Shown here in pieces: positions 1 to 64,000 of a stretch of 64,000 nt of DNA. The DNA comes from a candidate division FCPU426 bacterium (GTDB taxonomy: Bacteria > Oederibacteriota > Muellerivitia > Muellerivitales > Muellerivitaceae), in NCBI GenBank assembly GCA_963847625.1, contig CAWKAR010000020.1, forward strand, positions 1 to 64,000, in the 5' to 3' direction. Below the pieces are notes generated by a model, which was not told the DNA's origin, ran no database searches, and was given only the letters and a program-made list of their open reading frames with translations. A program made the position numbers and the translations under genes. Within the stretch, counting starts at the first letter, position 1. Each line of letters starts with the position of its first letter.

Positions 1-132
1 ACGAAGGGTCCCCGCCGTAGACAAGTCTATCCGACTAAATTGTCCAACTGGAAAAGCAAATTGACCTGCCTCCCAAAAACTGGTCCAACTGAAAAGTTAC
101 ACTTTTCTTGGGGATCCTTTTTTATATAAACC

Positions 133-161
133 TTGGCCCACGAGGGGCCAAAAGTTTTTTT
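133..161. terminator. Intrinsic terminator-like hairpin downstream of the metal-uptake operon
   Basis: TTGGCCC-acgag-GGGCCAA stem with T-rich flanks, directly after the permease stop codon. Confidence 0.5.
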
Positions 162-999
162 ATTTCAGCCTTCCGTAATCGGTATTTTTCATCCGGGTCG
201 CGATGGAAATCACGATAACCGCCAGCCCGAAAACGCAAACAATGGAGGCCCCCATCGGAAGGTCCCGAGTATAGGACAACCAGGCGCCCAATATTGAAAC
301 CAAAAAGCCGATTCCCCAGGCCCAGAAAAGACGTGTGGGGCCCTTAAACCCCAAAAGGGTAGCGCAAACCAGAGGAACGATCAAATAGGAAAAAACAGCC
401 AATACGCCGCTGATTTTCACAGAGCTGGTGACAACCAGCCCAAAAGCAGCGTAAAAAAGGAAATCCCAAAGTTTCACCGAAATACCCTGGCGGTTGGCTT
501 CATGGGGGTTGGTGGAACAGAGGGTGAGAGTTTTTCGGTTCCAATAAAGAAACAATCCCACGATGCTATAAAAGAAAGCCATCAACCCAATATCCTTGGC
601 CGACACCCAGCCTAAGGCTTCCCCACTGAGAGTGTGCTGCACGTGCTCGGCGCCGTGCGGCGCGTTAGCCAAAAGCAGGAGGGAAGCCGCGGTGGCAAGC
701 GAAAAGGCGATACCGATAAAGGCTTCCTGCAGGACCGAATGATTCCGGTCCCACAGGAAACTGAAAAGCGCCGCGCCCAGCAAGGTGAGGGCGAAAGACC
801 AATAATAAGTGCTTGGGTCATGGGGCTCGGCTCCCATAAGGAAAGCCACGCTTTGCCCCATGGCGGCGATTTGGGCCAGGGCCAGATCCACGAAGATGAC
901 ACCCCGGGCCAAGACATGAGTCCCCAAGGTGGGGTGGATCAGAACCAACAAAACACAGGCCAGAATCGGAAGCCCCATCACGGCGATGAAGTTGGACAT
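160..999 (-). CDS. Metal (Zn/Mn) ABC transporter permease, ZnuB/ABC-3 family
   Basis: Multi-TM protein with G.HVLARGVIFVDLALAQIAA and VTSSVKISGVLAVFSYLIVP motifs; follows a metal-binding protein gene. Confidence 0.85.
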   Translation of the reverse strand: MSNFIAVMGLPILACVLLVLIHPTLGTHVLARGVIFVDLALAQIAAMGQSVAFLMGAEPHDPSTYYWSFALTLLGAALFSFLWDRNHSVLQEAFIGIAFSLATAASLLLLANAPHGAEHVQHTLSGEALGWVSAKDIGLMAFFYSIVGLFLYWNRKTLTLCSTNPHEANRQGISVKLWDFLFYAAFGLVVTSSVKISGVLAVFSYLIVPLVCATLLGFKGPTRLFWAWGIGFLVSILGAWLSYTRDLPMGASIVCVFGLAVIVISIATRMKNTDYGRLK

Positions 1000-1004
1000 G
1001 GCTC

Positions 1005-1919
1005 TTAATTACCTCCCAGGGCCTTGGCCAAGATCGACACGATGTAGTCGAACTTGGAAAAGACATCCTTGGCTTCCGGCACCCCGCCCACTTCGTTGGG
1101 AATTTCATAGGCTGTGGCACCCGCCTTCTTGGCCAGCGCTTGAGCCTCGTCGGCCTCGTAATAGGGCTGGTATAACACCACCTTTACCCCCGCCGCCTTC
1201 ATGGCCTCAGCGGTTTCGGATAAGTACCGGGGGTTGGGTGGAATACCGGGCTTGGGTTCCACGGTCCCGAAGAGTTTCAATCCGAACCGCTCGGTGAAGT
1301 ATTTGAAATTCTCGTGGTAGGTCACGAGCTTGGCGCCCTTATAGGGTTTCAGTTGGGCCTTCCAGCCCTTGATGGCCTTCTCCATTTTCGCGTCGAAGGC
1401 CTTGGCGTTGGCCTGGTACTCGTCAGCGTTCGCCGGGTCCAATTCCCCGAAAATGTTGGCCAAATGGTTGGCGACAATTTCCAGGTTCCCCGGATCGGAA
1501 TAATAATGGGGGTTGCCCAGGGGATGGATATCGCCCTCGGCGCGGCTGACCGTGCCCACGGGCTTGTCCAGCACCTCAATCCCCTCGGAGGCGTCAATAA
1601 AACCCTTGGCGCCAGGCTGGATTTTAGGGTTCCGGCTTCCCGGGATGACCAGCGGCAGCCAGCCCCCATCCAGCTCTAGGCCGACCGACACGAAGACGTC
1701 GGCGTCCTGAATGGCCTTCATCAGGCTGGGCTTGGCCGGCACGAAGTGCGGATCCTCGTAACCCTTGCAAAGACTAATGGCCGTCACATGCTTGCCTCCC
1801 ACGGATTGGGCTACCGAAGCCAGATCCGATAGAGACGTCGCCACCTTCAAATCCGCGAAGGCGGGCATGGTGAAGAGACAAAAGGCAAAACTCAAAAATA
1901 GCTTCATCGACGATTTCAT
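1005..1919 (-). CDS. Metal ABC transporter substrate-binding protein, ZnuA/TroA family
   Basis: Signal peptide; DPHF, GDIHPLGNPHY and TYHENF motifs; AGGAGG RBS before ATG 1919 (ORF track starts at 1994). Confidence 0.9.
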   Translation of the reverse strand: MKSSMKLFLSFAFCLFTMPAFADLKVATSLSDLASVAQSVGGKHVTAISLCKGYEDPHFVPAKPSLMKAIQDADVFVSVGLELDGGWLPLVIPGSRNPKIQPGAKGFIDASEGIEVLDKPVGTVSRAEGDIHPLGNPHYYSDPGNLEIVANHLANIFGELDPANADEYQANAKAFDAKMEKAIKGWKAQLKPYKGAKLVTYHENFKYFTERFGLKLFGTVEPKPGIPPNPRYLSETAEAMKAAGVKVVLYQPYYEADEAQALAKKAGATAYEIPNEVGGVPEAKDVFSKFDYIVSILAKALGGN

Positions 1920-1965
1920 GAAATCCTCCTGAAAGTTGTTGGTATTAAACATTTGCGGCTCCTTT

Positions 1966-3054
1966 TTAGTACGCATGTGGCGGGTGGAAACCAATGATGT
2001 AGTTGAATTGGAGCATCACCCGATTGTCCACTGTGCCCGCGTCGTTCCGAGCCAAGCCGTATTCCAGTTTCATCTCGGAGAATTCCGAGGGAAGCCAGGC
2101 GATATTGGCAGAGGCCCGCTGGACATGGCCAGAGAGGTAGGTGTCCGTTGGGTTGTCGGCAACGTCGGAGACACTATTGAATGCCTCCTCCACCCGGACG
2201 CCGGACCACCATTCCTGTCCCCAGCGGTACTGGAATGAACCGTACCACCCGTCCGATTCCTGGTTATAGACGCTGTCGTTGTATGAAACCTTTTTGATGT
2301 ATTCCCCCTGGAGGATCCATCCCCGCTCGTTGGATCGCCGAAGCGGGACGTTTCGGAAAGTGAGGTCGGCTCCATAGACCGCGTGGTGCAGACCGTCGTC
2401 CCCCATTCCGGTTAAATCGGACGCGCCCAATTCCATGGTCGTGTTTTCATCCACGTCAAAGAGGTTTTTCAGGTGGACGAGGTAGGGGATGCTGCCGGTG
2501 GAACCCCCGTTGAAATCGAGGGGATGGTCCGGCGTGGCCTCTACCTGCCGATACCCGCCCAGGGTCAGCTCGCAGAACCAGGGCAGGGGGGTCATCCAGG
2601 CCGCTTCCAGGCCCGCGTTCTTGTATCCCTCCTCCCCGACGCTGTTAGACATAATGAGCGGCGCCTGGATGAAGGGGAAGGCATGGGTGTGGAGCATACC
2701 GTGCTTCCCGAAAGCCGCGCGAAATTCCCCGACCTTGATCAGGATGTTAGAAATGCCGGTGGTGGTGGCGTATGCTTCCTCCGCCACGCCGGTCTCCGCG
2801 TCGAAGGTGAAGTTGCCCGCCAGAGTCCAAAGCGGGTCCACGGTGGAAATGACGCTGATTTCCGCTTCCTGGAAACTTGGCCCGGTGGAACCGGGTGTGT
2901 TCAAATCCGGCGCGGCCTGGGCCAAAAACAGCGCGCTCATGCCGATGGCCGGATTGGCCAAGTTCGAGATGATCGACCGGGTTTGGGCGTGCAGGGGAAG
3001 CACACCTAATACGAGAGTGAAACAACAAACAAATAAGCGAATAAATGATTTCAT
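1966..3054 (-). CDS. Outer-membrane beta-barrel protein, zinc-regulated receptor-like
   Basis: Signal peptide, FGKHGMLHTHAFPF His motif, amphipathic strands, C-terminal IGFHPPHAY; context of a metal-uptake operon. Confidence 0.7.
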   Translation of the reverse strand: MKSFIRLFVCCFTLVLGVLPLHAQTRSIISNLANPAIGMSALFLAQAAPDLNTPGSTGPSFQEAEISVISTVDPLWTLAGNFTFDAETGVAEEAYATTTGISNILIKVGEFRAAFGKHGMLHTHAFPFIQAPLIMSNSVGEEGYKNAGLEAAWMTPLPWFCELTLGGYRQVEATPDHPLDFNGGSTGSIPYLVHLKNLFDVDENTTMELGASDLTGMGDDGLHHAVYGADLTFRNVPLRRSNERGWILQGEYIKKVSYNDSVYNQESDGWYGSFQYRWGQEWWSGVRVEEAFNSVSDVADNPTDTYLSGHVQRASANIAWLPSEFSEMKLEYGLARNDAGTVDNRVMLQFNYIIGFHPPHAY

Positions 3055-3058
3055 TCTT

Positions 3059-3109
3059 CCTCCTTGAAATTTCGGCCTGTGAAGGCCGTTGATATTTCGT
3101 TACAAGAGG
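3059..3109 (-). promoter_or_regulatory. Predicted RBS-sequestering hairpin (translational attenuator)
   Basis: mRNA CCUCUUG-uaac-GAAAU-aucaa-CGGCCU-ucac-AGGCCG-aa-AUUUC-AAGGAGG: nested complementary arms pair the last codons of the leader with the SD of the barrel gene. Confidence 0.6.
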
Positions 3110-3390
3110 TTTTGAGGCGGGGACCTTCCGGAGTTGAAAAAGAAACTTGCAAAAGCGACTTCAAATTTTTTAATAAAAAGTGGAGCAACAATAAAAACAG
3201 GAAAAAGCATTGGTCGAATTAACACTTCAGTGCCTTGGGACCCCGAATGGCACCATTGGCAATAGGGGCAATCCCGCTCCGACTCGGAACCATGGTGCCT
3301 ATGGAAAAATCCTTCCCCGGTCATGATCAGCAAAAAAACCAAAGCCAATGCCACCAGGGACGATTTAAAAACAATTTTCTTAAATTCCAA
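3100..3390 (-). CDS. DUF2946-like leader peptide (TM-HRHH-CxxC-hydrophobic-GRSPP)
   Basis: TTG start after AAGGGGGA; ...HRHHGSESERDCPYCQWCH...NSGRSPPQNLL; same architecture as 8123-8416. Confidence 0.7.
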   Translation of the reverse strand: MEFKKIVFKSSLVALALVFLLIMTGEGFFHRHHGSESERDCPYCQWCHSGSQGTEVLIRPMLFPVFIVAPLFIKKFEVAFASFFFNSGRSPPQNLL

Positions 3391-3407
3391 TGAATCCCCC
3401 TTAAGTC

Positions 3408-4139
3408 TCAAAACCATGCTTTCCTCGGCCACGCAACTTTGTCGGACGTCATCCGGTAAAGGCACCAACCGGTGCTTCGCTCATCGAACTGTGTCCCCAC
3501 TTTCAACGTGCCGAAAACCGTGACCGGCACGTCCATGATCGCCTCGGCGGTTTTTCCCCGGTCCATGTCCACGTAAATCCACTGGTTAAGGTTTGGAACC
3601 GCGCCGTAACAGCAGGTGGCCCGGCTTTGCGCCAGGATGAAGGTGCAGGCGTTGTTTTTCTCCACTGTCATGGGGATCATGAAACCCACCACCGATATTT
3701 TTTGTCCGTCCAAAGCCCGGATGTTGGGCGGCACTTTTGAAAGGGGTACTTCGGCCTTTTGGCCTGCGTCTGCTTTGGGGTCATCCAACGGCGGTTTACC
3801 GGAGGGGAAACCACTCAGGGTGTCGAAACCTAATTGGAAATAATCTCCTACTTTCGGGTAAGGAATATTCAAACCAAACGATCCGGCGGGATTTTTCGCT
3901 TCCTTCCGGGTCGAGGCATAGGTTTTTCCGGCTTCCTCCTTATGGGCCTGGTCTTTCCACCATCGGGTCATTGACGGGGTATAGGATCCTTTTAAGAGGA
4001 TCAGGAACATCACCAAACCCACTATCCCCGTGAAAACAATGATGGCCCAAAAGCTTGAGTCCCTCGGGGGAATGGAGGATTGGTACTCGACCTTCACCCT
4101 TTTCTTTCCCGGCCAGACGTTGCGGATATAGATTTTCAT
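3408..4139 (-). CDS. DUF3299-like membrane-anchored protein (paralog 1)
   Basis: LDGQKISVVGFMIP...FILAQSRATCCYG..P.LNQWI.V core; one N-terminal TM segment. Confidence 0.7.
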   Translation of the reverse strand: MKIYIRNVWPGKKRVKVEYQSSIPPRDSSFWAIIVFTGIVGLVMFLILLKGSYTPSMTRWWKDQAHKEEAGKTYASTRKEAKNPAGSFGLNIPYPKVGDYFQLGFDTLSGFPSGKPPLDDPKADAGQKAEVPLSKVPPNIRALDGQKISVVGFMIPMTVEKNNACTFILAQSRATCCYGAVPNLNQWIYVDMDRGKTAEAIMDVPVTVFGTLKVGTQFDERSTGWCLYRMTSDKVAWPRKAWF

Positions 4140-4159
4140 TCCGGTTCCCTACCTTTCGC

Positions 4160-4783
4160 TCACCACATGGATTCCTTGGGGACGATGACTTTGTCGGCCA
4201 CCATCCGGTAAAGGCTCCAGCCCATGTCGGCCTTTTTCCTCTCGCCGACGGATAGCGTTCCGAAAACCGTCACGGGCACATCCATAATGGCGTCAGCGTC
4301 CTTCTCCCCGTCCATGCGCACGAACATCCACTCGTTCATCTTGGGGGTGATGCCGTAACAACAGGTCGCCTGGCTCCTGGCCAGGATGAAGGAGGTGGCC
4401 TTGTCCCCGGCCTCGTTCGTGTCGATTGGAATCATGAATCCCACGACCGCGATGTTTACCCTGTCCAATTTCTTTATGAATGCCGGGACGGGGAACTTCT
4501 TCTTTTTCAACCTTAATTTGGGATCAATCTCCTCCTCGATTTCGGGAGCGTCATACTTGAAATGCGCGAGTGTGTCCCAAGTGACCAGGGAGCGGCCTTC
4601 CAGTTTGGGATAAACGGTGATGGGGGCGGATTTCAGGTCCACCGCTGTGATCGGGTAGATCGTCGGCGCCGGACCGGCCGGTTGGCCCGTGATGGGATTG
4701 ACGGAAATCATTAATCCCAACCCCAGCAAAAGCCCAAATCGCATACTGAAAACTAACTTTTTTTGAAGCGAACTATTTTTCAA
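4160..4783 (-). CDS. DUF3299-like exported protein (paralog 2)
   Basis: VTWDTL...LDRVNIAVVGFMIP...FILARSQATCCYG core; signal peptide. Confidence 0.7.
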   Translation of the reverse strand: MKNSSLQKKLVFSMRFGLLLGLGLMISVNPITGQPAGPAPTIYPITAVDLKSAPITVYPKLEGRSLVTWDTLAHFKYDAPEIEEEIDPKLRLKKKKFPVPAFIKKLDRVNIAVVGFMIPIDTNEAGDKATSFILARSQATCCYGITPKMNEWMFVRMDGEKDADAIMDVPVTVFGTLSVGERKKADMGWSLYRMVADKVIVPKESMW

Positions 4784-4810
4784 AGTTGCCTCCGTATTCG
4801 CGCTTGAATC

Positions 4811-5443
4811 TCAATAAAACCAAGGTTTATCGGAAGGGATTCCTACCTTATCGGATACCATCCGGTAAAGGCACCACCCCTTATTAGCGTGGTCGTATTT
4901 CGTACCCACGCTTAAAGTCCCGAATACCGTGATTGGGACATCCATCTTCCACTCGGTTGACTTTCCTTTTTCCATCGTGACGTCGATCCATTGGTTCAAT
5001 TTGGGGGCGATGCCGAAGCAACAAGTCATCTGGCTTTGGGCGAGGATGAACGACAACACCCGGTACTTCTCTGAGAGCATCGGGATCATGAAACCTTCCA
5101 CCATGACCTTTCGGCCGTCCAAAGCCCTGATGAATTCCGGGACTACCTGTTGTTTTTTCCGGGACGCCTCTTTCGGCTCCAATGGATCGCTGTTCAAATC
5201 ATCCCGTTGGGTATTCATATCCTCCGTCGCGTCGGGGGAATCAATCGGGTAGGAACTGAGTAAATTGAAACCGACCTTTAAATATCCGTCCGACTCGGAA
5301 AAACGGGTTCCAGGCTTTGACCCATCACGCCTCATTTCCATAACTTCGCCAGGAATGGCGAGTAAAAGAATTAACAAGCCCAGCCAAATAAGGCCAAAGG
5401 CAACTAACGTGACCCCGCGAAACCCCGATTTAATCCCAGGCAT
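4811..5443 (-). CDS. DUF3299-like protein (paralog 3)
   Basis: LDGRKVMVEGFMIP...FILAQSQMTCCFG..PKLNQWI core. Confidence 0.7.
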   Translation of the reverse strand: MPGIKSGFRGVTLVAFGLIWLGLLILLLAIPGEVMEMRRDGSKPGTRFSESDGYLKVGFNLLSSYPIDSPDATEDMNTQRDDLNSDPLEPKEASRKKQQVVPEFIRALDGRKVMVEGFMIPMLSEKYRVLSFILAQSQMTCCFGIAPKLNQWIDVTMEKGKSTEWKMDVPITVFGTLSVGTKYDHANKGWCLYRMVSDKVGIPSDKPWFY

Positions 5444-5452
5444 TTTTCCGCC

Positions 5453-5962
5453 TTATTTCCCCGCAGGGGCCGAAGGCTTCACGCCCTCGTTCCCTTCCGG
5501 ATAGAGGAACCATACGTTTTTAAAGGCTTCGCCCTTCGCCTTGATATAAGCGATGGTTCCCTCGAACTTGTTCACACCCTTAAGTTTTTTCGAAATTCCC
5601 CGGTATTCGGAAGTGCTGCCGATGACCTCCCCCGTCAAGGCATCGGCGACGGGAAATAGCTTCACAATGTAAGATCCGGTTTTTCCCTTCACCTTGATTT
5701 GGAGGAAGGACTGGGAAATCCTCACAGGATTCTCAGCCTCGCCGTCCAGGACGAAAGCGTCGAATCCGCCCGTAGCGGAGTCCAATAAAAGCTCTACATG
5801 TGCGAATTCCTCCCCCAGCTCGATCAGCGTCCCATGGTGGGGCGGATGATGCTCGTGGGCCGAGATTTGGGCTGCTAAGAATAGGAATAGCGGCAGGATC
5901 GCGGCGGAAGCCAAGATCCCGGATAAGTTTCTTTTTTCCATTTCGTTACTCCTTATATTCAT
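5453..5962 (-). CDS. His-rich periplasmic putative metal-binding protein
   Basis: Signal peptide ending ISA, mature N-terminus HEHHPPHHG. Confidence 0.6.
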   Translation of the reverse strand: MNIRSNEMEKRNLSGILASAAILPLFLFLAAQISAHEHHPPHHGTLIELGEEFAHVELLLDSATGGFDAFVLDGEAENPVRISQSFLQIKVKGKTGSYIVKLFPVADALTGEVIGSTSEYRGISKKLKGVNKFEGTIAYIKAKGEAFKNVWFLYPEGNEGVKPSAPAGK

Positions 5963-5965
5963 GTG

Positions 5966-7240
5966 TTAAGACAAGGGATCTAAATTACGGGCCACATCCG
6001 TGGAATAAGCCCTGAGGGCGGGGACAAGCCCAGAAACGGCCCCCAAAAGGGTCATGCCGATGGGTACGGATAACAGGGATGGGTGAAACTGGAACACGTC
6101 CAGCACCACACCCGTCTGCTGGCGCACCACCACGGCGGTTACTGAAAATATAGCCAGGTAGATGCCGTACCCGGCAAGGGAGCCCATTCCAGCGATGGCG
6201 GTAGCCTCTAGCACGATGGCGGAAAACACCGTGGAGCGCTTGGCGCCCAGGGACCGCAAAATGGCGAACTCCCGCCTTCGCTCATTCAGAGTGTTGTATA
6301 AACTGGAAAGAATGGACGCGGCCGCAACCAGCATCACCAGGTAAGCCACCAACGTGAGGATCTTCGTCACCCACCCCATCTTGTCGAACAACTCAGCCAT
6401 CACCTTCCCGATGGGCCAGGCCAAGGTCGCCACTTTTCCCTGGCGGTTGATGGTTTGGTCCAGCATGAAGCCCGCCTGGGGGCTGTAGAATTTCAACATG
6501 ACTGCGGAGACTTCCTTATCGGCGTCCGGTATTTCCACGCCCTCCTTGGCCACATACTCTTTCCCCGTTCCCCGAAGGACGTGGCCCTTCATGCGGTATA
6601 CATCGTCGATAGGAATCCAGATGACCCGGTCCGAGGGCGTGTTCGTCGGTTGGAGGATACCCACCACCTGGAACACTTCCTCATGCTGCATGTTGGGGTC
6701 AAAGAAAAGCCCGTGGTATGGTTTGAATGTGGAGCCCACCTGGAGGTTTAGTTTCCGCGCCGCAAAACTACCGATCACGGCCTCCCTTTTCGCCGGATCG
6801 AACACCCTTCCGCCTGGCTGGACCGAAAGGTGCCGGCCGTTTTGGTATTCGAATTTCGTGAAAATGTCCCCGGTCGTCCCTACAATGCGGTAACCGATAT
6901 AGTTGTCACCCACCGCGTAGGGAACGGCCAGTTCCACCCTCGGGTCCTTCTTCACCGTCTCGTAAAGCGCCCAGGGAATGTTGCCGGGGGATGTTTCCAA
7001 CTGGAAAACCGCGTTCAGGACCAGTTGGAGTTGGCTTCCCCTGGCTCCCAAAACCGCGTCAAACCCCGCTTGGCCGCCCGTGAAAGCACCCCGGGTCTGG
7101 TGCTGGATGGAAAAGACTGCCATGGTCAATCCGGTCGCCAGTGCCACCGATACAACCGTGATCGCAGTTGAAAGTGCATGCTGTCTCATGCTCCGCTTGA
7201 CCAGGAAAAGCAGGTTTTTCAACTTAGTGATCGGATTCAT
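5966..7240 (-). CDS. ABC transporter permease, MacB/FtsX family
   Basis: N-terminal TM, large periplasmic domain, ERRREFAILRSLGA motif, C-terminal TMs. Confidence 0.9.
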   Translation of the reverse strand: MNPITKLKNLLFLVKRSMRQHALSTAITVVSVALATGLTMAVFSIQHQTRGAFTGGQAGFDAVLGARGSQLQLVLNAVFQLETSPGNIPWALYETVKKDPRVELAVPYAVGDNYIGYRIVGTTGDIFTKFEYQNGRHLSVQPGGRVFDPAKREAVIGSFAARKLNLQVGSTFKPYHGLFFDPNMQHEEVFQVVGILQPTNTPSDRVIWIPIDDVYRMKGHVLRGTGKEYVAKEGVEIPDADKEVSAVMLKFYSPQAGFMLDQTINRQGKVATLAWPIGKVMAELFDKMGWVTKILTLVAYLVMLVAAASILSSLYNTLNERRREFAILRSLGAKRSTVFSAIVLEATAIAGMGSLAGYGIYLAIFSVTAVVVRQQTGVVLDVFQFHPSLLSVPIGMTLLGAVSGLVPALRAYSTDVARNLDPLS

Positions 7241-7932
7241 TTCTGGGGCCTCCCGTTTCCAACCAAGACCGGGACCGGATTGATGCGGCTTAAGTTTTCC
7301 ACCCTCTCGAACTTCGATAAAATCTCACGGTCATGGCTAACCAGAAGAAGGGCCGCCCCGTTTTCCTGGCAAATCCGGCGAATAAGTGAAAGGGATTCCA
7401 TGGCCCTGACATGGTCCAAGTGGCCCGTGGGTTCATCTGCCAAAACCAGTTGGGGATGGTTGGCCAAAGCCCTGGCCACCGCGACTCTCTGCTGTTGCCC
7501 GACCGACATCTGCCTCGGAAGATATTGAAGTCGTTCTTCTAACCCGACCTTCTCCAGTAATGTTCTCGCGTAGGCCGCGTCAACTCCTTGGCCGAACATC
7601 ATTCCCAATTCCACGTTCTCCAAGGCTGTATAGCCCTGCAAAAGGTTGAAAGTTTGGAAGATATAACCCAGTGATTGTGCGCGGACCATATCCCTTGAGC
7701 TTTCTGACAAGGTTTCCATTTCCTGCCCCGCCAGCCGGATGCTTCCCTTGTCGGCTTTCAATATCCCGGCGATAAGGTTTAAAAACGTCGTTTTTCCTGA
7801 TCCGCTCTCGCCCGCCAGCGCCAGCTGTTCACCCTGGTCCAGAGAGAAATAATTCACGTTGACAACCAGTTGTTCGTCGCCCTCCGGCGACGGGTAGGAT
7901 TTTTTTAAATTTTTGATTTCAAGAACTTTCAT
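7237..7932 (-). CDS. ABC transporter ATP-binding protein, LolD/MacB-like
   Basis: Walker A GESGSGKT, signature MSVGQQQR, LADEPT, VSHD; 4-bp overlap with the permease. Confidence 0.95.
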   Translation of the reverse strand: MKVLEIKNLKKSYPSPEGDEQLVVNVNYFSLDQGEQLALAGESGSGKTTFLNLIAGILKADKGSIRLAGQEMETLSESSRDMVRAQSLGYIFQTFNLLQGYTALENVELGMMFGQGVDAAYARTLLEKVGLEERLQYLPRQMSVGQQQRVAVARALANHPQLVLADEPTGHLDHVRAMESLSLIRRICQENGAALLLVSHDREILSKFERVENLSRINPVPVLVGNGRPQK

Positions 7933-8122
7933 TTTTCCCTCGTGCCTTTAATCGGTTAATAAAAGAATCATTGGGAATAAACAGGGATATGCCTTGGATC
8001 GAACGGGAAAATGGCCGGGAATATGAGCTTGGGAAAATCCGGAATTTATGTTGATATGCCGGAATAAGCGGAAGTGTTTAAGGCACTAACGCTACCCTAT
8101 CGGTTGTTTTCCCGTTTGAAGG

Positions 8123-8416
8123 TTATGAAAGGACGGCAGGAGGGGCACGGCCAAAATGAAACGAAAATTTGGTACTGCGGAACGACGGAAGAAAAACCAA
8201 GACAGCGAAAAACAACGCGAAAATCGGGACAATCTCGACGGGAGCAGCGGAAAAATCCGAGTTACAGACCGCTTTGTGAAAACTACAGTAAGCGCAATCG
8301 CTTTCTTCAGCTTTTTCATGATGGTGGTGGACATAATTTTCGGCAAGGTCCACACCGGCGAAAGCCAGGAAAACAAAAATAGCCGTGAATTTGATCCATT
8401 TGCGCGAACGCATCAA
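8123..8416 (-). CDS. DUF2946-like leader peptide (signal-HHHH-CxxC-hydrophobic-GRAPP)
   Basis: ...VHHHHEKAEESDCAYCSFH...FHFGRAPPAVLS; first ORF of the operon. Confidence 0.75.
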   Translation of the reverse strand: MMRSRKWIKFTAIFVFLAFAGVDLAENYVHHHHEKAEESDCAYCSFHKAVCNSDFSAAPVEIVPIFALFFAVLVFLPSFRSTKFSFHFGRAPPAVLS

Positions 8417-8439
8417 AACTCCCTGTGAAACTGGCGTTT

Positions 8440-8468
8440 ATGATGGCAACCTTGGTAGGGAAAGTCAA
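8440..8468 (-). promoter_or_regulatory. Putative sigma70 promoter of the metal operon
   Basis: TTGACT-17 nt-CATCAT on the minus strand just upstream of the leader ORF. Confidence 0.35.
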
Positions 8469-8671
8469 TCATTGGACGAATAAAAAGGTTAAAGGTGGTT
8501 TGGTTAGGGGTTTCCTCATTTCCCAAAGAAAAACATAAGGCCCTGGAAAGCCGTAAGATAAACATATTCGTTAAAAAGTAGCCCAACCCTCGAACACCTG
8601 AAGACTCACCAAACACCCTATCCCTTTTTGGGAATTGATCTTAGGTTATCGAAAATAGTTCATTTTATCTT

Positions 8672-9340
8672 TCATAAAAGCGGCTCAAAAACACCTTTCT
8701 GCCCCACTGCTGTTTCAACGGCTTCCTTCCAGGCAAACCGGTGGGGTGAATCGACAACCTCCCCTTCTGCGTTCTTTTGGCAGTCCTGGCAATATTTCTC
8801 CAGCCTGTCCGCCAGATCGGATAAGCGTTTTTTCATCTTTTCCGCCAATAGCCCCTTGAATGCATCGTCATGAAGTGCATCCATAAGCATTAAAAAATGG
8901 TTGAGGCAGAGATGAAAGTTTTTAAGGAAAGCCTCCCGCATTTCGGTTTGCGCCAGTCCCTCCACCAGGATACCGATATAATGCCGCCGGATTTCAACCG
9001 TTTTTCGACAGCCGGGACACATCTCATGCCCGGTCCATTCGGCTAGGAGGTTCTTGCGCGTCGTATATTTTTCCAAGAAATCGGCGGCTAACAATGCTTG
9101 GTCCTTGTAAAGGATGGAAAGCGCCAAGGTATCATGGAAGCCAACCAGAACATGCGCATGGTACGGACAATACCCACGCGATTCCCGCAAGTCATTGCGT
9201 GTTCCAGGGTTGTTGACGTTTTCGTACAATAAAGCATCGAAGTTGGCATGCATCGCTTCCTTTTCCAATATACACAAGGCGCAACCTCTGGCCTTTTGAA
9301 GTGTCTCCAATACTTTGAAATATGGCATGTGTTTTTCCAT
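8672..9340 (-). CDS. DUF6062-like Cys/His-rich protein
   Basis: Duplicated CxxC...CxxH pattern (CALC...YENVN...GYCPYH; CPGC...LCLNH). Confidence 0.7.
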   Translation of the reverse strand: MEKHMPYFKVLETLQKARGCALCILEKEAMHANFDALLYENVNNPGTRNDLRESRGYCPYHAHVLVGFHDTLALSILYKDQALLAADFLEKYTTRKNLLAEWTGHEMCPGCRKTVEIRRHYIGILVEGLAQTEMREAFLKNFHLCLNHFLMLMDALHDDAFKGLLAEKMKKRLSDLADRLEKYCQDCQKNAEGEVVDSPHRFAWKEAVETAVGQKGVFEPLL

Positions 9341-9342
9341 GT

Positions 9343-9702
9343 TTACCCGCCTCCGAGACCTTCCATGCGGCTTCGTCGCCGATGGGATCGTCCTAAAAGT
9401 TCCAAGAGTTCATCAGCAAGCGAATCGAATTTCCCGGTCTTTTTCACTCTTGAAGCCACTTTCATGGCCTCCTCCAATCGCCCCTGTTCAAAAAGACAAA
9501 CGGCCAGTTCGTATAAAAATTTTGGTTCGTATGGGTTGAGCCAAATGGCACGGCGGAACTGGGTTTCCGCCAATTTAAAGGCTCTGTGCTGAAGGAAATA
9601 ATTCCCCAGGTTAAGATATCCATAGCCCAGATAAGGGCTTGGCCTGAGGGCGTCTTCCCTAAGGATTTCCCTGTCTTTTCTTTTTCGGCCTTTAATTGGC
9701 AT
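9343..9702 (-). CDS. Small TPR protein
   Basis: Two TPR-like helical repeats (YLNLGNYF...AIWLNP; LYELAVCL...GRLEEA); start uncertain. Confidence 0.65.
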   Translation of the reverse strand: MPIKGRKRKDREILREDALRPSPYLGYGYLNLGNYFLQHRAFKLAETQFRRAIWLNPYEPKFLYELAVCLFEQGRLEEAMKVASRVKKTGKFDSLADELLELLGRSHRRRSRMEGLGGG

Positions 9703-9774
9703 GCTTGGAAAACCTTTTTCGGTGTGCACCCAACGTTTCAAAACGCGATGCAAGGGGCACAAAATCCGTTTGCC

Positions 9775-11503
9775 TTAAATTTTCCCTTGATCGATTTGCC
9801 CCGAATCTGCTCTTTTTTGAACAGATCGCTCAAATTTGCCTAGCTGTTCCAACGCCATACGGAGGTCCTCCCCCGAATCCCGGCTGGCTTCCAGCAGCCC
9901 CTGGAAGGTTTCCATCTCGTCCCTGACATGGTGCTGGAAATCCTTCGCCATGCTTTGAACAGCTTCCATCATGGCTTCCGTCCATTCGGAGCATAGGCGG
10001 TAGAGGTGCTTCTCCACCTGCCAGGGGATGGTATGTAGAAAATGCCGGTGTACGAGGGGCCGGAAAATCCACATGGGCACCAGGAACCAGACACCTTCAA
10101 AGGGGGTATCAAACACGTTTCCCAAGTGCATGGACGGTTTTTCCGGGAGAACCACCTCACCACCAAAAACAGGACCGGTATATTCGAAATGCAGGGCCTC
10201 CCGGACTTTATCGGATATTCGAGCTGCAAATGCCCTAGCCGAGCGGTTCACGGAAGACTCGATTTCCCGGACATGGGTTTCACCGGCTTGGATGTTTTCA
10301 CGTCCCAGCTGTTCGAGCTTTTCGGTTAACCGCGCTTCCAGCCAGACCTGGTATTTCGCGGTTTCCTTTCCTAGATGACTTCTCCATCCACTCATTTCAA
10401 CTTCTAATTCCAATTGCAGTTCACGCGCAATCCCCTCCCTATACGGGAGAAGTCGCTCCTCAAGCGCCTGCCTGATCCGGTGGCTCGCAATATCTTGCAA
10501 GTTGTACAATTCGTTTTCCTGCATGGAAAGGGACTGCCATTCCGCATTTATCAAACCGGAAAGTTCCTGGCGCGCCTTTTGTCCGGCCAGAGCCACCTGC
10601 AACGCCAATTCCAGAAAGCTGCGGCAAGTCTTCAATAAGGCTTGGAGCTTATACCGGAGAATTCCCTCCGATTCGGAGAAACGGTTGGATATCAGTTGGT
10701 CATTTAGAAAACGGCGCAGGGATTCCAGTGTTTCTTCATATCCGGGCCTTGTAGAAACGGGAAGGACTGGAATCTCTCGGCTAAGCCGGTTCTTCAACTG
10801 GGATCGGACATATCCCAGGATGGAGTTCATTTGATCCTTTGTGACAAGATCGGCTTTGGTCACCAAAAGAAGTGTCTTGGGGGTGTGTTCCTCTAACTGT
10901 TGTATCAAGGACAGGTCATCCTCGGAAAGCGGGTGGTCCGCTGATACCGCCACCAGCGCCACGCCCACTTTGGGTAGCCAGTCCAATGTGGCGACCGTGT
11001 TATGGGCATGTAGGCTTCCGATGCCCGGTGAGTCCACCCAGCGGACGCCCTCCCAAGACCCGATTCCTTCCAATTCGACTTCCACCCGGACGACTTCCTT
11101 TTGGTTCTCGGGATTTTCCTTTTCAGTTGCGAATTGGGCAATAAAACGCGGGGACGTATTTTCAATTCTGCCGTCCCGGAAATAGACAGTCATGCGATCG
11201 GAAATACCGGCCATAACACGGGTGATAACTGCCGTAGCTGGCAACACGTCCGTGGGAAGAATTTCCAGATTCAAAAGGGAGTTTAAGAGAGAACTTTTCC
11301 CCGCCTTGAATCTTCCCAAAAGCACAATGTCCAGGGATCCGAATTCCTGGTTAAACTCGGAAAGTTTTTGAAGGGGAGGCAGCAGAGCAGGTATGGAGAA
11401 ACGGCGACTGGCGGAGCCGATGAACGATAGGACTTCCGCCGCCCATGGTTGGAATGGATAGCCGGTTTTCGGGACTTTTGTGTTAGTGTCCGGTTGTTCC
11501 TGG
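9775..11503 (-). pseudogene. Dynamin-family GTPase, 5' end cut by IS21
   Basis: GRFKAGKSS, LPAT, DSPG and TKAD G1-G4 motifs plus helical C-terminus; the frame runs into the IS end at 11504 with no native start seen. Confidence 0.75.
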
Positions 11504-11602
11504 TGTCCGCGGCGCTCGAAAAGTGTGACGGTGGGCGGTCCAAAAGTGTGACACCCCCCGCCTTCCATACGCCTTACGGTGTATGGTCGTTGGTTAGCTT
11601 TA

Positions 11603-12376
11603 TCAATCCTTCTTGTCTTTGTTTTTGAGCCGTTTTTTTGCTTCCACCAGCCTGTGGCTTTGGCCGTTGGCCTCCAGAATATGCACCCGATGGGTCAAAC
11701 GGTCAATAAGTGCCCCCGTCATTCTCTCGGAACCCATGATTTCTACCCAGTTTTCAAAGGGAAGATTGGTCGTTACCATCAGGCTTGTGCGCTCATAGGC
11801 CTTGCTGACCACTTCGAACAGCAGCTCGGCCCCCGCCTTGGAGAAAGGAACGTACCCCAGTTCGTCCAGGACAATTAGATCGAGCCTGGCCAACTGACGG
11901 TGGAACTTAGCCAATTGTTTCTCTTCGCGGCGCTCCAAAAGTTCTGTCACGAGGCCCGTGACGGAGAAGAAACGCACCGCCCGGCCCTGGCAGCAAGCCT
12001 GGAAGGCTAAGGCCGTGGCCAAATGGGTTTTACCCGTTCCTGAATTGCCGATCAGCAGGACGTTTTCTTTTTTGTCCATGTACTTGCCCCGCATGAGTTC
12101 CCGCGCCAGTTCTTGGTTGATCGAAGGTTGGGCCTTGAAATCGAATGTGTCCAAAGTCTTGAGAACGGGAAATCCGGCATCCCGGATGCGCCTCTCCTTG
12201 GCCCTGCGTTCTCGGTCCAGAAGTTCCAGTTCGGCCAGTTTGAGCAGGTATTGCGGATAGTCGCTGCGCTCGGTGCGGCAGAGCTGGGCCATCTTGTCAT
12301 ACTCGCGGTTCATCGTAGGAAGTTTGAGTTTTTTGAGGTGATGTTCCAGCAAGAGGGTCTTTTTGGATTCGCTCAT
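11603..12376 (-). CDS. istB: IS21 helper ATPase IstB
   Basis: GNSGTGKTHLA, LIVLDELGY, TTNL, IDRLTH. Confidence 0.95.
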   Translation of the reverse strand: MSESKKTLLLEHHLKKLKLPTMNREYDKMAQLCRTERSDYPQYLLKLAELELLDRERRAKERRIRDAGFPVLKTLDTFDFKAQPSINQELARELMRGKYMDKKENVLLIGNSGTGKTHLATALAFQACCQGRAVRFFSVTGLVTELLERREEKQLAKFHRQLARLDLIVLDELGYVPFSKAGAELLFEVVSKAYERTSLMVTTNLPFENWVEIMGSERMTGALIDRLTHRVHILEANGQSHRLVEAKKRLKNKDKKD

Positions 12377-13884
12377 ACTTCACCTCCCGTCAACATCAGC
12401 TCACGGTAGGCCGAAAGATCCGTTCGGGCCACCTGAACCCGCCGCAAGTGCTCACGGCCGTCCAGGCTGAAGGTGGTCAGCCTGTAGTCCTCCCTGGGGT
12501 AGAGCAACTGGGCGAGGGCGTCACGGGTGTAAATTTCCATCTGCACGGCTTTTTCCACCGCTCTCGTAAGCCTCTCCATGGGATATTTTTCCAAAAGCTG
12601 CATCGTCTTGATGAATTCCCGCGCTCCTTCGCCGCGAAACTTTTCTTTGCCTTCCATGCGTCGACGCAGGAGAGTGAAACACTCCGGCAAATTCCAGTCT
12701 TCCAGGGGTCGAGCATGGTCGAGTGCGCCGGGTTTCCTCTCCAAAACCGCTAAATAATGCACTGGATTAAATGCCATGCCTTCCTTGCACCAAAGACGAT
12801 CATGGGTCGTAATCCGCTTGTCCTTGTAAAAAATATCCACTCGGTCAATGTATCCCTTCACTACCACCGGATGGTGGGCGTACTCCACGGGCACGGAATA
12901 GTCGTTGGTGTCGAAGCGTACCAGAGACATGGACGTGGCCGTAGTGGACTGCTTCAGGCATGCGTCAAACGGAGTGTCTGGCAAAGGGCGGAAATGGGTT
13001 TTGTCCCCCTCAAGAAGCTGGGCTTTAGTCGCCCCTTTGCCGCGCAATTTGCGTTCTAAATCTTCACGACAGTTCACCACCAACTTTTTGTTCAGTTCTT
13101 CTAGGCTGCCTACTTGAGGGACCGGCACCATGAAGTTCAGTCGAACATACTTCACTCCGCCTTCCACCACACCTTTTTCGTTGCCCCTGCGTACGGTGCA
13201 GAAGTGGTGGTCGAAGAGATAGTGGCTTACCAATTGCTTGAAATTCCGGGTCAACTCCCGTTGGTGTACCCCGATCAACTTCTTTACGAGGGTTTTGGCG
13301 TTGTCGTAGCTGATCCGCCAAGGTACTCCACCAAAGTATTTAAAAGCCCGGATGTGGCCTTCCCACACGAATTCCGTGCTCTCCCGCTCAAATATCTGCA
13401 CGAAGAAAGCGTCCGAATACGGCAGGGCCATCACGAAGTAGGGCCGTTTTACCAACACACCATTGAGCTTCACCAGGGCGTGTCCAAAATCCACCTGTGC
13501 CTCACCAGGTCGATGGGTCAAAGGTATAAAAACCTCACTGGTTCTCTTTTTGATCCCTCGCACCGCTTTTTTTACCTGGGTATAGCCTCCGGTGTAACCA
13601 TCTTCCGCGCACAAGCGCTCAAAGATACGCTTGGCGGTATGACGCTGTTTTTTGTGGGTGTGTTTGTCGTCTTCAAGAATTTGCTTGATGCGGCCCAGGA
13701 AGGGCCCCACCTTTGGCTGAGACCGCTCCTGGCTTATCTGGTAGCCCGGAGGCTGGCTATGGGCAAGAATCTTCTTGAGGGTTTCCCAATGAATACCCTC
13801 TTCTTCCATCACCTGGCGCTTGGAGACCCCTTCTACCAGCACTTTTTTGCGAATTTCGGTCCATCGGTCCATATCTTTGTACAC
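12373..13884 (-). CDS. istA: IS21 transposase IstA
   Basis: HTAKRIF, AQVDFG, YDNAK, EKGVVE DDE motifs; likely start GTG 13884 or ATG 13872. Confidence 0.95.
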   Translation of the reverse strand: MYKDMDRWTEIRKKVLVEGVSKRQVMEEEGIHWETLKKILAHSQPPGYQISQERSQPKVGPFLGRIKQILEDDKHTHKKQRHTAKRIFERLCAEDGYTGGYTQVKKAVRGIKKRTSEVFIPLTHRPGEAQVDFGHALVKLNGVLVKRPYFVMALPYSDAFFVQIFERESTEFVWEGHIRAFKYFGGVPWRISYDNAKTLVKKLIGVHQRELTRNFKQLVSHYLFDHHFCTVRRGNEKGVVEGGVKYVRLNFMVPVPQVGSLEELNKKLVVNCREDLERKLRGKGATKAQLLEGDKTHFRPLPDTPFDACLKQSTTATSMSLVRFDTNDYSVPVEYAHHPVVVKGYIDRVDIFYKDKRITTHDRLWCKEGMAFNPVHYLAVLERKPGALDHARPLEDWNLPECFTLLRRRMEGKEKFRGEGAREFIKTMQLLEKYPMERLTRAVEKAVQMEIYTRDALAQLLYPREDYRLTTFSLDGREHLRRVQVARTDLSAYRELMLTGGEV

Positions 13885-14013
13885 TCCTTTTCCTTCCGGT
13901 ATCTGTATTCCCAATTTCTGGAACCACATCATCCCGGATATTCGAGGAGTGTCACACTTTTCGACCGCCTTTTTTGCCCCCTAGACCGTCACACTTTTGG
14001 AACGCCGTTTACA

Positions 14014-14108
14014 GTGGACGGACCGCCGTTTTTACAAGCCCAGGAGAATAGAACAGCACTAACGACAAATATTAAAAATCCAACAATAAAAATATTTTTT
14101 CCATCCAT
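14014..14108 (-). pseudogene. 5' fragment of a putative lipoprotein gene cut by IS21
   Basis: GGAGG RBS, then MDGKNIFIVGFLIFVVSAVLFSWAC-KNGGPS running into the IS end. Confidence 0.5.
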
Positions 14109-14414
14109 AAGAATGACCTCCAAAAATATCTAATTGTCTTATTACTTATGGAGGTAATTTTTGAACTTATTATTGGCGACCACCACGGGTGAAAGTACCC
14201 GTGGTAATCAAATTAAGTTTCCAGCAACATTTATAAATAAAATTGTCTGAATTTTTACTGAAATCTAACCCGAACCGAGGGTTCAGTATTTTCATTCAGC
14301 CGCAAAAAACCTGAAATAAATTGCATTAAAACCAAAATTCCCAGCGAGTTACCCAAAAGGATGCCAGCCAGGAACCTGAAATATTTCTCGGCTTTTTGTC
14401 TCAAGGGGTAACGA

Positions 14415-14654
14415 ATGTTTCGAAAAGAAGCCGCCAATATTTTTATTAGAAATATCAACCGCAGAGTCGCAGAAATTCGCGTCGAAAACAGACTTACGCA
14501 AGAAGATCTTGCCGAAAAAATGGGCGTCGATGTTAGAGATTTGCAAAGATGGGAGACAAAAAGGGGAATGAGTCTATGGACGCTTTATAGATTCACAGTG
14601 GCATTACAGAGACCCGCATCCGACTTCTTCCAAGAACCAAAAATAATAAAATAA
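14415..14654 (+). CDS. XRE-family HTH regulator
   Basis: LTQEDLAEKMGVDVRDLQRWE. Confidence 0.75.
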   Translation: MFRKEAANIFIRNINRRVAEIRVENRLTQEDLAEKMGVDVRDLQRWETKRGMSLWTLYRFTVALQRPASDFFQEPKIIK

Positions 14655-14888
14655 CCAAGTCCGCCACCTGAGAAACATCTTTATTCTTTTTAAATTTTTA
14701 ACTTCATTGGATCTTTTTTACTTTGTCAATATAAGTTTGTTATTCTTTGTTAAACGGAGACGATATTCTCCACCAGCGTGTAAAATAATTGCTTCTGTTT
14801 GACCCTTCAAAAGATCCGAAATATTCCAGCGGGGCTTGCCTTTTTCATTCGATTCCTGTGGTTTGGTTTCAGTGGGTTGCATATTGTT

Positions 14889-15113
14889 TTAAATCCCCTC
14901 GAAGAGTTTGTTGATAGCGCAACCCAAAGCTTTGTGAATCTTGACGACATTCTTAAGCGTAATCCTTCTCTCGCCGCGTTCCACGAAACCGATGAAATTG
15001 CCTGCCAAACCCGACTGATTTCCCAACTTTTCCTGAGACCAGCCATGCTTTTTACGGATCTTGCGGACATTCTCCCCAAATTTTAGGATGATTTGATGAT
15101 CTGATTTTTTCAT
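14889..15113 (-). CDS. XRE-family HTH regulator
   Basis: FGENVRKIRKKHGWSQEKLG...IGFVERGER; close paralog of 56595-56825. Confidence 0.85.
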   Translation of the reverse strand: MKKSDHQIILKFGENVRKIRKKHGWSQEKLGNQSGLAGNFIGFVERGERRITLKNVVKIHKALGCAINKLFEGI

Positions 15114-15479
15114 AAGATATATTAAACCCCCTTTTGTTAAAGTTTAAAAAGATGAAACAGTCCTTCTTCATAGACTATTCAAACTGTTCCGTTGAATTTA
15201 TTTATCACAACCCAAAATAGTCATGGGCCTTTTGACGAAATTCCCCTAAAAGCTGGGCATCAAAATGTCCGATCAAATTCTTCCTCTGAATGGGATTTGA
15301 GGTTAAATCCTATAGCGTTTCCGGCTTAACACTTGGAATGGTATATAGAAATATTTATCCAAGGCATGATAGACGACTGTTCCCTCTTTACAGTGGTCGA
15401 TTAAAAAAAGTGACTCTACGTTGAAAAAAACCCCTAGTGGATTTTTAACAGTAGAGCTTTATCTCTGGTAGAAACTCCG

Positions 15480-17297
15480 TTACTTAATGAAAATTATCCT
15501 CTTCAACCTTGTCCCATAAGGTTCAGTCAGCATAAAAACATAAACTCCACTGGCACAGGAGTCACCATACTTGTTGGTCCCATTCCATTGGTACGACTGG
15601 CTGAACGGGGCGTCGAGGAACTGGGAATCGAGTGTTTTAATGTGCTCACCCGCCGAATTGTAAATCCTTAAGTCGTAACTCCCTGGATACCGGTTGTATT
15701 CCACGAAAATGGAAACCGGTTCCGAGGGACTGAAAATGTTTTTGGACACGTAAAAGATATCTATATAAACCGGAGTAGGGGTGGGCGTACAAGTGTTGCC
15801 CGGCCAACCGCAAGGCGTGTCCGTGTCAGTAGGAGTAAAAGTTGAAGTTGGCGTTGGGGTAACCGTGGGAGTGTTCGTGACCGTGAAGGTTTCGGTAAAC
15901 GTGTGAGTAAAGGTCGGTGTGAAGGTGGCTGTGGGTGTCGGGGTCGAAGTGAGTGTCTTGGTGAATGTCGGAGTAGACGTAAAAGTTGGTGTGAATGTAA
16001 ACGTTCTGGTAAGGGTTGCCGTATAAGTATAAGTGAGAGTCTTGGTGTTCGTCGGAGTAGGCGTAACCGTGGGGGTATGGGTGTCGGTGAGCGTCGTGGT
16101 TAAGGTTGGCGTGTTGGTCGGCGTAATGGTGGGAGTATTGGTGGGAGAATAAGTCAAAGTCCAAGTATTCGTGTCGGTCGGTGTGTTGGTGGCGGTCGGG
16201 GTGTCCGTCACCGTGGGAGTAGGTGTCTTGGTAGGTGTATTTGTTGGCGTGTTCGACGGGGTCAATGTGGGTGTGTTCGTAGAAGTGAGTGTATTCGTCG
16301 GAGTGTTGGTTTCGGTGGACGTGGGGGTCGGGGTAAAACTATTGGTGAAAGTGCAGGTCGGGGTTAAGGTCGGCGTGTCCGTGAAGGTATTCGTGAAGGT
16401 TGGCGTGTAGGTTGCAGTCGGTGTATTGGTGGAGGTCGGTGTATCCGTCACCGTGGGAGTAGGTGTCTTGGTAGGTGTGTTTGTCGGTGTGTCCGTAGAG
16501 GTCGATGTGGATGTGTTTGTAGAAGTAAGTGTTTTCGTCGGGGTAAAACTATGGGTGAATGTGTTAGTCGGGGTTAAGGTCGGCGTGTCCGTGAAGGTAA
16601 TCGTGAAGGTTGGCGTGTAGGTTGCAGTCGGTGTGTTGGTAGAGGACGGTGTGTCCGTTACTGTAGAGGTGTGTGTCTTAGTAGGTATATTTGTTGGGGT
16701 GTTGGTCTCGGTGGAAGTGTAGGTCGGGGTAAAACTATTGGTGAAAGTGCTGGTCGGGGTTAAGGTTGGCGTGTCCGTGAAGGTATTCGAGAAGGAAGGC
16801 GTGTAAGTTACGGTTGTGGTGTCGGTGGGGGTAAAGGTGGGCGTAATAGTCGTGGTAAAGGTTATCGTGTGTGTGGAGGTGGCAGTATGGGTATTTGTCG
16901 GAGTATTGGTCAAGCAGGCGACCGTATCGGTGACCGCATTGGTGAGGAGCATTTGCAGGGGTGAGCCGATATCAATGGATGCTTGGTCCACGAATGAGGA
17001 CGGGACGCAAGATTTAATATAAACCCATAACGTAACCGCACCGGTAGTGGGCGAAAGCACTGTTCCCATATTCCAAACCACCATCCCCGATACTTCGGAG
17101 CAGGGCGCGCCTGAGCAGGAAAGATAGGTTAGGTTGGTGGCAAGCGTGTCCACAATCGTGGTCTGGTACCAATTGCTGCCGGAATAGTTAGTATAATTAA
17201 TGACAAAGCCTACGGTGACGCCAACGCTTAATTGGGCTTGGGCACCGGAAAACTCCAAAAACAAAAGAAACGTGGAAAAACCAAATATTTTCCACAT
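15480..17297 (-). CDS. Secreted mucin-like Thr/Pro-rich protein: DUF11-like domain, long Thr-rich tract, FlgD-Ig-like C-terminal domain
   Basis: Signal peptide from ATG 17297 (ORF open to 17438); [23 protein letters not shown]; long (TPT)n tract; [14 protein letters not shown]...WNGTN...ASGVY. Confidence 0.75.
16170..16800. repeat. Internal coding tandem repeats of the Thr-rich tract
   Basis: Unit [21 protein letters not shown] occurs three times and [19 protein letters not shown] twice, with near-identical DNA. Confidence 0.75.
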
Positions 17298-17632
17298 CCG
17301 TCCGACGGCCGGCTCCGTTAAAACGATAGCGGTAAGCGCCGTTGAATTCCCGGTATGGGAAACTAACCTTTTTCTCGAAAAAACTAATTTTGATATTAGG
17401 ACCCGCATTTTATTAACACACCTTTCAATATTGGACAATCCACTTATCCAATACGACTAACTCGGAACCGAACAAGGAAACCCGTTTCCGAGTCGGTCAT
17501 GCAAATTCCGAAAAAAAGCTGTAAAAACCTGAGAAGTGAACCAATAGAACTGTTGATCGCATCTTTACGGGCTCCACCGCCCAACTGCTCGCCCGTTAAT
17601 ATGCTCCGCCAAATTTTCGACTCAGCCGAAAA

Positions 17633-18643
17633 TCATGGTGGCGGAGGCGGTCCGCTGTCCCCATGCTTACCGTTAGTCACGGTTTTTTGGGGAGAAGGCA
17701 TGAAGGGATTGGTCCCAAGATTTTGAGGCGTTAATTGCGCGGCCACAAAATTTTTAAAAAGGACTTTGTCGCCCTCTTTTAACCCCGAGATTACTTCCGT
17801 TTTTTTGCCTTCACAGAAGCCCGTTTGAATGATTTGCGTTTGGGGCCCGCCATCCGGGCTTGTGGGGGCCTTCATAACAAAATAATCACCGTCGGAAGTT
17901 TGTTGCAAAGCCTCCGTTGGAACGACCAAAACTTTATTTTTTATGGATAAATTGAAAACCACATTGGCCGTCATGCCGCTTCTCATGAAGGAAGATGCCT
18001 TTATGGGCCACACGTCCACCTCGTAGGTGGTCACGTTATTGACCATGGTGGATTGGTAAGCAATCCGCCCCACCCTGCCGTTGATTAAATGGTCTGGGTA
18101 AGCATCAAGGGTGACAAATGCTTTCTGGCCCAACTTGATCAGGGCAAGGTCGGTCTCATCCACTTGGGTGTTCACGATCAATCGGTCGGACATGACCATA
18201 ATTGTGACTCCCGTGTTGACTACTTGGCCGGGAACGGTCGGCAAATAAATGATCCGGCCGTTTTCAGGGGAAAGAAGGGGTGTTGCCTGATAATACTGTT
18301 CCCAACGACCCAATTGGGAGATGCCTTGGGCGGCTGCTTCATCCAACAAGGTGGCCCGTTCAGTGGAGCTTAATTCCATAAGCTTTTGGCCTTTTCGGAC
18401 GGTGTCCCCTTCACGCGAAAGGATTTTCTCGATTCTTCCCGATAGGGGCGGAAAGACGGCCAATTGATTGTGGGGCTGGACGTTTCCGGTTTCCAAGACG
18501 GAAGTCTGAATGTCTTCCCTCGTAACAAGCACCTCTTGAAAACCGTCTGAGACTCGCGCCTTTTTACCCCAGCCGAGACCAGTTAAAAGGGCTGCAAGAC
18601 CCAAGGTCACTGCTGGAATGAGAATTTTCCATCGCATAGACAT
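17633..18643 (-). CDS. Membrane-fusion/periplasmic adaptor protein (MacA/HlyD-like, short hairpin)
   Basis: PPLSGRIEKILSREGDTVRKGQ lipoyl half, VDETDLALIKLGQ, MRSGMTANV, VISGLKEGDKV. Confidence 0.85.
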   Translation of the reverse strand: MSMRWKILIPAVTLGLAALLTGLGWGKKARVSDGFQEVLVTREDIQTSVLETGNVQPHNQLAVFPPLSGRIEKILSREGDTVRKGQKLMELSSTERATLLDEAAAQGISQLGRWEQYYQATPLLSPENGRIIYLPTVPGQVVNTGVTIMVMSDRLIVNTQVDETDLALIKLGQKAFVTLDAYPDHLINGRVGRIAYQSTMVNNVTTYEVDVWPIKASSFMRSGMTANVVFNLSIKNKVLVVPTEALQQTSDGDYFVMKAPTSPDGGPQTQIIQTGFCEGKKTEVISGLKEGDKVLFKNFVAAQLTPQNLGTNPFMPSPQKTVTNGKHGDSGPPPPP

Positions 18644-18656
18644 ACATTCTTTCCCA

Positions 18657-19448
18657 TCAAGTCTTTCCCGGATTTTCGATTTGTCCGCTGGGCGAGGACT
18701 GGAACTGAGTGGCTAAGTCACCGCTGAAAACGAGGGGCCCCACGTGCTGGAGGCGGCTTTTGAGGTCCGCCCAGATTTCCCCACCCATGTCGGTCCAGCG
18801 ACGGCAAAAACTATGATCCTCACTTAGGTAAATCCCCGTTTTCGGCTCAATCATGCAGTTGAAAAAAGCGTACCGGAAAGGGTTTTTCTCCAACGGGTCG
18901 TCCATCGTGAATGCCCCCGTATAGCGTAGTTCCGGATAACGCTTCATCATCCGCTCGAAAACCGCCCTGCGGATCAAGGTGAAACCCATACCCACGCGCC
19001 GGACTTTGGTGAAACCATCCCGCGTCTGAATCTTTTCGGGGTCCATGACTTCGAAATCGTAATCCAAGACCGCCGATTCCAGATGGAGACGCCCCTCCTT
19101 GGCCATGGCTTCAAACCGGGAAAGGTTCAATCGCTTGTCCGGGTAAACCGCCGCTGCCACATCCACCCCGAGGTCCAGCAGGCGGAAAACCTGTTCCGGC
19201 TCGAAACCTACGTCCGCGTCCACGAACAGGAGATGGGTAGCGGGTGTGTTGGCCAAAAACCGGGCCACGATGTCCTGACGCGCCCGCTGGATCAGCGCGT
19301 CTCCCCATTGGGCCAGGACGTTAAAACCCACGTCGCCACGGCCATAACAGATTTTTTGCAGTTTCAGCACCGAATGAGCGTAGATGCTGTTCACCTGAGC
19401 CCCAAAACAAGGACTGCCGATCATGATATAAGGGGGAAATGGGTTCAT
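18657..19448 (-). CDS. GT-A fold glycosyltransferase-like protein (paralog 1)
   Basis: PCFG...ARQ...THLLFVDAD (DxD)...GMGFTLIRR...LSEDHSFCRRW...L.HVG. Confidence 0.7.
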   Translation of the reverse strand: MNPFPPYIMIGSPCFGAQVNSIYAHSVLKLQKICYGRGDVGFNVLAQWGDALIQRARQDIVARFLANTPATHLLFVDADVGFEPEQVFRLLDLGVDVAAAVYPDKRLNLSRFEAMAKEGRLHLESAVLDYDFEVMDPEKIQTRDGFTKVRRVGMGFTLIRRAVFERMMKRYPELRYTGAFTMDDPLEKNPFRYAFFNCMIEPKTGIYLSEDHSFCRRWTDMGGEIWADLKSRLQHVGPLVFSGDLATQFQSSPSGQIENPGKT

Positions 19449-20224
19449 GGCGCGGCCTTCCGGGCCACGATTCCCGAGGGGGCATGTCCTCGGGTGAGGA
19501 AATCACCCTCGAAAGTAATCTGGCCCACATGGCTCAAACGGCTGCGCAAATCCACCCAGATCTTGCCGCCCATGTCGGTCCATCTCCGGCAAAAGCTGTA
19601 ATCCTCACTGAGATAAGCCCTGGTTTTTTCGTCTAGGAGGCAGTCAAAGAGCGCCGACCGGAAAGGGCTTCCGGCGAGTGGATCGGTCCTGCGGCTCACT
19701 CCGGAATAACTTAGTTCCGGATAATGTTCCACTATGGCGAGAAGAGCCTCGCGCCGAATCATCAGGAAGCCGGTACCGGCGTAACGCGCCTTCCCGAACC
19801 CGTTCCGTTCGACAGCGGGTTTATCCAGTTCCACCACATAGCGAAGATTTCCGGTTTGCGGCCGTTCGTAATTGCCCATGACCAGGGCCTTTACCCTGGC
19901 CCAATCGATCCGCTTCAAGGGATAGGCCCCAGCCGTTATTTCCGCGTTGAATTTCAGGAGCCGGAAAACCTGTTCCGGCTCGAATTGGATGTCCGCGTCG
20001 ACGAACAAAAGGTGAGTGGCGTCCTGGATTTCCAGGAACTTGGCCGCCATGTCCTGGCGGGCCCGGGTAATCAGGGGGTCGTTTGGGTTCAACAGGATGG
20101 TTACTTGTAACCCTTCCCGTATGAAAGCCTCCTGCAACCTCAGCAGAGAGAAAAAATACGCGCTGGTCAATTGGCCGCCGAAGCAGGGGGTGGCGACTAT
20201 CAGGTGGATGCGGGATTTGCCCAT
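19445..20224 (-). CDS. GT-A fold glycosyltransferase-like protein (paralog 2)
   Basis: ATPCFGG...ITRARQ...LLFVDAD...GTGFLMIRR...LSEDYSFC; 4-bp overlap with paralog 1. Confidence 0.7.
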   Translation of the reverse strand: MGKSRIHLIVATPCFGGQLTSAYFFSLLRLQEAFIREGLQVTILLNPNDPLITRARQDMAAKFLEIQDATHLLFVDADIQFEPEQVFRLLKFNAEITAGAYPLKRIDWARVKALVMGNYERPQTGNLRYVVELDKPAVERNGFGKARYAGTGFLMIRREALLAIVEHYPELSYSGVSRRTDPLAGSPFRSALFDCLLDEKTRAYLSEDYSFCRRWTDMGGKIWVDLRSRLSHVGQITFEGDFLTRGHAPSGIVARKAAP

Positions 20225-20366
20225 GGTTTTTTCATCCTCGAAATAATTCCGTATCCAAAAAAAAGTGGATTTTCATTTGGAAAATTCGCGTTGCCTTCCG
20301 TTCAGCGATATAAATTTCAAGTCCAGATTTTGACCATGCTTGCAAAATATGTCATTTGGTAAACCT

Positions 20367-22613
20367 TTATGTCGTCTTTGACTGAAAGGAAATGGCGCTC
20401 GATGTTGTGCCACCCAAAATGCTCACCAAATCGGAATACATCTGGTCGATTACCTGCAGAACTTGAAGTAACGCGTTGTAAGTAATCAAGGATTGCTCGG
20501 CCTGCTGTTCTATGGTTGCGATGGGAACACCCGGGGTTGACGAAGTGGAACTCGACCCGCTGGTGGTACCGGTTGACACCCCCGCGATATTGGCTTGGGC
20601 GTCATTCAATTGGGTCAATGAATCCGAAGCCTGGGTGGCAAGGGTTTCTTGATTTGAATAATCGTTGCTGATTTGGGTCAGCAACCCGGAAGCCAGGTTC
20701 CCAACGGAAGTTAGATTGCCGTTTAAACCCGTAAAAACCGAGAAATTTCCGGAATTGTCAACAACCGTCAAGGGTTGCGGGGTATGGTCGTAAAGGGTCA
20801 AAGTCTGTGTGCTCGTGTTGAAACTAGCCGTTACGGCATTCCCGGATACCGTGGCAATTTGCGTGGCAATCGCCTGTAAAGACATGGTATTGGTCCAGTT
20901 AATCTTGTAGGTCTGATTATTCCCGGCCGTGATAGTAAAGGTCCCGCTAGTGCCGGGGGTCACTCTAAAAGCCTCGACATTGGGGCCGGTATTGAAAGCA
21001 GTGCCGAGAAGGCTCGAATTCATGGCCGTTGCAGCGGAATTCGTGAGATCAACATAATCAATCTTCGGCTCCGATCCAGCAAAACTATTGTTCATCCGAA
21101 TAGAGCTGTTTATGGCATTGGAAAGATTGCTCCAATTTGATATTCCCCCGGCAAAATTCCCGGAAATATTAACCAGGCTTACCGGATTGTTGGAAAGAAT
21201 GAAAAATTGCCTGGAAGTTGCGTTATAAACGGCATCCACATTCGGGTCAGCCGCGTTGATTTTCGCGAGGATGCTGTCAATCGAGTCGGCGGTTGTATAA
21301 GTTACCAATTGCTGGTTAACGGTAAAGGAACCAGCTACGGGTATCGTGGAAAAAACCTGGGAACTAATGGCTTGCGTGGGATCAATAGTTGCGCCGGCAA
21401 CCCCAGGTTGGCTTTCCATAAAGTTGTTCCCCAAAAGATTCGGAAGATCACCTAAAAATTTCGCGATTGTCCCATCAGTGGTATCGTTAGGGTCGATTGC
21501 TGCGGCCAGCAACGAGTTATTGGAAATCAAGCCGCCGCTCACACTGATATTCCCGGCACCCGTTCCCGTAAAAAACGCTGTCCCGGTTGTTGTTCCGTTG
21601 GCCGCATAACCCGCTTTATGGAGGATGTTGGTGATATTCAATACCGAGGTGGCGATTTGGTCGACCTGATCTTTGTAGGATTCCAAAACGACGTCTCGCG
21701 CCTGTAACTCACCGGCAAGGTTTCCCCCCGTGATTAATGTTGTAACATCCGAAACAATTACTTGTCCGGTCGGCGTTTGGGAGGTATAGACGATTGTTCC
21801 GTTGGGGGATTGTATGGATATGCCCACCAAGTTTGGATTATGCTGGTTTGAGAGATTAGTTTGAAGAATAGCCGCCCCGGAAGAATCCACCAAGGCGATT
21901 CCGCCGATAACAACTCTCACAGTTCCATTGTCCCCAATAACAGCCTGGTTGTTGATTAATCTCGAAAGACGGTCTAAGGCGTAATCCCGGGCGTCCAAAA
22001 GGCTGTTTTGGTTCGAGCCTTGGGTGGTATTAAGCTCTTTGTTGATGGAGGATAATTGCTGGAGGATCTGGTTGATCTGCGTTACCGTTGTATTGATTTC
22101 GCCGTTCATGTCCGTCTGTTCGGTTTGCAACTCCTCATACTGGGAGTTCGCCAATTGGGCGAAAACCACACCGTCATTGACGACGTCTGTGCGCAAACCG
22201 GTATTCGTCGGATCAGCTGCTAAATTCGTCCATGCCTGGGCGAAATTGGTCAAAGCCGTGCTTAAGGTTGAACTCCCGTCCACAATTCCCTTAATATTGC
22301 TGAGGGTCTGGGATAATATTTCCGCCTTCCCCAACACCGAACTTTCCTGCTGGATCTGCTGGTCCAGAAACAAGCTTCTTAAACGCGTGATGCTTTGGAC
22401 ATAGGACCCGGTTCCCACCGAAAGATATTGGTTTCCCGAATAAAAGGAAGTGGAAATTCCATCCTCCACATTAACTCTTTCAAGGCTATTCATTAAATAA
22501 CCATCGGAATCAAGAGACGTTTGGGCCAGGTTCGACGCAGTTACATCCTGTTCCAATTGTTGGAGAATCAAAGCACTCGTGATGGTGTAAAGACTTTGAA
22601 AACTGTTGATCAT
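20367..22613 (-). CDS. flgK: Divergent flagellar hook-associated protein FlgK-like
   Basis: GTGSYVQSITRLRSLFLDQQI, LTNFAQAWTNLAADP, VTQINQILQQLSSINKEL, LLDARDYALDRLS, GGNLAG..ARD; termini are non-canonical. Confidence 0.8.
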   Translation of the reverse strand: MINSFQSLYTITSALILQQLEQDVTASNLAQTSLDSDGYLMNSLERVNVEDGISTSFYSGNQYLSVGTGSYVQSITRLRSLFLDQQIQQESSVLGKAEILSQTLSNIKGIVDGSSTLSTALTNFAQAWTNLAADPTNTGLRTDVVNDGVVFAQLANSQYEELQTEQTDMNGEINTTVTQINQILQQLSSINKELNTTQGSNQNSLLDARDYALDRLSRLINNQAVIGDNGTVRVVIGGIALVDSSGAAILQTNLSNQHNPNLVGISIQSPNGTIVYTSQTPTGQVIVSDVTTLITGGNLAGELQARDVVLESYKDQVDQIATSVLNITNILHKAGYAANGTTTGTAFFTGTGAGNISVSGGLISNNSLLAAAIDPNDTTDGTIAKFLGDLPNLLGNNFMESQPGVAGATIDPTQAISSQVFSTIPVAGSFTVNQQLVTYTTADSIDSILAKINAADPNVDAVYNATSRQFFILSNNPVSLVNISGNFAGGISNWSNLSNAINSSIRMNNSFAGSEPKIDYVDLTNSAATAMNSSLLGTAFNTGPNVEAFRVTPGTSGTFTITAGNNQTYKINWTNTMSLQAIATQIATVSGNAVTASFNTSTQTLTLYDHTPQPLTVVDNSGNFSVFTGLNGNLTSVGNLASGLLTQISNDYSNQETLATQASDSLTQLNDAQANIAGVSTGTTSGSSSTSSTPGVPIATIEQQAEQSLITYNALLQVLQVIDQMYSDLVSILGGTTSSAISFQSKTT

Positions 22614-22771
22614 AGCTTCCCCCTAAACGGTCTGGTTCACACGCATGTTTCTTTTAGTTTCCCCATCTAGGCCTGAGTAAAACGATTTGGCCGGACGGGG
22701 TTAAGACCGATAAGACGTTGGCAATGCTACTGATGCCAGTCGGCATGAAGCTTCCCTGGAGTGAACTTTAG

Positions 22772-22787
22772 AGCAAATGCCATACCA
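22772..22787 (-). promoter_or_regulatory. sigma54 (-24/-12) promoter of flgK
   Basis: TGGTATG-GCAT-TTGCT. Confidence 0.7.
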
Positions 22788-22832
22788 GTTTTCCGATGAA
22801 AAACCCGGCTATTTTTAAACATCAATGGGATT

Positions 22833-22872
22833 GTCGTAACGGTTATTCGGCAAGGCGCCAAATATTGGTTAA
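22833..22872. promoter_or_regulatory. Shared upstream tandem motif (putative enhancer), flgK copy
   Basis: gtcgtaacggttattcggcaa-ggcgccaaatattggttaa. Confidence 0.55.
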
Positions 22873-22959
22873 AAAAACAACGAACCCTGTCACGGAGAAT
22901 TCGAGTCCTGCATTTGGCATTCGATGCTTTTTACATACAGTTTTCCACCAAGGGCCGAT

Positions 22960-24498
22960 TCATAGCGTCACCAATAATTTCCCCGTCAAGAGAACCCTGT
23001 CCCCCTTTTTAATGGCGTAATAGTAAATCCCACTTGAAACCTTGTTTCCAAAGTCATTGCGGCCATCCCATTCGATCAAGCCGTTCACCTCCCGCTCGGT
23101 GTTCACCAGTTCCCCTGAAACCGTGTAGATTTCCATAGAAGAACCGGAGGGACAAAGGTAGGCCTTTAAAACCCCGCCCACGGATTTCTGGGGGGTAAAT
23201 GGGTTGGGCCAGACATGCAGACCAATTGGAGTGGGAGTCACGGTCGGAGTAAGGGTCGTGGTCGGGCTCACCGTCGGAGTGGAGGAAATGGTGGGTGTAG
23301 TCGTAAAGGTGGATGTGGAAGTTACAGTAGGGGTGTCGGTAGGGCTGGGGCGGGGGGTAACCGTAGCCGTCATCGTGGGAGTGTCGGACAGCGTCGCGGT
23401 CGGGGTGTCGGTCGGCGACGGCGAATCCGTCGAAGTGGCTGTTTCCGTGGTTGTCCAGGTTTCGGTGCCGGTGAATGTGTGCGTAAAAGTCGGTGTGATA
23501 GTCGGCGTGGAGGTTGAGGTCGCAGTGGTGGTAAACGTTAAAGTCGGTGTGGGCGTGTTCGTCGGTGTCGGGGTGAAAGTCGCCCGGAGTACCCCCTGGT
23601 TCAGCCCATAATAGGTGATCCAGGTGATAGATTGCCCCGGCCCCAGGACTTGGCTCAATCCCGATTCACTACCAGTCCCGGTCCACCATATCACCACGGC
23701 GCTGTCGGTCGTCGGCGCGCTTGAGCTGAGAGTCCATTGGGCTATTCCGTTGACCGTGTTCCAATCGGCGACCTCGAAAACATCAGGTTTGGTGGCAGCT
23801 TCCCCGTAGGAGTTGTTATAAAGGGCACCCCTTCCCACCAACGTGGCGGTACCGGGAGGCGGAACGTCATAGTCCCACCAATCCGTGGGAATCGTCCCGG
23901 AGGAGGTCTTCCAAATCCAGGCGGAACTTGACGTGCTGATAACACTGTTTCCGTTGTCGATGGAAATATTGGTCCCGTCAACGCTGTTCACCTCCGTGTC
24001 CAACTCCACCCGGCATCCGATATTATGTGAAACGCCACCATTGTTGGTGGCGGTATATTTAAGTTCAATCATATCTGCCCGGGAACCAGTGATGACGTTA
24101 TTCACGATCTCGTAGTGGCTTCTCAAATCTATATTCGATACAACCTCTGACCCTTCGATATAGGCACCCAACCCTGTCGCGGGCGATGAAGCCGTCATAG
24201 CAGTTCCAACCGTGTAACCCGAATCAAGGTCGTAGGGGATTCCATCGATATTAAAAACGATATGGGAAGTGCCGATCGAATAATAAATTGTTTCAGTACC
24301 AGTTGAATAATACATGTCATAAAGTAAAGATGCGTAAGTAGGGCTATAGGAATAGGAAGTTCCAATGACCATATCCTGAAGCGTCGTATCGGCGATCATC
24401 AGGATATACGGACTATCAATATATATGTCGGCCAAGGCCGGGATCGGCAATAAAGAAATTATAAAAAGTATCCCTAAGGCGGAGAGAGTCCTTCCCAT
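22960..24498 (-). CDS. Secreted Thr/Pro-rich protein with N-terminal beta-domain and FlgD-Ig-like C-terminal domain
   Basis: Signal peptide (..PALA-D), globular beta-rich domain, (TPT)n tract, VWPNPF...IYTVSGELV...[14 protein letters not shown]. Confidence 0.8.
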
Positions 24499-24499
24499 A

Positions 24500-25288
24500 T
24501 CAAGTTTTTAATGTTGTGGATTCAGGTGGGGTTGGGAGATTGTACTGGGTAGTCAAGATACCTTTGAAGGCGACGGTTCCTACATGCACCAGTCGGCTTT
24601 CCAGGTCCACCCAGATTTCCCCGCCCATTTTTCGCCAGCGGTGGCAAAAACTGTAATCCTCGCTCAAGTAGGTATCAGTGACCTCGTCGATGAGACAATT
24701 AAAAAGCGCACAACGCCAGGGGCTGCCCGTTAAAGTATCCCCAGCCTGGTATTCCCTCGAAAACCGGAGATCTTGGTAATGTTCCACCATAGAGGATAGG
24801 GCCTTGCGACTGACCATTAAGAAACCACCACCGACATATCGCGCCTTAGCGAACCGGATACTGTTTTCTTGGAACTGGGGGTCTTCCAAATCCAGGACGT
24901 AAGATAATGATGAGGATTCAAGGGGCATGCGTCCGGCCTTTGCATGTTCGGTGATCTTCGCCCAGTCATAACGTTTGGTGGGATAGACGGCGGCGGCCAT
25001 ATCCACGCCAATATCCAGGAGCCGAAATACTTGGTCCGGTTCGAAACCCAAATCCGCGTCCACGAACAAAAGATGGGTGGTGGAAGTATTTTCCAGGAAG
25101 TAGGCGACGATATCCTGTCTAGCCCGGGTAATCAATGCGTCGCCCCATAAAAGGTTCACGCTCAAATCCAAATCTCCTCGTTTAACGCAAGCTTGGTGGA
25201 GTTTTAGGAGCGACGTGGTGTAAAGACTGGCCGTTTGCCCGTTGAAACAAGGGGTACCGACCACTAGGTGGGTCCGGGGTTCAGTCAT
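24500..25288 (-). CDS. GT-A fold glycosyltransferase-like protein (paralog 3)
   Basis: GTPCFNG...DALITRARQ...LLFVDAD...LSEDYSFC; stop lies 1 bp from the start of the Thr-rich gene. Confidence 0.7.
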
Positions 25289-25419
25289 GCGATACCCTTT
25301 CGTTTGGAACTCAGGTCCTTTAACGAAACCCGTTTATAGGTTTCATTTTGGGGCCCTTTTGTTACAGGCCTTCCATTCCGGATGGACGTCGCGGGAACGA
25401 TTCAGGCCGCGTAAGCGGA

Positions 25420-25472
25420 TAAAAAAATAGGTGCGGAGGCTCCCTGAAGCCGTAAGTAACCGCACCTTTTTT
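25420..25472. terminator. Bidirectional intrinsic terminator-like hairpin
   Basis: A-tract, AGGTGCGG...CCGCACCT, T-tract. Confidence 0.6.
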
Positions 25473-25685
25473 CGTCGGGTTTGAATATTTTAAACCCCGG
25501 TGTCAATACCGCCTGAGCGCGTCGTAACGGCTTTGGTGCCGCACTGGTAACTTGAAACAGTTTAGGAAACCGGTTGTGAATATAAAGCCGTGGTTGCAAC
25601 GGCCTCCAAATCTCGTTAATCCGGGCAAAGAAGAATGATGCCCATGGGAACGTTTGTTTTATCGGCCGTCCCTGTTTTCGTCCTC

Positions 25686-26117
25686 TTAAACCAACGTATT
25701 GATTTTACTGGTGTCGGATATCGTTGCGGTGGAACTCGATTGAACCGAAGATTGGATGAGTGAGAAATTGTTCGTTAACGGCGTAATATCCATGGCTAGA
25801 ATGGCTAACAACTCCTCGATGAGTCGCAAGAGTTTTGCCAACTCGGTGGTAGTGACCGTTCCGGTCGTAGTGTTCGTACCGGCTGTGGAGGAGGAAGCTG
25901 TATTCCCCGTGGCGTCGGACGTCGTTCCCGTCGTGGAATCGGTGGAGGAGACACCCGATATTTCGGATTCCAATTGCGAAATTTCTTTTTCCAATCCCGT
26001 TACAAAACTGGACCCGGAACCAGTGGAGGAGATGGATTTCGTCTCAGTTTCTAATTCGCTAAGCACTTTCTGAATTGCGGAGGTGGAGTTTGATCCCACG
26101 GATGAGACGTTAGTCAT
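25686..26117 (-). CDS. Ser/Thr-rich hypothetical protein downstream of flgD
   Basis: AGGAG RBS; MTNVSSVGS N-terminus resembles the FlgD N-terminus; no Sec signal peptide. Confidence 0.6.
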   Translation of the reverse strand: MTNVSSVGSNSTSAIQKVLSELETETKSISSTGSGSSFVTGLEKEISQLESEISGVSSTDSTTGTTSDATGNTASSSTAGTNTTTGTVTTTELAKLLRLIEELLAILAMDITPLTNNFSLIQSSVQSSSTATISDTSKINTLV

Positions 26118-26233
26118 GATCGCATCTCCTTCAAAGATTTTTTAACTTATTTTCTAAGCTCCGAGGGTTATGCCCAAAATAAATCAACCAAACGCCGAAG
26201 CTTCCAGGGTGTTGTTTTTAACCCAAGAACCTG

Positions 26234-26662
26234 TCAGCTTCCCGTTGTAGTCGTGATATCCCCGACGTTTTGAACATCCGATAAGGGATAATTCGTACCA
26301 TTAACCTGAACCGCTGGTCCATTCGAGTAATAGACGATCCCGGTGACTTTCCCGGTGACGTACCCCGATGTCACGCTTGAGTCAGCCACCGTCACCGTTT
26401 GCCCAATCAGGGAAACCGCCGAGTTCTCCAAAACCGTTTCCATTTCCGTGCTCATGCTGGTCATCTGTTCCAATGACGAGAACTGCGCCAACTGCGCCAC
26501 GAACTGGCTGCTGTCCTGCGGGTTCAGTGGATCCTGGTTTTTTAGTTCTGTGATTAATAGTTGTAAAAACGTGTCCTCCGACACGAATTGGCTGTTACTT
26601 CCAGTCACGCTTGAGACGGCGCTCGACAACGCACTGCTGACACTGCTGACGCTAGTGGACAT
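26234..26662 (-). CDS. flgD: Flagellar hook capping protein FlgD (short form)
   Basis: FLQLLITELKNQDPLNPQDSSQFVAQLAQFSSLEQM; AGGAGG RBS before ATG 26662. Confidence 0.92.
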   Translation of the reverse strand: MSTSVSSVSSALSSAVSSVTGSNSQFVSEDTFLQLLITELKNQDPLNPQDSSQFVAQLAQFSSLEQMTSMSTEMETVLENSAVSLIGQTVTVADSSVTSGYVTGKVTGIVYYSNGPAVQVNGTNYPLSDVQNVGDITTTTGS

Positions 26663-26699
26663 TTTCAAACCCTCCTGTTTTTCCGGCAGTAAATTACAA

Positions 26700-26715
26700 A
26701 GCAAGTCCCGTACCA
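26700..26715 (-). promoter_or_regulatory. sigma54 promoter of flgD
   Basis: TGGTACG-GGAC-TTGCT. Confidence 0.75.
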
Positions 26716-26764
26716 ACCGTGGCCGTGGCAAAAAATCGCGGTTTAGTCAAAAGCGGGCCAGTTT

Positions 26765-26803
26765 GCTGTAAAAATTTTGGTTAAGACGCCAGATTTCGGT
26801 TAA
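26765..26803. promoter_or_regulatory. Shared upstream tandem motif (putative enhancer), flgD copy
   Basis: gctgtaaaaattttggttaa-gacgccagatttcggttaa. Confidence 0.6.
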
Positions 26804-26935
26804 GGATGGTTTTAAATGCCGAAGGAACCCGGGAAGTTCGGGAGGCTGGAGATGAAACATCGTGAATTCATCATTAACAGCGGGTCAGTAAATATTTACG
26901 GAAAGTATAAATAATGGCTTATTAGAAATTGAAGA

Positions 26936-27505
26936 TTATTGGCTACCCCGGGAATCTGGGGCTTGACCCGGTGAAGGTGGAGGTGGAGGCAAATTTGCTC
27001 CTTTTCCGTCGTCCCTCCAGGGGTTCATCCAAGGCCCCTCAAGCGGTCCCCCGGTAATATCAAGTACGAATATAGCTTGCTGGGCCAAGGATAAGAGCAC
27101 TCGAAGTTTTTCCTCAAATTGATGACGATGGACCTCCAGTTGTTTTTGGTCTGCGGCCAGAACATCCAAGAGGGCTTTTATCTCCTCTTCAGGGGCTTTG
27201 GAATCGACTTTTAATTGAAGGGTAGCCCGGTCAACCTGAAACCGGTCCATGAGAAGCTTTAACTCTCCTTGATCATTTATAAACAGTTCTTTAATTTTAG
27301 CGGACTGCCCTTTGCTTAATCCAAGCCGTTTCTCCATCATTTTAACGGGGTCGGCTTCCCAACCTCGATTCATCCCCTTTCCCACCGCATCGGGGCCTTT
27401 GGTGCCGGTCGGGGGTTGGTCATTAGCCTTGACCGTCAAAACGGACCCCAAAATCAAGAACAATGATAAATACCCATACCCCAATATTTTCCAATAACGG
27501 CTCAT
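26936..27505 (-). CDS. Spy/CpxP/ZraP-like periplasmic protein
   Basis: Signal peptide; LGLSKGQSAKIKEL and LLSLAQQ (LTxxQ-like) motifs; Pro-rich tail. Confidence 0.65.
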   Translation of the reverse strand: MSRYWKILGYGYLSLFLILGSVLTVKANDQPPTGTKGPDAVGKGMNRGWEADPVKMMEKRLGLSKGQSAKIKELFINDQGELKLLMDRFQVDRATLQLKVDSKAPEEEIKALLDVLAADQKQLEVHRHQFEEKLRVLLSLAQQAIFVLDITGGPLEGPWMNPWRDDGKGANLPPPPPSPGQAPDSRGSQ

Positions 27506-27535
27506 GAATTTTCCTCCTTAATTTTCCATTTTTTA

Positions 27536-27551
27536 AGCAAATCTTGTACCA
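27536..27551 (-). promoter_or_regulatory. sigma54 promoter of the Spy/ZraP-like gene
   Basis: TGGTACA-AGAT-TTGCT. Confidence 0.7.
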
Positions 27552-27588
27552 AACTGGATTTTCGATTTTTTAACGCTTCGAACCCTTT

Positions 27589-27627
27589 GTCGTACAAATT
27601 TTGGTTACTGCGCCAAATTTTAGTTAA
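27589..27627. promoter_or_regulatory. Shared upstream tandem motif (putative enhancer), zraP-like copy
   Basis: gtcgtacaaattttggttac-tgcgccaaattttagttaa. Confidence 0.6.
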
Positions 27628-27777
27628 GGGAGCCACAAAATTCGTTGTTCCCTTTTCCCAAAAGAAAAGAGGGTTTGAATGAATTTTTAAGCACTTTTAC
27701 GACATTAAGGTTACCAATATGTTCACTAAATTTTTCTTTTGGTTTTTTTGAATGATAAATGGGTAAAAGGTTGATTT

Positions 27778-29055
27778 TTAATTCCCATTTTTTATATCCA
27801 TATCACGGTTTTGTTCTTTCAATATGGATTCATCCTTCCCATTATCCTTCCAATTGTTCATCCACGGTTCCCTATCCAGCCAACTGGATCCGGTCAGTCC
27901 CAAGATAAACTTGGCCCTCTGATCCGTCGTTAAAAGGTTCTGAAGCTGGTTCTCAAATTGCTGATGAAGATCTTCCAGGATCCTCCGGTCCTTGGAAAGG
28001 GCAACCAAAAGAATCGAAATCTCCCTATCCGAAGCCTTGGTATCGACCTTGGATTGCAAAGCATTTCGGTCCGCCTTCATTTGCCGGTTTAATGATTTGA
28101 TGTCCTCCTGTAATTGTTTAAACAAAATCCCGATCTTGGAAAATTGAGCGTTACTTAAGGCGAGTTTTTCCTTCCACATGTTTATATCCAGTTCGAAACC
28201 TTTGTGCGGAATGGATGCGCCTCGAAAATCCGGGCCTAACAACGGCCTGTCCCTGAAATCCGGGGCGTCGGGAGGACCCGCCATGAAAGGTAAAAAGCCT
28301 GGCGACCCTGGTATAAAGGGCGGCATAGCAAAAAACCCGGCCGGAGTCGCTTGAGCTGAATGTGTTTTGTCGTTTTGCGGCTGGCTTTGGGGAGGACCTT
28401 CGATTTCTTCCCGTAAAAGTGCCAACTTTTTTCGGAGTTTTTGATCCAGTTCCCCTTTGAGCCCGGTTTTTATTTCCGCGAGGGCCTCCTTGGGTTCCTT
28501 TAAGTCATGGAATAAAAGATAAGCGAGTGCGTAATGAGCCAACGCGAGGGAGGGTTCTAAACGGGTCGCCTCCTGGAATGTCAGTTTGGCCGAAGTGATT
28601 TCTTTATTCTTGTAATGAATCAAGCCCAAATAATAATGCACCATCGAAAGCTGGGAATCCAAACGTTTGGCCGTTTCCATTTCTTTCAAAGCCTCATCCC
28701 ATCGGCTTTGATCGTAGGCGATCAGACCCAAGTAGTAATGAACCACAGGCATTTGCGGTACGCGCTTTTGGACCCATTGGAAAAAGAGGGCGGCTTCAGC
28801 GAAATTTTGTTGAACATACTTAACTAAGCCCAAATAATAATGGGCGTTAATGTTTTCCGGGTCCTGCTCCAAAATTTTCCGGAAACCTTGCTCGGCTTTC
28901 TTGTAGCCTCCCGCATTCAAATCCGACACCGCATTTTCATAAACTCCCCTGGATGATGAATCCACCTGCGCTTCCAAACCGGATCCGGATATTAAAAATA
29001 AAAAACCGGTTGCAAGGATAAAAACCGTCAAGTAATTGGGTTTAGGGTTTCTCAC
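27778..29055 (-). CDS. Exported TPR protein fused to a Spy/CpxP-like domain
   Basis: GGAGG plus GTG 29055, signal peptide, repeated HYYLGL TPR units, Pro-rich linker, LALSNAQ...LLTTDQR domain paralogous to 26936-27505. Confidence 0.7.
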   Translation of the reverse strand: MRNPKPNYLTVFILATGFLFLISGSGLEAQVDSSSRGVYENAVSDLNAGGYKKAEQGFRKILEQDPENINAHYYLGLVKYVQQNFAEAALFFQWVQKRVPQMPVVHYYLGLIAYDQSRWDEALKEMETAKRLDSQLSMVHYYLGLIHYKNKEITSAKLTFQEATRLEPSLALAHYALAYLLFHDLKEPKEALAEIKTGLKGELDQKLRKKLALLREEIEGPPQSQPQNDKTHSAQATPAGFFAMPPFIPGSPGFLPFMAGPPDAPDFRDRPLLGPDFRGASIPHKGFELDINMWKEKLALSNAQFSKIGILFKQLQEDIKSLNRQMKADRNALQSKVDTKASDREISILLVALSKDRRILEDLHQQFENQLQNLLTTDQRAKFILGLTGSSWLDREPWMNNWKDNGKDESILKEQNRDMDIKNGN

Positions 29056-30394
29056 GGCAATGACCCTCCAAATGATGTTTGGCGATTTTGTACTGAAGGG
29101 CCGAACGGGAAACGCCCAATTTCCTTGCGGCATGGCTTTGGACGCCGCCAACTTCTTCCAGGGCATGCAAAATCAACGCCTTTTCCACTTCTTCCAAGGT
29201 CCGGATCAAATCCCCCTTCAAATTGCCGGGCAATGAGGGTGAAGAACCCCCTTCGGGGACAACCTCCATTTCTTCCTTCTCCGAAAGCACGACGGCCCTC
29301 TCAAGCAGATTTTGCAATTCCCGGACGTTACCCGGCCAGGGATAAGCCTGTAGGACCTTCATGGAAGATGGACTGATGCGCTTGGGCGGTCGGCCCACTT
29401 GGCCGCAAATTCTCTTTAAAAAACTTTCGACGAGCAGGGGAATATCCTCCGCACGATCCCGGAGAGGGGGGATATGGATCGTGACGACATTCAACCGGTA
29501 ATAAAGATCCTCCCGGAAAGCCCCCTGGGACACCTTTTGCTTCAAGTCCTTGTTGGTGGCGGCAATGACCCTCAAGTCAACCTGGATGGTCTGGGTGCCA
29601 CCCACCCGCTCGAATTCGCGTTCCTGCAAAACCCTCAAAAGTTTGACCTGGGTTTCCGGAGTGATTTCGGATACCTCGTCCAAAAGAAGGGTGCCACCCT
29701 GGGCCATCTCAAACCTGCCCATTTTCCTTTGAAGGGCGTCGGTAAAAGCCCCTTTTTCATGGCCAAAAAGCTCACTTTCCAGGAGCGTCGGCGCGAGAGC
29801 CGCACAATGGACGCGCACGAAAGGAGCGTCTTTCCAAGGACTGCTGTCATGGATGGCTTGGGCCACTAATTCCTTACCGGTGCCGCTTTCCCCCTCAATC
29901 AGGATGGTGGTTCGGGCGTCGCTTATCTTGCGGATCGTATCATAGACTTGGCGCATTCCCGGGCTGTCCCCAACCATCCGGCCCTGGTAAAGGCCGAGTT
30001 CATCCTTGAGCCGCCGGTTTTCCTCCTTCAAGTTGTTCACTTGAAGGCAGTGATTAATTCGCATTTGTAGTTCGTCCATGGAAAAAGGTTTCAAGACGAA
30101 ATCATACGCGCCCTTTCGCATAGCCGTTACCGCGTCCTCCACCGTTCCATAGGCGGTAATGACCAAAACATGAAGTTCAGGATCCATTTCCTTGACTTTT
30201 TCAAGCAGTTCCATTCCGTTCATGCCCGGCATCTTCAGGTCGGTCAAAAGTATTTGCACTTTTTCTTGATTCAATAGAGTAAGAGCTGATTCAGCGGAAG
30301 GAGCTGTCAGGACATGATGGCCTTCTTTCTTCAAATGGCGCTTGATAACATCCCTGATGTCTTGTTTGTCATCAACGATTAGGATAGTACTCAT
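29042..30394 (-). CDS. NtrC-family sigma54-dependent response regulator
   Basis: Receiver (VDD, DLKMP, KPF), GESGTGKE, ESELFGHEKGAFTDA, WPGNVREL, Fis-type HTH. Confidence 0.95.
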   Translation of the reverse strand: MSTILIVDDKQDIRDVIKRHLKKEGHHVLTAPSAESALTLLNQEKVQILLTDLKMPGMNGMELLEKVKEMDPELHVLVITAYGTVEDAVTAMRKGAYDFVLKPFSMDELQMRINHCLQVNNLKEENRRLKDELGLYQGRMVGDSPGMRQVYDTIRKISDARTTILIEGESGTGKELVAQAIHDSSPWKDAPFVRVHCAALAPTLLESELFGHEKGAFTDALQRKMGRFEMAQGGTLLLDEVSEITPETQVKLLRVLQEREFERVGGTQTIQVDLRVIAATNKDLKQKVSQGAFREDLYYRLNVVTIHIPPLRDRAEDIPLLVESFLKRICGQVGRPPKRISPSSMKVLQAYPWPGNVRELQNLLERAVVLSEKEEMEVVPEGGSSPSLPGNLKGDLIRTLEEVEKALILHALEEVGGVQSHAARKLGVSRSALQYKIAKHHLEGHCREKP

Positions 30395-31890
30395 GAGAAA
30401 CCTTTCGATATTGGCAAATATAGCCGAAAGACGGCACCGCCTGATGGAATGTTGAAAGCTTCCACGCGGCCTCTATGGGCGGAAACCACTTTATGCACGA
30501 ATGCCAAACCCAACCCAGAACCCGAGGTTTTGGTGCTGAAAAAGGGCTTGAAGAGTTTGGATTTCACATCGTCCGAAAAACCCGGGCCAGTGTCTTCCAG
30601 TTCCACCAGGGCGTACAAACCTTCCCGGCGTAATCGCAAGGTCAAAATTCCGCCTTTGGGCATCACCTCAAGCGCATTCAAACCAAGATTATAGAGGCTA
30701 TTGGAAAGAAGTGTCCGGTCGGCCTCGACTTTGTCCAGGGGTTCCATCTCTATTTTGACGATCACAGCCTGATTTCGAGCCTGTTCCATCAATGCCAGTT
30801 CCAATTCTTTTAGGAGGTCCTCCAAGGCAAGGAACTCTTTATCCAAATGAAAAGCGCGCCCATACTCCAAAAAACGCCTGACAAGGTAATTAAGCGCCTT
30901 CACTTGATCCTGGATCTTTTGAAGGGGTGGAATCGCTTCGAATAAGTGAACGGCCATCTTCTCGACCCATTCGGCCTCACCGCGAATGATGATAAGTGGA
31001 TTGCGCACTTCATGTGCTATTCCTGCGGCGACTTCCTTCATTTGCTCGGCCTGTTCCTCGGCAGCCTGTCTCAATCGGGACAATTCCTCCTCCCTGGCCT
31101 TGATCTGGGCGGACATTTCCAAGAGGGAGCCCTCCAGCTGGCCTAATTCGTCAGCCCTATGAACGCCGGGGATGGTTGTATTGGGATAACGGCCCTTCGC
31201 CACTTCCCGGGCCAACTTCGCCACGGTCCCCACGGGTTTCAATACGGTTTGTGCCACCAGCAAACTAACTAAAGCGCACACTAAAAAACCCATCATGCCT
31301 AGAAGGATGGAAAAATTCTTAAAACGTTTCAAAACCTCAAGGGACTTGGGATTCGCATCCACTTGAAGGATTGTTCCCTTAGACAAGGGGATAAACACCG
31401 ACTGGTGGAGCATTCCGAATTCCCCTGCGTGCACGGGAAGAAGGACCTGGAGGTTCCGGCGCAATTGGTCGATCTGCGGTTCCGTCAGCAGGAGACTCTT
31501 GAACCCCGGGACCGCCTCCCCTGTCGCGTCCAAGAGCACCGTCCCTTGGCTGTTTAAAAGCGTTATGTTTTCGAGCACGCCCGCGTCCAGGAACCGGCGA
31601 AGTGAAGGGACCATTGTAGCCGCCAAGGAACCGGGTAATTCCGGTTGGGAAAGTCCCGAAAATTGGCTGGATAGTTCTTTTCCCACCAAACGTCCCATGG
31701 ACAGAAGCTGTTCACCCATTATTTTTTCCAAGCTTTGTGAAACTATCCGGTAGATGATAAATCCCGTCGCTGATGAAAGAGCGAACCATAGACCCGTGAA
31801 AGTAATCAGGAGTTTGACTTTAAAGGATCTACGCCAAAAAAAGAGAAGATCTGAAACTTTTCGGGTTATGAGAGATGGGTAGCGGTTCAA
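30391..31890 (-). CDS. Membrane sensor histidine kinase with HAMP domain
   Basis: Two TMs, DELGQL, AHEVRNPL, NALE, DTGPG, FKPFFSTK, GSGLGL. Confidence 0.95.
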   Translation of the reverse strand: MNRYPSLITRKVSDLLFFWRRSFKVKLLITFTGLWFALSSATGFIIYRIVSQSLEKIMGEQLLSMGRLVGKELSSQFSGLSQPELPGSLAATMVPSLRRFLDAGVLENITLLNSQGTVLLDATGEAVPGFKSLLLTEPQIDQLRRNLQVLLPVHAGEFGMLHQSVFIPLSKGTILQVDANPKSLEVLKRFKNFSILLGMMGFLVCALVSLLVAQTVLKPVGTVAKLAREVAKGRYPNTTIPGVHRADELGQLEGSLLEMSAQIKAREEELSRLRQAAEEQAEQMKEVAAGIAHEVRNPLIIIRGEAEWVEKMAVHLFEAIPPLQKIQDQVKALNYLVRRFLEYGRAFHLDKEFLALEDLLKELELALMEQARNQAVIVKIEMEPLDKVEADRTLLSNSLYNLGLNALEVMPKGGILTLRLRREGLYALVELEDTGPGFSDDVKSKLFKPFFSTKTSGSGLGLAFVHKVVSAHRGRVEAFNIPSGGAVFRLYLPISKGFS

Positions 31891-31930
31891 TGTATTATTC
31901 CGTCACAAAAAGGTGGATTAAAAAGGATAG

Positions 31931-31946
31931 TGCAAGTTACATGCCC
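31931..31946 (-). promoter_or_regulatory. Possible sigma54 promoter of the two-component operon
   Basis: GGGCATG-TAAC-TTGCA. Confidence 0.5.
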
Positions 31947-32329
31947 GTATGATTAAAAAATCAATCGGTTAAAGAACTTTGGCCCTGATTTATATTTTGT
32001 CGCCTGAATTTTTCTCCAAAAACAACCATTCGGGGAGCCATTAAAGGATCAGGAGTGCGAAGCCGTCTATTTTTCACCGAGCCTAAACTCACCCCACAAC
32101 TGAAAACTACCGGATGCCCAACGGTTTTTTGATCTTGGTATTCAGTAGGTTTCGGTGATTGAATATTTTTTATCCACTGTCCACCCGCACCGGGAATAAT
32201 TCCGTCGGGGTAAAAAAGAATCTTTCAGTCCTTAAAATTTTTCGGTCACCGTCAAAGAAAAAAACCGTGACCGACCCATAATTCACCGGATGGAAGTTAA
32301 TCCCGAATAACCATCTGGTCGAAAACGAG

Positions 32330-32369
32330 ATAACCAAAATTCGGCATCTTAACTATAAACCATTACGAC
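32330..32369. promoter_or_regulatory. Shared upstream tandem motif (putative enhancer), flgE copy
   Basis: Reverse complement reads gtcgtaatggtttatagttaa-gatgccgaattttggttat; same orientation relative to transcription as the other three copies. Confidence 0.6.
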
Positions 32370-32417
32370 AATTTTATTCTGGTGATAAATTTACGGCTTT
32401 TCCAAACATTTTCCAAT

Positions 32418-32433
32418 TGGAACGAGATTTGCT
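32418..32433 (+). promoter_or_regulatory. sigma54 promoter of flgE
   Basis: TGGAACG-AGAT-TTGCT. Confidence 0.75.
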
Positions 32434-32551
32434 TATCCAGAAGAAGACTGCGGGATTTCAAAAGATAAGCAGTCCTCGGTTGGTCCTTTTTGAGCGACCC
32501 TGAGTTCAGGCGGATCTGTTCCCCGCCATAATAATTTCGAGGAGGAAAACA

Positions 32552-34459
32552 ATGGGTCTTCGAGACATGTATAGCGCCATTTCCGGCCTGGAAGCCAACA
32601 GTACTTGGCTTGACGTGATTGGAAATAACATCTCCAATACCAACACGGTGGCTTACAAAGCCAGCCGCGTGGAGTTTGCGGATGCGTTAAGTCAAACCCT
32701 CAGTTCCGGGCAGGGGGACAATACGGGCAGCAATATTGGAGGCACTGATCCCGAGCAGGTGGGATTGGGGACGAGGGTAGCTTCCATTACCACTTTATGG
32801 ACAGAGGGAACTTTACAATCGACTGGGTTGTCGACAGACGTCGCCATCAACGGAAATGGCTTCTTGTTGTCGAAAAATTCCGGTCAAACCTATTTGACAC
32901 GGGCCGGTAACCTGACTTTTGATAGCGCGGGAAATTTGGTCGACCAAAACGGCGGCTTAATCCAGGGATGGAGCGCTTCGACCAAATACACTACCACAAT
33001 TTTGGATTCCAGGGGGCAAAACGGACAGGCGTCGGTAATCACCGCTGCGAGCCTTGTCTTGAACGACACTGACCCCTCCCAAATCGGGAATATCCAGATC
33101 AAGACGGGTGAAACGGAACCAGCCAAGGCCACGACCGAGATTAACTTCGTCGGGAACCTGGACTCCTTTCAACAGGCCAACCAGACCGGGGGCGTATTAA
33201 ACCTGGGGACAACCGCCCAAGCGGTGCTCCCGTTCAATTACGCGGGCGCCCTGTTAAATAACGCGAAAGCGGGATTGGTCCTCTATCCCGCCGGAAACGC
33301 AAACGGTACGATGGCTTTTGAGCAAATAAGTAACCTGAGCACGCCGGTCGACGCGAACAACACTAATAACCAGACGACACCAGTTATGGAGAGCGGTGAA
33401 ACCTTAGCAGCTGCACAAGCTAACGGGGGCAATTATGCTTGGGACCAAAACCCCGCCGTGACGCCGGCCCTGACCACCACCACCACGGTTTACGATTCCA
33501 CGGGAACCCCGCGACAGATAACCACGCTGTTCTACCAGGTCAACGACTTGGGAACGGCGGGTGTTAATAACGCTGCCGGGCCTAACCAGGTTTGTTACGC
33601 CTGGTACTCTTTTGACACCACCAATGGCGCCAAAGTCAGCGACAAAACATTGGTCGGTGGTACGGGCATTCTTGAAGGTGAGGTCGGTGGACTTAATAAC
33701 AACATCGCGGCAAACGCTGGTTATGATAAGGGTGTAAACGGTGACCAGTACTGGGGGGATTTCGTTTATTTCAACACGGATGGTTCATTGGCTTCCGAGG
33801 GCGGGGTCCATCATGTCGCCGCCACCGGTAATAATATACAAAGCCAAGCCACCATATACCTATCACCCCTCAACGATAACGCAACCGTTTCCCCGATTCC
33901 AACCATCGGGGCTGAGGTCATGGCCGTTACCATGAATTTCGGCACCGCCGGCGCGGAAGACACCGCCACCTCCCAAATCCACGGCAAGCGGGACGGTTTG
34001 ACCGGCGACGCAGAGGGATCCTACCAAACGGTGAACGGGGTCAACACCTATGTTCCGGACAGCCATGCCACCGAAACGCAGAACGGGTACGCCGACGGTG
34101 TCCTTCAAAGCATTTCGTTTGACTCGACCGGGACGATTAACGGAACTTTTTCCAACGGCCAGACCACGGCATTAGGCCAGGTAGCTTTGGCCAACGTCGA
34201 GAATGAGGGCGGGTTGGACAAGGTCGGAAGCAATTACTATCAACTTTCAACAAACTCAGGTAAGGAAGTCGTTAGCACTGCCGGTAAGAACGGTCTTGGA
34301 ACTATTGAAGGCGGCACCTTGGAGTTATCCAATGTCGATTTGACGACTGAGCTTTCAAACATGATCCTCGCCCAGCGGGGATTTGACGTGAACTCCCGCG
34401 TGATCGCCGTTGAGAACGCCAACCTGCAGGTCCTGGTCCAATTGGGTCAGGGCGGTTAA
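32552..34459 (+). CDS. flgE: Flagellar hook protein FlgE with large central insertions
   Basis: SGL...LDVIGNNISNTNTVAYK, DVAINGNGF, TRAGN, YDSTG, LELSNVDLTTELSNMILAQRGF. Confidence 0.95.
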   Translation: MGLRDMYSAISGLEANSTWLDVIGNNISNTNTVAYKASRVEFADALSQTLSSGQGDNTGSNIGGTDPEQVGLGTRVASITTLWTEGTLQSTGLSTDVAINGNGFLLSKNSGQTYLTRAGNLTFDSAGNLVDQNGGLIQGWSASTKYTTTILDSRGQNGQASVITAASLVLNDTDPSQIGNIQIKTGETEPAKATTEINFVGNLDSFQQANQTGGVLNLGTTAQAVLPFNYAGALLNNAKAGLVLYPAGNANGTMAFEQISNLSTPVDANNTNNQTTPVMESGETLAAAQANGGNYAWDQNPAVTPALTTTTTVYDSTGTPRQITTLFYQVNDLGTAGVNNAAGPNQVCYAWYSFDTTNGAKVSDKTLVGGTGILEGEVGGLNNNIAANAGYDKGVNGDQYWGDFVYFNTDGSLASEGGVHHVAATGNNIQSQATIYLSPLNDNATVSPIPTIGAEVMAVTMNFGTAGAEDTATSQIHGKRDGLTGDAEGSYQTVNGVNTYVPDSHATETQNGYADGVLQSISFDSTGTINGTFSNGQTTALGQVALANVENEGGLDKVGSNYYQLSTNSGKEVVSTAGKNGLGTIEGGTLELSNVDLTTELSNMILAQRGFDVNSRVIAVENANLQVLVQLGQGG

Positions 34460-34486
34460 AGGATTTATTTAACCCAGGCTGCATAT

Positions 34487-34508
34487 TCCCCGGCCCTTGG
34501 CCGGGGGC
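34487..34508 (+). terminator. GC hairpin after flgE
   Basis: CCCCGGCC-ctt-GGCCGGGG; weak U-tract. Confidence 0.4.
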
Positions 34509-34655
34509 TAGCCGCTTCTTCCCTTGAATAGCTTTGAAAATCGAAGGCGCTTCAACTTCGCCCTTAAATGCAAGATTTTATGCTATCGAATATAAAAAAA
34601 GTGCTGATCCTCGACTTGATAAAAACCGCTAAATGTCAAAAAGAGGTGAATCATT

Positions 34656-35060
34656 ATGTTCCCGCAATCGAGTAAGAATGATCCAGCTTTAAAAGAAATA
34701 ACAAATATCCAGCACCGGTTAGGAATCGTTCATCGGCAAGCCGCGCAGACGATTGAAGAAATGAAATCTTTCGGAACCCTTTACCATGTTGCCACGGATG
34801 AAAATCATAAATTACAGTTTTCCATCCACGCTATGGATCGTATGGGTCTTCGGAACATCCATCTTTCCGCTCGGGACCTGGTCAGTATAAACAACGCTGT
34901 CGATAAAGCCTTGTTAAAAGGGGCAAGACAATCCCTGCTGGTGATGGCCGACCGGGCTTTTATCGTCGGCGTTTCCAACCGCACCGTCATTACTGCTTTG
35001 GACAGCGGCGATATGAGGGAAAAGGTCTTCGTCAATATCGACAGCGCAGTAATAATTTAG
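34656..35060 (+). CDS. Flagellar operon protein (TIGR02530-like)
   Basis: FSIHAMDRM..RNI...AVDKA..KGA..SL...NRTVITA...VFVNIDSAVII. Confidence 0.85.
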   Translation: MFPQSSKNDPALKEITNIQHRLGIVHRQAAQTIEEMKSFGTLYHVATDENHKLQFSIHAMDRMGLRNIHLSARDLVSINNAVDKALLKGARQSLLVMADRAFIVGVSNRTVITALDSGDMREKVFVNIDSAVII

Positions 35061-35417
35061 CTTTGCATAGTTATTTCTTGGTCAATATATCGGTCCACAG
35101 ATAGTAAATACCGTTATCGTGGTAAACCCAAATGGACGGCCGGACTAAAGAAAGACAAATGACCCTGGAGGCTGCCGGAGAAAATCATCCGGGATATTCC
35201 TGTTCAGGAAGATAACGAAAGTGGTTTTTTATTACTTGAATATTTTCAGTTGATTACCCGTTAATTTTCGTTCTGAGATTTTAAAATTTAATTCCACTAA
35301 TACACCTCCCATGTTGGACAGCACCTATATCGTTTTTAAAGCCCTCGAAGCTTGATATTCCAATCATAGACCAGCCTTAAAGCTTTAAGGAATTCTGTCT
35401 ATCTTCCCAAAAAACCC

Positions 35418-37354
35418 GTAGGGTCGAGGACTGGCGCGGTGGCCCTGCGGCTCCGTTTCCAGCCCCCGCCACCTCGAACCGTGCGGATTTCCCGCATAGC
35501 GCTCTCCTGTTGTCTTCATGTCAAAGTTTATGTGACCTATCAGGCTGGCAGTGCTTTCGGTTCCTGGTAATACTGTAATCCGGTAGTTGCTATACAACCC
35601 CAGATTCTTGTACAACCATTCCCTACTCCACCTGTCCCAACCGTATCCCTGGTGATTCTTTGCCCGCATTCAAGTGGCGTCGTACTTTCTTCTCGACCCA
35701 TCTTTCCACGTACCTGAAACAACGTTTGGAGTGTCCTATTCGAAAGTAATTGACCCATCCACGCAATACGGGATTGATTAGCTCAATCACCCTCTGCATC
35801 GGCTGGGATTGAAAGTTTTGGAATACCTCCTGAAGCTTGCTGAGAAGTTCCGTTCTTTTCTTCATTTTCGGCGTGAACTTCACCGCCCATTTCCCCCGGC
35901 GGGTTTTCTCCAGCCGGAAGTCAAACCCCAAGGAACCCAAAACTTTCGCCCTTCGTTAAGTCCACTATCCGCGTCTTGTCCGTGTTAATTTTCAGGTCAA
36001 GTTTAACCAATTCCTCAAGTAGTCTTGGGTAGACCGCCTTCGCAAGCCATTCACCCCGTGGGTTTCCATCCACGAGAATCACCATATCGTCAGCAAACCT
36101 CGCGTATTCGATATGGGTGTACTTGCCTTGGCGGGTCGCTTTCTTCGCCTTTTCCAGCATCTTGTCCACCTCATTGAGGTAGAGGTTAGCCAGAAGAGGG
36201 GAAATGACCCCGCCTTGGGGAACTCCTCTTTTGCCGCTGGCTTTCAGGATACGCTTCAGCAATCCCATCACCGTTTTATCCTCGACCCTCCGCGCCACTT
36301 TCTTCATCAGTAGGTCATGCCTCACCGTGTCGAAGTACGCTTTCAAATCAAGGTCGATGACTCGGGTTTTCTTCCCGACAATTGCCAATGCTACCCTATT
36401 CACCGCCGCATGAGCAGTCCGCTTGGGTCGGTACCCATAAGACCCATCTTGAAAATCCGCCTCAAAGATTGGTTCCAGGATCAGCTTTACCGCTCCCTGG
36501 ACGACCCTGTCCCGAATGTTGGGTATCCCAAGGACTCTGACCTTCCCATTTCCCTTGGGTATCTCCTTCTTCCGGTTCCGAGCCGGTCTGTACGTGCCTT
36601 GGACTAATTCACCCTGAATGCTTTCAAGAAACGGCTCCTCCCCAGCTTCCTCAATGGCCTCAAATGTCACCCCGTCTATTCCAGGGGCTCCATTATTCGA
36701 CTTCGCCATCCGGTAAGCTTGTTGGAGTGTTTCCATCTTGCAAACATGGGTGTAAAGTCCCCAAAAACACCAGTTCTTTTCAGACTTCGCTTTGACGTAT
36801 ATCTCTCGTCTCAGGTCTTGCAGACTGATGGACGTCTTTTTCATACCGTCCCTGCCTCCCACTTTTGCCGAGAGACTTCACAACAGCAGGGTTACTTCGC
36901 TCCACGGACATTACTCCGCTTCTTCGCTACTTTTAACCCGTCCTACTCCCTCTTGCCTTCGGCCGCTTTCCCGCGTTGGGTTATACAGCCTACCCTTTTC
37001 CAAGTATTTCTACCTGGGGCAAGGAGGGTTTCTCCAGTTGCTTAATGTGTCCTTGTCTTCATGCCGTGGCTAGCACCCCGCCAGTGTGTTCCAGCGCATT
37101 AGCCTTTTCGCGCCGTTCCATGTTGCCTTCATCCCACGACGGAGGACTCGGCCTCTGGGGCTATTGTTTTCGGGGCCACCTATGCCTTCACTTTCGTTAC
37201 GGCCTGACAACTCGCTCACCATCCCGAAGATGGCTTTATGGATGGGCTTCAGACAGTCGGTTTCCCTTCTGCCTGCCATCCTAGCTAATGGGCTTTGGCT
37301 ATTACCCATGCAAGACTACCTCTTGCTGAACACACCTGCCTTTTCTGGACGCAC
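35418..37354 (-). mobile_element. Group II intron, degenerate
   Basis: 5' end GTGCG at 37354; domain V/VI-like GAGCGCTATGCGGGAAATCCGCACG...CCTCGACCCTAC ending at 35418; internal RT gene. Confidence 0.85.
35540..36844 (-). pseudogene. ltrA: Group II intron reverse transcriptase/maturase, frameshifted
   Basis: GAPGIDG, LGIP.IRDRVVQ, PQGGVISPLLAN, RFADD, RGWVNYF; three apparent +1 insertions near 35928, 35670 and 35577. Confidence 0.88.
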
Positions 37355-37505
37355 GCGCCGCCACCGGGGTCACGACGGCACACCTTGCCCGGTGGCGGTT
37401 GGTTCCCTCCTCCAATCTTCATATCAATCCATCGCGTTTTTAAAAAATCGATCCGTCTCCCGGGGGAAGACCTCGGCCTCCCCCCAATGCCTGACGGACG
37501 CAAGC

Positions 37506-37892
37506 TCATAGGATTTCTTCGCCCTGATCGCCTACCTGTAAAACCCGCTTCAATTCCTCACGTGGCGTCCCATCCACGTCATAGTCAACCTTGACCACTT
37601 TTATAGGCCGGTCGGCCATAATCGTCTGGACGTTTCCGCCCTCGACCACCACGACTACCCTGGGCGTTTCCTCCCGCTTCCCTGTTAGGGTGCAAATGAC
37701 GCTCCCCAGTTCCAAAGCTTCCGCCTTGGATAGCCTTAAGCTGATGGGTTCCACTTTGCCGGCGCGGGCGGATGAAACCGAAAGGTTGATCTGCCCTTTC
37801 ACATCCTTGAAACAATCCATCCGCCGAGGGATGAAATACCCATTCCTCCCCCTAGCCCACCCTTGCCCCTCCAATTCAATTTCCTTAAGCAT
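37506..37892 (-). CDS. Hypothetical protein of the mobile-element leading region
   Basis: GGAGG RBS, follows ardC; may be frameshifted at the 3' end. Confidence 0.5.
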   Translation of the reverse strand: MLKEIELEGQGWARGRNGYFIPRRMDCFKDVKGQINLSVSSARAGKVEPISLRLSKAEALELGSVICTLTGKREETPRVVVVVEGGNVQTIMADRPIKVVKVDYDVDGTPREELKRVLQVGDQGEEIL

Positions 37893-37905
37893 GACCGGCC
37901 TCCTT

Positions 37906-38655
37906 TCAAGCCACCGACTTGTCCGGCGTAGCCTCGGCGAAGCCGGATTCCACAAAGTTGGTTTTCAAGATGTAATCCATGGCGGCCTGGGCCTTCGATG
38001 CCGCCGAAAAAATGGAGCGCCTGTGGTCCTTCAAGACCTGAATCCAGTCCCCGATGTAGTTGGAGTGCCGGGTCGTATAGGGAATCCCGCAAGAACCGCA
38101 AAGGAAAGCCGCTCCCATTTCAGCCACCAGTTCCTCGAAGGCGTAGGCCTGATCCCCATAGCGCTTCCCAAAATCCCGGTTCAAACGGCTCTCGCTTCCA
38201 GAAAGGTGGACAAGTTCATGAAGGGCGATCCCGTAGTAGGCCTCCGGGCTCTCGAAGTTCTCCTTCGCCGGTAGGGATATGAAATCCCCCTGGCGGTCGT
38301 AAAAGGCCTGGTCGCCGAGTGAGTGGACAATCCGGGCTCCCGAACCCATAAGAATCCTCTCGGCCTCCTCGATGGCCTTAAAGGGCTCCACTGGTTCCGC
38401 CTTGGGTATCAAGTGATTAAGTCCCCCCACTTGGTCCAGGTTAAAAACCGTGTAAGTCCTCAAGATCCAAAAGGACTGTTCCTCTAAAAGAACCTCATCC
38501 TCCAGGTGGAGGCTCTTGGTCTTGGAAAGCTTCTTGTAAAAAACAACCCCCGTTCCCTTCTCGCCCTTCCTCACCACTCCCCCCAAGGCCTTGGCCTGGT
38601 TGAAGGTGATCCAGGCGGGGGAGGAAAACCCCCGCTTCATTTGCTCATTCCAAAG
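37906..38655 (-). pseudogene. ardC: ArdC-family antirestriction/ssDNA-binding protein, 3' part
   Basis: WITFNQAK..GG.VRKGEKG, YTVFNLDQ, ALHELVH zincin motif, YAFEELVAEMGAAFL; joins 42151-42310 once the RIT element is removed. Confidence 0.88.
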
Positions 38656-38767
38656 CTCGTTATGCCGATATCGGCATAATGTCCTTTATGCCGCGTTCCG
38701 GATTATGCCGCATAGCTTTGGATTCCCCTTGAATTGAGCCCCAAAGCCATGCGGTCATTCGGCATAA

Positions 38768-39763
38768 TCAAAGACCTTCAAGAAAGGCGAGAAGCTTGTC
38801 GTCGGGGCGATAGCGTCCTGCCTTACCCCTGGTTGATGCCATGCTGGACAGAACTTTCTCCTTGATTCGAAGATCTGCATGCAAGTAAACCTGGGTGGTT
38901 TCGACGGACTCATGGCCGAGCCAAAGCGCAATCACCGATTGATCTACCCCGTGTTGGAGCAGTTCCATTGCCGTGCTATGCCTGAGAACATGCGGGCTGA
39001 CGCGCTTTCCGACAAGTGATCCGCATGACACTGACGCTGACAATGTGTGTTTGCGGACGATGTGCTCAAACGCGTCACGGCTCATCCGGTCGCCCCTGAT
39101 CGTCGGAAAGAGTGGATCATTTTCAGCGCCTTGATGTTCCTTCAACCACAGTTCTATTAGCTTGGCGGTTTCCTGTCGGAGTGGTGTGCATCGCTGTTTG
39201 CGCCCTTTGCCTTGGCACCGAATATGAGCACCCACGCCAAGCACGACATCCCGGCGTCTCAGGCCGACCAATTCAGAGGCCCGCAGCCCGGTTTGCACCG
39301 CCATCAGTAAAATCAAATGGTCGCGACGGCCGACCCAGGTTGCCTGGTCGGGCGTTTTGAGCAATGCTTCGATCTCCGGCTGATCCAAGAAATCCACGGT
39401 TCGACGGATGTAGCGTTTGCTCGGCATGGCCAGGATTTTTTGGCAATGAAGCATATAGGCCGGCTCGCTCATTGCCACGTAACGGAAGAAGGAACGGATG
39501 GCGGCAAGGCGGGTGTTTCTGCTGCGTGCACTGTTCCTCCGGGACGTTTCGACATGGAGGAGAAAATCACCCACCAGTTCGGCATCCAGGTCTTCGATGC
39601 GGAGTTTCGTCGGGCTCTTGCCGCGCTTTTCACTGGCAAATCGAAGGAGCAAGCGGAAGGTATCGCGGTATCCGGCAATCGTATTCGGGCTTGCCTCCAT
39701 CTGGTTGTGTAGACGGTCGGTAAAAAAATGTTGAAGAAGTTCCGGGAAGGTAGATGGGTTCAT
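38768..39763 (-). CDS. ritC: Tyrosine recombinase RitC
   Basis: TGLRASE, GKGRKQR, PHVLRHS, WLGHESVETTQVY. Confidence 0.9.
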   Translation of the reverse strand: MNPSTFPELLQHFFTDRLHNQMEASPNTIAGYRDTFRLLLRFASEKRGKSPTKLRIEDLDAELVGDFLLHVETSRRNSARSRNTRLAAIRSFFRYVAMSEPAYMLHCQKILAMPSKRYIRRTVDFLDQPEIEALLKTPDQATWVGRRDHLILLMAVQTGLRASELVGLRRRDVVLGVGAHIRCQGKGRKQRCTPLRQETAKLIELWLKEHQGAENDPLFPTIRGDRMSRDAFEHIVRKHTLSASVSCGSLVGKRVSPHVLRHSTAMELLQHGVDQSVIALWLGHESVETTQVYLHADLRIKEKVLSSMASTRGKAGRYRPDDKLLAFLEGL

Positions 39764-40713
39764 GATTGCACCTCTCCCGCTGAAGAACCGGTGACCCGTT
39801 GGGAGGCAAGTTCCAACAGCTCAGGTACTGCCTCAACATACCAGTAGGTATGTTCCGGAGCCCAATGACCAAGGTAGGTTGTCAGCTTGTACATCTCCCG
39901 GGAGAGGTCTTTCCCCGTGCGATACCAGCCGATGAGAGTGCGAACGGCGAACGTGTGTCGAAGATCATGAATTCGGGGACCCCGTCCATGTCTTCCGTAC
40001 CGGGGTTTAATCACAGGACGCAAACCGATGCATTGACAGACGCTCGAAAAGTTGTAACGTGCGCTGCAATCGTCTGGACGAGTCCCTTGTTCCGTAGCGA
40101 AAAAGGACTGCGGCAGAAAACCCAAAAGTTGGTTACGCCTGTTGATATAGTCTTTCAGATGACTGACGACACTGTCCGTAATTGGAACTAGGCGTGCCTT
40201 TCCCCCTTTGCCCCGTCGGATTGTCAGTACTCCCTGTTCCAGATCAACGTCACGGTTGTCGAGAGTTAGTGCCTCCTTGACCCTGAGACCCGTGACAGCG
40301 AGAAGCCCGAACAAAGTCGAGTAGGTCAACGCACGCATGCCACTTTTCGATGGAAGCTCAGCCGCAGCTTTGATGATTTTCCTGGTCTCTTCGTCACTGT
40401 AGATATAGGGTTGTGAACGGCGATACCGAGAAGGAATGAGCCCTTTCGGCGGCACCTCATTCAATGGATCGAGGCCATGGAGCCATTGGGCAAAAATCCG
40501 AACGATCCCCAGGTAGCCGACCCATGTTTGTTGGTTGGCATGGCCAAAGGCTTTTTTCCATCGGAGGAACAAATCGATGGAAATATGTTCAGCGCCTTGC
40601 TGTTCGGCAAAGTCGATAAATCTTTGCAATATCGTGGCCGTCGTGCTGAGGTCGAAGCCAAGACTGCGACGGATCGCCAGATAACGATCAAGTTCTTTAG
40701 ATAGTTGATTCAT
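39760..40713 (-). CDS. ritB: Tyrosine recombinase RitB
   Basis: TGLRVKEAL, PRIHDLRHTFAV, LTTYLGH....TYWY. Confidence 0.9.
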   Translation of the reverse strand: MNQLSKELDRYLAIRRSLGFDLSTTATILQRFIDFAEQQGAEHISIDLFLRWKKAFGHANQQTWVGYLGIVRIFAQWLHGLDPLNEVPPKGLIPSRYRRSQPYIYSDEETRKIIKAAAELPSKSGMRALTYSTLFGLLAVTGLRVKEALTLDNRDVDLEQGVLTIRRGKGGKARLVPITDSVVSHLKDYINRRNQLLGFLPQSFFATEQGTRPDDCSARYNFSSVCQCIGLRPVIKPRYGRHGRGPRIHDLRHTFAVRTLIGWYRTGKDLSREMYKLTTYLGHWAPEHTYWYVEAVPELLELASQRVTGSSAGEVQS

Positions 40714-41957
40714 TTTGCGCCTCCCTCAACCGGCCAGGGTTGGGCGACCGAGCGCAAACCTTCAATGTCGAGTTTGGCGTAGATTACTGTTGATTCAAGG
40801 GATCGGTGACGAAGCACGTCGCCTACTTCGGCAAGCGATGTTCCTCGCCGCACCAGGTTCGTTGCCAGGCTATGTCTTAGAACATGGGCTCCCACATATG
40901 GAATTGGCAGCCTCAGAGCAGCCTTGACGAAAGCCTCCTTTAAGATCACGTTGAGCATCTGCCCGTCGCGGAATGGCTTGTGTGGTGCCATCGTGGTGAC
41001 AAATAGCGCCCGTGACGTCGTCACTCGATCTCGCTGGATATATTCGACTAGGGCCTCTCCCACGTCCTGCGGGAGGGGCATGCAATCATGCCTCTGCCCC
41101 TTGCCCCGGATGAGAATCTCACCGTCGCGCCAGTTGATATCATTGATTTGAATCGTAATCACTTCCGCAGGCCGAAGTCCTAACCGTGCCAGAAGAAGCA
41201 CCATGGCGTAATTGCGCCGCCCGTTAGGCGTATCCGTTCGAACGGCGGCAATCAAGGTTTCTACCTGTTCGGGTGTGACGTATCGAGGAAGTGCCGCCCC
41301 ACGCCGTTGGGCCACGCTTGGAACGCTTGGTGCCAGATTGGTGGCTGTCCTCCCACTATTGAAGAGGAACAGGAAGAAGTTTCTTAGATGTCCAGGTGGC
41401 GTCTTGTCGAGAAACGGCTTTCCACGCGATGCCAAGTGTTGCAGAAAATTTGCGGTGTCGAGGGCTGTAATCCTGGAAAGATCAACTTTCCCGTCAGGGA
41501 AGCGGAATTCCAGAAAGCGTTCGACGAACCGCCGCCTAGCGTAGATGGTTCTCTCGCCGAGGCCTTGTTGGCGGCGAAGATATTCCTCGTAATCCCGCCT
41601 AAGGCGCATTTTGGGAGTGTCGTCAATTGCAACTGGTAAGGCCTTCGTCACCCCCAATCCCCTCAGGAATTCGACGAAACGCCGGGTTACACAGCCTGCC
41701 TCTTTCTTCTTGTAGAACGGTTGATCTGACCTCATGAAAAGGTCCATGGCCTGATTCTCGTCAATGTCCATTATCCCGACGCCGGACTCTCTCATGAGCT
41801 GATCGAGAACCGCGATACAACGGATATAGTCGGCGATTCTCACCCGACAGTAATGTTGACGTTCCAAATGGTTTCGGAACTGCTCCGGATAACCGCCTAG
41901 GGGACCATCAATCGTCCCGTTTTTAGTATGCCCACTGCCTGCTTCTAGTGATCTCAT
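40710..41957 (-). CDS. ritA: Tyrosine recombinase RitA
   Basis: RLGLRPAEV, GAHVLRHSLAT, VLRH.S..ST.IYAK; AAGGAG RBS before ATG 41957. Confidence 0.9.
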   Translation of the reverse strand: MRSLEAGSGHTKNGTIDGPLGGYPEQFRNHLERQHYCRVRIADYIRCIAVLDQLMRESGVGIMDIDENQAMDLFMRSDQPFYKKKEAGCVTRRFVEFLRGLGVTKALPVAIDDTPKMRLRRDYEEYLRRQQGLGERTIYARRRFVERFLEFRFPDGKVDLSRITALDTANFLQHLASRGKPFLDKTPPGHLRNFFLFLFNSGRTATNLAPSVPSVAQRRGAALPRYVTPEQVETLIAAVRTDTPNGRRNYAMVLLLARLGLRPAEVITIQINDINWRDGEILIRGKGQRHDCMPLPQDVGEALVEYIQRDRVTTSRALFVTTMAPHKPFRDGQMLNVILKEAFVKAALRLPIPYVGAHVLRHSLATNLVRRGTSLAEVGDVLRHRSLESTVIYAKLDIEGLRSVAQPWPVEGGAK

Positions 41958-42150
41958 TTCGTTGCTCCTTCCAATTTGAATTTCCTGCAAAGGAGCAAAA
42001 ATAACACGGCATTGTCGACATCCTGATGGCCATGTCTCCACCTCAAGGGTCGGCCAGTTTTCGAGTTTTATGCCGAATGACCGCATGGCTTTGGGGCTCA
42101 ATTCAAGGGGAATCCAAAGCTATGCGGCATAATCCGGAACGCGGCATAAC

Positions 42151-42310
42151 AAACAAAAACATTAATTCCCCGGTAGGCCTTCTTGGTGCTGGCGTTCAAC
42201 GGCAGGGGTAAGCCCTTTCCCTGTTTCCAGGGTTTTTCCCAGGGCGTTACCCCCTTTTCCAAGTCCGCCAAAATCCGGTTAGTGATTTCCTCCGCGATGT
42301 TCCTCTGCAT
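42151..42310 (-). pseudogene. ardC: ArdC 5' part (DUF1738-like)
   Basis: ITNRILADLEKGVTPWEKPW...P.NAST.K.YRGINV. Confidence 0.88.
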
Positions 42311-42322
42311 GGTTTTTCCTCC

Positions 42323-42556
42323 TTATGCGATGGATGAAACAAGCTTCTTAAACCGTGAAAACTCCAAAGGGTCCAGGGCGCATCCAATGGCCCCTAAAAT
42401 CTCGCCTTCCGTCAGGGAGTCCTTGACGTCCACCGTGGCTAAGGTCTCCAGGTCCTCGATCTCGTAAAAAAAGGACCCGTCCAAATCCTTCCCGAAGCGG
42501 ATTTCGTACCTCCCCAAGGCCTTGAACTTCAGAACTTCAAACGTCGGATGCGCCAT
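42323..42556 (-). CDS. Hypothetical protein
   Basis: 77-aa ORF with RBS, co-oriented just upstream of ardC. Confidence 0.55.
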   Translation of the reverse strand: MAHPTFEVLKFKALGRYEIRFGKDLDGSFFYEIEDLETLATVDVKDSLTEGEILGAIGCALDPLEFSRFKKLVSSIA

Positions 42557-42568
42557 AAGTCCCCCTTT

Positions 42569-42703
42569 TCAAAAGCTCCAACCTTCCTCAAGCTTCCGGA
42601 TGACCCGGTCAATCTCCTCGTCCGTCACCTTCCAACCCAAGGCCTCCGGCTCCGTTGCTTCCGCCTTCTTGGGCTCCTTCTCCTGATTGTTCTTTTCGCC
42701 CAT
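42569..42703 (-). CDS. Small hypothetical protein (44 aa)
   Basis: GAGGGA RBS; MGEKNNQEKEPKKAEATEPEALGWKVTDEEIDRVIRKLEEGWSF; leads the ardC operon. Confidence 0.45.
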   Translation of the reverse strand: MGEKNNQEKEPKKAEATEPEALGWKVTDEEIDRVIRKLEEGWSF

Positions 42704-42761
42704 GTCCCTCACCCCCTTTTTTTCTTTGTTTTTTTTGTCGGCACTTCACCTTAAAAAAACC

Positions 42762-44234
42762 GCCTTCCCCCTCCCCCCTCAAAACCTGAGGGGGGAGGGG
42801 AAGGCAAAAGCGGGAGTTTTGGGAGTTCGTGCGGAAAAACGTCCTGAAAATGAGGGAAGGAAAAACAAAGGAAGGCCACCCTTTACTTTTGTGACAGCCG
42901 CGCATTCCGGCTGGCGCAAAAGTTGCCGTGCAAGGGGGGCCGTATGTAAATGAAGAGTGTTATTGGGCCTCGGGACGAACTACCGAAACTATCCTTCGTC
43001 CTAAGACCTCACCCTACCGGACTTCTGTGTCTTGTTTATGGGTTTGCTGCTGAACTTCAGGAAGGAACGACCAACTAGATCCACATGGAGAGTGAAAACC
43101 ACCTCATCATTCAAAATCGCCGTTTCCAAATACGATTCTTTTCGGAATCCCCGCTACCCGAAGCGCCGATGCCCCGCCAGGGGCACAGCCGAAGGCATTT
43201 CAAAAATGGGAAACCGAGGGGGTATCACTTTTGTTACCCCGAAATTTCCCATTTTTGAAACGGCCCTGAGGACTCACAGGCCCCTTTCATTTATCGGCGG
43301 CGTGCCGGGATGGCATTTTTCGTTCATCCGGGCGTGCCGCCGCTGCAGGGGAAGGGCCAATCGGACAAACCGAAATGAAGCCTTTCACCTTCCCACGGAG
43401 TGCTAATTAAAAAGGCGTAATGAGGTTTTCCGCTTGGCGGGGTCCCCGGCGGAAAATGAAAGGGAGTTTACGGCTACCACCAGCTCCCCCACCTCCGGTT
43501 TTAAGGGGGTATCCATATAGGGGGAACTTCCCCCGTATGGTCAGGGGCTTGGGGGCGGACGCCCCCAAGGATAGGGGTGCGGCCAAGATCACCCGAACGC
43601 CTTATGTGAGGGAAGCTTGGCCCAGGGGGAAGTCCCACGAAAAAGGGATGCCGTTCCCCTTTTTCGTTCCCCCCCTTAAAAGCCTAAAGCTTTCCTTAGG
43701 GTTCCTTCCAAATATATTTAATCTTCTAAATCCCGGATATCTAATGTGCGGTTATAAACCTAACCTTCCATCGCGTATTTAACCCGGCTTCCTGGGGGTT
43801 CCCAGGAAGCCGGGCTATCTTTGGAATTGTCATAGTTCCTTTTGACTTTTACCTGCTCTCGTTCCGGCTTCTAGCACCCCTTAATAACGCCACCAACCCC
43901 TAATCCGTCAACCCCCGCCGACCTTCATCTAACACTTTCTCACTACCATCCACCTTGCCGTTACCACTTCTGACACCCACCTGCCACTGCTTCCATTTCC
44001 TACGGTCTTTTTTACCCGCACCACCTTTGACTCCTCCTACCACTCCCCTCACGTCCTCCCACCTCTGTTTCTATGTCTTTTGTCTTTTGTTTCTTTGTAT
44101 TTCTTTCTCAATTTCTATTTATCTACTCATCAAGTTAAGTTTCTATAATTCATAAGGGTTTACTCTTGCGGAGAGGGCGAACCCCCCTATCGTTTCTAGC
44201 ATCATTACTTGATGCGTAGATAGGGGGGTTCGCC
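42762..44234. other. Hairpin-rich non-coding region (possible ssDNA origin, ssDNA promoter or oriT region)
   Basis: IRs at 42762-42805, 43198-43260 (16 bp), 43548-43569, 43783-43814 (14 bp), 44176-44234 (16 bp). Confidence 0.55.
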
Positions 44235-44283
44235 ATAGGAGCATGAGAAAACCCACCCAAAAAAGCCAAAAACTTCAAATTTT

Positions 44284-44598
44284 CATTTCCATGGCTCGGA
44301 AATGCCATTTCCATGGAAGGGCGTTAATTTCAAGACCTGCAAACAACCAGCTTCATTCGTGGTTATCCTGGCGCTTTTCATTTCCCTTTATTCCCCGCCC
44401 CGAATTAGCAAATCCACTTCCGGTCAGTTCTCTTGATGAACATTTTTACCAACCAATAGGCCTGTAGCAAAGCTTCAGTTGGAATGGGATATCCTTCGAT
44501 AATGCCTTCAGGGATGTACTTCAAACAACGGAAAAGCCCCAATAAAGCCGGAATCTTAAAAATTCCATTTCCATGGCGCGGAAACGTCATTTCCACGA
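44284..44598. repeat. Two pairs of CATTTCCA(T/C)G repeats, each with 22-bp period
   Basis: Copies start at 44284/44306 and 44566/44588 with similar spacers. Confidence 0.65.
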
Positions 44599-44700
44599 GC
44601 GCAGGTTATTTCTACCCTCGATTGGGTAAGGATTTTATATTGCCGGCCATTTAAATTCCTGACATCATCGACAAACAAAACCTGTCTTCTTGGAGTCTCC

Positions 44701-45298
44701 ATGGCACGTTCAAAAGTTGACCCCAAATCCATTTACCGCCTCAAAGTCAACCTCAAGGACATCAACCCGCCCATTTGGCGGTGTATCCTCGTTTCTCCCT
44801 CGACCACCCTTTTCCAGCTTCATGACATCCTGCAATTGGCGATGGGTTGGCTGGACTGCCACCTGCACGAGTTCATAAAGGGCAAAACCCATTACCAGCC
44901 GCCGGACGAGGATACCGAGTCGGAATACGTCAATTCCAAGACGGCCCTTTTGGGACAGGTATTGGCCGCCCCTGGAGACAAAATGGAGTACCTATATGTA
45001 TGACTTCGGCGACGCATGGGAGCATGAGATCATCCTAGAGGAAATCCTGCCCCCCGAGGCGGGACTGAAATACCCGCATTGCGCGGCTGGGGCACGCGCC
45101 TGTCCCCCGGAAGACTGCGGTAGCACTCCCGGATACGAGGACTTGGTGGAAGCCATGCGTGACCCAAAGCATCCGGAGCGTGACAGGTACCTGGAGTGGC
45201 TGGGTGGCCTCTATGACCCCGAGAAATTCGACCTTGCCATGGTCAATAGCGACTTGGAAGACCCCGAAAAAGCGTGGGATAGGAAGATCAATGGTTAG
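44701..45298 (+). pseudogene. pRiA4b ORF-3 family protein, frameshifted
   Basis: PPIWR...LHDILQLAMGW.DCHLHEF, then YDFGD.WEH...GARACPPEDCG; TATG duplication at 44995-45002. Confidence 0.85.
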
Positions 45299-45369
45299 TT
45301 TTGGCACACCATAAAAAGGGCCTGGTCTCGCCGCGGCGATTCAGCTTTTGCCTAGCCGCCCAACCCCGA

Positions 45370-46218
45370 TTACCCAGCCTTCTTCGGCAAAATCTTTTTC
45401 AACCCCCTTTGGACTGAGCGAAAAACCCCCTCATATTCAGGCAGTTCCAGCATTTGATCCGCCAAACGGCTCTCCCAAAGCTTTTCATAGCGTTCTTTTT
45501 TCGCGGAATACTCCCGGGCTACGCCAGCCAATGTTTTACCCCGGAATGCCAGTTTCTTTTCTACCGCATCCCCCAATTCCTCTATATCAATAGAACCATC
45601 CTGAATCAGGTACCAAATATCATATAGATCGCGTGGTTCGGTTCTGGTCCTATCCATAAGGGCGACCAGTTTTTCCGCCGCTATTTCCCCCAAGCTGTAA
45701 ACCTGTATCTTGGAATCCCCGGGCAGATCCGTAAATTCGCCGTAAGGTCTCAGGATCGGTTTATATACCGGCTTAAAAACCAATTTTTCCTTGATTGTGA
45801 TATCCACTTTAAGTCGCGGCAACTTTACGGTCCTGGGAATCGGCCCTTCATATTCCAGGTAAAAAGTATGGCTGTTGGTGTGGGTTTTCCGGTCCGATTC
45901 CTTAAACCGGAAAATAATTCCAGAGGCGTTGTTGACTCCCTGATAAACCGTCTCAAGCTCCTTTTGGATGATTTCAAAAGGTGTTTCCGCAATTAAAGTG
46001 AAGTCCAAATCCTCGGAAAACCTATAATCGCCGAAGTAACACTGCTTCAAAGCGGTACCGCCCTTAAAAGCCAAGCGCCCACCCAATGAAGTACGGGACA
46101 ACGCGGATAAGAACCACGCCGCGCAGTAATTCAACTCCAAAATGTTTTCCGGTATGCGGCGTTTACTGTTGCCAGCAAGACGGTTGGAAAGTTTGGAAAG
46201 GTTTCCTTGGGGAATCAT
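45370..46218 (-). CDS. abiEii: Type IV TA toxin, AbiEii nucleotidyltransferase
   Basis: FKGGTALK..Y...YRFSEDLDF, AEKL.A, RDLYD. Confidence 0.9.
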   Translation of the reverse strand: MIPQGNLSKLSNRLAGNSKRRIPENILELNYCAAWFLSALSRTSLGGRLAFKGGTALKQCYFGDYRFSEDLDFTLIAETPFEIIQKELETVYQGVNNASGIIFRFKESDRKTHTNSHTFYLEYEGPIPRTVKLPRLKVDITIKEKLVFKPVYKPILRPYGEFTDLPGDSKIQVYSLGEIAAEKLVALMDRTRTEPRDLYDIWYLIQDGSIDIEELGDAVEKKLAFRGKTLAGVAREYSAKKERYEKLWESRLADQMLELPEYEGVFRSVQRGLKKILPKKAG

Positions 46219-47052
46219 TCAAGTTTCCGCCACATGAAGAAGTCCCTCCCGGTTTACGTTAAGCCGCAACCCCCACCGTTTCAGGTATTTTCCCTCCACG
46301 GGCAGCACCGGATCCAGAAGCGAGTAGGTTGCGGGCAATTTGGCCCTTAGCGTCTCAAGGTCATTCTCCGTACCGATTTTCAACGTTTCCAGGATATAAC
46401 CCAGCCGCCTCTTCACCGCGTCCACGCCCAACCTGACCGCGTAACCGACCAATTTAGAGACATTTAATGCTTCCCTTTGAATCAACACGCCTTTAACTAT
46501 TTCGGTTATTCCGCCGCAGTATTTGGGATGCTTTAGGCCGTCAATAACAGTCCTTTCCAGGTCGCTGACTTTCACCTTCTCCTGTTTGGTCACCCAATGG
46601 TCCGTTATTCCAAAAAACAAGGAGGATTTGCAGGAAACAAACCGATATTGAACTCCCTGTATAACGGCAGGGGGGCGTATTGTCGGGCCGCTGACGTTGA
46701 CCACCAATTGGGGCTGGGTCACCATGCCGTGGATTTCCATCGCGGTGGAATGGGAAAGATAATAGTTCCGGCCGTTCATCAATTCCCTGGCGATAAGAAG
46801 CGGGTTGCCCGAGTAGTGGCTTTCATGACCCAACTCAAACGGAACCAACTGGTAAAGCCCTCCCTTGATACGGCTAGCCACACCCCGGTCGGCCATCTTG
46901 CGGACAAAACTTCGTGTTGATACCGGGGATAATCCCAAAACTGCTTGGGCATCCCTCAAACGAAAAATAGTTTTTCCTTTGTCGTATAGGGTCGTTATCA
47001 AATGGGCTGAACGGGGTCCCAAGGTTTTAGAATATCTATTTTTAATTTTCAT
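46219..47052 (-). CDS. abiEi: Type IV TA antitoxin, AbiEi family
   Basis: wHTH (RIKGGLY), YLSHSTAMEIHG, SDLERTVIDGL; abuts the toxin gene. Confidence 0.85.
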   Translation of the reverse strand: MKIKNRYSKTLGPRSAHLITTLYDKGKTIFRLRDAQAVLGLSPVSTRSFVRKMADRGVASRIKGGLYQLVPFELGHESHYSGNPLLIARELMNGRNYYLSHSTAMEIHGMVTQPQLVVNVSGPTIRPPAVIQGVQYRFVSCKSSLFFGITDHWVTKQEKVKVSDLERTVIDGLKHPKYCGGITEIVKGVLIQREALNVSKLVGYAVRLGVDAVKRRLGYILETLKIGTENDLETLRAKLPATYSLLDPVLPVEGKYLKRWGLRLNVNREGLLHVAET

Positions 47053-47213
47053 TTAGTGCACCTATAAGGCACATGTTACAGTATTTTTATCTTTATACAT
47101 AGAATTAGTGTTAATTATTATGTTAAATAAGCCCTTTAAAGGCACTTTTTAATATATTTTTATACATTTAAAATGGCAGAACCTGAACTTCCGCGCCAAA
47201 ATGAAACAAGTTA

Positions 47214-47244
47214 GGGGTGTCACACTTTTCGAACGGCGCGGACA
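47214..47244 (-). mobile_element. Solo IS21-like terminal repeat
   Basis: Minus strand TGTCCGCGCCGTTCGAAAAGTGTGACACCCC closely matches the IS21 end at 11504. Confidence 0.7.
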
Positions 47245-47261
47245 TTTGATCTTTGCCTTGG

Positions 47262-47864
47262 TCAACCCAGGGCCTCCAGGTAGGGCCAGATGACGTTGGA
47301 TACGCGGCAGACGCGGGAATACTTCCAAAGGTCGTCCATGGTTCCCTTCTTCCCGGCCCGGTAGGCTTTCAAGGCCTCCAGGGCGACGTCCAGGCCAAGC
47401 TTATTGCGGTACTTGAAACAATCCATAACGGTTTTAGCGGGGCTATAAACTCGGACAAGACCTCCCTGGACATTATGTTCCTCCACGCCTACCGTCCGGG
47501 CTTTACCTGAAAATCGAACAAACCGAACGGGAGGCTGCACAATTCGGGGCTTCCTTGCCCAAACATCAATTGCCATCCAAACTTCATGGGGAAATTGTGT
47601 TGTCATCCCGTGAAACTGAAGGGCCGTTAGAAGGCAAAGCACTCCCCCAGGAACACGGGCACAGGCCTGGACAAGACCGTCCTGTTCCGAGACGGGACTG
47701 TTAGGTATCCGATAAACTCCCCGTCCTTCCCGGATCAGCAGGCCCTTATCGGCCAGCCTCTTCAGTTTCATCCGGCTTATACCGTGCAGGAGCGCATCAC
47801 TCGGGTGCAGGACTCCTTTTTTAAGGAGAATTTTAGGAAAAGTTGTTTTAGTCGCCATTTTCAT
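47262..47864 (-). CDS. abiEi: Second AbiEi-family antitoxin (orphan)
   Basis: GRGVYR, VLCLLTALQFHGMTTQ.PHEVW, YSPAKTVMDCFKYRNKLGLDVALEAL. Confidence 0.85.
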   Translation of the reverse strand: MKMATKTTFPKILLKKGVLHPSDALLHGISRMKLKRLADKGLLIREGRGVYRIPNSPVSEQDGLVQACARVPGGVLCLLTALQFHGMTTQFPHEVWMAIDVWARKPRIVQPPVRFVRFSGKARTVGVEEHNVQGGLVRVYSPAKTVMDCFKYRNKLGLDVALEALKAYRAGKKGTMDDLWKYSRVCRVSNVIWPYLEALG

Positions 47865-47875
47865 GTTTAACCAAT

Positions 47876-47921
47876 GTTACAAATTGTTTGTACTAATTAA
47901 TATGTACATACATATTGTAAC
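47876..47921. promoter_or_regulatory. Inverted-repeat operator upstream of abiEi
   Basis: GTTACAAattgttTGTAC-10 nt-GTACAtacataTTGTAAC (15 of 18 positions complementary). Confidence 0.55.
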
Positions 47922-47990
47922 GCTTTGAAGCAGATTGGCAATTGTTAAAGTGGTTTTTAGTAAACCACCTTATATAAGCAAAACTGGAGC

Positions 47991-48308
47991 TTAGGAGTCC
48001 GCTGAATCGCGGATTGGAAGGGACTCAACTTTGAAGCGTAAACCCATAGGTGCCAAAACACGCGTTAGGTTACGATATTTTGGATTGCCATCTTTGGAAA
48101 AAATTGCGGTGATTGCCTGGCGAGATAAGTGGGCTTCATGTGCAAGCCATGTTTTTCCGCCCATCGCTTTAGCGCAATCATTGAGGCAGGCCAAGAGAAT
48201 TCCTGGATCACCATCCTCTAAAGCGGCGTTCAAGTATCCAACTCTTTCTTTCGGATCCTTCAGTTTGGTAAGCAAATATTCTTTGTAGTTTCCCGATGTT
48301 TTACTCAT
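47991..48308 (-). CDS. Addiction module antidote protein (HTH)
   Basis: YLNAALEDGD...AKAMGG...LA....LSRQ......GNP; GGAGG RBS before ATG 48308. Confidence 0.8.
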   Translation of the reverse strand: MSKTSGNYKEYLLTKLKDPKERVGYLNAALEDGDPGILLACLNDCAKAMGGKTWLAHEAHLSRQAITAIFSKDGNPKYRNLTRVLAPMGLRFKVESLPIRDSADS

Positions 48309-48326
48309 GGGACAACCTCCATCCAT

Positions 48327-48695
48327 TCAGCGCTCAGCCCTTCTTTCCTTCTTCGCTTCCAAGGCTTTTCGCGCTTTATAATCCGCCCAATATTCGTGGG
48401 CCTTGGCGACATCACTGTCCTGCCTTTTCTTCGTGCCTCCAGAAAATAGCAAAACAACCTTTTGTTCATCGATTAAAGCGTAATAAATCCTGTAACCCGG
48501 CCCAAAATCAAAAATTAAAGCAAAAACCCCATTACCTTCTTTATGGTGAACGCCAAAATTCCCTTTTTCAACGTGTAAAAACCGAGTGTTAATCCGATGT
48601 CTCGTTTCCCCTTCTTGCTCTTCAATCCATTCAATGAATGGTTTTTTCCCATCAGCGGTTACATAGTAATCAATGGTTCTTGGAAAAGTTTCCAT
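48327..48695 (-). CDS. Addiction module killer, RelE/ParE superfamily toxin
   Basis: DGKKPF.EW...GNFG...G.GV..L..DFGPGYRIYY...LL..GG.K..Q..D. Confidence 0.85.
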   Translation of the reverse strand: METFPRTIDYYVTADGKKPFIEWIEEQEGETRHRINTRFLHVEKGNFGVHHKEGNGVFALIFDFGPGYRIYYALIDEQKVVLLFSGGTKKRQDSDVAKAHEYWADYKARKALEAKKERRAER

Positions 48696-48845
48696 CCGCC
48701 CCTACCTTTTAGCCATTAAAACTAAATTAACTAAACAGGTGGAGTTAGGAATAACTATAAACGGTTTAAACTTAAACGTCAAGTGCACTTGACACCTCAT
48801 TATTAATAGCATTGCGTCTTTTGAGCCTTTGAACCATCTTTATTC

Positions 48846-49700
48846 CTATTCCTTTTTGTTCTCATGTTTCTGCCGTTCTCCCCCCTCTTCCCCGAGTGGA
48901 TGGTTTAACTGGTGCCAAATCTTCTTGAAAGGAAAGGATATGGCCTTTTCATAATCCGAAACAAACCAACGCGGTCTCCTGCTTTCATTGATTTTGGAAC
49001 GAAGAATGTTGATCATCCTTGCCGCGTTCTTCGGGTTATCCGAAACCACAAGCCTCAAGGCATTTGGAAAAGACTCGTCCAAGTAGTCGATCATTCTGCT
49101 GATTTTCCCTTCCGGGTTTTGAACATGCTCAAATTCCAGCGTGAATCCATATCTTTTCCCGTCCAAGTCGGCCTCGAAATAGCCGTCCGGTGTCCTACGG
49201 CCCTTAATCTGCAAATTGACCCAATGGGACCGCCATTCCGCCTTATCCAATTCTCCCGCCAAGAATGTCTTTTTTACCTCCGGAGTAATACCCCCCCGCA
49301 TTTCAAAGTCGGAAAGCCAAAATAATTTTCCAAGATCGGCATTGGTCTCAAAGGAGATTCGGATCGATTGGACTAATAAGTCGTGCTTTCTTTCATATGG
49401 ATTAACCTTCACGGGATAATTGGGGCTACGAACAAGAATCTTGTCATTCTCGTCCAGTATCTTTATGGCGCCCGCCGTAAGGTAATACATGGATTCCTGG
49501 AATGTGGTCCCTTGCGCCTTGGTTATATCCAGGAAACCCTTCTTAAAATATTGGTTCCTGAGAATATGGCAGGCCATTCGGTAGGTCCTTGGCTGGATGA
49601 ATCTTTTATGAAACAGGTCAGGTATCGTGAATTTATTGGAATGAATCCAAACCAAGTGTTTTGATTCTTCCTCAGTTAATTTAAGGTTTGGCCCAATCAT
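48846..49700 (-). CDS. Replication-relaxation (Replic_Relax)-like protein
   Basis: wHTH-like N-terminus (YYLT), HDLLV, PDGYF...LEFE PD-(D/E)xK-like motif; directly downstream of the T4CP gene. Confidence 0.55.
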   Translation of the reverse strand: MIGPNLKLTEEESKHLVWIHSNKFTIPDLFHKRFIQPRTYRMACHILRNQYFKKGFLDITKAQGTTFQESMYYLTAGAIKILDENDKILVRSPNYPVKVNPYERKHDLLVQSIRISFETNADLGKLFWLSDFEMRGGITPEVKKTFLAGELDKAEWRSHWVNLQIKGRRTPDGYFEADLDGKRYGFTLEFEHVQNPEGKISRMIDYLDESFPNALRLVVSDNPKNAARMINILRSKINESRRPRWFVSDYEKAISFPFKKIWHQLNHPLGEEGGERQKHENKKE

Positions 49701-49720
49701 CCGTTTTTCACATCCCCTTC

Positions 49721-51532
49721 TTATTCATTGTGCATGGATAAATCGGTTTCTAATTTTTCATGTATCGGCTCTTTACCTTTAGGCGGTTTCTTTGGTTGTT
49801 TGGGGGCTTCAGGAACTTCAATCTTGTTGAACTCATTCTGTTTTTTATGGTTATCCCTGATTGGAACACATCTCACATAATCAAAATCCCTCGGCGGTGG
49901 TTTGACTTCCTTGAGCTTCATCTTGAAAACTTTCGGGCCTGAGACATAGACGATCCTGCATACCGCTTCCCCGCGCTTCATTCCCCTCAAGTAATTGGGA
50001 TGGATGATGAATTCCTCATCAGGTTTCACGGTCTTTCCCCTGGGTTGGGGTACTCGTGTGTCATATGACAAGACGTCCTTCATAGTGACTTTGGTTCCGA
50101 ATATGGACGCGAAAAAATCCACTGTGTCTTTCTCGGTGATGTTCATCACGATCTTGTGGTTGGTGTTGGTGAGAATGTCGTCCTTGAATTCCTGGCTGAC
50201 CGCCCCCAGTTGGCCCAGGCTGTGGTGGGCCAAGAAGAAACAAACGTTGGCTTCCCGTCCCAGGGATATAAGGTCGTTTAAGCCCGGATAGGCTGCGGTA
50301 TAAAACTCATCCAAAAACACGAAAAAGGGCGTTTCCGGCTTTTCAATAAGCCGCCGCCCGATTACTCCCGCCAGGTCAATGAGGGCTGAAATAATGACAG
50401 GCTTGGAGTCCTCCTGGTTTACCAAAGATGAGGTTCCAAATAGAAATATCTGCTGTTTCTCCACCACGTCCTTCATCTTGATATCCGGGTGCAGGGTATT
50501 AATAAGAGGAGACCATTCCCTATTGGTGAACCGGGCCAATTTACTGGTTAACCCTGACAGATTAAGCTCCCGATCCTTCTCCGACATATTGACCCACTTT
50601 TCCAGGAAGTATTTGCCCGAAACTGTGTTCTCGTGTTTTCTGGCCAAAACCTTTATCGTCTCGAATGACCTAATCTCGTTTGAGATGAGATTCTGGTAGT
50701 CCATCCGGGTGACATGTTTGAACTCCATGAAAAGAAGATTCGTCAGGTTGCTCAAAACGTCGCTGGCCTGGTCGCGGTAAAATTCCTGGGTCACAGGCCC
50801 ATAAAAGATTGACTTCATCAAGCCGTTAAAAACCTCATCCGGCTTGTCCTTGAAATCAGGATTGTAGGTCTGACTGCGCTTGATATCGGCCAGGTCGAAA
50901 TACTTGAGATCGTGGAGTCGTTTGTATTTTTCGGCGTAATAGGGTATGTGTTTGTTGTAGTTGGATTTGGCGTCGAAAACGAACATTCCCAGGCCGTTCC
51001 TGATCCCCTGCTCAATCAGGTGGTTAAAGATGTTGGTCTTGCCCATCCCGGAAGATCCGATGACCTCGGTGTGGTACTTGAGGAGTTCATCTGGGATGAA
51101 AAACTTGTTTTCTGCGTCCAGGTATAAGGAATTCTTTCCCCCTTCATGCCGGGGCGACTCGCCTTGGTTTTCCGTGTTGTGCCTCATGTAAAAATGGATG
51201 AAATAAATGCAGAAGCCGATCAGGATTGAAAGCCCCATCACCACGTCACCGGTAAACCCCTCGTTTCCAAGGAAAACCCCGAAAAAGTCATGGCAAAAAG
51301 CCAGGGCAATGACTGCCGGGGCAAAAGCCAAGAGGTGGTCTATACGAACATGCTTCTCAAACATGAAGAGGAAACCGACAGAAAGAGCCGAAAGAGTGTC
51401 AAAGGGGGTTACGGAAGGGGTTAAGACACCCAGGACTTCCAGGGTGAATTTAAGGCCCGAATAGACAGCAAATCCGACCAATACAGTAGGAGTATGGCTC
51501 TCAATCTTCTTGAAAAAATTCCCAAACGCCAT
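49721..51532 (-). CDS. Type IV coupling protein (TraD/VirD4-like)
   Basis: N-terminal TMs, HTEVIGSSGMGKT, FDAK, FLDEF, GREANV...AHHSLGQL, ILTNT. Confidence 0.85.
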   Translation of the reverse strand: MAFGNFFKKIESHTPTVLVGFAVYSGLKFTLEVLGVLTPSVTPFDTLSALSVGFLFMFEKHVRIDHLLAFAPAVIALAFCHDFFGVFLGNEGFTGDVVMGLSILIGFCIYFIHFYMRHNTENQGESPRHEGGKNSLYLDAENKFFIPDELLKYHTEVIGSSGMGKTNIFNHLIEQGIRNGLGMFVFDAKSNYNKHIPYYAEKYKRLHDLKYFDLADIKRSQTYNPDFKDKPDEVFNGLMKSIFYGPVTQEFYRDQASDVLSNLTNLLFMEFKHVTRMDYQNLISNEIRSFETIKVLARKHENTVSGKYFLEKWVNMSEKDRELNLSGLTSKLARFTNREWSPLINTLHPDIKMKDVVEKQQIFLFGTSSLVNQEDSKPVIISALIDLAGVIGRRLIEKPETPFFVFLDEFYTAAYPGLNDLISLGREANVCFFLAHHSLGQLGAVSQEFKDDILTNTNHKIVMNITEKDTVDFFASIFGTKVTMKDVLSYDTRVPQPRGKTVKPDEEFIIHPNYLRGMKRGEAVCRIVYVSGPKVFKMKLKEVKPPPRDFDYVRCVPIRDNHKKQNEFNKIEVPEAPKQPKKPPKGKEPIHEKLETDLSMHNE

Positions 51533-51944
51533 TTTTTATCCCCGGTTATAGACACTCAAAATGTTGAATTAGATTTATGCCGGGTTTGAGGTGGATGCAA
51601 GGCAAAACAGGGGGGGAACGCACTAGAGAATAAATCTACTGCACGCGTTTCATCACAATGTGACTTTTTCTTCTCAGTTTTGGGGGCAGGTCAATGTTAG
51701 TCGGCGCTTTTGATCTTGTCTTTCTCAAATGGGGTGTGCCAAATCTGTGCCATTAACAATACTTTTAAAAAAACCATTACCGGGAAATCCCTACAAGGTG
51801 GTGCTCAACCTTCCTCGGGTTGCACTCCAAAGAATTACTATTAAGGTATAGTATAAAATCTTCTAGATTTTGGTACAAACAAGCTCCTTTGGGTTGGTCT
51901 ATCGATACCCAAGCTAATTAAAATTTCTATATGGAGGGCTGAAA

Positions 51945-52235
51945 ATGCAGGATGACAGCAATCATCAAATAGATTCAGAAAAAACTTATCTTCTTCCATT
52001 GTGTAATGCCAAAATTAAGCATAAAGAACTTTTCGGAAATTCTGATAAAGTATTTTTACGTCCCGCTGATCTTGCAAAATATGGTTTCCCAAAGCCTTCG
52101 GTCTATGATTTGGTTTATACAGCTCCGGAAAAAAATAACAGATTTCCTTTTATTAAAATTGGCCGCAAGGTGCTCATTCCTAGACTAGCTCTTGAAAAAT
52201 GGATTATCAGTCAGGCTCACATTCAGGAGGTTTAA
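51945..52235 (+). CDS. Excisionase-like HTH DNA-binding protein
   Basis: SVYDLV...FPFIKIGRKVLIPRLALEKWI; GGAGG RBS. Confidence 0.7.
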   Translation: MQDDSNHQIDSEKTYLLPLCNAKIKHKELFGNSDKVFLRPADLAKYGFPKPSVYDLVYTAPEKNNRFPFIKIGRKVLIPRLALEKWIISQAHIQEV

Positions 52236-52806
52236 TTTAAATCTAAGGGCCTTTCTGAGGAAGAAAAGGAGGAAATGATTGAAAAAACAGATGCATTAGC
52301 AGAAATAATCCTTGATGCATATATGGACAAAAACACACGTGAACAAATACAGAAATATTCAGGGACCTTTAAAAAAATAATGAAAGAAAAGTATGGGCTT
52401 GGCGGTTGGTAAGGATATCCAAAGAGAGGTTTTAGGACGTTAAACCGGATGGTAATTTAGTAACCCCACTGGGTGGTATTCCCGGTTTGGAATAATTTCA
52501 TCCGAGATACCATTTAAATGGCATGAATAATGATCAAGGTAATACTCCGCATATCGGCAATTGAAGTCGCCTCCAGACAAACCCCCAGTGCAATAGACAA
52601 GCTTTCATAATATCAGTAACACTTCGTTCGAAGTGTTACAGCCCAGGACAAACCAACCAACACAATTCTCAATCCTTTCAAGCTCTACCCTGGCTACAGG
52701 GGTTGTTTTTTGTGTCTAGAGGGCGTTTTTTTAAATCCTGCCAGATTATCTGCCGTGTTGTATCCTACGTCTCGGCGGACTGCTCAACTTCTAATTCAGA
52801 GAGGTC

Positions 52807-53157
52807 GTGTTAATGCCTAATGATAAAAATGACATCCGAATGATCCTCAGATTCGGAGGGAACGTCCGGAAGATTCGTAACCAGCTGGGTTGGTCTCAGA
52901 AAAAGTTAGCCGAGAAAACGGGGTTAGCAGTCACTTTTATCTGTTTCATAGAAAACGGGCAGAGAGGCACAAAACTAAATAGTATCGTCAGGATTCAAAA
53001 GGCTTTGGGATGTGAACTGAATGATCTTTTTGAGGAAACTAAAACTCCCAAATTAAAAAGAATAACTGCTGGTAATCCTAATACCTTAGAAGACCGCCAA
53101 ATTACAAGGATGTTATCGGCGAAAAATCAACCTGTATACAGCTTGAATCAGGCATAA
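52807..53157 (+). CDS. XRE-family HTH regulator
   Basis: FGGNVRKIRNQLGWSQKKLAEKTGL...IENGQR; paralog of 14889 and 56595. Confidence 0.8.
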   Translation: MLMPNDKNDIRMILRFGGNVRKIRNQLGWSQKKLAEKTGLAVTFICFIENGQRGTKLNSIVRIQKALGCELNDLFEETKTPKLKRITAGNPNTLEDRQITRMLSAKNQPVYSLNQA

Positions 53158-53424
53158 GGCGGGTAAATACCTTCCTCATCCTGAATGTTGCTACTAGGGC
53201 ATCGGCAACGTCATTCCCTTCCCCAGACCAGAAGACAACGTGGGAAGTTTGGATGGAAAAATCGTAAAGAAATCGAGGTTAGGAAGTCTTTTGAACGCGT
53301 AATTCCGTGTCAAAAATGAAGGAAACATCAATCAGGAATAGGCGAAAGTCGCGGTTTGAGTATTTTTATACTACGGCTTTGGGCGGGTTTATCATGTCCC
53401 TGATAGAAAAAAGGCTATAACCTT

Positions 53425-53783
53425 ATGATGTTAACAAGCAGTTTTCCCGAGCATGAAATCATCCGTTACGCAGGCCTGACGGCCGACTTCATTAAGTCCC
53501 AAAGAGAGGTCTACGCTCCTTACGGGGCACCTTTACCTCCCGATCAACTGAAACCTTTTCGCCCCTATTTCAACGACCTTATCCTGAAACACACCTTGTT
53601 TTTCCAAAAAAAGGACGGGCCGTTGGAAAACCCGGCTTTCCTAGGGGAATTGAACCGAAAGGGTGTGGAATTTTCAATTGCCCGCTCGAGGGCTACCACT
53701 TTCATGGATGTCGTCGTTTATTTCGGGGAATTGGAGTCCAGGGTTGTATTTCATGAACTGGTCCATGCGGTTCAGTACCAAAA
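53425..53783 (+). pseudogene. HExxH-containing hypothetical protein truncated by IS21
   Basis: ATTFMDVVV...FHELVHAVQY runs into the IS end at 53784. Confidence 0.6.
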
Positions 53784-53882
53784 TGTCCGCGGCGCTCGAA
53801 AAGTGTGACGGTGGGCGGTCCAAAAGTGTGACACCCCCCGCCTTCCATACGCCTTACGGTGTATGGTCGTTGGTTAGCTTTA

Positions 53883-54656
53883 TCAATCCTTCTTGTCTTT
53901 GTTTTTGAGCCGTTTTTTTGCTTCCACCAGCCTGTGGCTTTGGCCGTTGGCCTCCAGAATATGCACCCGATGGGTCAAACGGTCAATAAGTGCCCCCGTC
54001 ATTCTCTCGGAACCCATGATTTCTACCCAGTTTTCAAAGGGAAGATTGGTCGTTACCATCAGGCTTGTGCGCTCATAGGCCTTGCTGACCACTTCGAACA
54101 GCAGCTCGGCCCCCGCCTTGGAGAAAGGAACGTACCCCAGTTCGTCCAGGACAATTAGATCGAGCCTGGCCAACTGACGGTGGAACTTAGCCAATTGTTT
54201 CTCTTCGCGGCGCTCCAAAAGTTCTGTCACGAGGCCCGTGACGGAGAAGAAACGCACCGCCCGGCCCTGGCAGCAAGCCTGGAAGGCTAAGGCCGTGGCC
54301 AAATGGGTTTTACCCGTTCCTGAATTGCCGATCAGCAGGACGTTTTCTTTTTTGTCCATGTACTCGCCCCGCATGAGTTCCCGCGCCAGTTCTTGGTTGA
54401 TCGAAGGTTGGGCCTTGAAATCGAATGTGTCCAAAGTCTTGAGAACGGGAAATCCGGCATCCCGGATGCGCCTCTCCTTGGCCCTGCGTTCTCGGTCCAG
54501 AAGTTCCAGTTCGGCCAGTTTGAGCAGGTATTGCGGATAGTCGCTGCGCTCGGTGCGGCAGAGCTGGGCCATCTTGTCATACTCGCGGTTCATCGTAGGA
54601 AGTTTGAGTTTTTTGAGGTGATGTTCCAGCAAGAGGGTCTTTTTGGATTCGCTCAT
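53883..54656 (-). CDS. istB: IS21 helper ATPase IstB
   Basis: As copy 1. Confidence 0.95.
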   Translation of the reverse strand: MSESKKTLLLEHHLKKLKLPTMNREYDKMAQLCRTERSDYPQYLLKLAELELLDRERRAKERRIRDAGFPVLKTLDTFDFKAQPSINQELARELMRGEYMDKKENVLLIGNSGTGKTHLATALAFQACCQGRAVRFFSVTGLVTELLERREEKQLAKFHRQLARLDLIVLDELGYVPFSKAGAELLFEVVSKAYERTSLMVTTNLPFENWVEIMGSERMTGALIDRLTHRVHILEANGQSHRLVEAKKRLKNKDKKD

Positions 54657-56164
54657 ACTTCACCTCCCGTCAACATCAGCTCACGGTAGGCCGAAAGATC
54701 CGTTCGGGCCACCTGAACCCGCCGCAAGTGCTCACGGCCGTCCAGGCTGAAGGTGGTCAGCCTGTAGTCCTCCCTGGGGTAGAGCAACTGGGCGAGGGCG
54801 TCACGGGTGTAAATTTCCATCTGCACGGCTTTTTCCACCGCTCTCGTAAGCCTCTCCATGGGATATTTTTCCAAAAGCTGCATCGTCTTGATGAATTCCC
54901 GCGCTCCTTCGCCGCGAAACTTTTCTTTGCCTTCCATGCGTCGACGCAGGAGAGTGAAACACTCCGGCAAATTCCAGTCTTCCAGGGGTCGAGCATGGTC
55001 GAGTGCGCCGGGTTTCCTCTCCAAAACCGCTAAATAATGCACTGGATTAAATGCCATGCCTTCCTTGCACCAAAGACGATCATGGGTCGTAATCCGCTTG
55101 TCCTTGTAAAAAATATCCACTCGGTCAATGTATCCCTTCACTACCACCGGATGGTGGGCGTACTCCACGGGCACGGAATAGTCGTTGGTGTCGAAGCGTA
55201 CCAGAGACATGGACGTGGCCGTAGTGGACTGCTTCAGGCATGCGTCAAACGGAGTGTCTGGCAAAGGGCGGAAATGGGTTTTGTCCCCCTCAAGAAGCTG
55301 GGCTTTAGTCGCCCCTTTGCCGCGCAATTTGCGTTCTAAATCTTCACGACAGTTCACCACCAACTTTTTGTTCAGTTCTTCTAGGCTGCCTACTTGAGGG
55401 ACCGGCACCATGAAGTTCAGTCGAACATACTTCACTCCGCCTTCCACCACACCTTTTTCGTTGCCCCTGCGTACGGTGCAGAAGTGGTGGTCGAAGAGAT
55501 AGTGGCTTACCAATTGCTTGAAATTCCGGGTCAACTCCCGTTGGTGTACCCCGATCAACTTCTTTACGAGGGTTTTGGCGTTGTCGTAGCTGATCCGCCA
55601 AGGTACTCCACCAAAGTATTTAAAAGCCCGGATGTGGCCTTCCCACACGAATTCCGTGCTCTCCCGCTCAAATATCTGCACGAAGAAAGCGTCCGAATAC
55701 GGCAGGGCCATCACGAAGTAGGGCCGTTTTACCAACACACCATTGAGCTTCACCAGGGCGTGTCCAAAATCCACCTGTGCCTCACCAGGTCGATGGGTCA
55801 AAGGTATAAAAACCTCACTGGTTCTCTTTTTGATCCCTCGCACCGCTTTTTTTACCTGGGTATAGCCTCCGGTGTAACCATCTTCCGCGCACAAGCGCTC
55901 AAAGATACGCTTGGCGGTATGACGCTGTTTTTTGTGGGTGTGTTTGTCGTCTTCAAGAATTTGCTTGATGCGGCCCAGGAAGGGCCCCACCTTTGGCTGA
56001 GACCGCTCCTGGCTTATCTGGTAGCCCGGAGGCTGGCTATGGGCAAGAATCTTCTTGAGGGTTTCCCAATGAATACCCTCTTCTTCCATCACCTGGCGCT
56101 TGGAGACCCCTTCTACCAGCACTTTTTTGCGAATTTCGGTCCATCGGTCCATATCTTTGTACAC
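54653..56164 (-). CDS. istA: IS21 transposase IstA
   Basis: As copy 1. Confidence 0.95.
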   Translation of the reverse strand: MYKDMDRWTEIRKKVLVEGVSKRQVMEEEGIHWETLKKILAHSQPPGYQISQERSQPKVGPFLGRIKQILEDDKHTHKKQRHTAKRIFERLCAEDGYTGGYTQVKKAVRGIKKRTSEVFIPLTHRPGEAQVDFGHALVKLNGVLVKRPYFVMALPYSDAFFVQIFERESTEFVWEGHIRAFKYFGGVPWRISYDNAKTLVKKLIGVHQRELTRNFKQLVSHYLFDHHFCTVRRGNEKGVVEGGVKYVRLNFMVPVPQVGSLEELNKKLVVNCREDLERKLRGKGATKAQLLEGDKTHFRPLPDTPFDACLKQSTTATSMSLVRFDTNDYSVPVEYAHHPVVVKGYIDRVDIFYKDKRITTHDRLWCKEGMAFNPVHYLAVLERKPGALDHARPLEDWNLPECFTLLRRRMEGKEKFRGEGAREFIKTMQLLEKYPMERLTRAVEKAVQMEIYTRDALAQLLYPREDYRLTTFSLDGREHLRRVQVARTDLSAYRELMLTGGEV

Positions 56165-56594
56165 TCCTTTTCCTTCCGGTATCTGTATTCCCAATTTCTG
56201 GAACCACATCATCCCGGATATTCGAGGAGTGTCACACTTTTCGACCGCCTTTTTTGCCCCCTAGACCGTCACACTTTTGGAACGCCGTTTACAGGTCGGC
56301 TTTGCTGACGAACGATAATGGGACTTCTGCCTGGATCCCCTGGATTAAATTTAGGCATTAAAACCCCGCGAAATAGATGAGGACTAAACTAGACAATTAT
56401 TACCATGGGTTTGGTCTTGGAGACGCGCTTTTTCGACAGCCCGGTTAGCAGGCTTAACCAGGGTGGGGTGGCCCAATCTTTAATTGTTTTAATATTGAAG
56501 CCGACACACCGGGTATTCCCTGATCGTCTAAATAAAAGCGATACCCTAGTAAATACATGAAGAACAAAAAAAATCCTGCAAATCAAGGTTTAAT

Positions 56595-56825
56595 ATGGGT
56601 AATAAAAATAAAGATATACAGATTATCCTTAAATTTGGAGAAAATGTCCGTAAGTACCGTAAAAAATACGGCTGGTCCCAGGAAAAATTAGGAAACCAGT
56701 CGGGTTTAGCGGCTAACTACATAGGGTTTTTGGAACGCGGTGAGAGAAGCATCACGCTTAAAAATGTCGTCAAAATCTATAAGGCTTTGGGTTGCCCTAT
56801 CAACAAACTCTTCGACGGAATTTGA
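56595..56825 (+). CDS. XRE-family HTH regulator
   Basis: 59 of 68 aligned residues identical to 14889-15113 (hand count). Confidence 0.85.
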   Translation: MGNKNKDIQIILKFGENVRKYRKKYGWSQEKLGNQSGLAANYIGFLERGERSITLKNVVKIYKALGCPINKLFDGI

Positions 56826-56867
56826 AAAGGTTTTAGAACTAGGGGGGTAGACCGCATGTGGTCTTGT

Positions 56868-57245
56868 TTAAGGGTTACTTCTAGAGGAGACCTTGTCCAG
56901 GTAAGCCTTTAAGGATTTCATGTCTCCCTTGTCGATAGTCAGAAATTGGATACCCCCGCCCATTTCGTTCGACCAAACCACCTCAGCAGTTAAATTTAAT
57001 TTTTTCAACGATCCTGGGATCAAGATTTCAAGGTTCAAGATGTTTCCGTCCTTTAGCGGCTGACCCGCCATTATGAACATGCCGCCAAGGCTTACATTCA
57101 GCGTGGGGTGGTGTACTTCTTTCTTCTTCCGGTTATGAAGACTATCGATTTCTTCCTGGTCGTCGATTACCTCGAAGACGAGCGGGATTTTGACGGTAAT
57201 CCGAGGATGGACCCGTTTTTCTTTTAGTAGGAAAGCTTCCGGCAT
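56868..57245 (-). CDS. PilZ-domain protein
   Basis: EKRVHPR (RxxxR), NVSLGG, AEVVW...GIQF. Confidence 0.85.
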   Translation of the reverse strand: MPEAFLLKEKRVHPRITVKIPLVFEVIDDQEEIDSLHNRKKKEVHHPTLNVSLGGMFIMAGQPLKDGNILNLEILIPGSLKKLNLTAEVVWSNEMGGGIQFLTIDKGDMKSLKAYLDKVSSRSNP

Positions 57246-58185
57246 ACGTCGTCCTTTAAGCTAAACGTTTTAAACACTTTTTCGACGATTACATATTGTT
57301 GGAGATATTGTTTTGATGGTGTTGACGATAATTGGTCATACACTCATTTTACCACCAGAGTTGAGGTGTTGTTGGTGGCCAAGGCAAGCTTGAAATCAGG
57401 GGGGTATCTGTGTGGCTCCCTGGGCGGATTCCTCGAAAGAAGGGCTGTTGCGTGTAAGAATATTCGGTGGAATCTATTTACTGACGAGGAGAAGCCTCTG
57501 GGGGCGGTAAATTTTTCGGGTTCATACCGTCAAAACTGTAATCCAACGAAACCCACTTGCATTTTTCTTCGCAGTTATTGGCTTCGCTGCATCTTCTCTT
57601 GCCACTGCTTATAACGACCCTATCTCCACGGTTTACCCGATTTACCTCGTGGATCAGATAGACGTCCTTTTGAAGGATATAGCACCGTCTCGATTCTCTT
57701 CTTTCCGTAAGAAACCTCCCGGCCGCCGGTGTGGCCGTGCGGTCCGCCAAAATATTACAGCCCGCAGCATATGTAAAAATATGCGGGGCGAAATCAGGCG
57801 TTGTTTTTCAAATGTCCCGTAATTTGATGTGATTTCGTATGTGGAAGGAAACGACGGCTTAAAGCATTCACAGCAGATGGTCAGCGGGGATAGGCACCGT
57901 TTTCTCGAACATGCGTCGTTTATTTAATTACCATCAGGTTAGTAAGTCAAATGCCTTCTTGTTAAAGAAGAACGTTAAAACTCAAACAAAAGTCCGTTAA
58001 GAAGATATTTTAGGCGTGGGGATCAAGGTCCTGCAGCTCGAAGGGTGAACCGCCTGGTGGCCGTGCTTGTTCACGTCGAGGATCCCCTTCTGGATCGACC
58101 CGGCCCGGAACGGGCCCCCCGGGGCGTCCAGGTATTGTCTACGAGCTAGTTCACGTGGCGGACAAATCCCCATTTTGTTTTTACG

Positions 58186-58619
58186 TTACTTTTTCCAATA
58201 CCTGCTGTTTAGGACCCTATTAAAAGCTTCATCTAAACTAAATGATTCACCAATCTTATTTAATAGGATTGCAGGTGCGGAAAATGGGCCATCCTTGGAG
58301 AATCCAGCTTCACCGTCCATGATCTTAGCGAGAAAATAAGCGGTCCTGGCGGCGATATACTCCAATTCACTACGAATCACATAAATAAAGAAGCCTTGTT
58401 TTTTTTCGATCCGATCAACCGAGAGGTGCTCCTCCTTTTTCTCCCTGTTTTGGATATAGCGGTAAATTTGTTCATCGTCTTCTTCTTCGCCATCATTAAT
58501 CGATATCTAGGCCTTCGCGCCACAAAAACGGAACGATTAATTCTGTGTGAGGGAAATCTTTTTCAAGAGCCTTAAGATAATGGGAAGTTTTTATATAAAA
58601 CTCGTGCTCTTCCATTCAG
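58186..58619 (-). pseudogene. Hypothetical protein, apparently frameshifted
   Basis: Two consecutive open frames meeting near 58500; only the 3' part appears in the ORF track. Confidence 0.35.
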
Positions 58620-58757
58620 CCAACTCCAAACTGAAGTTGTAAGGAGTATGGTCTTTTAAAAAGTAAAAGATATAAAATAAACGACAAGATGATAAAGAAA
58701 AAACTCTATCAAAATGATTCAGCATTGATTAAAGAATATTTCGATGACTTAAAGAAA

Positions 58758-59039
58758 TTACTGAATTTTGCGCAAAATGTAAGCTTTTACGGCAGATTGG
58801 GGGTCGGTTACTGGGGGGATACCAATTACAGTAGCGAATTCATCTTTTTTACCTTCCTGAGATCCCCACCCGTAGGCATGCTTTGCTTTTGGATGGTCGA
58901 TCAAATCGAAGACTTCTACCAAACCTTCCCAAGCGGTCTTGCCTTGGAAAACTTCTTTTACCCATGCTGATTTAAAATGTTTTGCTTTGCAAGAAAATCC
59001 CTGCTCAATTGCATGTGTGAGGGCGTCAAGATAATCCAT
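58758..59039 (-). CDS. Hypothetical protein
   Basis: WEGLVEVFDLIDHPKAKHAYGW...PPVTDPQSAVKA; protein-like 93-aa ORF. Confidence 0.65.
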   Translation of the reverse strand: MDYLDALTHAIEQGFSCKAKHFKSAWVKEVFQGKTAWEGLVEVFDLIDHPKAKHAYGWGSQEGKKDEFATVIGIPPVTDPQSAVKAYILRKIQ

Positions 59040-59200
59040 TTTTTACCATTTTTTATAAATGCAAATGAAAATCTACTTCTGGATTAGACATCAAAATATT
59101 ATTTCGATCTTCAAATGCTATTTTTTCTATTTGATTCGCGTTAATGTTTATTATCGGACTTCTGCCCGGGATGCCAGGCTTCGCCAAAACGTCCAAGTTA

Positions 59201-59476
59201 TTACCCTAAAACAGCTACCTTCAGGGCCTTCAGCACGCGGAACTTGACACCCTTCTTAGCCGGAACATTGACCTGTTCGCCGGTGCGGGGATTGCGGGCG
59301 ATACGGGCTTTCCGATCTTTGAGTTGAAACACGCCCAGGCCGTCCAGCTTGATTTTGTGTTCCGTTTTCAAGGTTTTATAAATTAAATTTTGAAGGGCCT
59401 CCATCACATTTTCAACTACTTTCTTCTTAAGACCGGTGCTATCCGCCAACGCAGCCAAAAATTCACTCTTGGTCAC
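59201..59476 (-). CDS. hup: HU-family DNA-binding protein
   Basis: MTKSEF...GLGVF....RKARIARNPRTGE...VPAKK..KF; GGAGG RBS. Confidence 0.93.
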   Translation of the reverse strand: MTKSEFLAALADSTGLKKKVVENVMEALQNLIYKTLKTEHKIKLDGLGVFQLKDRKARIARNPRTGEQVNVPAKKGVKFRVLKALKVAVLG

Positions 59477-59759
59477 AACACCACCTCCTGGAGATAAAAC
59501 TTAACTTGCGAATATTTACACTAAGAAATTATCAAGAATATTGGATTCCCCCATCATGCGCCTCCCGTTTATTTCCTTTAAGCGGGAAAATGGGTGCAAA
59601 AAGATACTCTTTTTCTCCGAATTTATTTAAAAGCAAGCATCTTCTCGGTAATTTCCATGAGCGTTTCCTCAAGATGAAATGCCGAGGATAATCCCCCGTT
59701 CGCATTTCCCCTTCTGCGAAAATCCTTAAAACGAGCTATTTGCGAACCACTGTCGCCAC

Positions 59760-60092
59760 TCAGGCTTTTGTTCCTTCTGTCGGATAACCCGCCTGATGCC
59801 ATTCCTCAATCCCACCCGAATAATTCTCCGCTTCGAAGCCCTTTTCCCGAAGGATCTTGGCGGCATTGGCGCTCGACGCGCTGGTAAAGTCGGTGCAATA
59901 GGTAATAATAAGCCTTTTTTTTCCATACAGTCTTTCAACTTCTTTGGCAAAAGCGCCGTAATCCTGTGTCAAAGGAAGATTGCGGGAACCTCGAATATGA
60001 AGTTTTTGAAACTCCCCTTCCGGAAGGACGTTCAACACCACAACATTGGCTTTTTCCATTTTTTCTAATAACGCTTCTTTCGTGTATGGCAT
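59760..60092 (-). CDS. Rhodanese-like domain protein
   Basis: EF..LHIRGS.NLP, IITYC, YSGGIEEW..AGYP. Confidence 0.88.
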   Translation of the reverse strand: MPYTKEALLEKMEKANVVVLNVLPEGEFQKLHIRGSRNLPLTQDYGAFAKEVERLYGKKRLIITYCTDFTSASSANAAKILREKGFEAENYSGGIEEWHQAGYPTEGTKA

Positions 60093-60435
60093 CGGCTTTT
60101 TCTTTCCTTTTTACAGTTCAAAGAGTATGGGCGATTTTAAAGGTAATAGATATAAAATAAACGACAAAAAAAGAGCGATTTTTGTTCGCTTACTGGATTA
60201 GTAATCGGAGAGGGGTTAAGGTGGGGTTGCTTGTTAAATTTTGACTTATCCGGCGGATGGGTGGGTAAGATTTCCTTCTCAAACTTCTGGATTTTAATAG
60301 TTGGATTATCCTTGCGGTATAGATGGCGTCACGCCAAAAGCCTCTGGGTTGAGGCCTCATGCCGAAACCCAAGTTGTGAGTGTGTTGGAGCCCCAAAAAG
60401 GCTCCAATGGGAAAGTCTTTCATAGGTATGAAAGT

Positions 60436-60942
60436 TTATTTTGATTTCGGTATTTGTTTCCTGGCCCCCATTTCCTTGAATGCCGCATCGTGAGTGGACA
60501 GGTGCACAATTCCTTCCAGTTCCCTGCTCATGCGTTCAGTCATATATTTTTCGCCTGTTTTTTCATCGTCCACATGAAGATAGTCCGCGATAAGGTACGG
60601 TGATTTATTCCGAATCCAGAATTCAAGGCCATTATCGAGAATACAGGTTGGCTTGGGATGTAGTTTGAGTACGTCTTCTTCCGAAAAACCAAGTCCTGTG
60701 TCGTATTTGAAGCCGATATCATCGAGCGTATACCATGTATTCGTGCGTTCATGGTGGAATTGTCCGGAGTTTGTAACATCCCACGTTAGATTTGCCATTC
60801 TTTCCCTTAGTCGCTTGAATAATTCCTCCCGGTTTCCCGGCACGACGTCCAATGCCTTATAAAAAGGCAGAAGCATAGGACTCGGAACTTTATGGGTGAA
60901 ACCCAGTATCCTTCCCGCGGTGACTGGTTTTTCAGGTGTCAT
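60436..60942 (-). CDS. Hypothetical protein
   Basis: Long ORF; likely start overlaps the stop of the upstream PilZ gene. Confidence 0.55.
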   Translation of the reverse strand: MTPEKPVTAGRILGFTHKVPSPMLLPFYKALDVVPGNREELFKRLRERMANLTWDVTNSGQFHHERTNTWYTLDDIGFKYDTGLGFSEEDVLKLHPKPTCILDNGLEFWIRNKSPYLIADYLHVDDEKTGEKYMTERMSRELEGIVHLSTHDAAFKEMGARKQIPKSK

Positions 60943-61294
60943 GGGTTTTATGGGAGAGATTTCGGACGGTTTTTTGGATTGACGTATCCGGCGCCATGAA
61001 ATGCACACCGCAATGGGTCTTTTGGACCCAGATGATTTTCGCGTAAATCTCGACGTTATCATCCTTTTCCACCTCAAAACTCAATTTGAGGATGGAACCA
61101 ACGCCGAAAGGTTTGGTAGTCTCCAGTTTCAATCCGCTTTCGCTGATGTTATGGCTTTGAGCCGGAATGACTTGATCCTGGACCTCGTAGATGTTTCCAG
61201 ATTTGGATGGAAGGACTTGATAAACTCGGACAGGTTTTTGAAATATAAAACGTTCAAAACGTCGTTTTTCCGGAAGATTTTCCATTCTCGACAA
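60932..61294 (-). CDS. PilZ-domain protein
   Basis: EKRRFER, NISESG, AKIIW...GVHF. Confidence 0.85.
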   Translation of the reverse strand: MSRMENLPEKRRFERFIFQKPVRVYQVLPSKSGNIYEVQDQVIPAQSHNISESGLKLETTKPFGVGSILKLSFEVEKDDNVEIYAKIIWVQKTHCGVHFMAPDTSIQKTVRNLSHKTHDT

Positions 61295-61648
61295 ACCTTT
61301 GTAACCGTTCTCATTAATACTTATTTATTTTACTAAGATAATTATAGGTGACTATCCCCTCACAGCATGTAAATAAGGAAACCTAAAAATCCAGCTTGAT
61401 TTTTAAAAATTATTCACGGTTACTTTAGTATACGGGTGTATGTTTTTAACATCTATATCTTGACAAACTAAAAACATTCACCCCTGTATTTAGACGACTT
61501 GAAACTTCCGTCCTGCTCTGTGTATCTTTTATTGAACCAAAAAACCTACACCCCTTCAATTTTTCGGGGTAAACTGGCTGTGTAACGAGGACGGGACGGC
61601 TTACTAAACTTTTTAAAAAATTTGCCGTTAGGAATAATGGAGAAATAA

Positions 61649-61918
61649 ATGGCTGAACCACGAGTTGTAAAAATTAAGTTAATGCCTACTGGGGAAGAAG
61701 TTAATGCCTATGATATTGGTGTTGCTGAATCGGTTGAAAAATGGAGTGAATTTACGCTTGAAGATGGAACTGTGCTTCGGATGAAAGTAACTCTTGGTGG
61801 GGCTCAACGTATTGTTGGTAGATATGAGCCAAATACAGGATTGCCTATGTATAACCTTAATGCTATGCCGCAAGTGATGATGGTTCATATACCGGAAGAA
61901 TTAAAAAAGAAAAATTAA
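61649..61918 (+). CDS. Cargo gene 1, small beta-rich hypothetical protein
   Basis: GGAG RBS; EKWSEFTLEDGTVLRMK...G.P.Y. Confidence 0.7.
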   Translation: MAEPRVVKIKLMPTGEEVNAYDIGVAESVEKWSEFTLEDGTVLRMKVTLGGAQRIVGRYEPNTGLPMYNLNAMPQVMMVHIPEELKKKN

Positions 61919-61930
61919 AGGAGAGCTAAA

Positions 61931-62449
61931 ATGACAACTCTCTGTTTAGAGAAAACTCCAAGCTCACAAAAAGAACGATTAATTCCGCAAGCACCACCAA
62001 TAGATTTTCAGAAAACCACTTTAATGCCGATGGTTGAACCATGGAAACAAAAGATTAATGATAATATAATAATAACCGCCGGTTTTATTGAACCAAGCAC
62101 CATCTCATCTAAACTTATTTACGAATTTTCCTTTAGTATTTTACCCGCCTCAGATCAACTCTTATTTGAAATGTTGGTTATTCAATGGAATCAAGAACGA
62201 GGAATAACCTCGTCTATAACAGAAATGGCCATGTGTCCTTCATACCAACGTATAATCGCAATGGGAGAAGGAAGAGCAGTTCCATTAATTTTGCGTCAAT
62301 TAGAAAAAGAGGGAGATGATCCAGATCATTGGTTTTGGGCTCTTCGATTTCTTACTGGAGAAAATCCAGTTCCTTCTGAATTTAGGGGGAATATGAAGAT
62401 AATGGCTAAAACGTGGCTCGAATGGGCTCGTGATCGTTATGATTGGTAG
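61931..62449 (+). CDS. Cargo gene 2, hypothetical protein with helical C-terminal domain
   Basis: AAGGAG RBS; W..E...SS...MAM.PSYQRIIAMG..AVPLIL..L...HWFWAL..LTGENP. Confidence 0.7.
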   Translation: MTTLCLEKTPSSQKERLIPQAPPIDFQKTTLMPMVEPWKQKINDNIIITAGFIEPSTISSKLIYEFSFSILPASDQLLFEMLVIQWNQERGITSSITEMAMCPSYQRIIAMGEGRAVPLILRQLEKEGDDPDHWFWALRFLTGENPVPSEFRGNMKIMAKTWLEWARDRYDW

Positions 62450-62879
62450 TTGGCCATCGGAAGAACTTCCAAAATTAAATGATAATAATTGCTTGGTAAC
62501 TAGTCCTAAAACCCGAGCATATAACTGTATCGGATGGGCGGCTGATGATTTTTGTAATTGGTGGTGGCCCAATGAAGAAGGTTATTGGCCTCCCGGTATT
62601 CCCGTAAAAGAGACTATAGAAGCATTTATTACGGCATTTGCCACAAGAGGCTATGAAAAATGTGATGATGGTAATCTTGAAGATGGTATTGAAAAGGTAG
62701 CTTTATTTATTGATGAAACAACAAATAAACCAACCCATGCGGCTCGTCAATTAGATAATGGCCATTGGACAAGTAAAATTGGACGTTTTGAAGATATAGT
62801 TCATACAACTCTTGAAGCAATTGATGGTTATGGAAAACCGATTCAGTTTCTTAAACGAAAACGAGGCGTTGCTTCATGA
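62430..62879 (+). CDS. Cargo gene 3, Cys-His protein (DUF7689-like)
   Basis: TSP...YNCIGWA...WWWP...YWP...PTHAARQL..G.WTSKIG..EDI.H; overlaps gene 2. Confidence 0.7.
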   Translation: MIVMIGSWPSEELPKLNDNNCLVTSPKTRAYNCIGWAADDFCNWWWPNEEGYWPPGIPVKETIEAFITAFATRGYEKCDDGNLEDGIEKVALFIDETTNKPTHAARQLDNGHWTSKIGRFEDIVHTTLEAIDGYGKPIQFLKRKRGVAS

Positions 62880-62909
62880 GTATTACTAAAGGACAATTTT
62901 TTAAGCTCA

Positions 62910-63797
62910 TCAAACAGGCCTCCCAGCCAGTTCAATCATGGGATGAAAAATCGGTATCTCGGAATTCCGCTTCCCATACCGATAAGAAAACTCATTCACA
63001 TAAGACTGTAAATGTTTCGGCGAAACGTTATGGTAAGTCCCGTTAATTGACCGCTTAAGCTGACTCCAAAACCCTTCAATCGTGTTGGTGTGCGCAATCC
63101 CTTTAACATATTGACCAGCGCCGTGATTTACCCTTCTGTGTTTATAGCCCTCTTTTCTAATAAGATCATAAGCATAGTATTCATCTGTCATTAATCTTGA
63201 ACCGAGTTTTACATTATGACGAATTAAAGGTGTAACCGTTGACCGTTGAGTATCGCCTACCACTTGAGCGATTATTTGTCCGTCTCTCTCAACCATTCCA
63301 AAAACAGGTGTTTTAGTCTTAAGGCTTCTTCCCTGATTGCCTTTAACTCTATTTCCGAAATGTTTGTTTTTGTCTTTGCCTCCGATATAAGTTTCATCGG
63401 CTTCGACATCGTTTTTAAGTTTCTTTTGAGTAGCGATACAAAGCATTCTCACATGATGTCCAATTCTCCAAGCGCATTTGTAACTAACGCCAAGCTGTCT
63501 TTGAAGTTCCTTGGCCGATACTCCATTTTTAGAATTGGAGAAAAGCCAAATAGCAAAGAACCAGCTTTTGAGTGAAGTTTCTGATTTGTGGAAAATGGTA
63601 TCAGCCAAAGGATGCAATTGATAACCGCACCACTGACACTCATAACATTTCCGGTCATTAACCTTATGAAACGTGGTAGCCTTTTTGCAGGAAGAGCATT
63701 CTTTTAGATTGCCATACCGATTTTGAAAGATAGACTCTAAACAAGTCTCATCATCCGGGAATTGTGCTTCAAACTGTTTGAATGTAAACTTTTCCAT
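62910..63797 (-). CDS. IS1595-family transposase
   Basis: Zn ribbon (CSSC...CQWC), HTH, EADETY, TDE, HTNTIEGFWS; AAGGAG RBS before ATG 63797. Confidence 0.95.
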   Translation of the reverse strand: MEKFTFKQFEAQFPDDETCLESIFQNRYGNLKECSSCKKATTFHKVNDRKCYECQWCGYQLHPLADTIFHKSETSLKSWFFAIWLFSNSKNGVSAKELQRQLGVSYKCAWRIGHHVRMLCIATQKKLKNDVEADETYIGGKDKNKHFGNRVKGNQGRSLKTKTPVFGMVERDGQIIAQVVGDTQRSTVTPLIRHNVKLGSRLMTDEYYAYDLIRKEGYKHRRVNHGAGQYVKGIAHTNTIEGFWSQLKRSINGTYHNVSPKHLQSYVNEFSYRYGKRNSEIPIFHPMIELAGRPV

Positions 63798-64000
63798 GAC
63801 GTTCTCCTTTTGATGACTATATATTACCAAAAAGAGTACATGTTGTCAAGGGATAGTCACCTAATTATATTAGGTAAACGAAGAACATAGCCTGAAAAAA
63901 TGATTCAGAAAAAAGCGCTTTTAATTCAGTTATTAGATGAGTAAGCCTGAAGGTGGGATTACTTGTCAAAGGACGACCCCGATGCATTCAATCGCCCTTG

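Follow-up and report, generated by a model that had tools for sequence, protein, structure and literature searches.

The question raised by this locus is what flagellar hook genes are doing among genes for glycosyltransferases (GTs), threonine-rich secreted proteins and a regulatory pair. In the window (the whole stretch of 64,000 nucleotides analyzed), flgE, flgK, flgD and a TIGR02530 gene are interspersed with three GT-A paralogs, a pair of Thr/Pro-rich secreted proteins, an MFP and a set made up of a kinase, a sigma-54 activator and a Spy-like protein. All of these genes, which an earlier note had listed, were confirmed as intact ORFs at the coordinates given here (window 15.4–35.1 kb). In agreement with that note, a Pfam scan of 43 window ORFs turned up no flagellin, rod, motor or export family. 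The reading to which we give about an even chance is that this 20-kb mobile island encodes an inducible set of alternative hook, cap and junction proteins, for whose export and assembly the ordinary flagellar apparatus of the host would be used. The flagellar paralogs, and a small gene beside one of them, are as follows.

20367..22613, minus strand: flgK2, hook-associated protein 1 paralog, 748 aa (TIGR02492 171.6 / 173.5 bits, cut-off 170.75)
25686..26117, minus strand: 143-aa Ser/Thr-rich protein, downstream of flgD2, no family match
26234..26731, minus strand: flgD2, hook cap paralog (PF03963 E 4e-22; FlgD_tudor); the true start is likely the ATG at 26662
32552..34459, plus strand: flgE2, hook protein paralog, 635 aa (TIGR03506 223 bits, cut-off 70)
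34656..35060, plus strand: second copy of a TIGR02530-family flagellar protein (90.5 bits, cut-off 83.2)

These genes are additional paralogs of the canonical set found in a congener. This genome (G001; the window's own 4.43-Mb assembly is G000) carries the island at C7:8124-26858, including copies of flgK and flgD, and on C3 a canonical cluster that comprises FlgBC, FliEFGHIJ, MotAB, FliLMNOPQR, FlhBAF, FliA, FlgFGAHJ, FlgM, FlgN, FlgK, FliK, FlgD, TIGR02530 and FlgE, with the gene order flgN-flgK-fliK-flgD-TIGR02530-flgE. With both the island and a separate, complete canonical cluster in one genome, the island genes count as additional copies. The canonical locus that the earlier note had suggested looking for is thus present in the congener, with export, motor and rod genes; it was not found in G000, an assembly also without secDF and proC, which lie on either side of that cluster in relatives. 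The shared part of the island is:

15394..32640, no strand: stretch common to the congener island (blastn, 91–95% nucleotide identity to G001:C7:8124-26858)

In the FlgE phylogeny, which had likewise been proposed, FlgE2 is sister to the canonical FlgE of the congener (bootstrap 100 / SH-aLRT 100), to which it is 74% identical overall, with 82–96% at the ends (the terminal 150 and 135 residues) and 56–76% in the center. FlgK2 (FlgK_D1 match, E 7e-43) shares 97% (96.7%) identity with the island copy of the congener and 75–80% with its canonical FlgK, vs. 43–62% with other f1/f2 genera, so that the nearest canonical FlgK is that of its own genus. The N-terminus of FlgK2 is 90% identical to the canonical one, and the protein is without ∼117 aa of the canonical copy, in the inner variable region. 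FlgD2 is 70% identical to the canonical FlgD of the congener and 90% to its island copy, and the TIGR02530 island protein is 48% identical to the canonical copy. Given that the terminal segments of FlgD2, FlgE2 and FlgK2 are near-canonical, these proteins would be expected to be exported through the flagellar type III gate and to polymerize on the existing rod. No export apparatus was found in G000; that the host supplies one is an assumption, based on the congener and on the argument, given below, from the missing contig. Between the island copies, dN/dS is 0.04–0.35 in all 16 segments, including flgK2 (0.14), flgD2 (0.04) and the 143-aa protein gene (0.21; Atlas scores of this protein were < 0.9), and there are no internal stops, so the island genes are maintained, under purifying selection. 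Island dS is 0.05–0.31 in 15 of 16 segments vs. 0.71–0.84 in five core/orthologous genes, which, with the conjugative-element and IS surroundings, indicates recent horizontal exchange.

The island also appears to be controlled as a unit, through the following elements; the promoter-like elements are motif matches conserved in the congener.

22772..22787, minus strand: sigma-54 promoter-like element of flgK2 (TGGTATGGCATTTGCT)
22856..22871, minus strand: shared motif, candidate activator site of flgK2, 84 nt upstream of the -24 element
26700..26715, minus strand: sigma-54 promoter-like element of flgD2
26787..26802, minus strand: shared motif, candidate activator site of flgD2, 87 nt upstream of the -24 element
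27536..27551, minus strand: sigma-54 promoter-like element of the spy-like gene
27611..27626, minus strand: shared motif, candidate activator site of the spy-like gene, 75 nt upstream of the -24 element
32331..32346, plus strand: shared motif, candidate activator site of flgE2, 87 nt upstream of the -24 element
32418..32433, plus strand: sigma-54 promoter-like element of flgE2
29042..30394, minus strand: NtrC-type response regulator / sigma-54 activator (receiver, AAA+ and HTH_8; Sigma54_activat E 9e-71)
30391..31890, minus strand: histidine kinase (HAMP, HisKA, HATPase_c)

The pattern TGGNAYN5TTGCT has five matches in the window vs. 0.32 expected, a count reached by none of 100 shuffles, and 28 matches in the whole assembly. 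Four of the five window sites are correctly oriented and precede flgK, flgD, the spy-like gene and flgE, and the same four are kept in G001. Three promoters had been claimed previously, and the flgE, flgK and flgD sites hold, but the count does not, as a fourth precedes the spy-like gene. The shared upstream motif described alongside them is real, with the 16-nt TAACYRAWATYYGGCR found 75–87 nt upstream of all four sites. Beyond these four, the 4.43-Mb G000 assembly contains none, a count that describes the sites rather than testing them independently, since the pattern was derived from them. In G001, three of three exact sites and one of six one-mismatch sites fall in the island, and a control pattern gave eight matches. 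The activator and the kinase share 98 and 95% amino acid identity, respectively, with the island copies of the congener; the best NCBIfam rows for the kinase are AtoS and ZraS, both far under cut-off. An rpoN gene is present at G000:C41:50563-51039. The island has a kinase/activator pair of its own and a predicted private four-promoter regulon. With the island's own regulators and promoters, and with both the island and a canonical cluster in the congener, the earlier suggestion of an inducible alternative hook/junction set is supported.

The remaining genes of the island are:

15480..17438, minus strand: Thr/Pro-rich secreted protein 1, in which a 367-aa linker (48% Thr, 14% Pro) joins an N-terminal domain to a C-terminal sorting-like domain; start likely at 17297, with an MWKIF... 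signal peptide
17633..18643, minus strand: membrane-fusion protein (MFP), periplasmic adaptor (TIGR01730 102.5 bits, cut-off 94.9; HlyD_D23)
18657..19448, minus strand: GT-A paralog 1, predicted from model and fold matches, cytoplasmic, without signal peptide
19445..20224, minus strand: GT-A paralog 2, its 3' end overlapping the paralog 1 start by 4 nt
22881..22903, minus strand: terminator-like hairpin and T run behind the gene for Thr/Pro-rich protein 2, from a hairpin scan in which such sites were overall at chance level
22960..24498, minus strand: Thr/Pro-rich secreted protein 2, with a signal peptide, a ∼300-aa N-terminal domain, a linker (47% Thr, 17% Pro) and a C-terminal sorting-like domain
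24500..25288, minus strand: GT-A paralog 3, directly followed by the Thr/Pro-rich protein 2 gene, whose start it abuts
26936..27505, minus strand: Spy/CpxP-like secreted protein, a weak assignment (one weak NCBIfam match, NF007769 E 0.002)
27778..29166, minus strand: TPR protein with a Spy-like C-terminal part (profile and paralog matches)

The three GT paralogs share 46–52% pairwise identity and match no Pfam family above threshold. The model of paralog 3 (pLDDT 87.1) has a DAD motif straight after strand 3 and its best fold matches are GT-A enzymes; as modeled, the island glycosyltransferases adopt a GT-A fold, and they carry no signal peptide. None of the 3111 homologs of paralog 3 carries a functional name, those named being "hypothetical protein." The order flgK2-GT2-GT1-MFP has gaps of 143, -4 and 14 nt with one promoter ahead. 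Across 80 loci of the GT family, an FlgE gene lies ≤8 kb from the GT in 25, and in 5 further loci only FlgJ or an ORF between flgH and flgJ was detected. In Alphaproteobacteria, the family also adjoins flgE-flgK-flgL, and in Bradyrhizobium sp. STM 3562 the gene order is flgE-flgK-flgL-GT with an 804-aa flagellin close by. The GT family is not exclusively flagellar: within the 80-locus survey, Bryobacter-, Terriglobia- or Acidobacteria-titled loci had no flagellar matches, and one of four non-flagellar loci inspected sits among sugar-nucleotide genes. The other GT loci of G000 have neither flagellar nor Thr-rich genes adjacent. Linkage of the GT and mucin-like genes to the flagellar genes in relatives, raised by the earlier note, holds in part, the full arrangement being found only in the two species of the genus and looser GT-flgE neighborhoods in 6 of 23 other GT-bearing relatives, and in Alphaproteobacteria. 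Neither 41 relatives nor a metagenome scan yielded a further copy of the full arrangement. No transporter partner for the MFP was found in the island. The Spy-like protein is paralogous to the TPR protein C-terminus (40% over 139 aa).

In the mechanism that we propose, the HAMP kinase would sense a periplasmic or envelope signal and phosphorylate the NtrC-type activator, which would bind the shared motif and open the four sigma-54 promoters. Two of the predicted transcription units would carry the spy-like gene and flgD2 with the 143-aa gene, a third flgK2, two GT genes and the MFP, possibly with Thr-rich protein 1, and a fourth flgE2 and the TIGR02530 gene. The cytoplasmic GTs may O-glycosylate Ser/Thr-rich axial proteins ahead of export, or their targets may instead be the Thr-rich secreted proteins. 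The island thus likely lets the bacterium build an alternative hook on the normal flagellar motor when the envelope sensor fires, and that hook is possibly sugar-coated. If this reading is true, the product would be a hook and tip with an outer surface unlike the canonical one, on the existing motor.

An unlikely alternative is that the flg paralogs and the GT, Thr-rich and MFP genes are functionally unrelated neighbors that happen to be under one envelope-stress regulator, forming mainly a surface-remodeling cassette of glycosylated Thr-rich surface proteins and a chaperone, to which captured duplicated flg genes contribute little. In genome G003, a homolog of Thr/Pro-rich protein 2 (N-terminal domain 62% identity) adjoins three GT genes without flgK or flgD, as this would have it. 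The C-terminal sorting-like domain of Thr/Pro-rich protein 1 (FlgD_ig 23 bits, CHU_C 17 bits, both under cut-off) is present in at least 45 paralogous copies in G000, a further kinase/activator/TPR/Spy-like cassette is found at C28:54066-63945, and G001 has lost flgE2. However, three of the four regulon promoters lie directly ahead of flagellar genes, the operon with two GT genes starts with flgK2, members of the GT family are linked to flagella in another phylum, and dN/dS is low for flgK2 and flgD2.

Quite improbable, in our view, is the second option of the earlier note, a non-motile, glycosylated, hook-derived surface filament or adhesin, in which a long FlgE2 fiber capped by FlgK2 serves attachment rather than rotation. 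The island is without flgL or flagellin, Pfam and NCBIfam profile scans of the window ORFs found no fliK of its own, and the canonical FliK is very long (1019–1045 aa), all of which would suit such a fiber. Of 41 genomes sampled from the phylum, only 2 gave Flagellin_N, FliD_C and FliS matches (the latter two counted over their cut-offs), leaving 39 in which filament genes were not found, vs. 33 of 41 with FlhA. The canonical set of the congener also lacks flgL and flagellin; their absence is lineage-wide and not island-specific. The hook-only appendage put forward earlier is consequently not supported as a property of the island, and the earlier interpretation as a whole is partly supported. 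The lineage retains MotAB, FliGMN and MCPs, which argues for rotation, and the sequence itself gives nothing to tell an adhesive from a rotating hook.

A relic of hitchhiking, in which part of the flagellar cluster was duplicated, carried onto a mobile element and left without present function, is very unlikely, although the surroundings invite the idea. The island neighbors include two IS21 elements, a group II intron reverse transcriptase, ArdC, three tyrosine recombinases, AbiE and a type IV coupling protein, the gene for which abuts the island in G001. Homology between the islands stops ∼90 nt into flgE, where G001 has IS transposases; with flgE2 cut to ∼90 nt, the full set is dispensable in G001, in which the MFP gene is also broken by ∼1 kb. 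The canonical order flgK-fliK-flgD-TIGR02530-flgE is scrambled in the island. Against decay, the window has all four flagellar genes intact, dN/dS is low throughout, and each flagellar operon has a dedicated conserved promoter and upstream motif in both genomes.

Lastly, it is highly improbable that the island holds the only flgD and flgK and the main flgE of the organism, with flagellar genes dispersed or the rest of the flagellum lost: in G000, FlgD and FlgK do occur only in the window, and FlhA, FliP, flagellin and all rod genes were not found, so that, taken to the letter, the case foreseen by the earlier note of no other flgD/E/K copies applies to G000, but this carries no weight in a 93.9% complete assembly from which secD, secF, proC, yggS and mtnA, all adjoining the flagellar cluster in G001, are missing too. 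Because the adjacent secDF is absent as well, the missing flagellar core is most likely an assembly gap, as judged from gene content. In four of four relatives SecD scored over cut-off and shared a contig with FlhA; in G000 it did not reach the cut-off. The congener has both gene sets.

The island, at about 15.4–35.1 kb of the window, is read here as an inducible, mobile, alternative hook-cap-junction set, a reading on which our belief and our doubt are about balanced. Its minus strand, from 31890 down to 15480, encodes a HAMP histidine kinase, an NtrC-type sigma-54 activator, a TPR protein and a Spy-like secreted protein, followed by FlgD, a 143-aa Ser/Thr-rich protein, a glycosyltransferase (GT3), Thr/Pro-rich protein 2 and FlgK, and lastly GT2, GT1, a membrane-fusion protein (MFP) and Thr/Pro-rich protein 1; FlgE and a TIGR02530-family gene lie on the plus strand, divergent from the kinase gene. 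All four flagellar assignments exceed their curated cut-offs, FlgK by a small margin. FlgE, for which membership was defined by a score above the curated cut-off together with N-terminal Flg_bb_rod and C-terminal Flg_bbr_C segments, reaches 223 bits against TIGR03506 (FlgEFG subfamily; cut-off 70.25), with PF00460, PF22692 and PF06429 all found. FlgD scores 78.6 bits for PF03963 (gathering 27) and 29.7 for FlgD_tudor (26.9), and the TIGR02530 protein 90.5 bits (cut-off 83.2). FlgK (HAP1) passes TIGR02492 narrowly, at 171.6 and 173.5 bits in two scans against 170.75, with the C-terminal part of the model unmatched, and possesses an FlgK_D1 domain (PF22638, E 7e-43). The canonical FlgK of G001, a congener carrying both a copy of the island and a separate canonical flagellar cluster, also falls under this cut-off with a score of 159, so that the divergence of FlgK is typical of the lineage. 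The activator contains receiver (PF00072), AAA+ (PF00158, E 9e-71) and HTH_8 (PF02954) domains, as bacterial enhancer-binding proteins of the NtrC type do. No further flagellar families were found among the 43 window ORFs in a Pfam scan, and with no export gate (FlhA, FlhB, FliPQR), motor, rod or filament genes among them, these ORFs do not make up a complete secondary flagellar system.

The 143-aa protein had no family match, with Atlas scores below 0.9. Both Thr/Pro-rich proteins start with a signal peptide and have linkers of 47–48% Thr and 14–17% Pro. A T9SS type A sorting domain was taken as TIGR04183 or PF18962 above cut-off on the C-terminal ~80 aa; the C-terminus of protein 2 scores 18.7 bits for TIGR04183 (cut-off 23), and that of protein 1 scores 23 bits for FlgD_ig (27). 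The sorting-like domain marks these proteins as belonging to a large secreted-protein family, and PorV/PorQ-family genes occur in G001. Within G000, the window's own assembly, tblastn gave at least 45 matches to the domain (window 15483–15812 and 22963–23226), spread over about 20 contigs.

The sequence TGGNAYN5TTGCT occurs at five sites in the window, against 0.32 expected, and at 28 across the whole 4.43-Mb assembly. Four of the five lie in the correct orientation upstream of flgK, flgD, the spy-like gene and flgE, and have the sequence of sigma-54 promoters, defined by GG at -24, GC at -12 and TGGYAY-N5-TTGCW spacing upstream of a gene in a genome with rpoN, which was found; the fifth is antisense, within the activator gene. 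A 16-nt word, TAACYRAWATYYGGCR, sits 75–87 nt further upstream at each of the four sites, a count that is descriptive only because the word was derived from those same sites, and it has no other match anywhere in the G000 assembly. In G001, three of three exact matches and one of six one-mismatch matches lie inside the island (a control pattern gave 8 hits), and all four promoter elements are kept in place. The earlier note had proposed sigma-54 promoters with a common upstream motif before flgE, flgK and flgD, which is borne out at the level of sequence, with the spy-like gene as a fourth. The exact word TTACGACAAT, common to the upstream regions of the island copies of flgK and flgE (flgK2 and flgE2), was not significant by itself. 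Gene spacing suggests four transcription units: the spy-like gene alone; flgD with the 143-aa gene and perhaps also GT3 and Thr/Pro-rich protein 2; flgK-GT2-GT1-MFP, possibly with Thr/Pro-rich protein 1; and flgE with the TIGR02530 gene. A hairpin and T run lie between the Thr/Pro-rich protein 2 gene and the flgK upstream region. Paralogs of the regulatory genes of the island form a second cassette of kinase, sigma-54 activator, TPR and Spy-like genes at G000:C28:54066–63945.

Sigma-54 and two-component control of hook genes is known from polar flagellates, as with FlgSR in Campylobacter and Helicobacter, FlrBC in Vibrio, FleSR in Pseudomonas and FlbD in Caulobacter, where the kinases are cytoplasmic and a single canonical gene set is driven as one tier of the flagellar hierarchy. 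The island likewise has an NtrC-type activator and sigma-54 promoters before flgD, flgE and flgK, but its kinase has a HAMP domain, its four promoters are confined to the island and their targets are extra copies; the activator also scores far under the cut-offs of the NCBIfam FlgR and FlbD models (322 and 331, each against 750). ZraPSR, the envelope-stress system of Enterobacteria, shares with the island a kinase, a sigma-54-dependent regulator and, beside the regulators, a sigma-54-driven gene for a small secreted protein like those of the Spy/CpxP family, whereas the island regulon includes flagellar structural genes. The scores for ZraR (409 against 760) and ZraS (133 against 479) stay below equivalog level, and the Spy match is weak (E 0.002). 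The regulation of the island thus appears to resemble ZraPSR, and FlgSR, FlrBC and FleSR in its targets, as a likeness of logic and layout, not membership.

None of the three GT paralogs has a Pfam family over threshold, nor a signal peptide. Of 27 family members, six match Glycos_transf_2 below threshold (best E 0.013) and one matches GT62/Anp1 (PF03452), at E 0.25 and short of the gathering score; some Atlas neighbours bear the name "putative Anp1", which gives no more than a lead. A PDB sequence search with the GT profile gave no matches, and the 3111 homologs in the protein collection, of about 260 aa, carry no functional name, those that are named being "hypothetical protein". The GT-A fold was recognized by a Rossmann-like beta-alpha-beta core, a DxD following strand 3 and structural similarity to GT-A enzymes. 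A model from a 27-sequence alignment (pLDDT 87.1, pTM 0.85) has a beta-alpha-beta core with a strand at 72–76 and the invariant D77-x-D79 directly after strand 3. Foldseek matched it to 156 PDB chains at E <= 0.001, the top matches (TM 0.38–0.59) being the GT-A enzymes STIV A197, the LH3 glycosyltransferase domain, Mnn9, COLGALT1 and polypeptide GalNAc-transferases. From this model the paralogs are assigned to the GT-A fold, with specificity left unassigned given the modest TM. A fourth type of GT paralog in G000 (C34:44387–45157) is 63% identical to GT3; a TAA stop falls within the match, yet a 254-aa ORF is open.

In the phylum sample this GT family was found in 22 of the 24 further genomes from the window's family and in the one genome of its sister family, with none in the 15 genomes of other families. 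Six of the 23 other genomes with a GT (genus g2 twice, and g3, g5, g10 and g13) have a copy 4–7 kb from an FlgE gene, separated from it by a large C-terminal-domain protein, msrA and a SET-domain gene, a proximity that may have been inherited as synteny, without the genes forming a functional unit. Among 80 GT loci from species genomes, 25 have an FlgE gene within 8 kb and 5 more have FlgJ or an ORF between flgH and flgJ only; 22 of the 25 and all five of the others are in records titled Alphaproteobacteria, families within it, or plain Proteobacteria. In Bradyrhizobium sp. STM 3562 (L084:1458–8783) the order is msrB-flgE-flgK-flgL-GT, followed by two unknown genes, a decarboxylase gene and an 804-aa flagellin gene. 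The loci of this set titled as Bryobacter-, Terriglobia- or Acidobacteria-like have no flagellar matches, and one of four non-flagellar loci inspected lies among GDP-sugar genes. By its gene neighborhoods, the GT family is apparently flagellum-linked in at least two distant lineages, and not exclusively. The linkage of GT and mucin-like genes to hook genes that the earlier note saw in the window recurs in a looser form, for the GT family and flgE, in some relatives and in Alphaproteobacteria; Thr/Pro-rich genes are near a GT at 6 of the 80 loci, every one from relatives of the window's family, and at neither of the other two GT loci of G000. The GTs may modify the Ser/Thr-rich axial proteins or else the secreted Thr-rich ones. 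It is unlikely that the flagellar and other island genes are unrelated neighbors under one stress regulator, a reading that has the second regulatory cassette of G000 and the loss of flgE in G001 on its side, and on the other the recurrence of GT genes beside flgE and the placing of GT2 and GT1 in the putative flgK unit.

The earlier note pointed to the absence of flgL and flagellin, which is true of the window but does not hold as a trait of the island. Of the 41 genomes in the phylum sample, two gave a Flagellin_N match, against 33 with FlhA and 36 with FlgE/F/G, and FliD_C and FliS exceed their cut-offs in those two and no others; the missing filament genes are therefore a property of the lineage. 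Weak FliD_C matches in 8 family genomes proved to be a 625-aa TPR/sigma-54 activator protein. The canonical cluster of G001 contains FlgN, FlgK, FliK, FlgM and FliA, with no FlgL, flagellin, FliD or FliS recognized in it. Possible explanations are filament proteins that diverge too far for the models to recognize, or flagella that end differently. FliK is unusually long in the window's family, at 1019 aa in G001 (L025:11621–14680) and 1045 aa in G023 (L037:5207–8344), and the G001 cluster has four PorV/PorQ-family outer-membrane protein genes inside it (L025:1382–3381 and L026:3846–7590) and two unknown genes, of 1051 and 520 aa, directly 3' of flgE. It is rather unlikely that flagella are flagellin-less throughout the lineage, built of motor, rod, hook, giant FliK and FlgK with a distal structure of the FlgE family, and that the island is a horizontally exchanged, stress-induced, glycosylated cassette for replacing the hook tip. 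Were this so, the island would do for the hook what phase or antigenic variation does for flagellin. The scarcity of filament genes in the FlhA-bearing genomes of this sample may outweigh the island itself in importance and, if confirmed, touches on what a working flagellum needs.

A flagellum to which an alternative hook could be fitted has to be sought beyond the G000 assembly, which is 93.9% complete in 63 contigs. FlhA, FliP and flagellin were not found in it, nor rod proteins apart from Flg_bb_rod matches in FlgE and FlgK; that motif occurs only in the window FlgE, the window FlgK and one more FlgE paralog, a stand-alone gene adjoining an aldo-keto reductase gene (C50:115959–117851; L010:11960–13852) whose product is 51% identical to the window FlgE. 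Among the 24 other genomes in the window's family, 21 have FlhA. The canonical cluster of G001 is about 50 kb, and its genes other than flgK, flgD, TIGR02530 and flgE have no counterpart in G000; the genes that flank it (secD, secF, proC, yggS, mtnA and a purine-nucleoside phosphorylase gene) are all missing as well, and a SecD model exceeds its cut-off in four of four relatives, each time on the FlhA contig, and not in G000. Since these flanking genes are missing together with the cluster, the simplest reading indicates that the flagellar region of the chromosome was unassembled or unbinned. A non-flagellated organism with orphan hook genes, for which the absence of FlhA, FliP, flagellin and rod genes would speak, was rejected as the main reading because secDF, proC, yggS and mtnA are missing too. 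A search of G000 for a clean deletion joint gave fragmentary synteny only. In four peat-metagenome DNA runs, each with a small share, contigs compared with the canonical flgE-flgK stretch of G001 were short pieces of 80–95% likeness, for which the island copies are an equally possible source.

The termini of axial proteins mediate export and assembly. FlgE2 is 82–96% identical to canonical FlgE at its ends and 56–76% in its central, outward-facing part, and FlgK2 is 90% identical to canonical FlgK over its first 50 residues and lacks about 117 residues of the inner variable region. This pattern would be expected of subunits that fit the same rod and export gate and present a different surface, and the hook-cap-junction set would then be served by the host's flagellar export apparatus. 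That the genes instead form a non-motile hook-derived fiber, which would accord with the lack of flgL and flagellin in the island, is quite unlikely, the canonical set of G001 lacking them equally.

The island of G001 (C7:8124–26858) matches window 15394–32640 at 91–95% nucleotide identity with the same gene order. G001, having both island and canonical cluster, thus has two flgK and two flgD genes, and a second flgK was found in this genus only among 41 genomes sampled; a metagenome scan with FlgK2 gave three distant relatives (46–52% identity) and no further island. FlgK2 is 97% identical to its G001 island copy, 75–80% to canonical FlgK of G001 and 43–62% to FlgK of other genera of families f1 and f2. 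Homology with G001 breaks off some 90 nt into flgE, at the point where IS transposases are found in G001; the membrane-fusion gene of G001 is also interrupted, and a coupling-protein gene directly adjoins its island. ArdC and AbiE genes are likewise among the island flanks, and the window has the following mobile-element features:

11603–13932, IS21 (istA and istB), copy 1, same orientation as copy 2
35921–36862, group II intron reverse transcriptase, truncated
38768–42101, three tyrosine recombinase genes in a row, adjoining ArdC and the truncated group II intron reverse transcriptase
49721–51532, type IV coupling protein
53883–56212, IS21 (istA and istB), copy 2, same orientation as copy 1

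The two IS21 copies bracket the island and the mobile-element genes. To the left of IS21, window 160–7932 holds a ZnuA/ABC-3 metal uptake pair, three tandem DUF3299 genes and a MacB-type ABC exporter.

Island dS between the two copies is 0.05–0.31, flgD2 (window 26234–26662) excepted at 1.57, against 0.71–0.84 for five core or orthologous genes of G000 and G001. As this is far below the core value, the island is several-fold younger than the species split, and low dS with mobile neighbors points to a recent horizontal exchange, as judged from sequence comparison. Gene conversion from canonical flgD was not supported as the cause of the flgD2 value; the G001 island copy is 68.6% identical to canonical FlgD and that of the window 70.5%. 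All 16 segments tested have a dN/dS of 0.04–0.35 (FlgK2 0.14, FlgD2 0.04, the three GTs 0.16–0.27, the 143-aa gene 0.21 and the activator 0.09) and none of them has an internal stop. That the genes are hitchhiking relics, as the interrupted flgE and membrane-fusion genes of G001 might suggest, is improbable given these values.

A maximum-likelihood tree of 24 FlgE proteins has two old clades, cluster-borne and "orphan", each with support 97/96 and each present in both families of the order. The window FlgE is the sister of the G001 canonical FlgE within the cluster-borne clade (support 100/100), and the C50 paralog of G000 is a member of the orphan clade. The distance between these sisters is 0.28 changes per column, similar to the 0.26 between orphan orthologs of the two species, so the island copies would have come from either the genus ancestor or a congeneric donor. 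The earlier note had raised the case that the genes are the only flgD, flgE and flgK copies; this stands in G000 for FlgK and FlgD, which are single, and fails for FlgE, which has a paralog, and G001 holds both sets, so that it is very improbable that the organism has no others. Orphan-clade FlgE lies 3' of the large C-terminal-domain protein, msrA and SET-domain gene in several genera. Six upstream regions of this clade were aligned for a sigma-28-like promoter and had no clear common element.

Known extra flagellar gene sets are complete second systems or extra flagellins. Lateral flagella and flag-2 of Enterobacterales (see PMC6993521) are complete, with their own export gate, motor and flagellin; like the island, such secondary sets are separately regulated, sometimes horizontally acquired and sometimes accompanied by glycosylation genes, whereas the island has cap, hook, HAP1 and TIGR02530 genes only. 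The FlgE2 paralogs of Campylobacter and Helicobacter (see PMC4626219) are also extra hook proteins in a sigma-54 setting, but are single chromosomal genes, while the island is a mobile module with a sensor, a flgK/flgD pair and GTs. In flagellar protein O-glycosylation, as with FlmG of Caulobacter (see PMC7591256), cytoplasmic GTs are similarly encoded beside flagellar structural genes; the island GTs differ in belonging to another, unnamed GT-A family and in neighboring hook and junction genes, not flagellins. The idea that the lineage belongs to candidate phylum MBNT15 gained no support, the genome described in PMC9386147 being one without flagellar machinery. A word search of open-access text found no description of the island GT family, of hooks glycosylated by it or of such a partial hook module.

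If the island is indeed an alternative hook-cap-junction set, flagella would vary in a new manner, by means of a mobile cassette limited to the hook cap, the hook and the first junction protein. The cassette also appears to have an envelope sensor of its own, a private sigma-54 regulon and co-transcribed GTs. It would show the hook, besides the filament, to be swappable and exchangeable between species. The presence of a GT family of about 3000 members, with no function assigned, beside hook and junction genes in two phyla also provides a testable hypothesis for its substrate. A methionine sulfoxide reductase gene adjoins flgE in both settings, msrB in Bradyrhizobium and msrA at the orphan flgE of the window's family (L033–L038).
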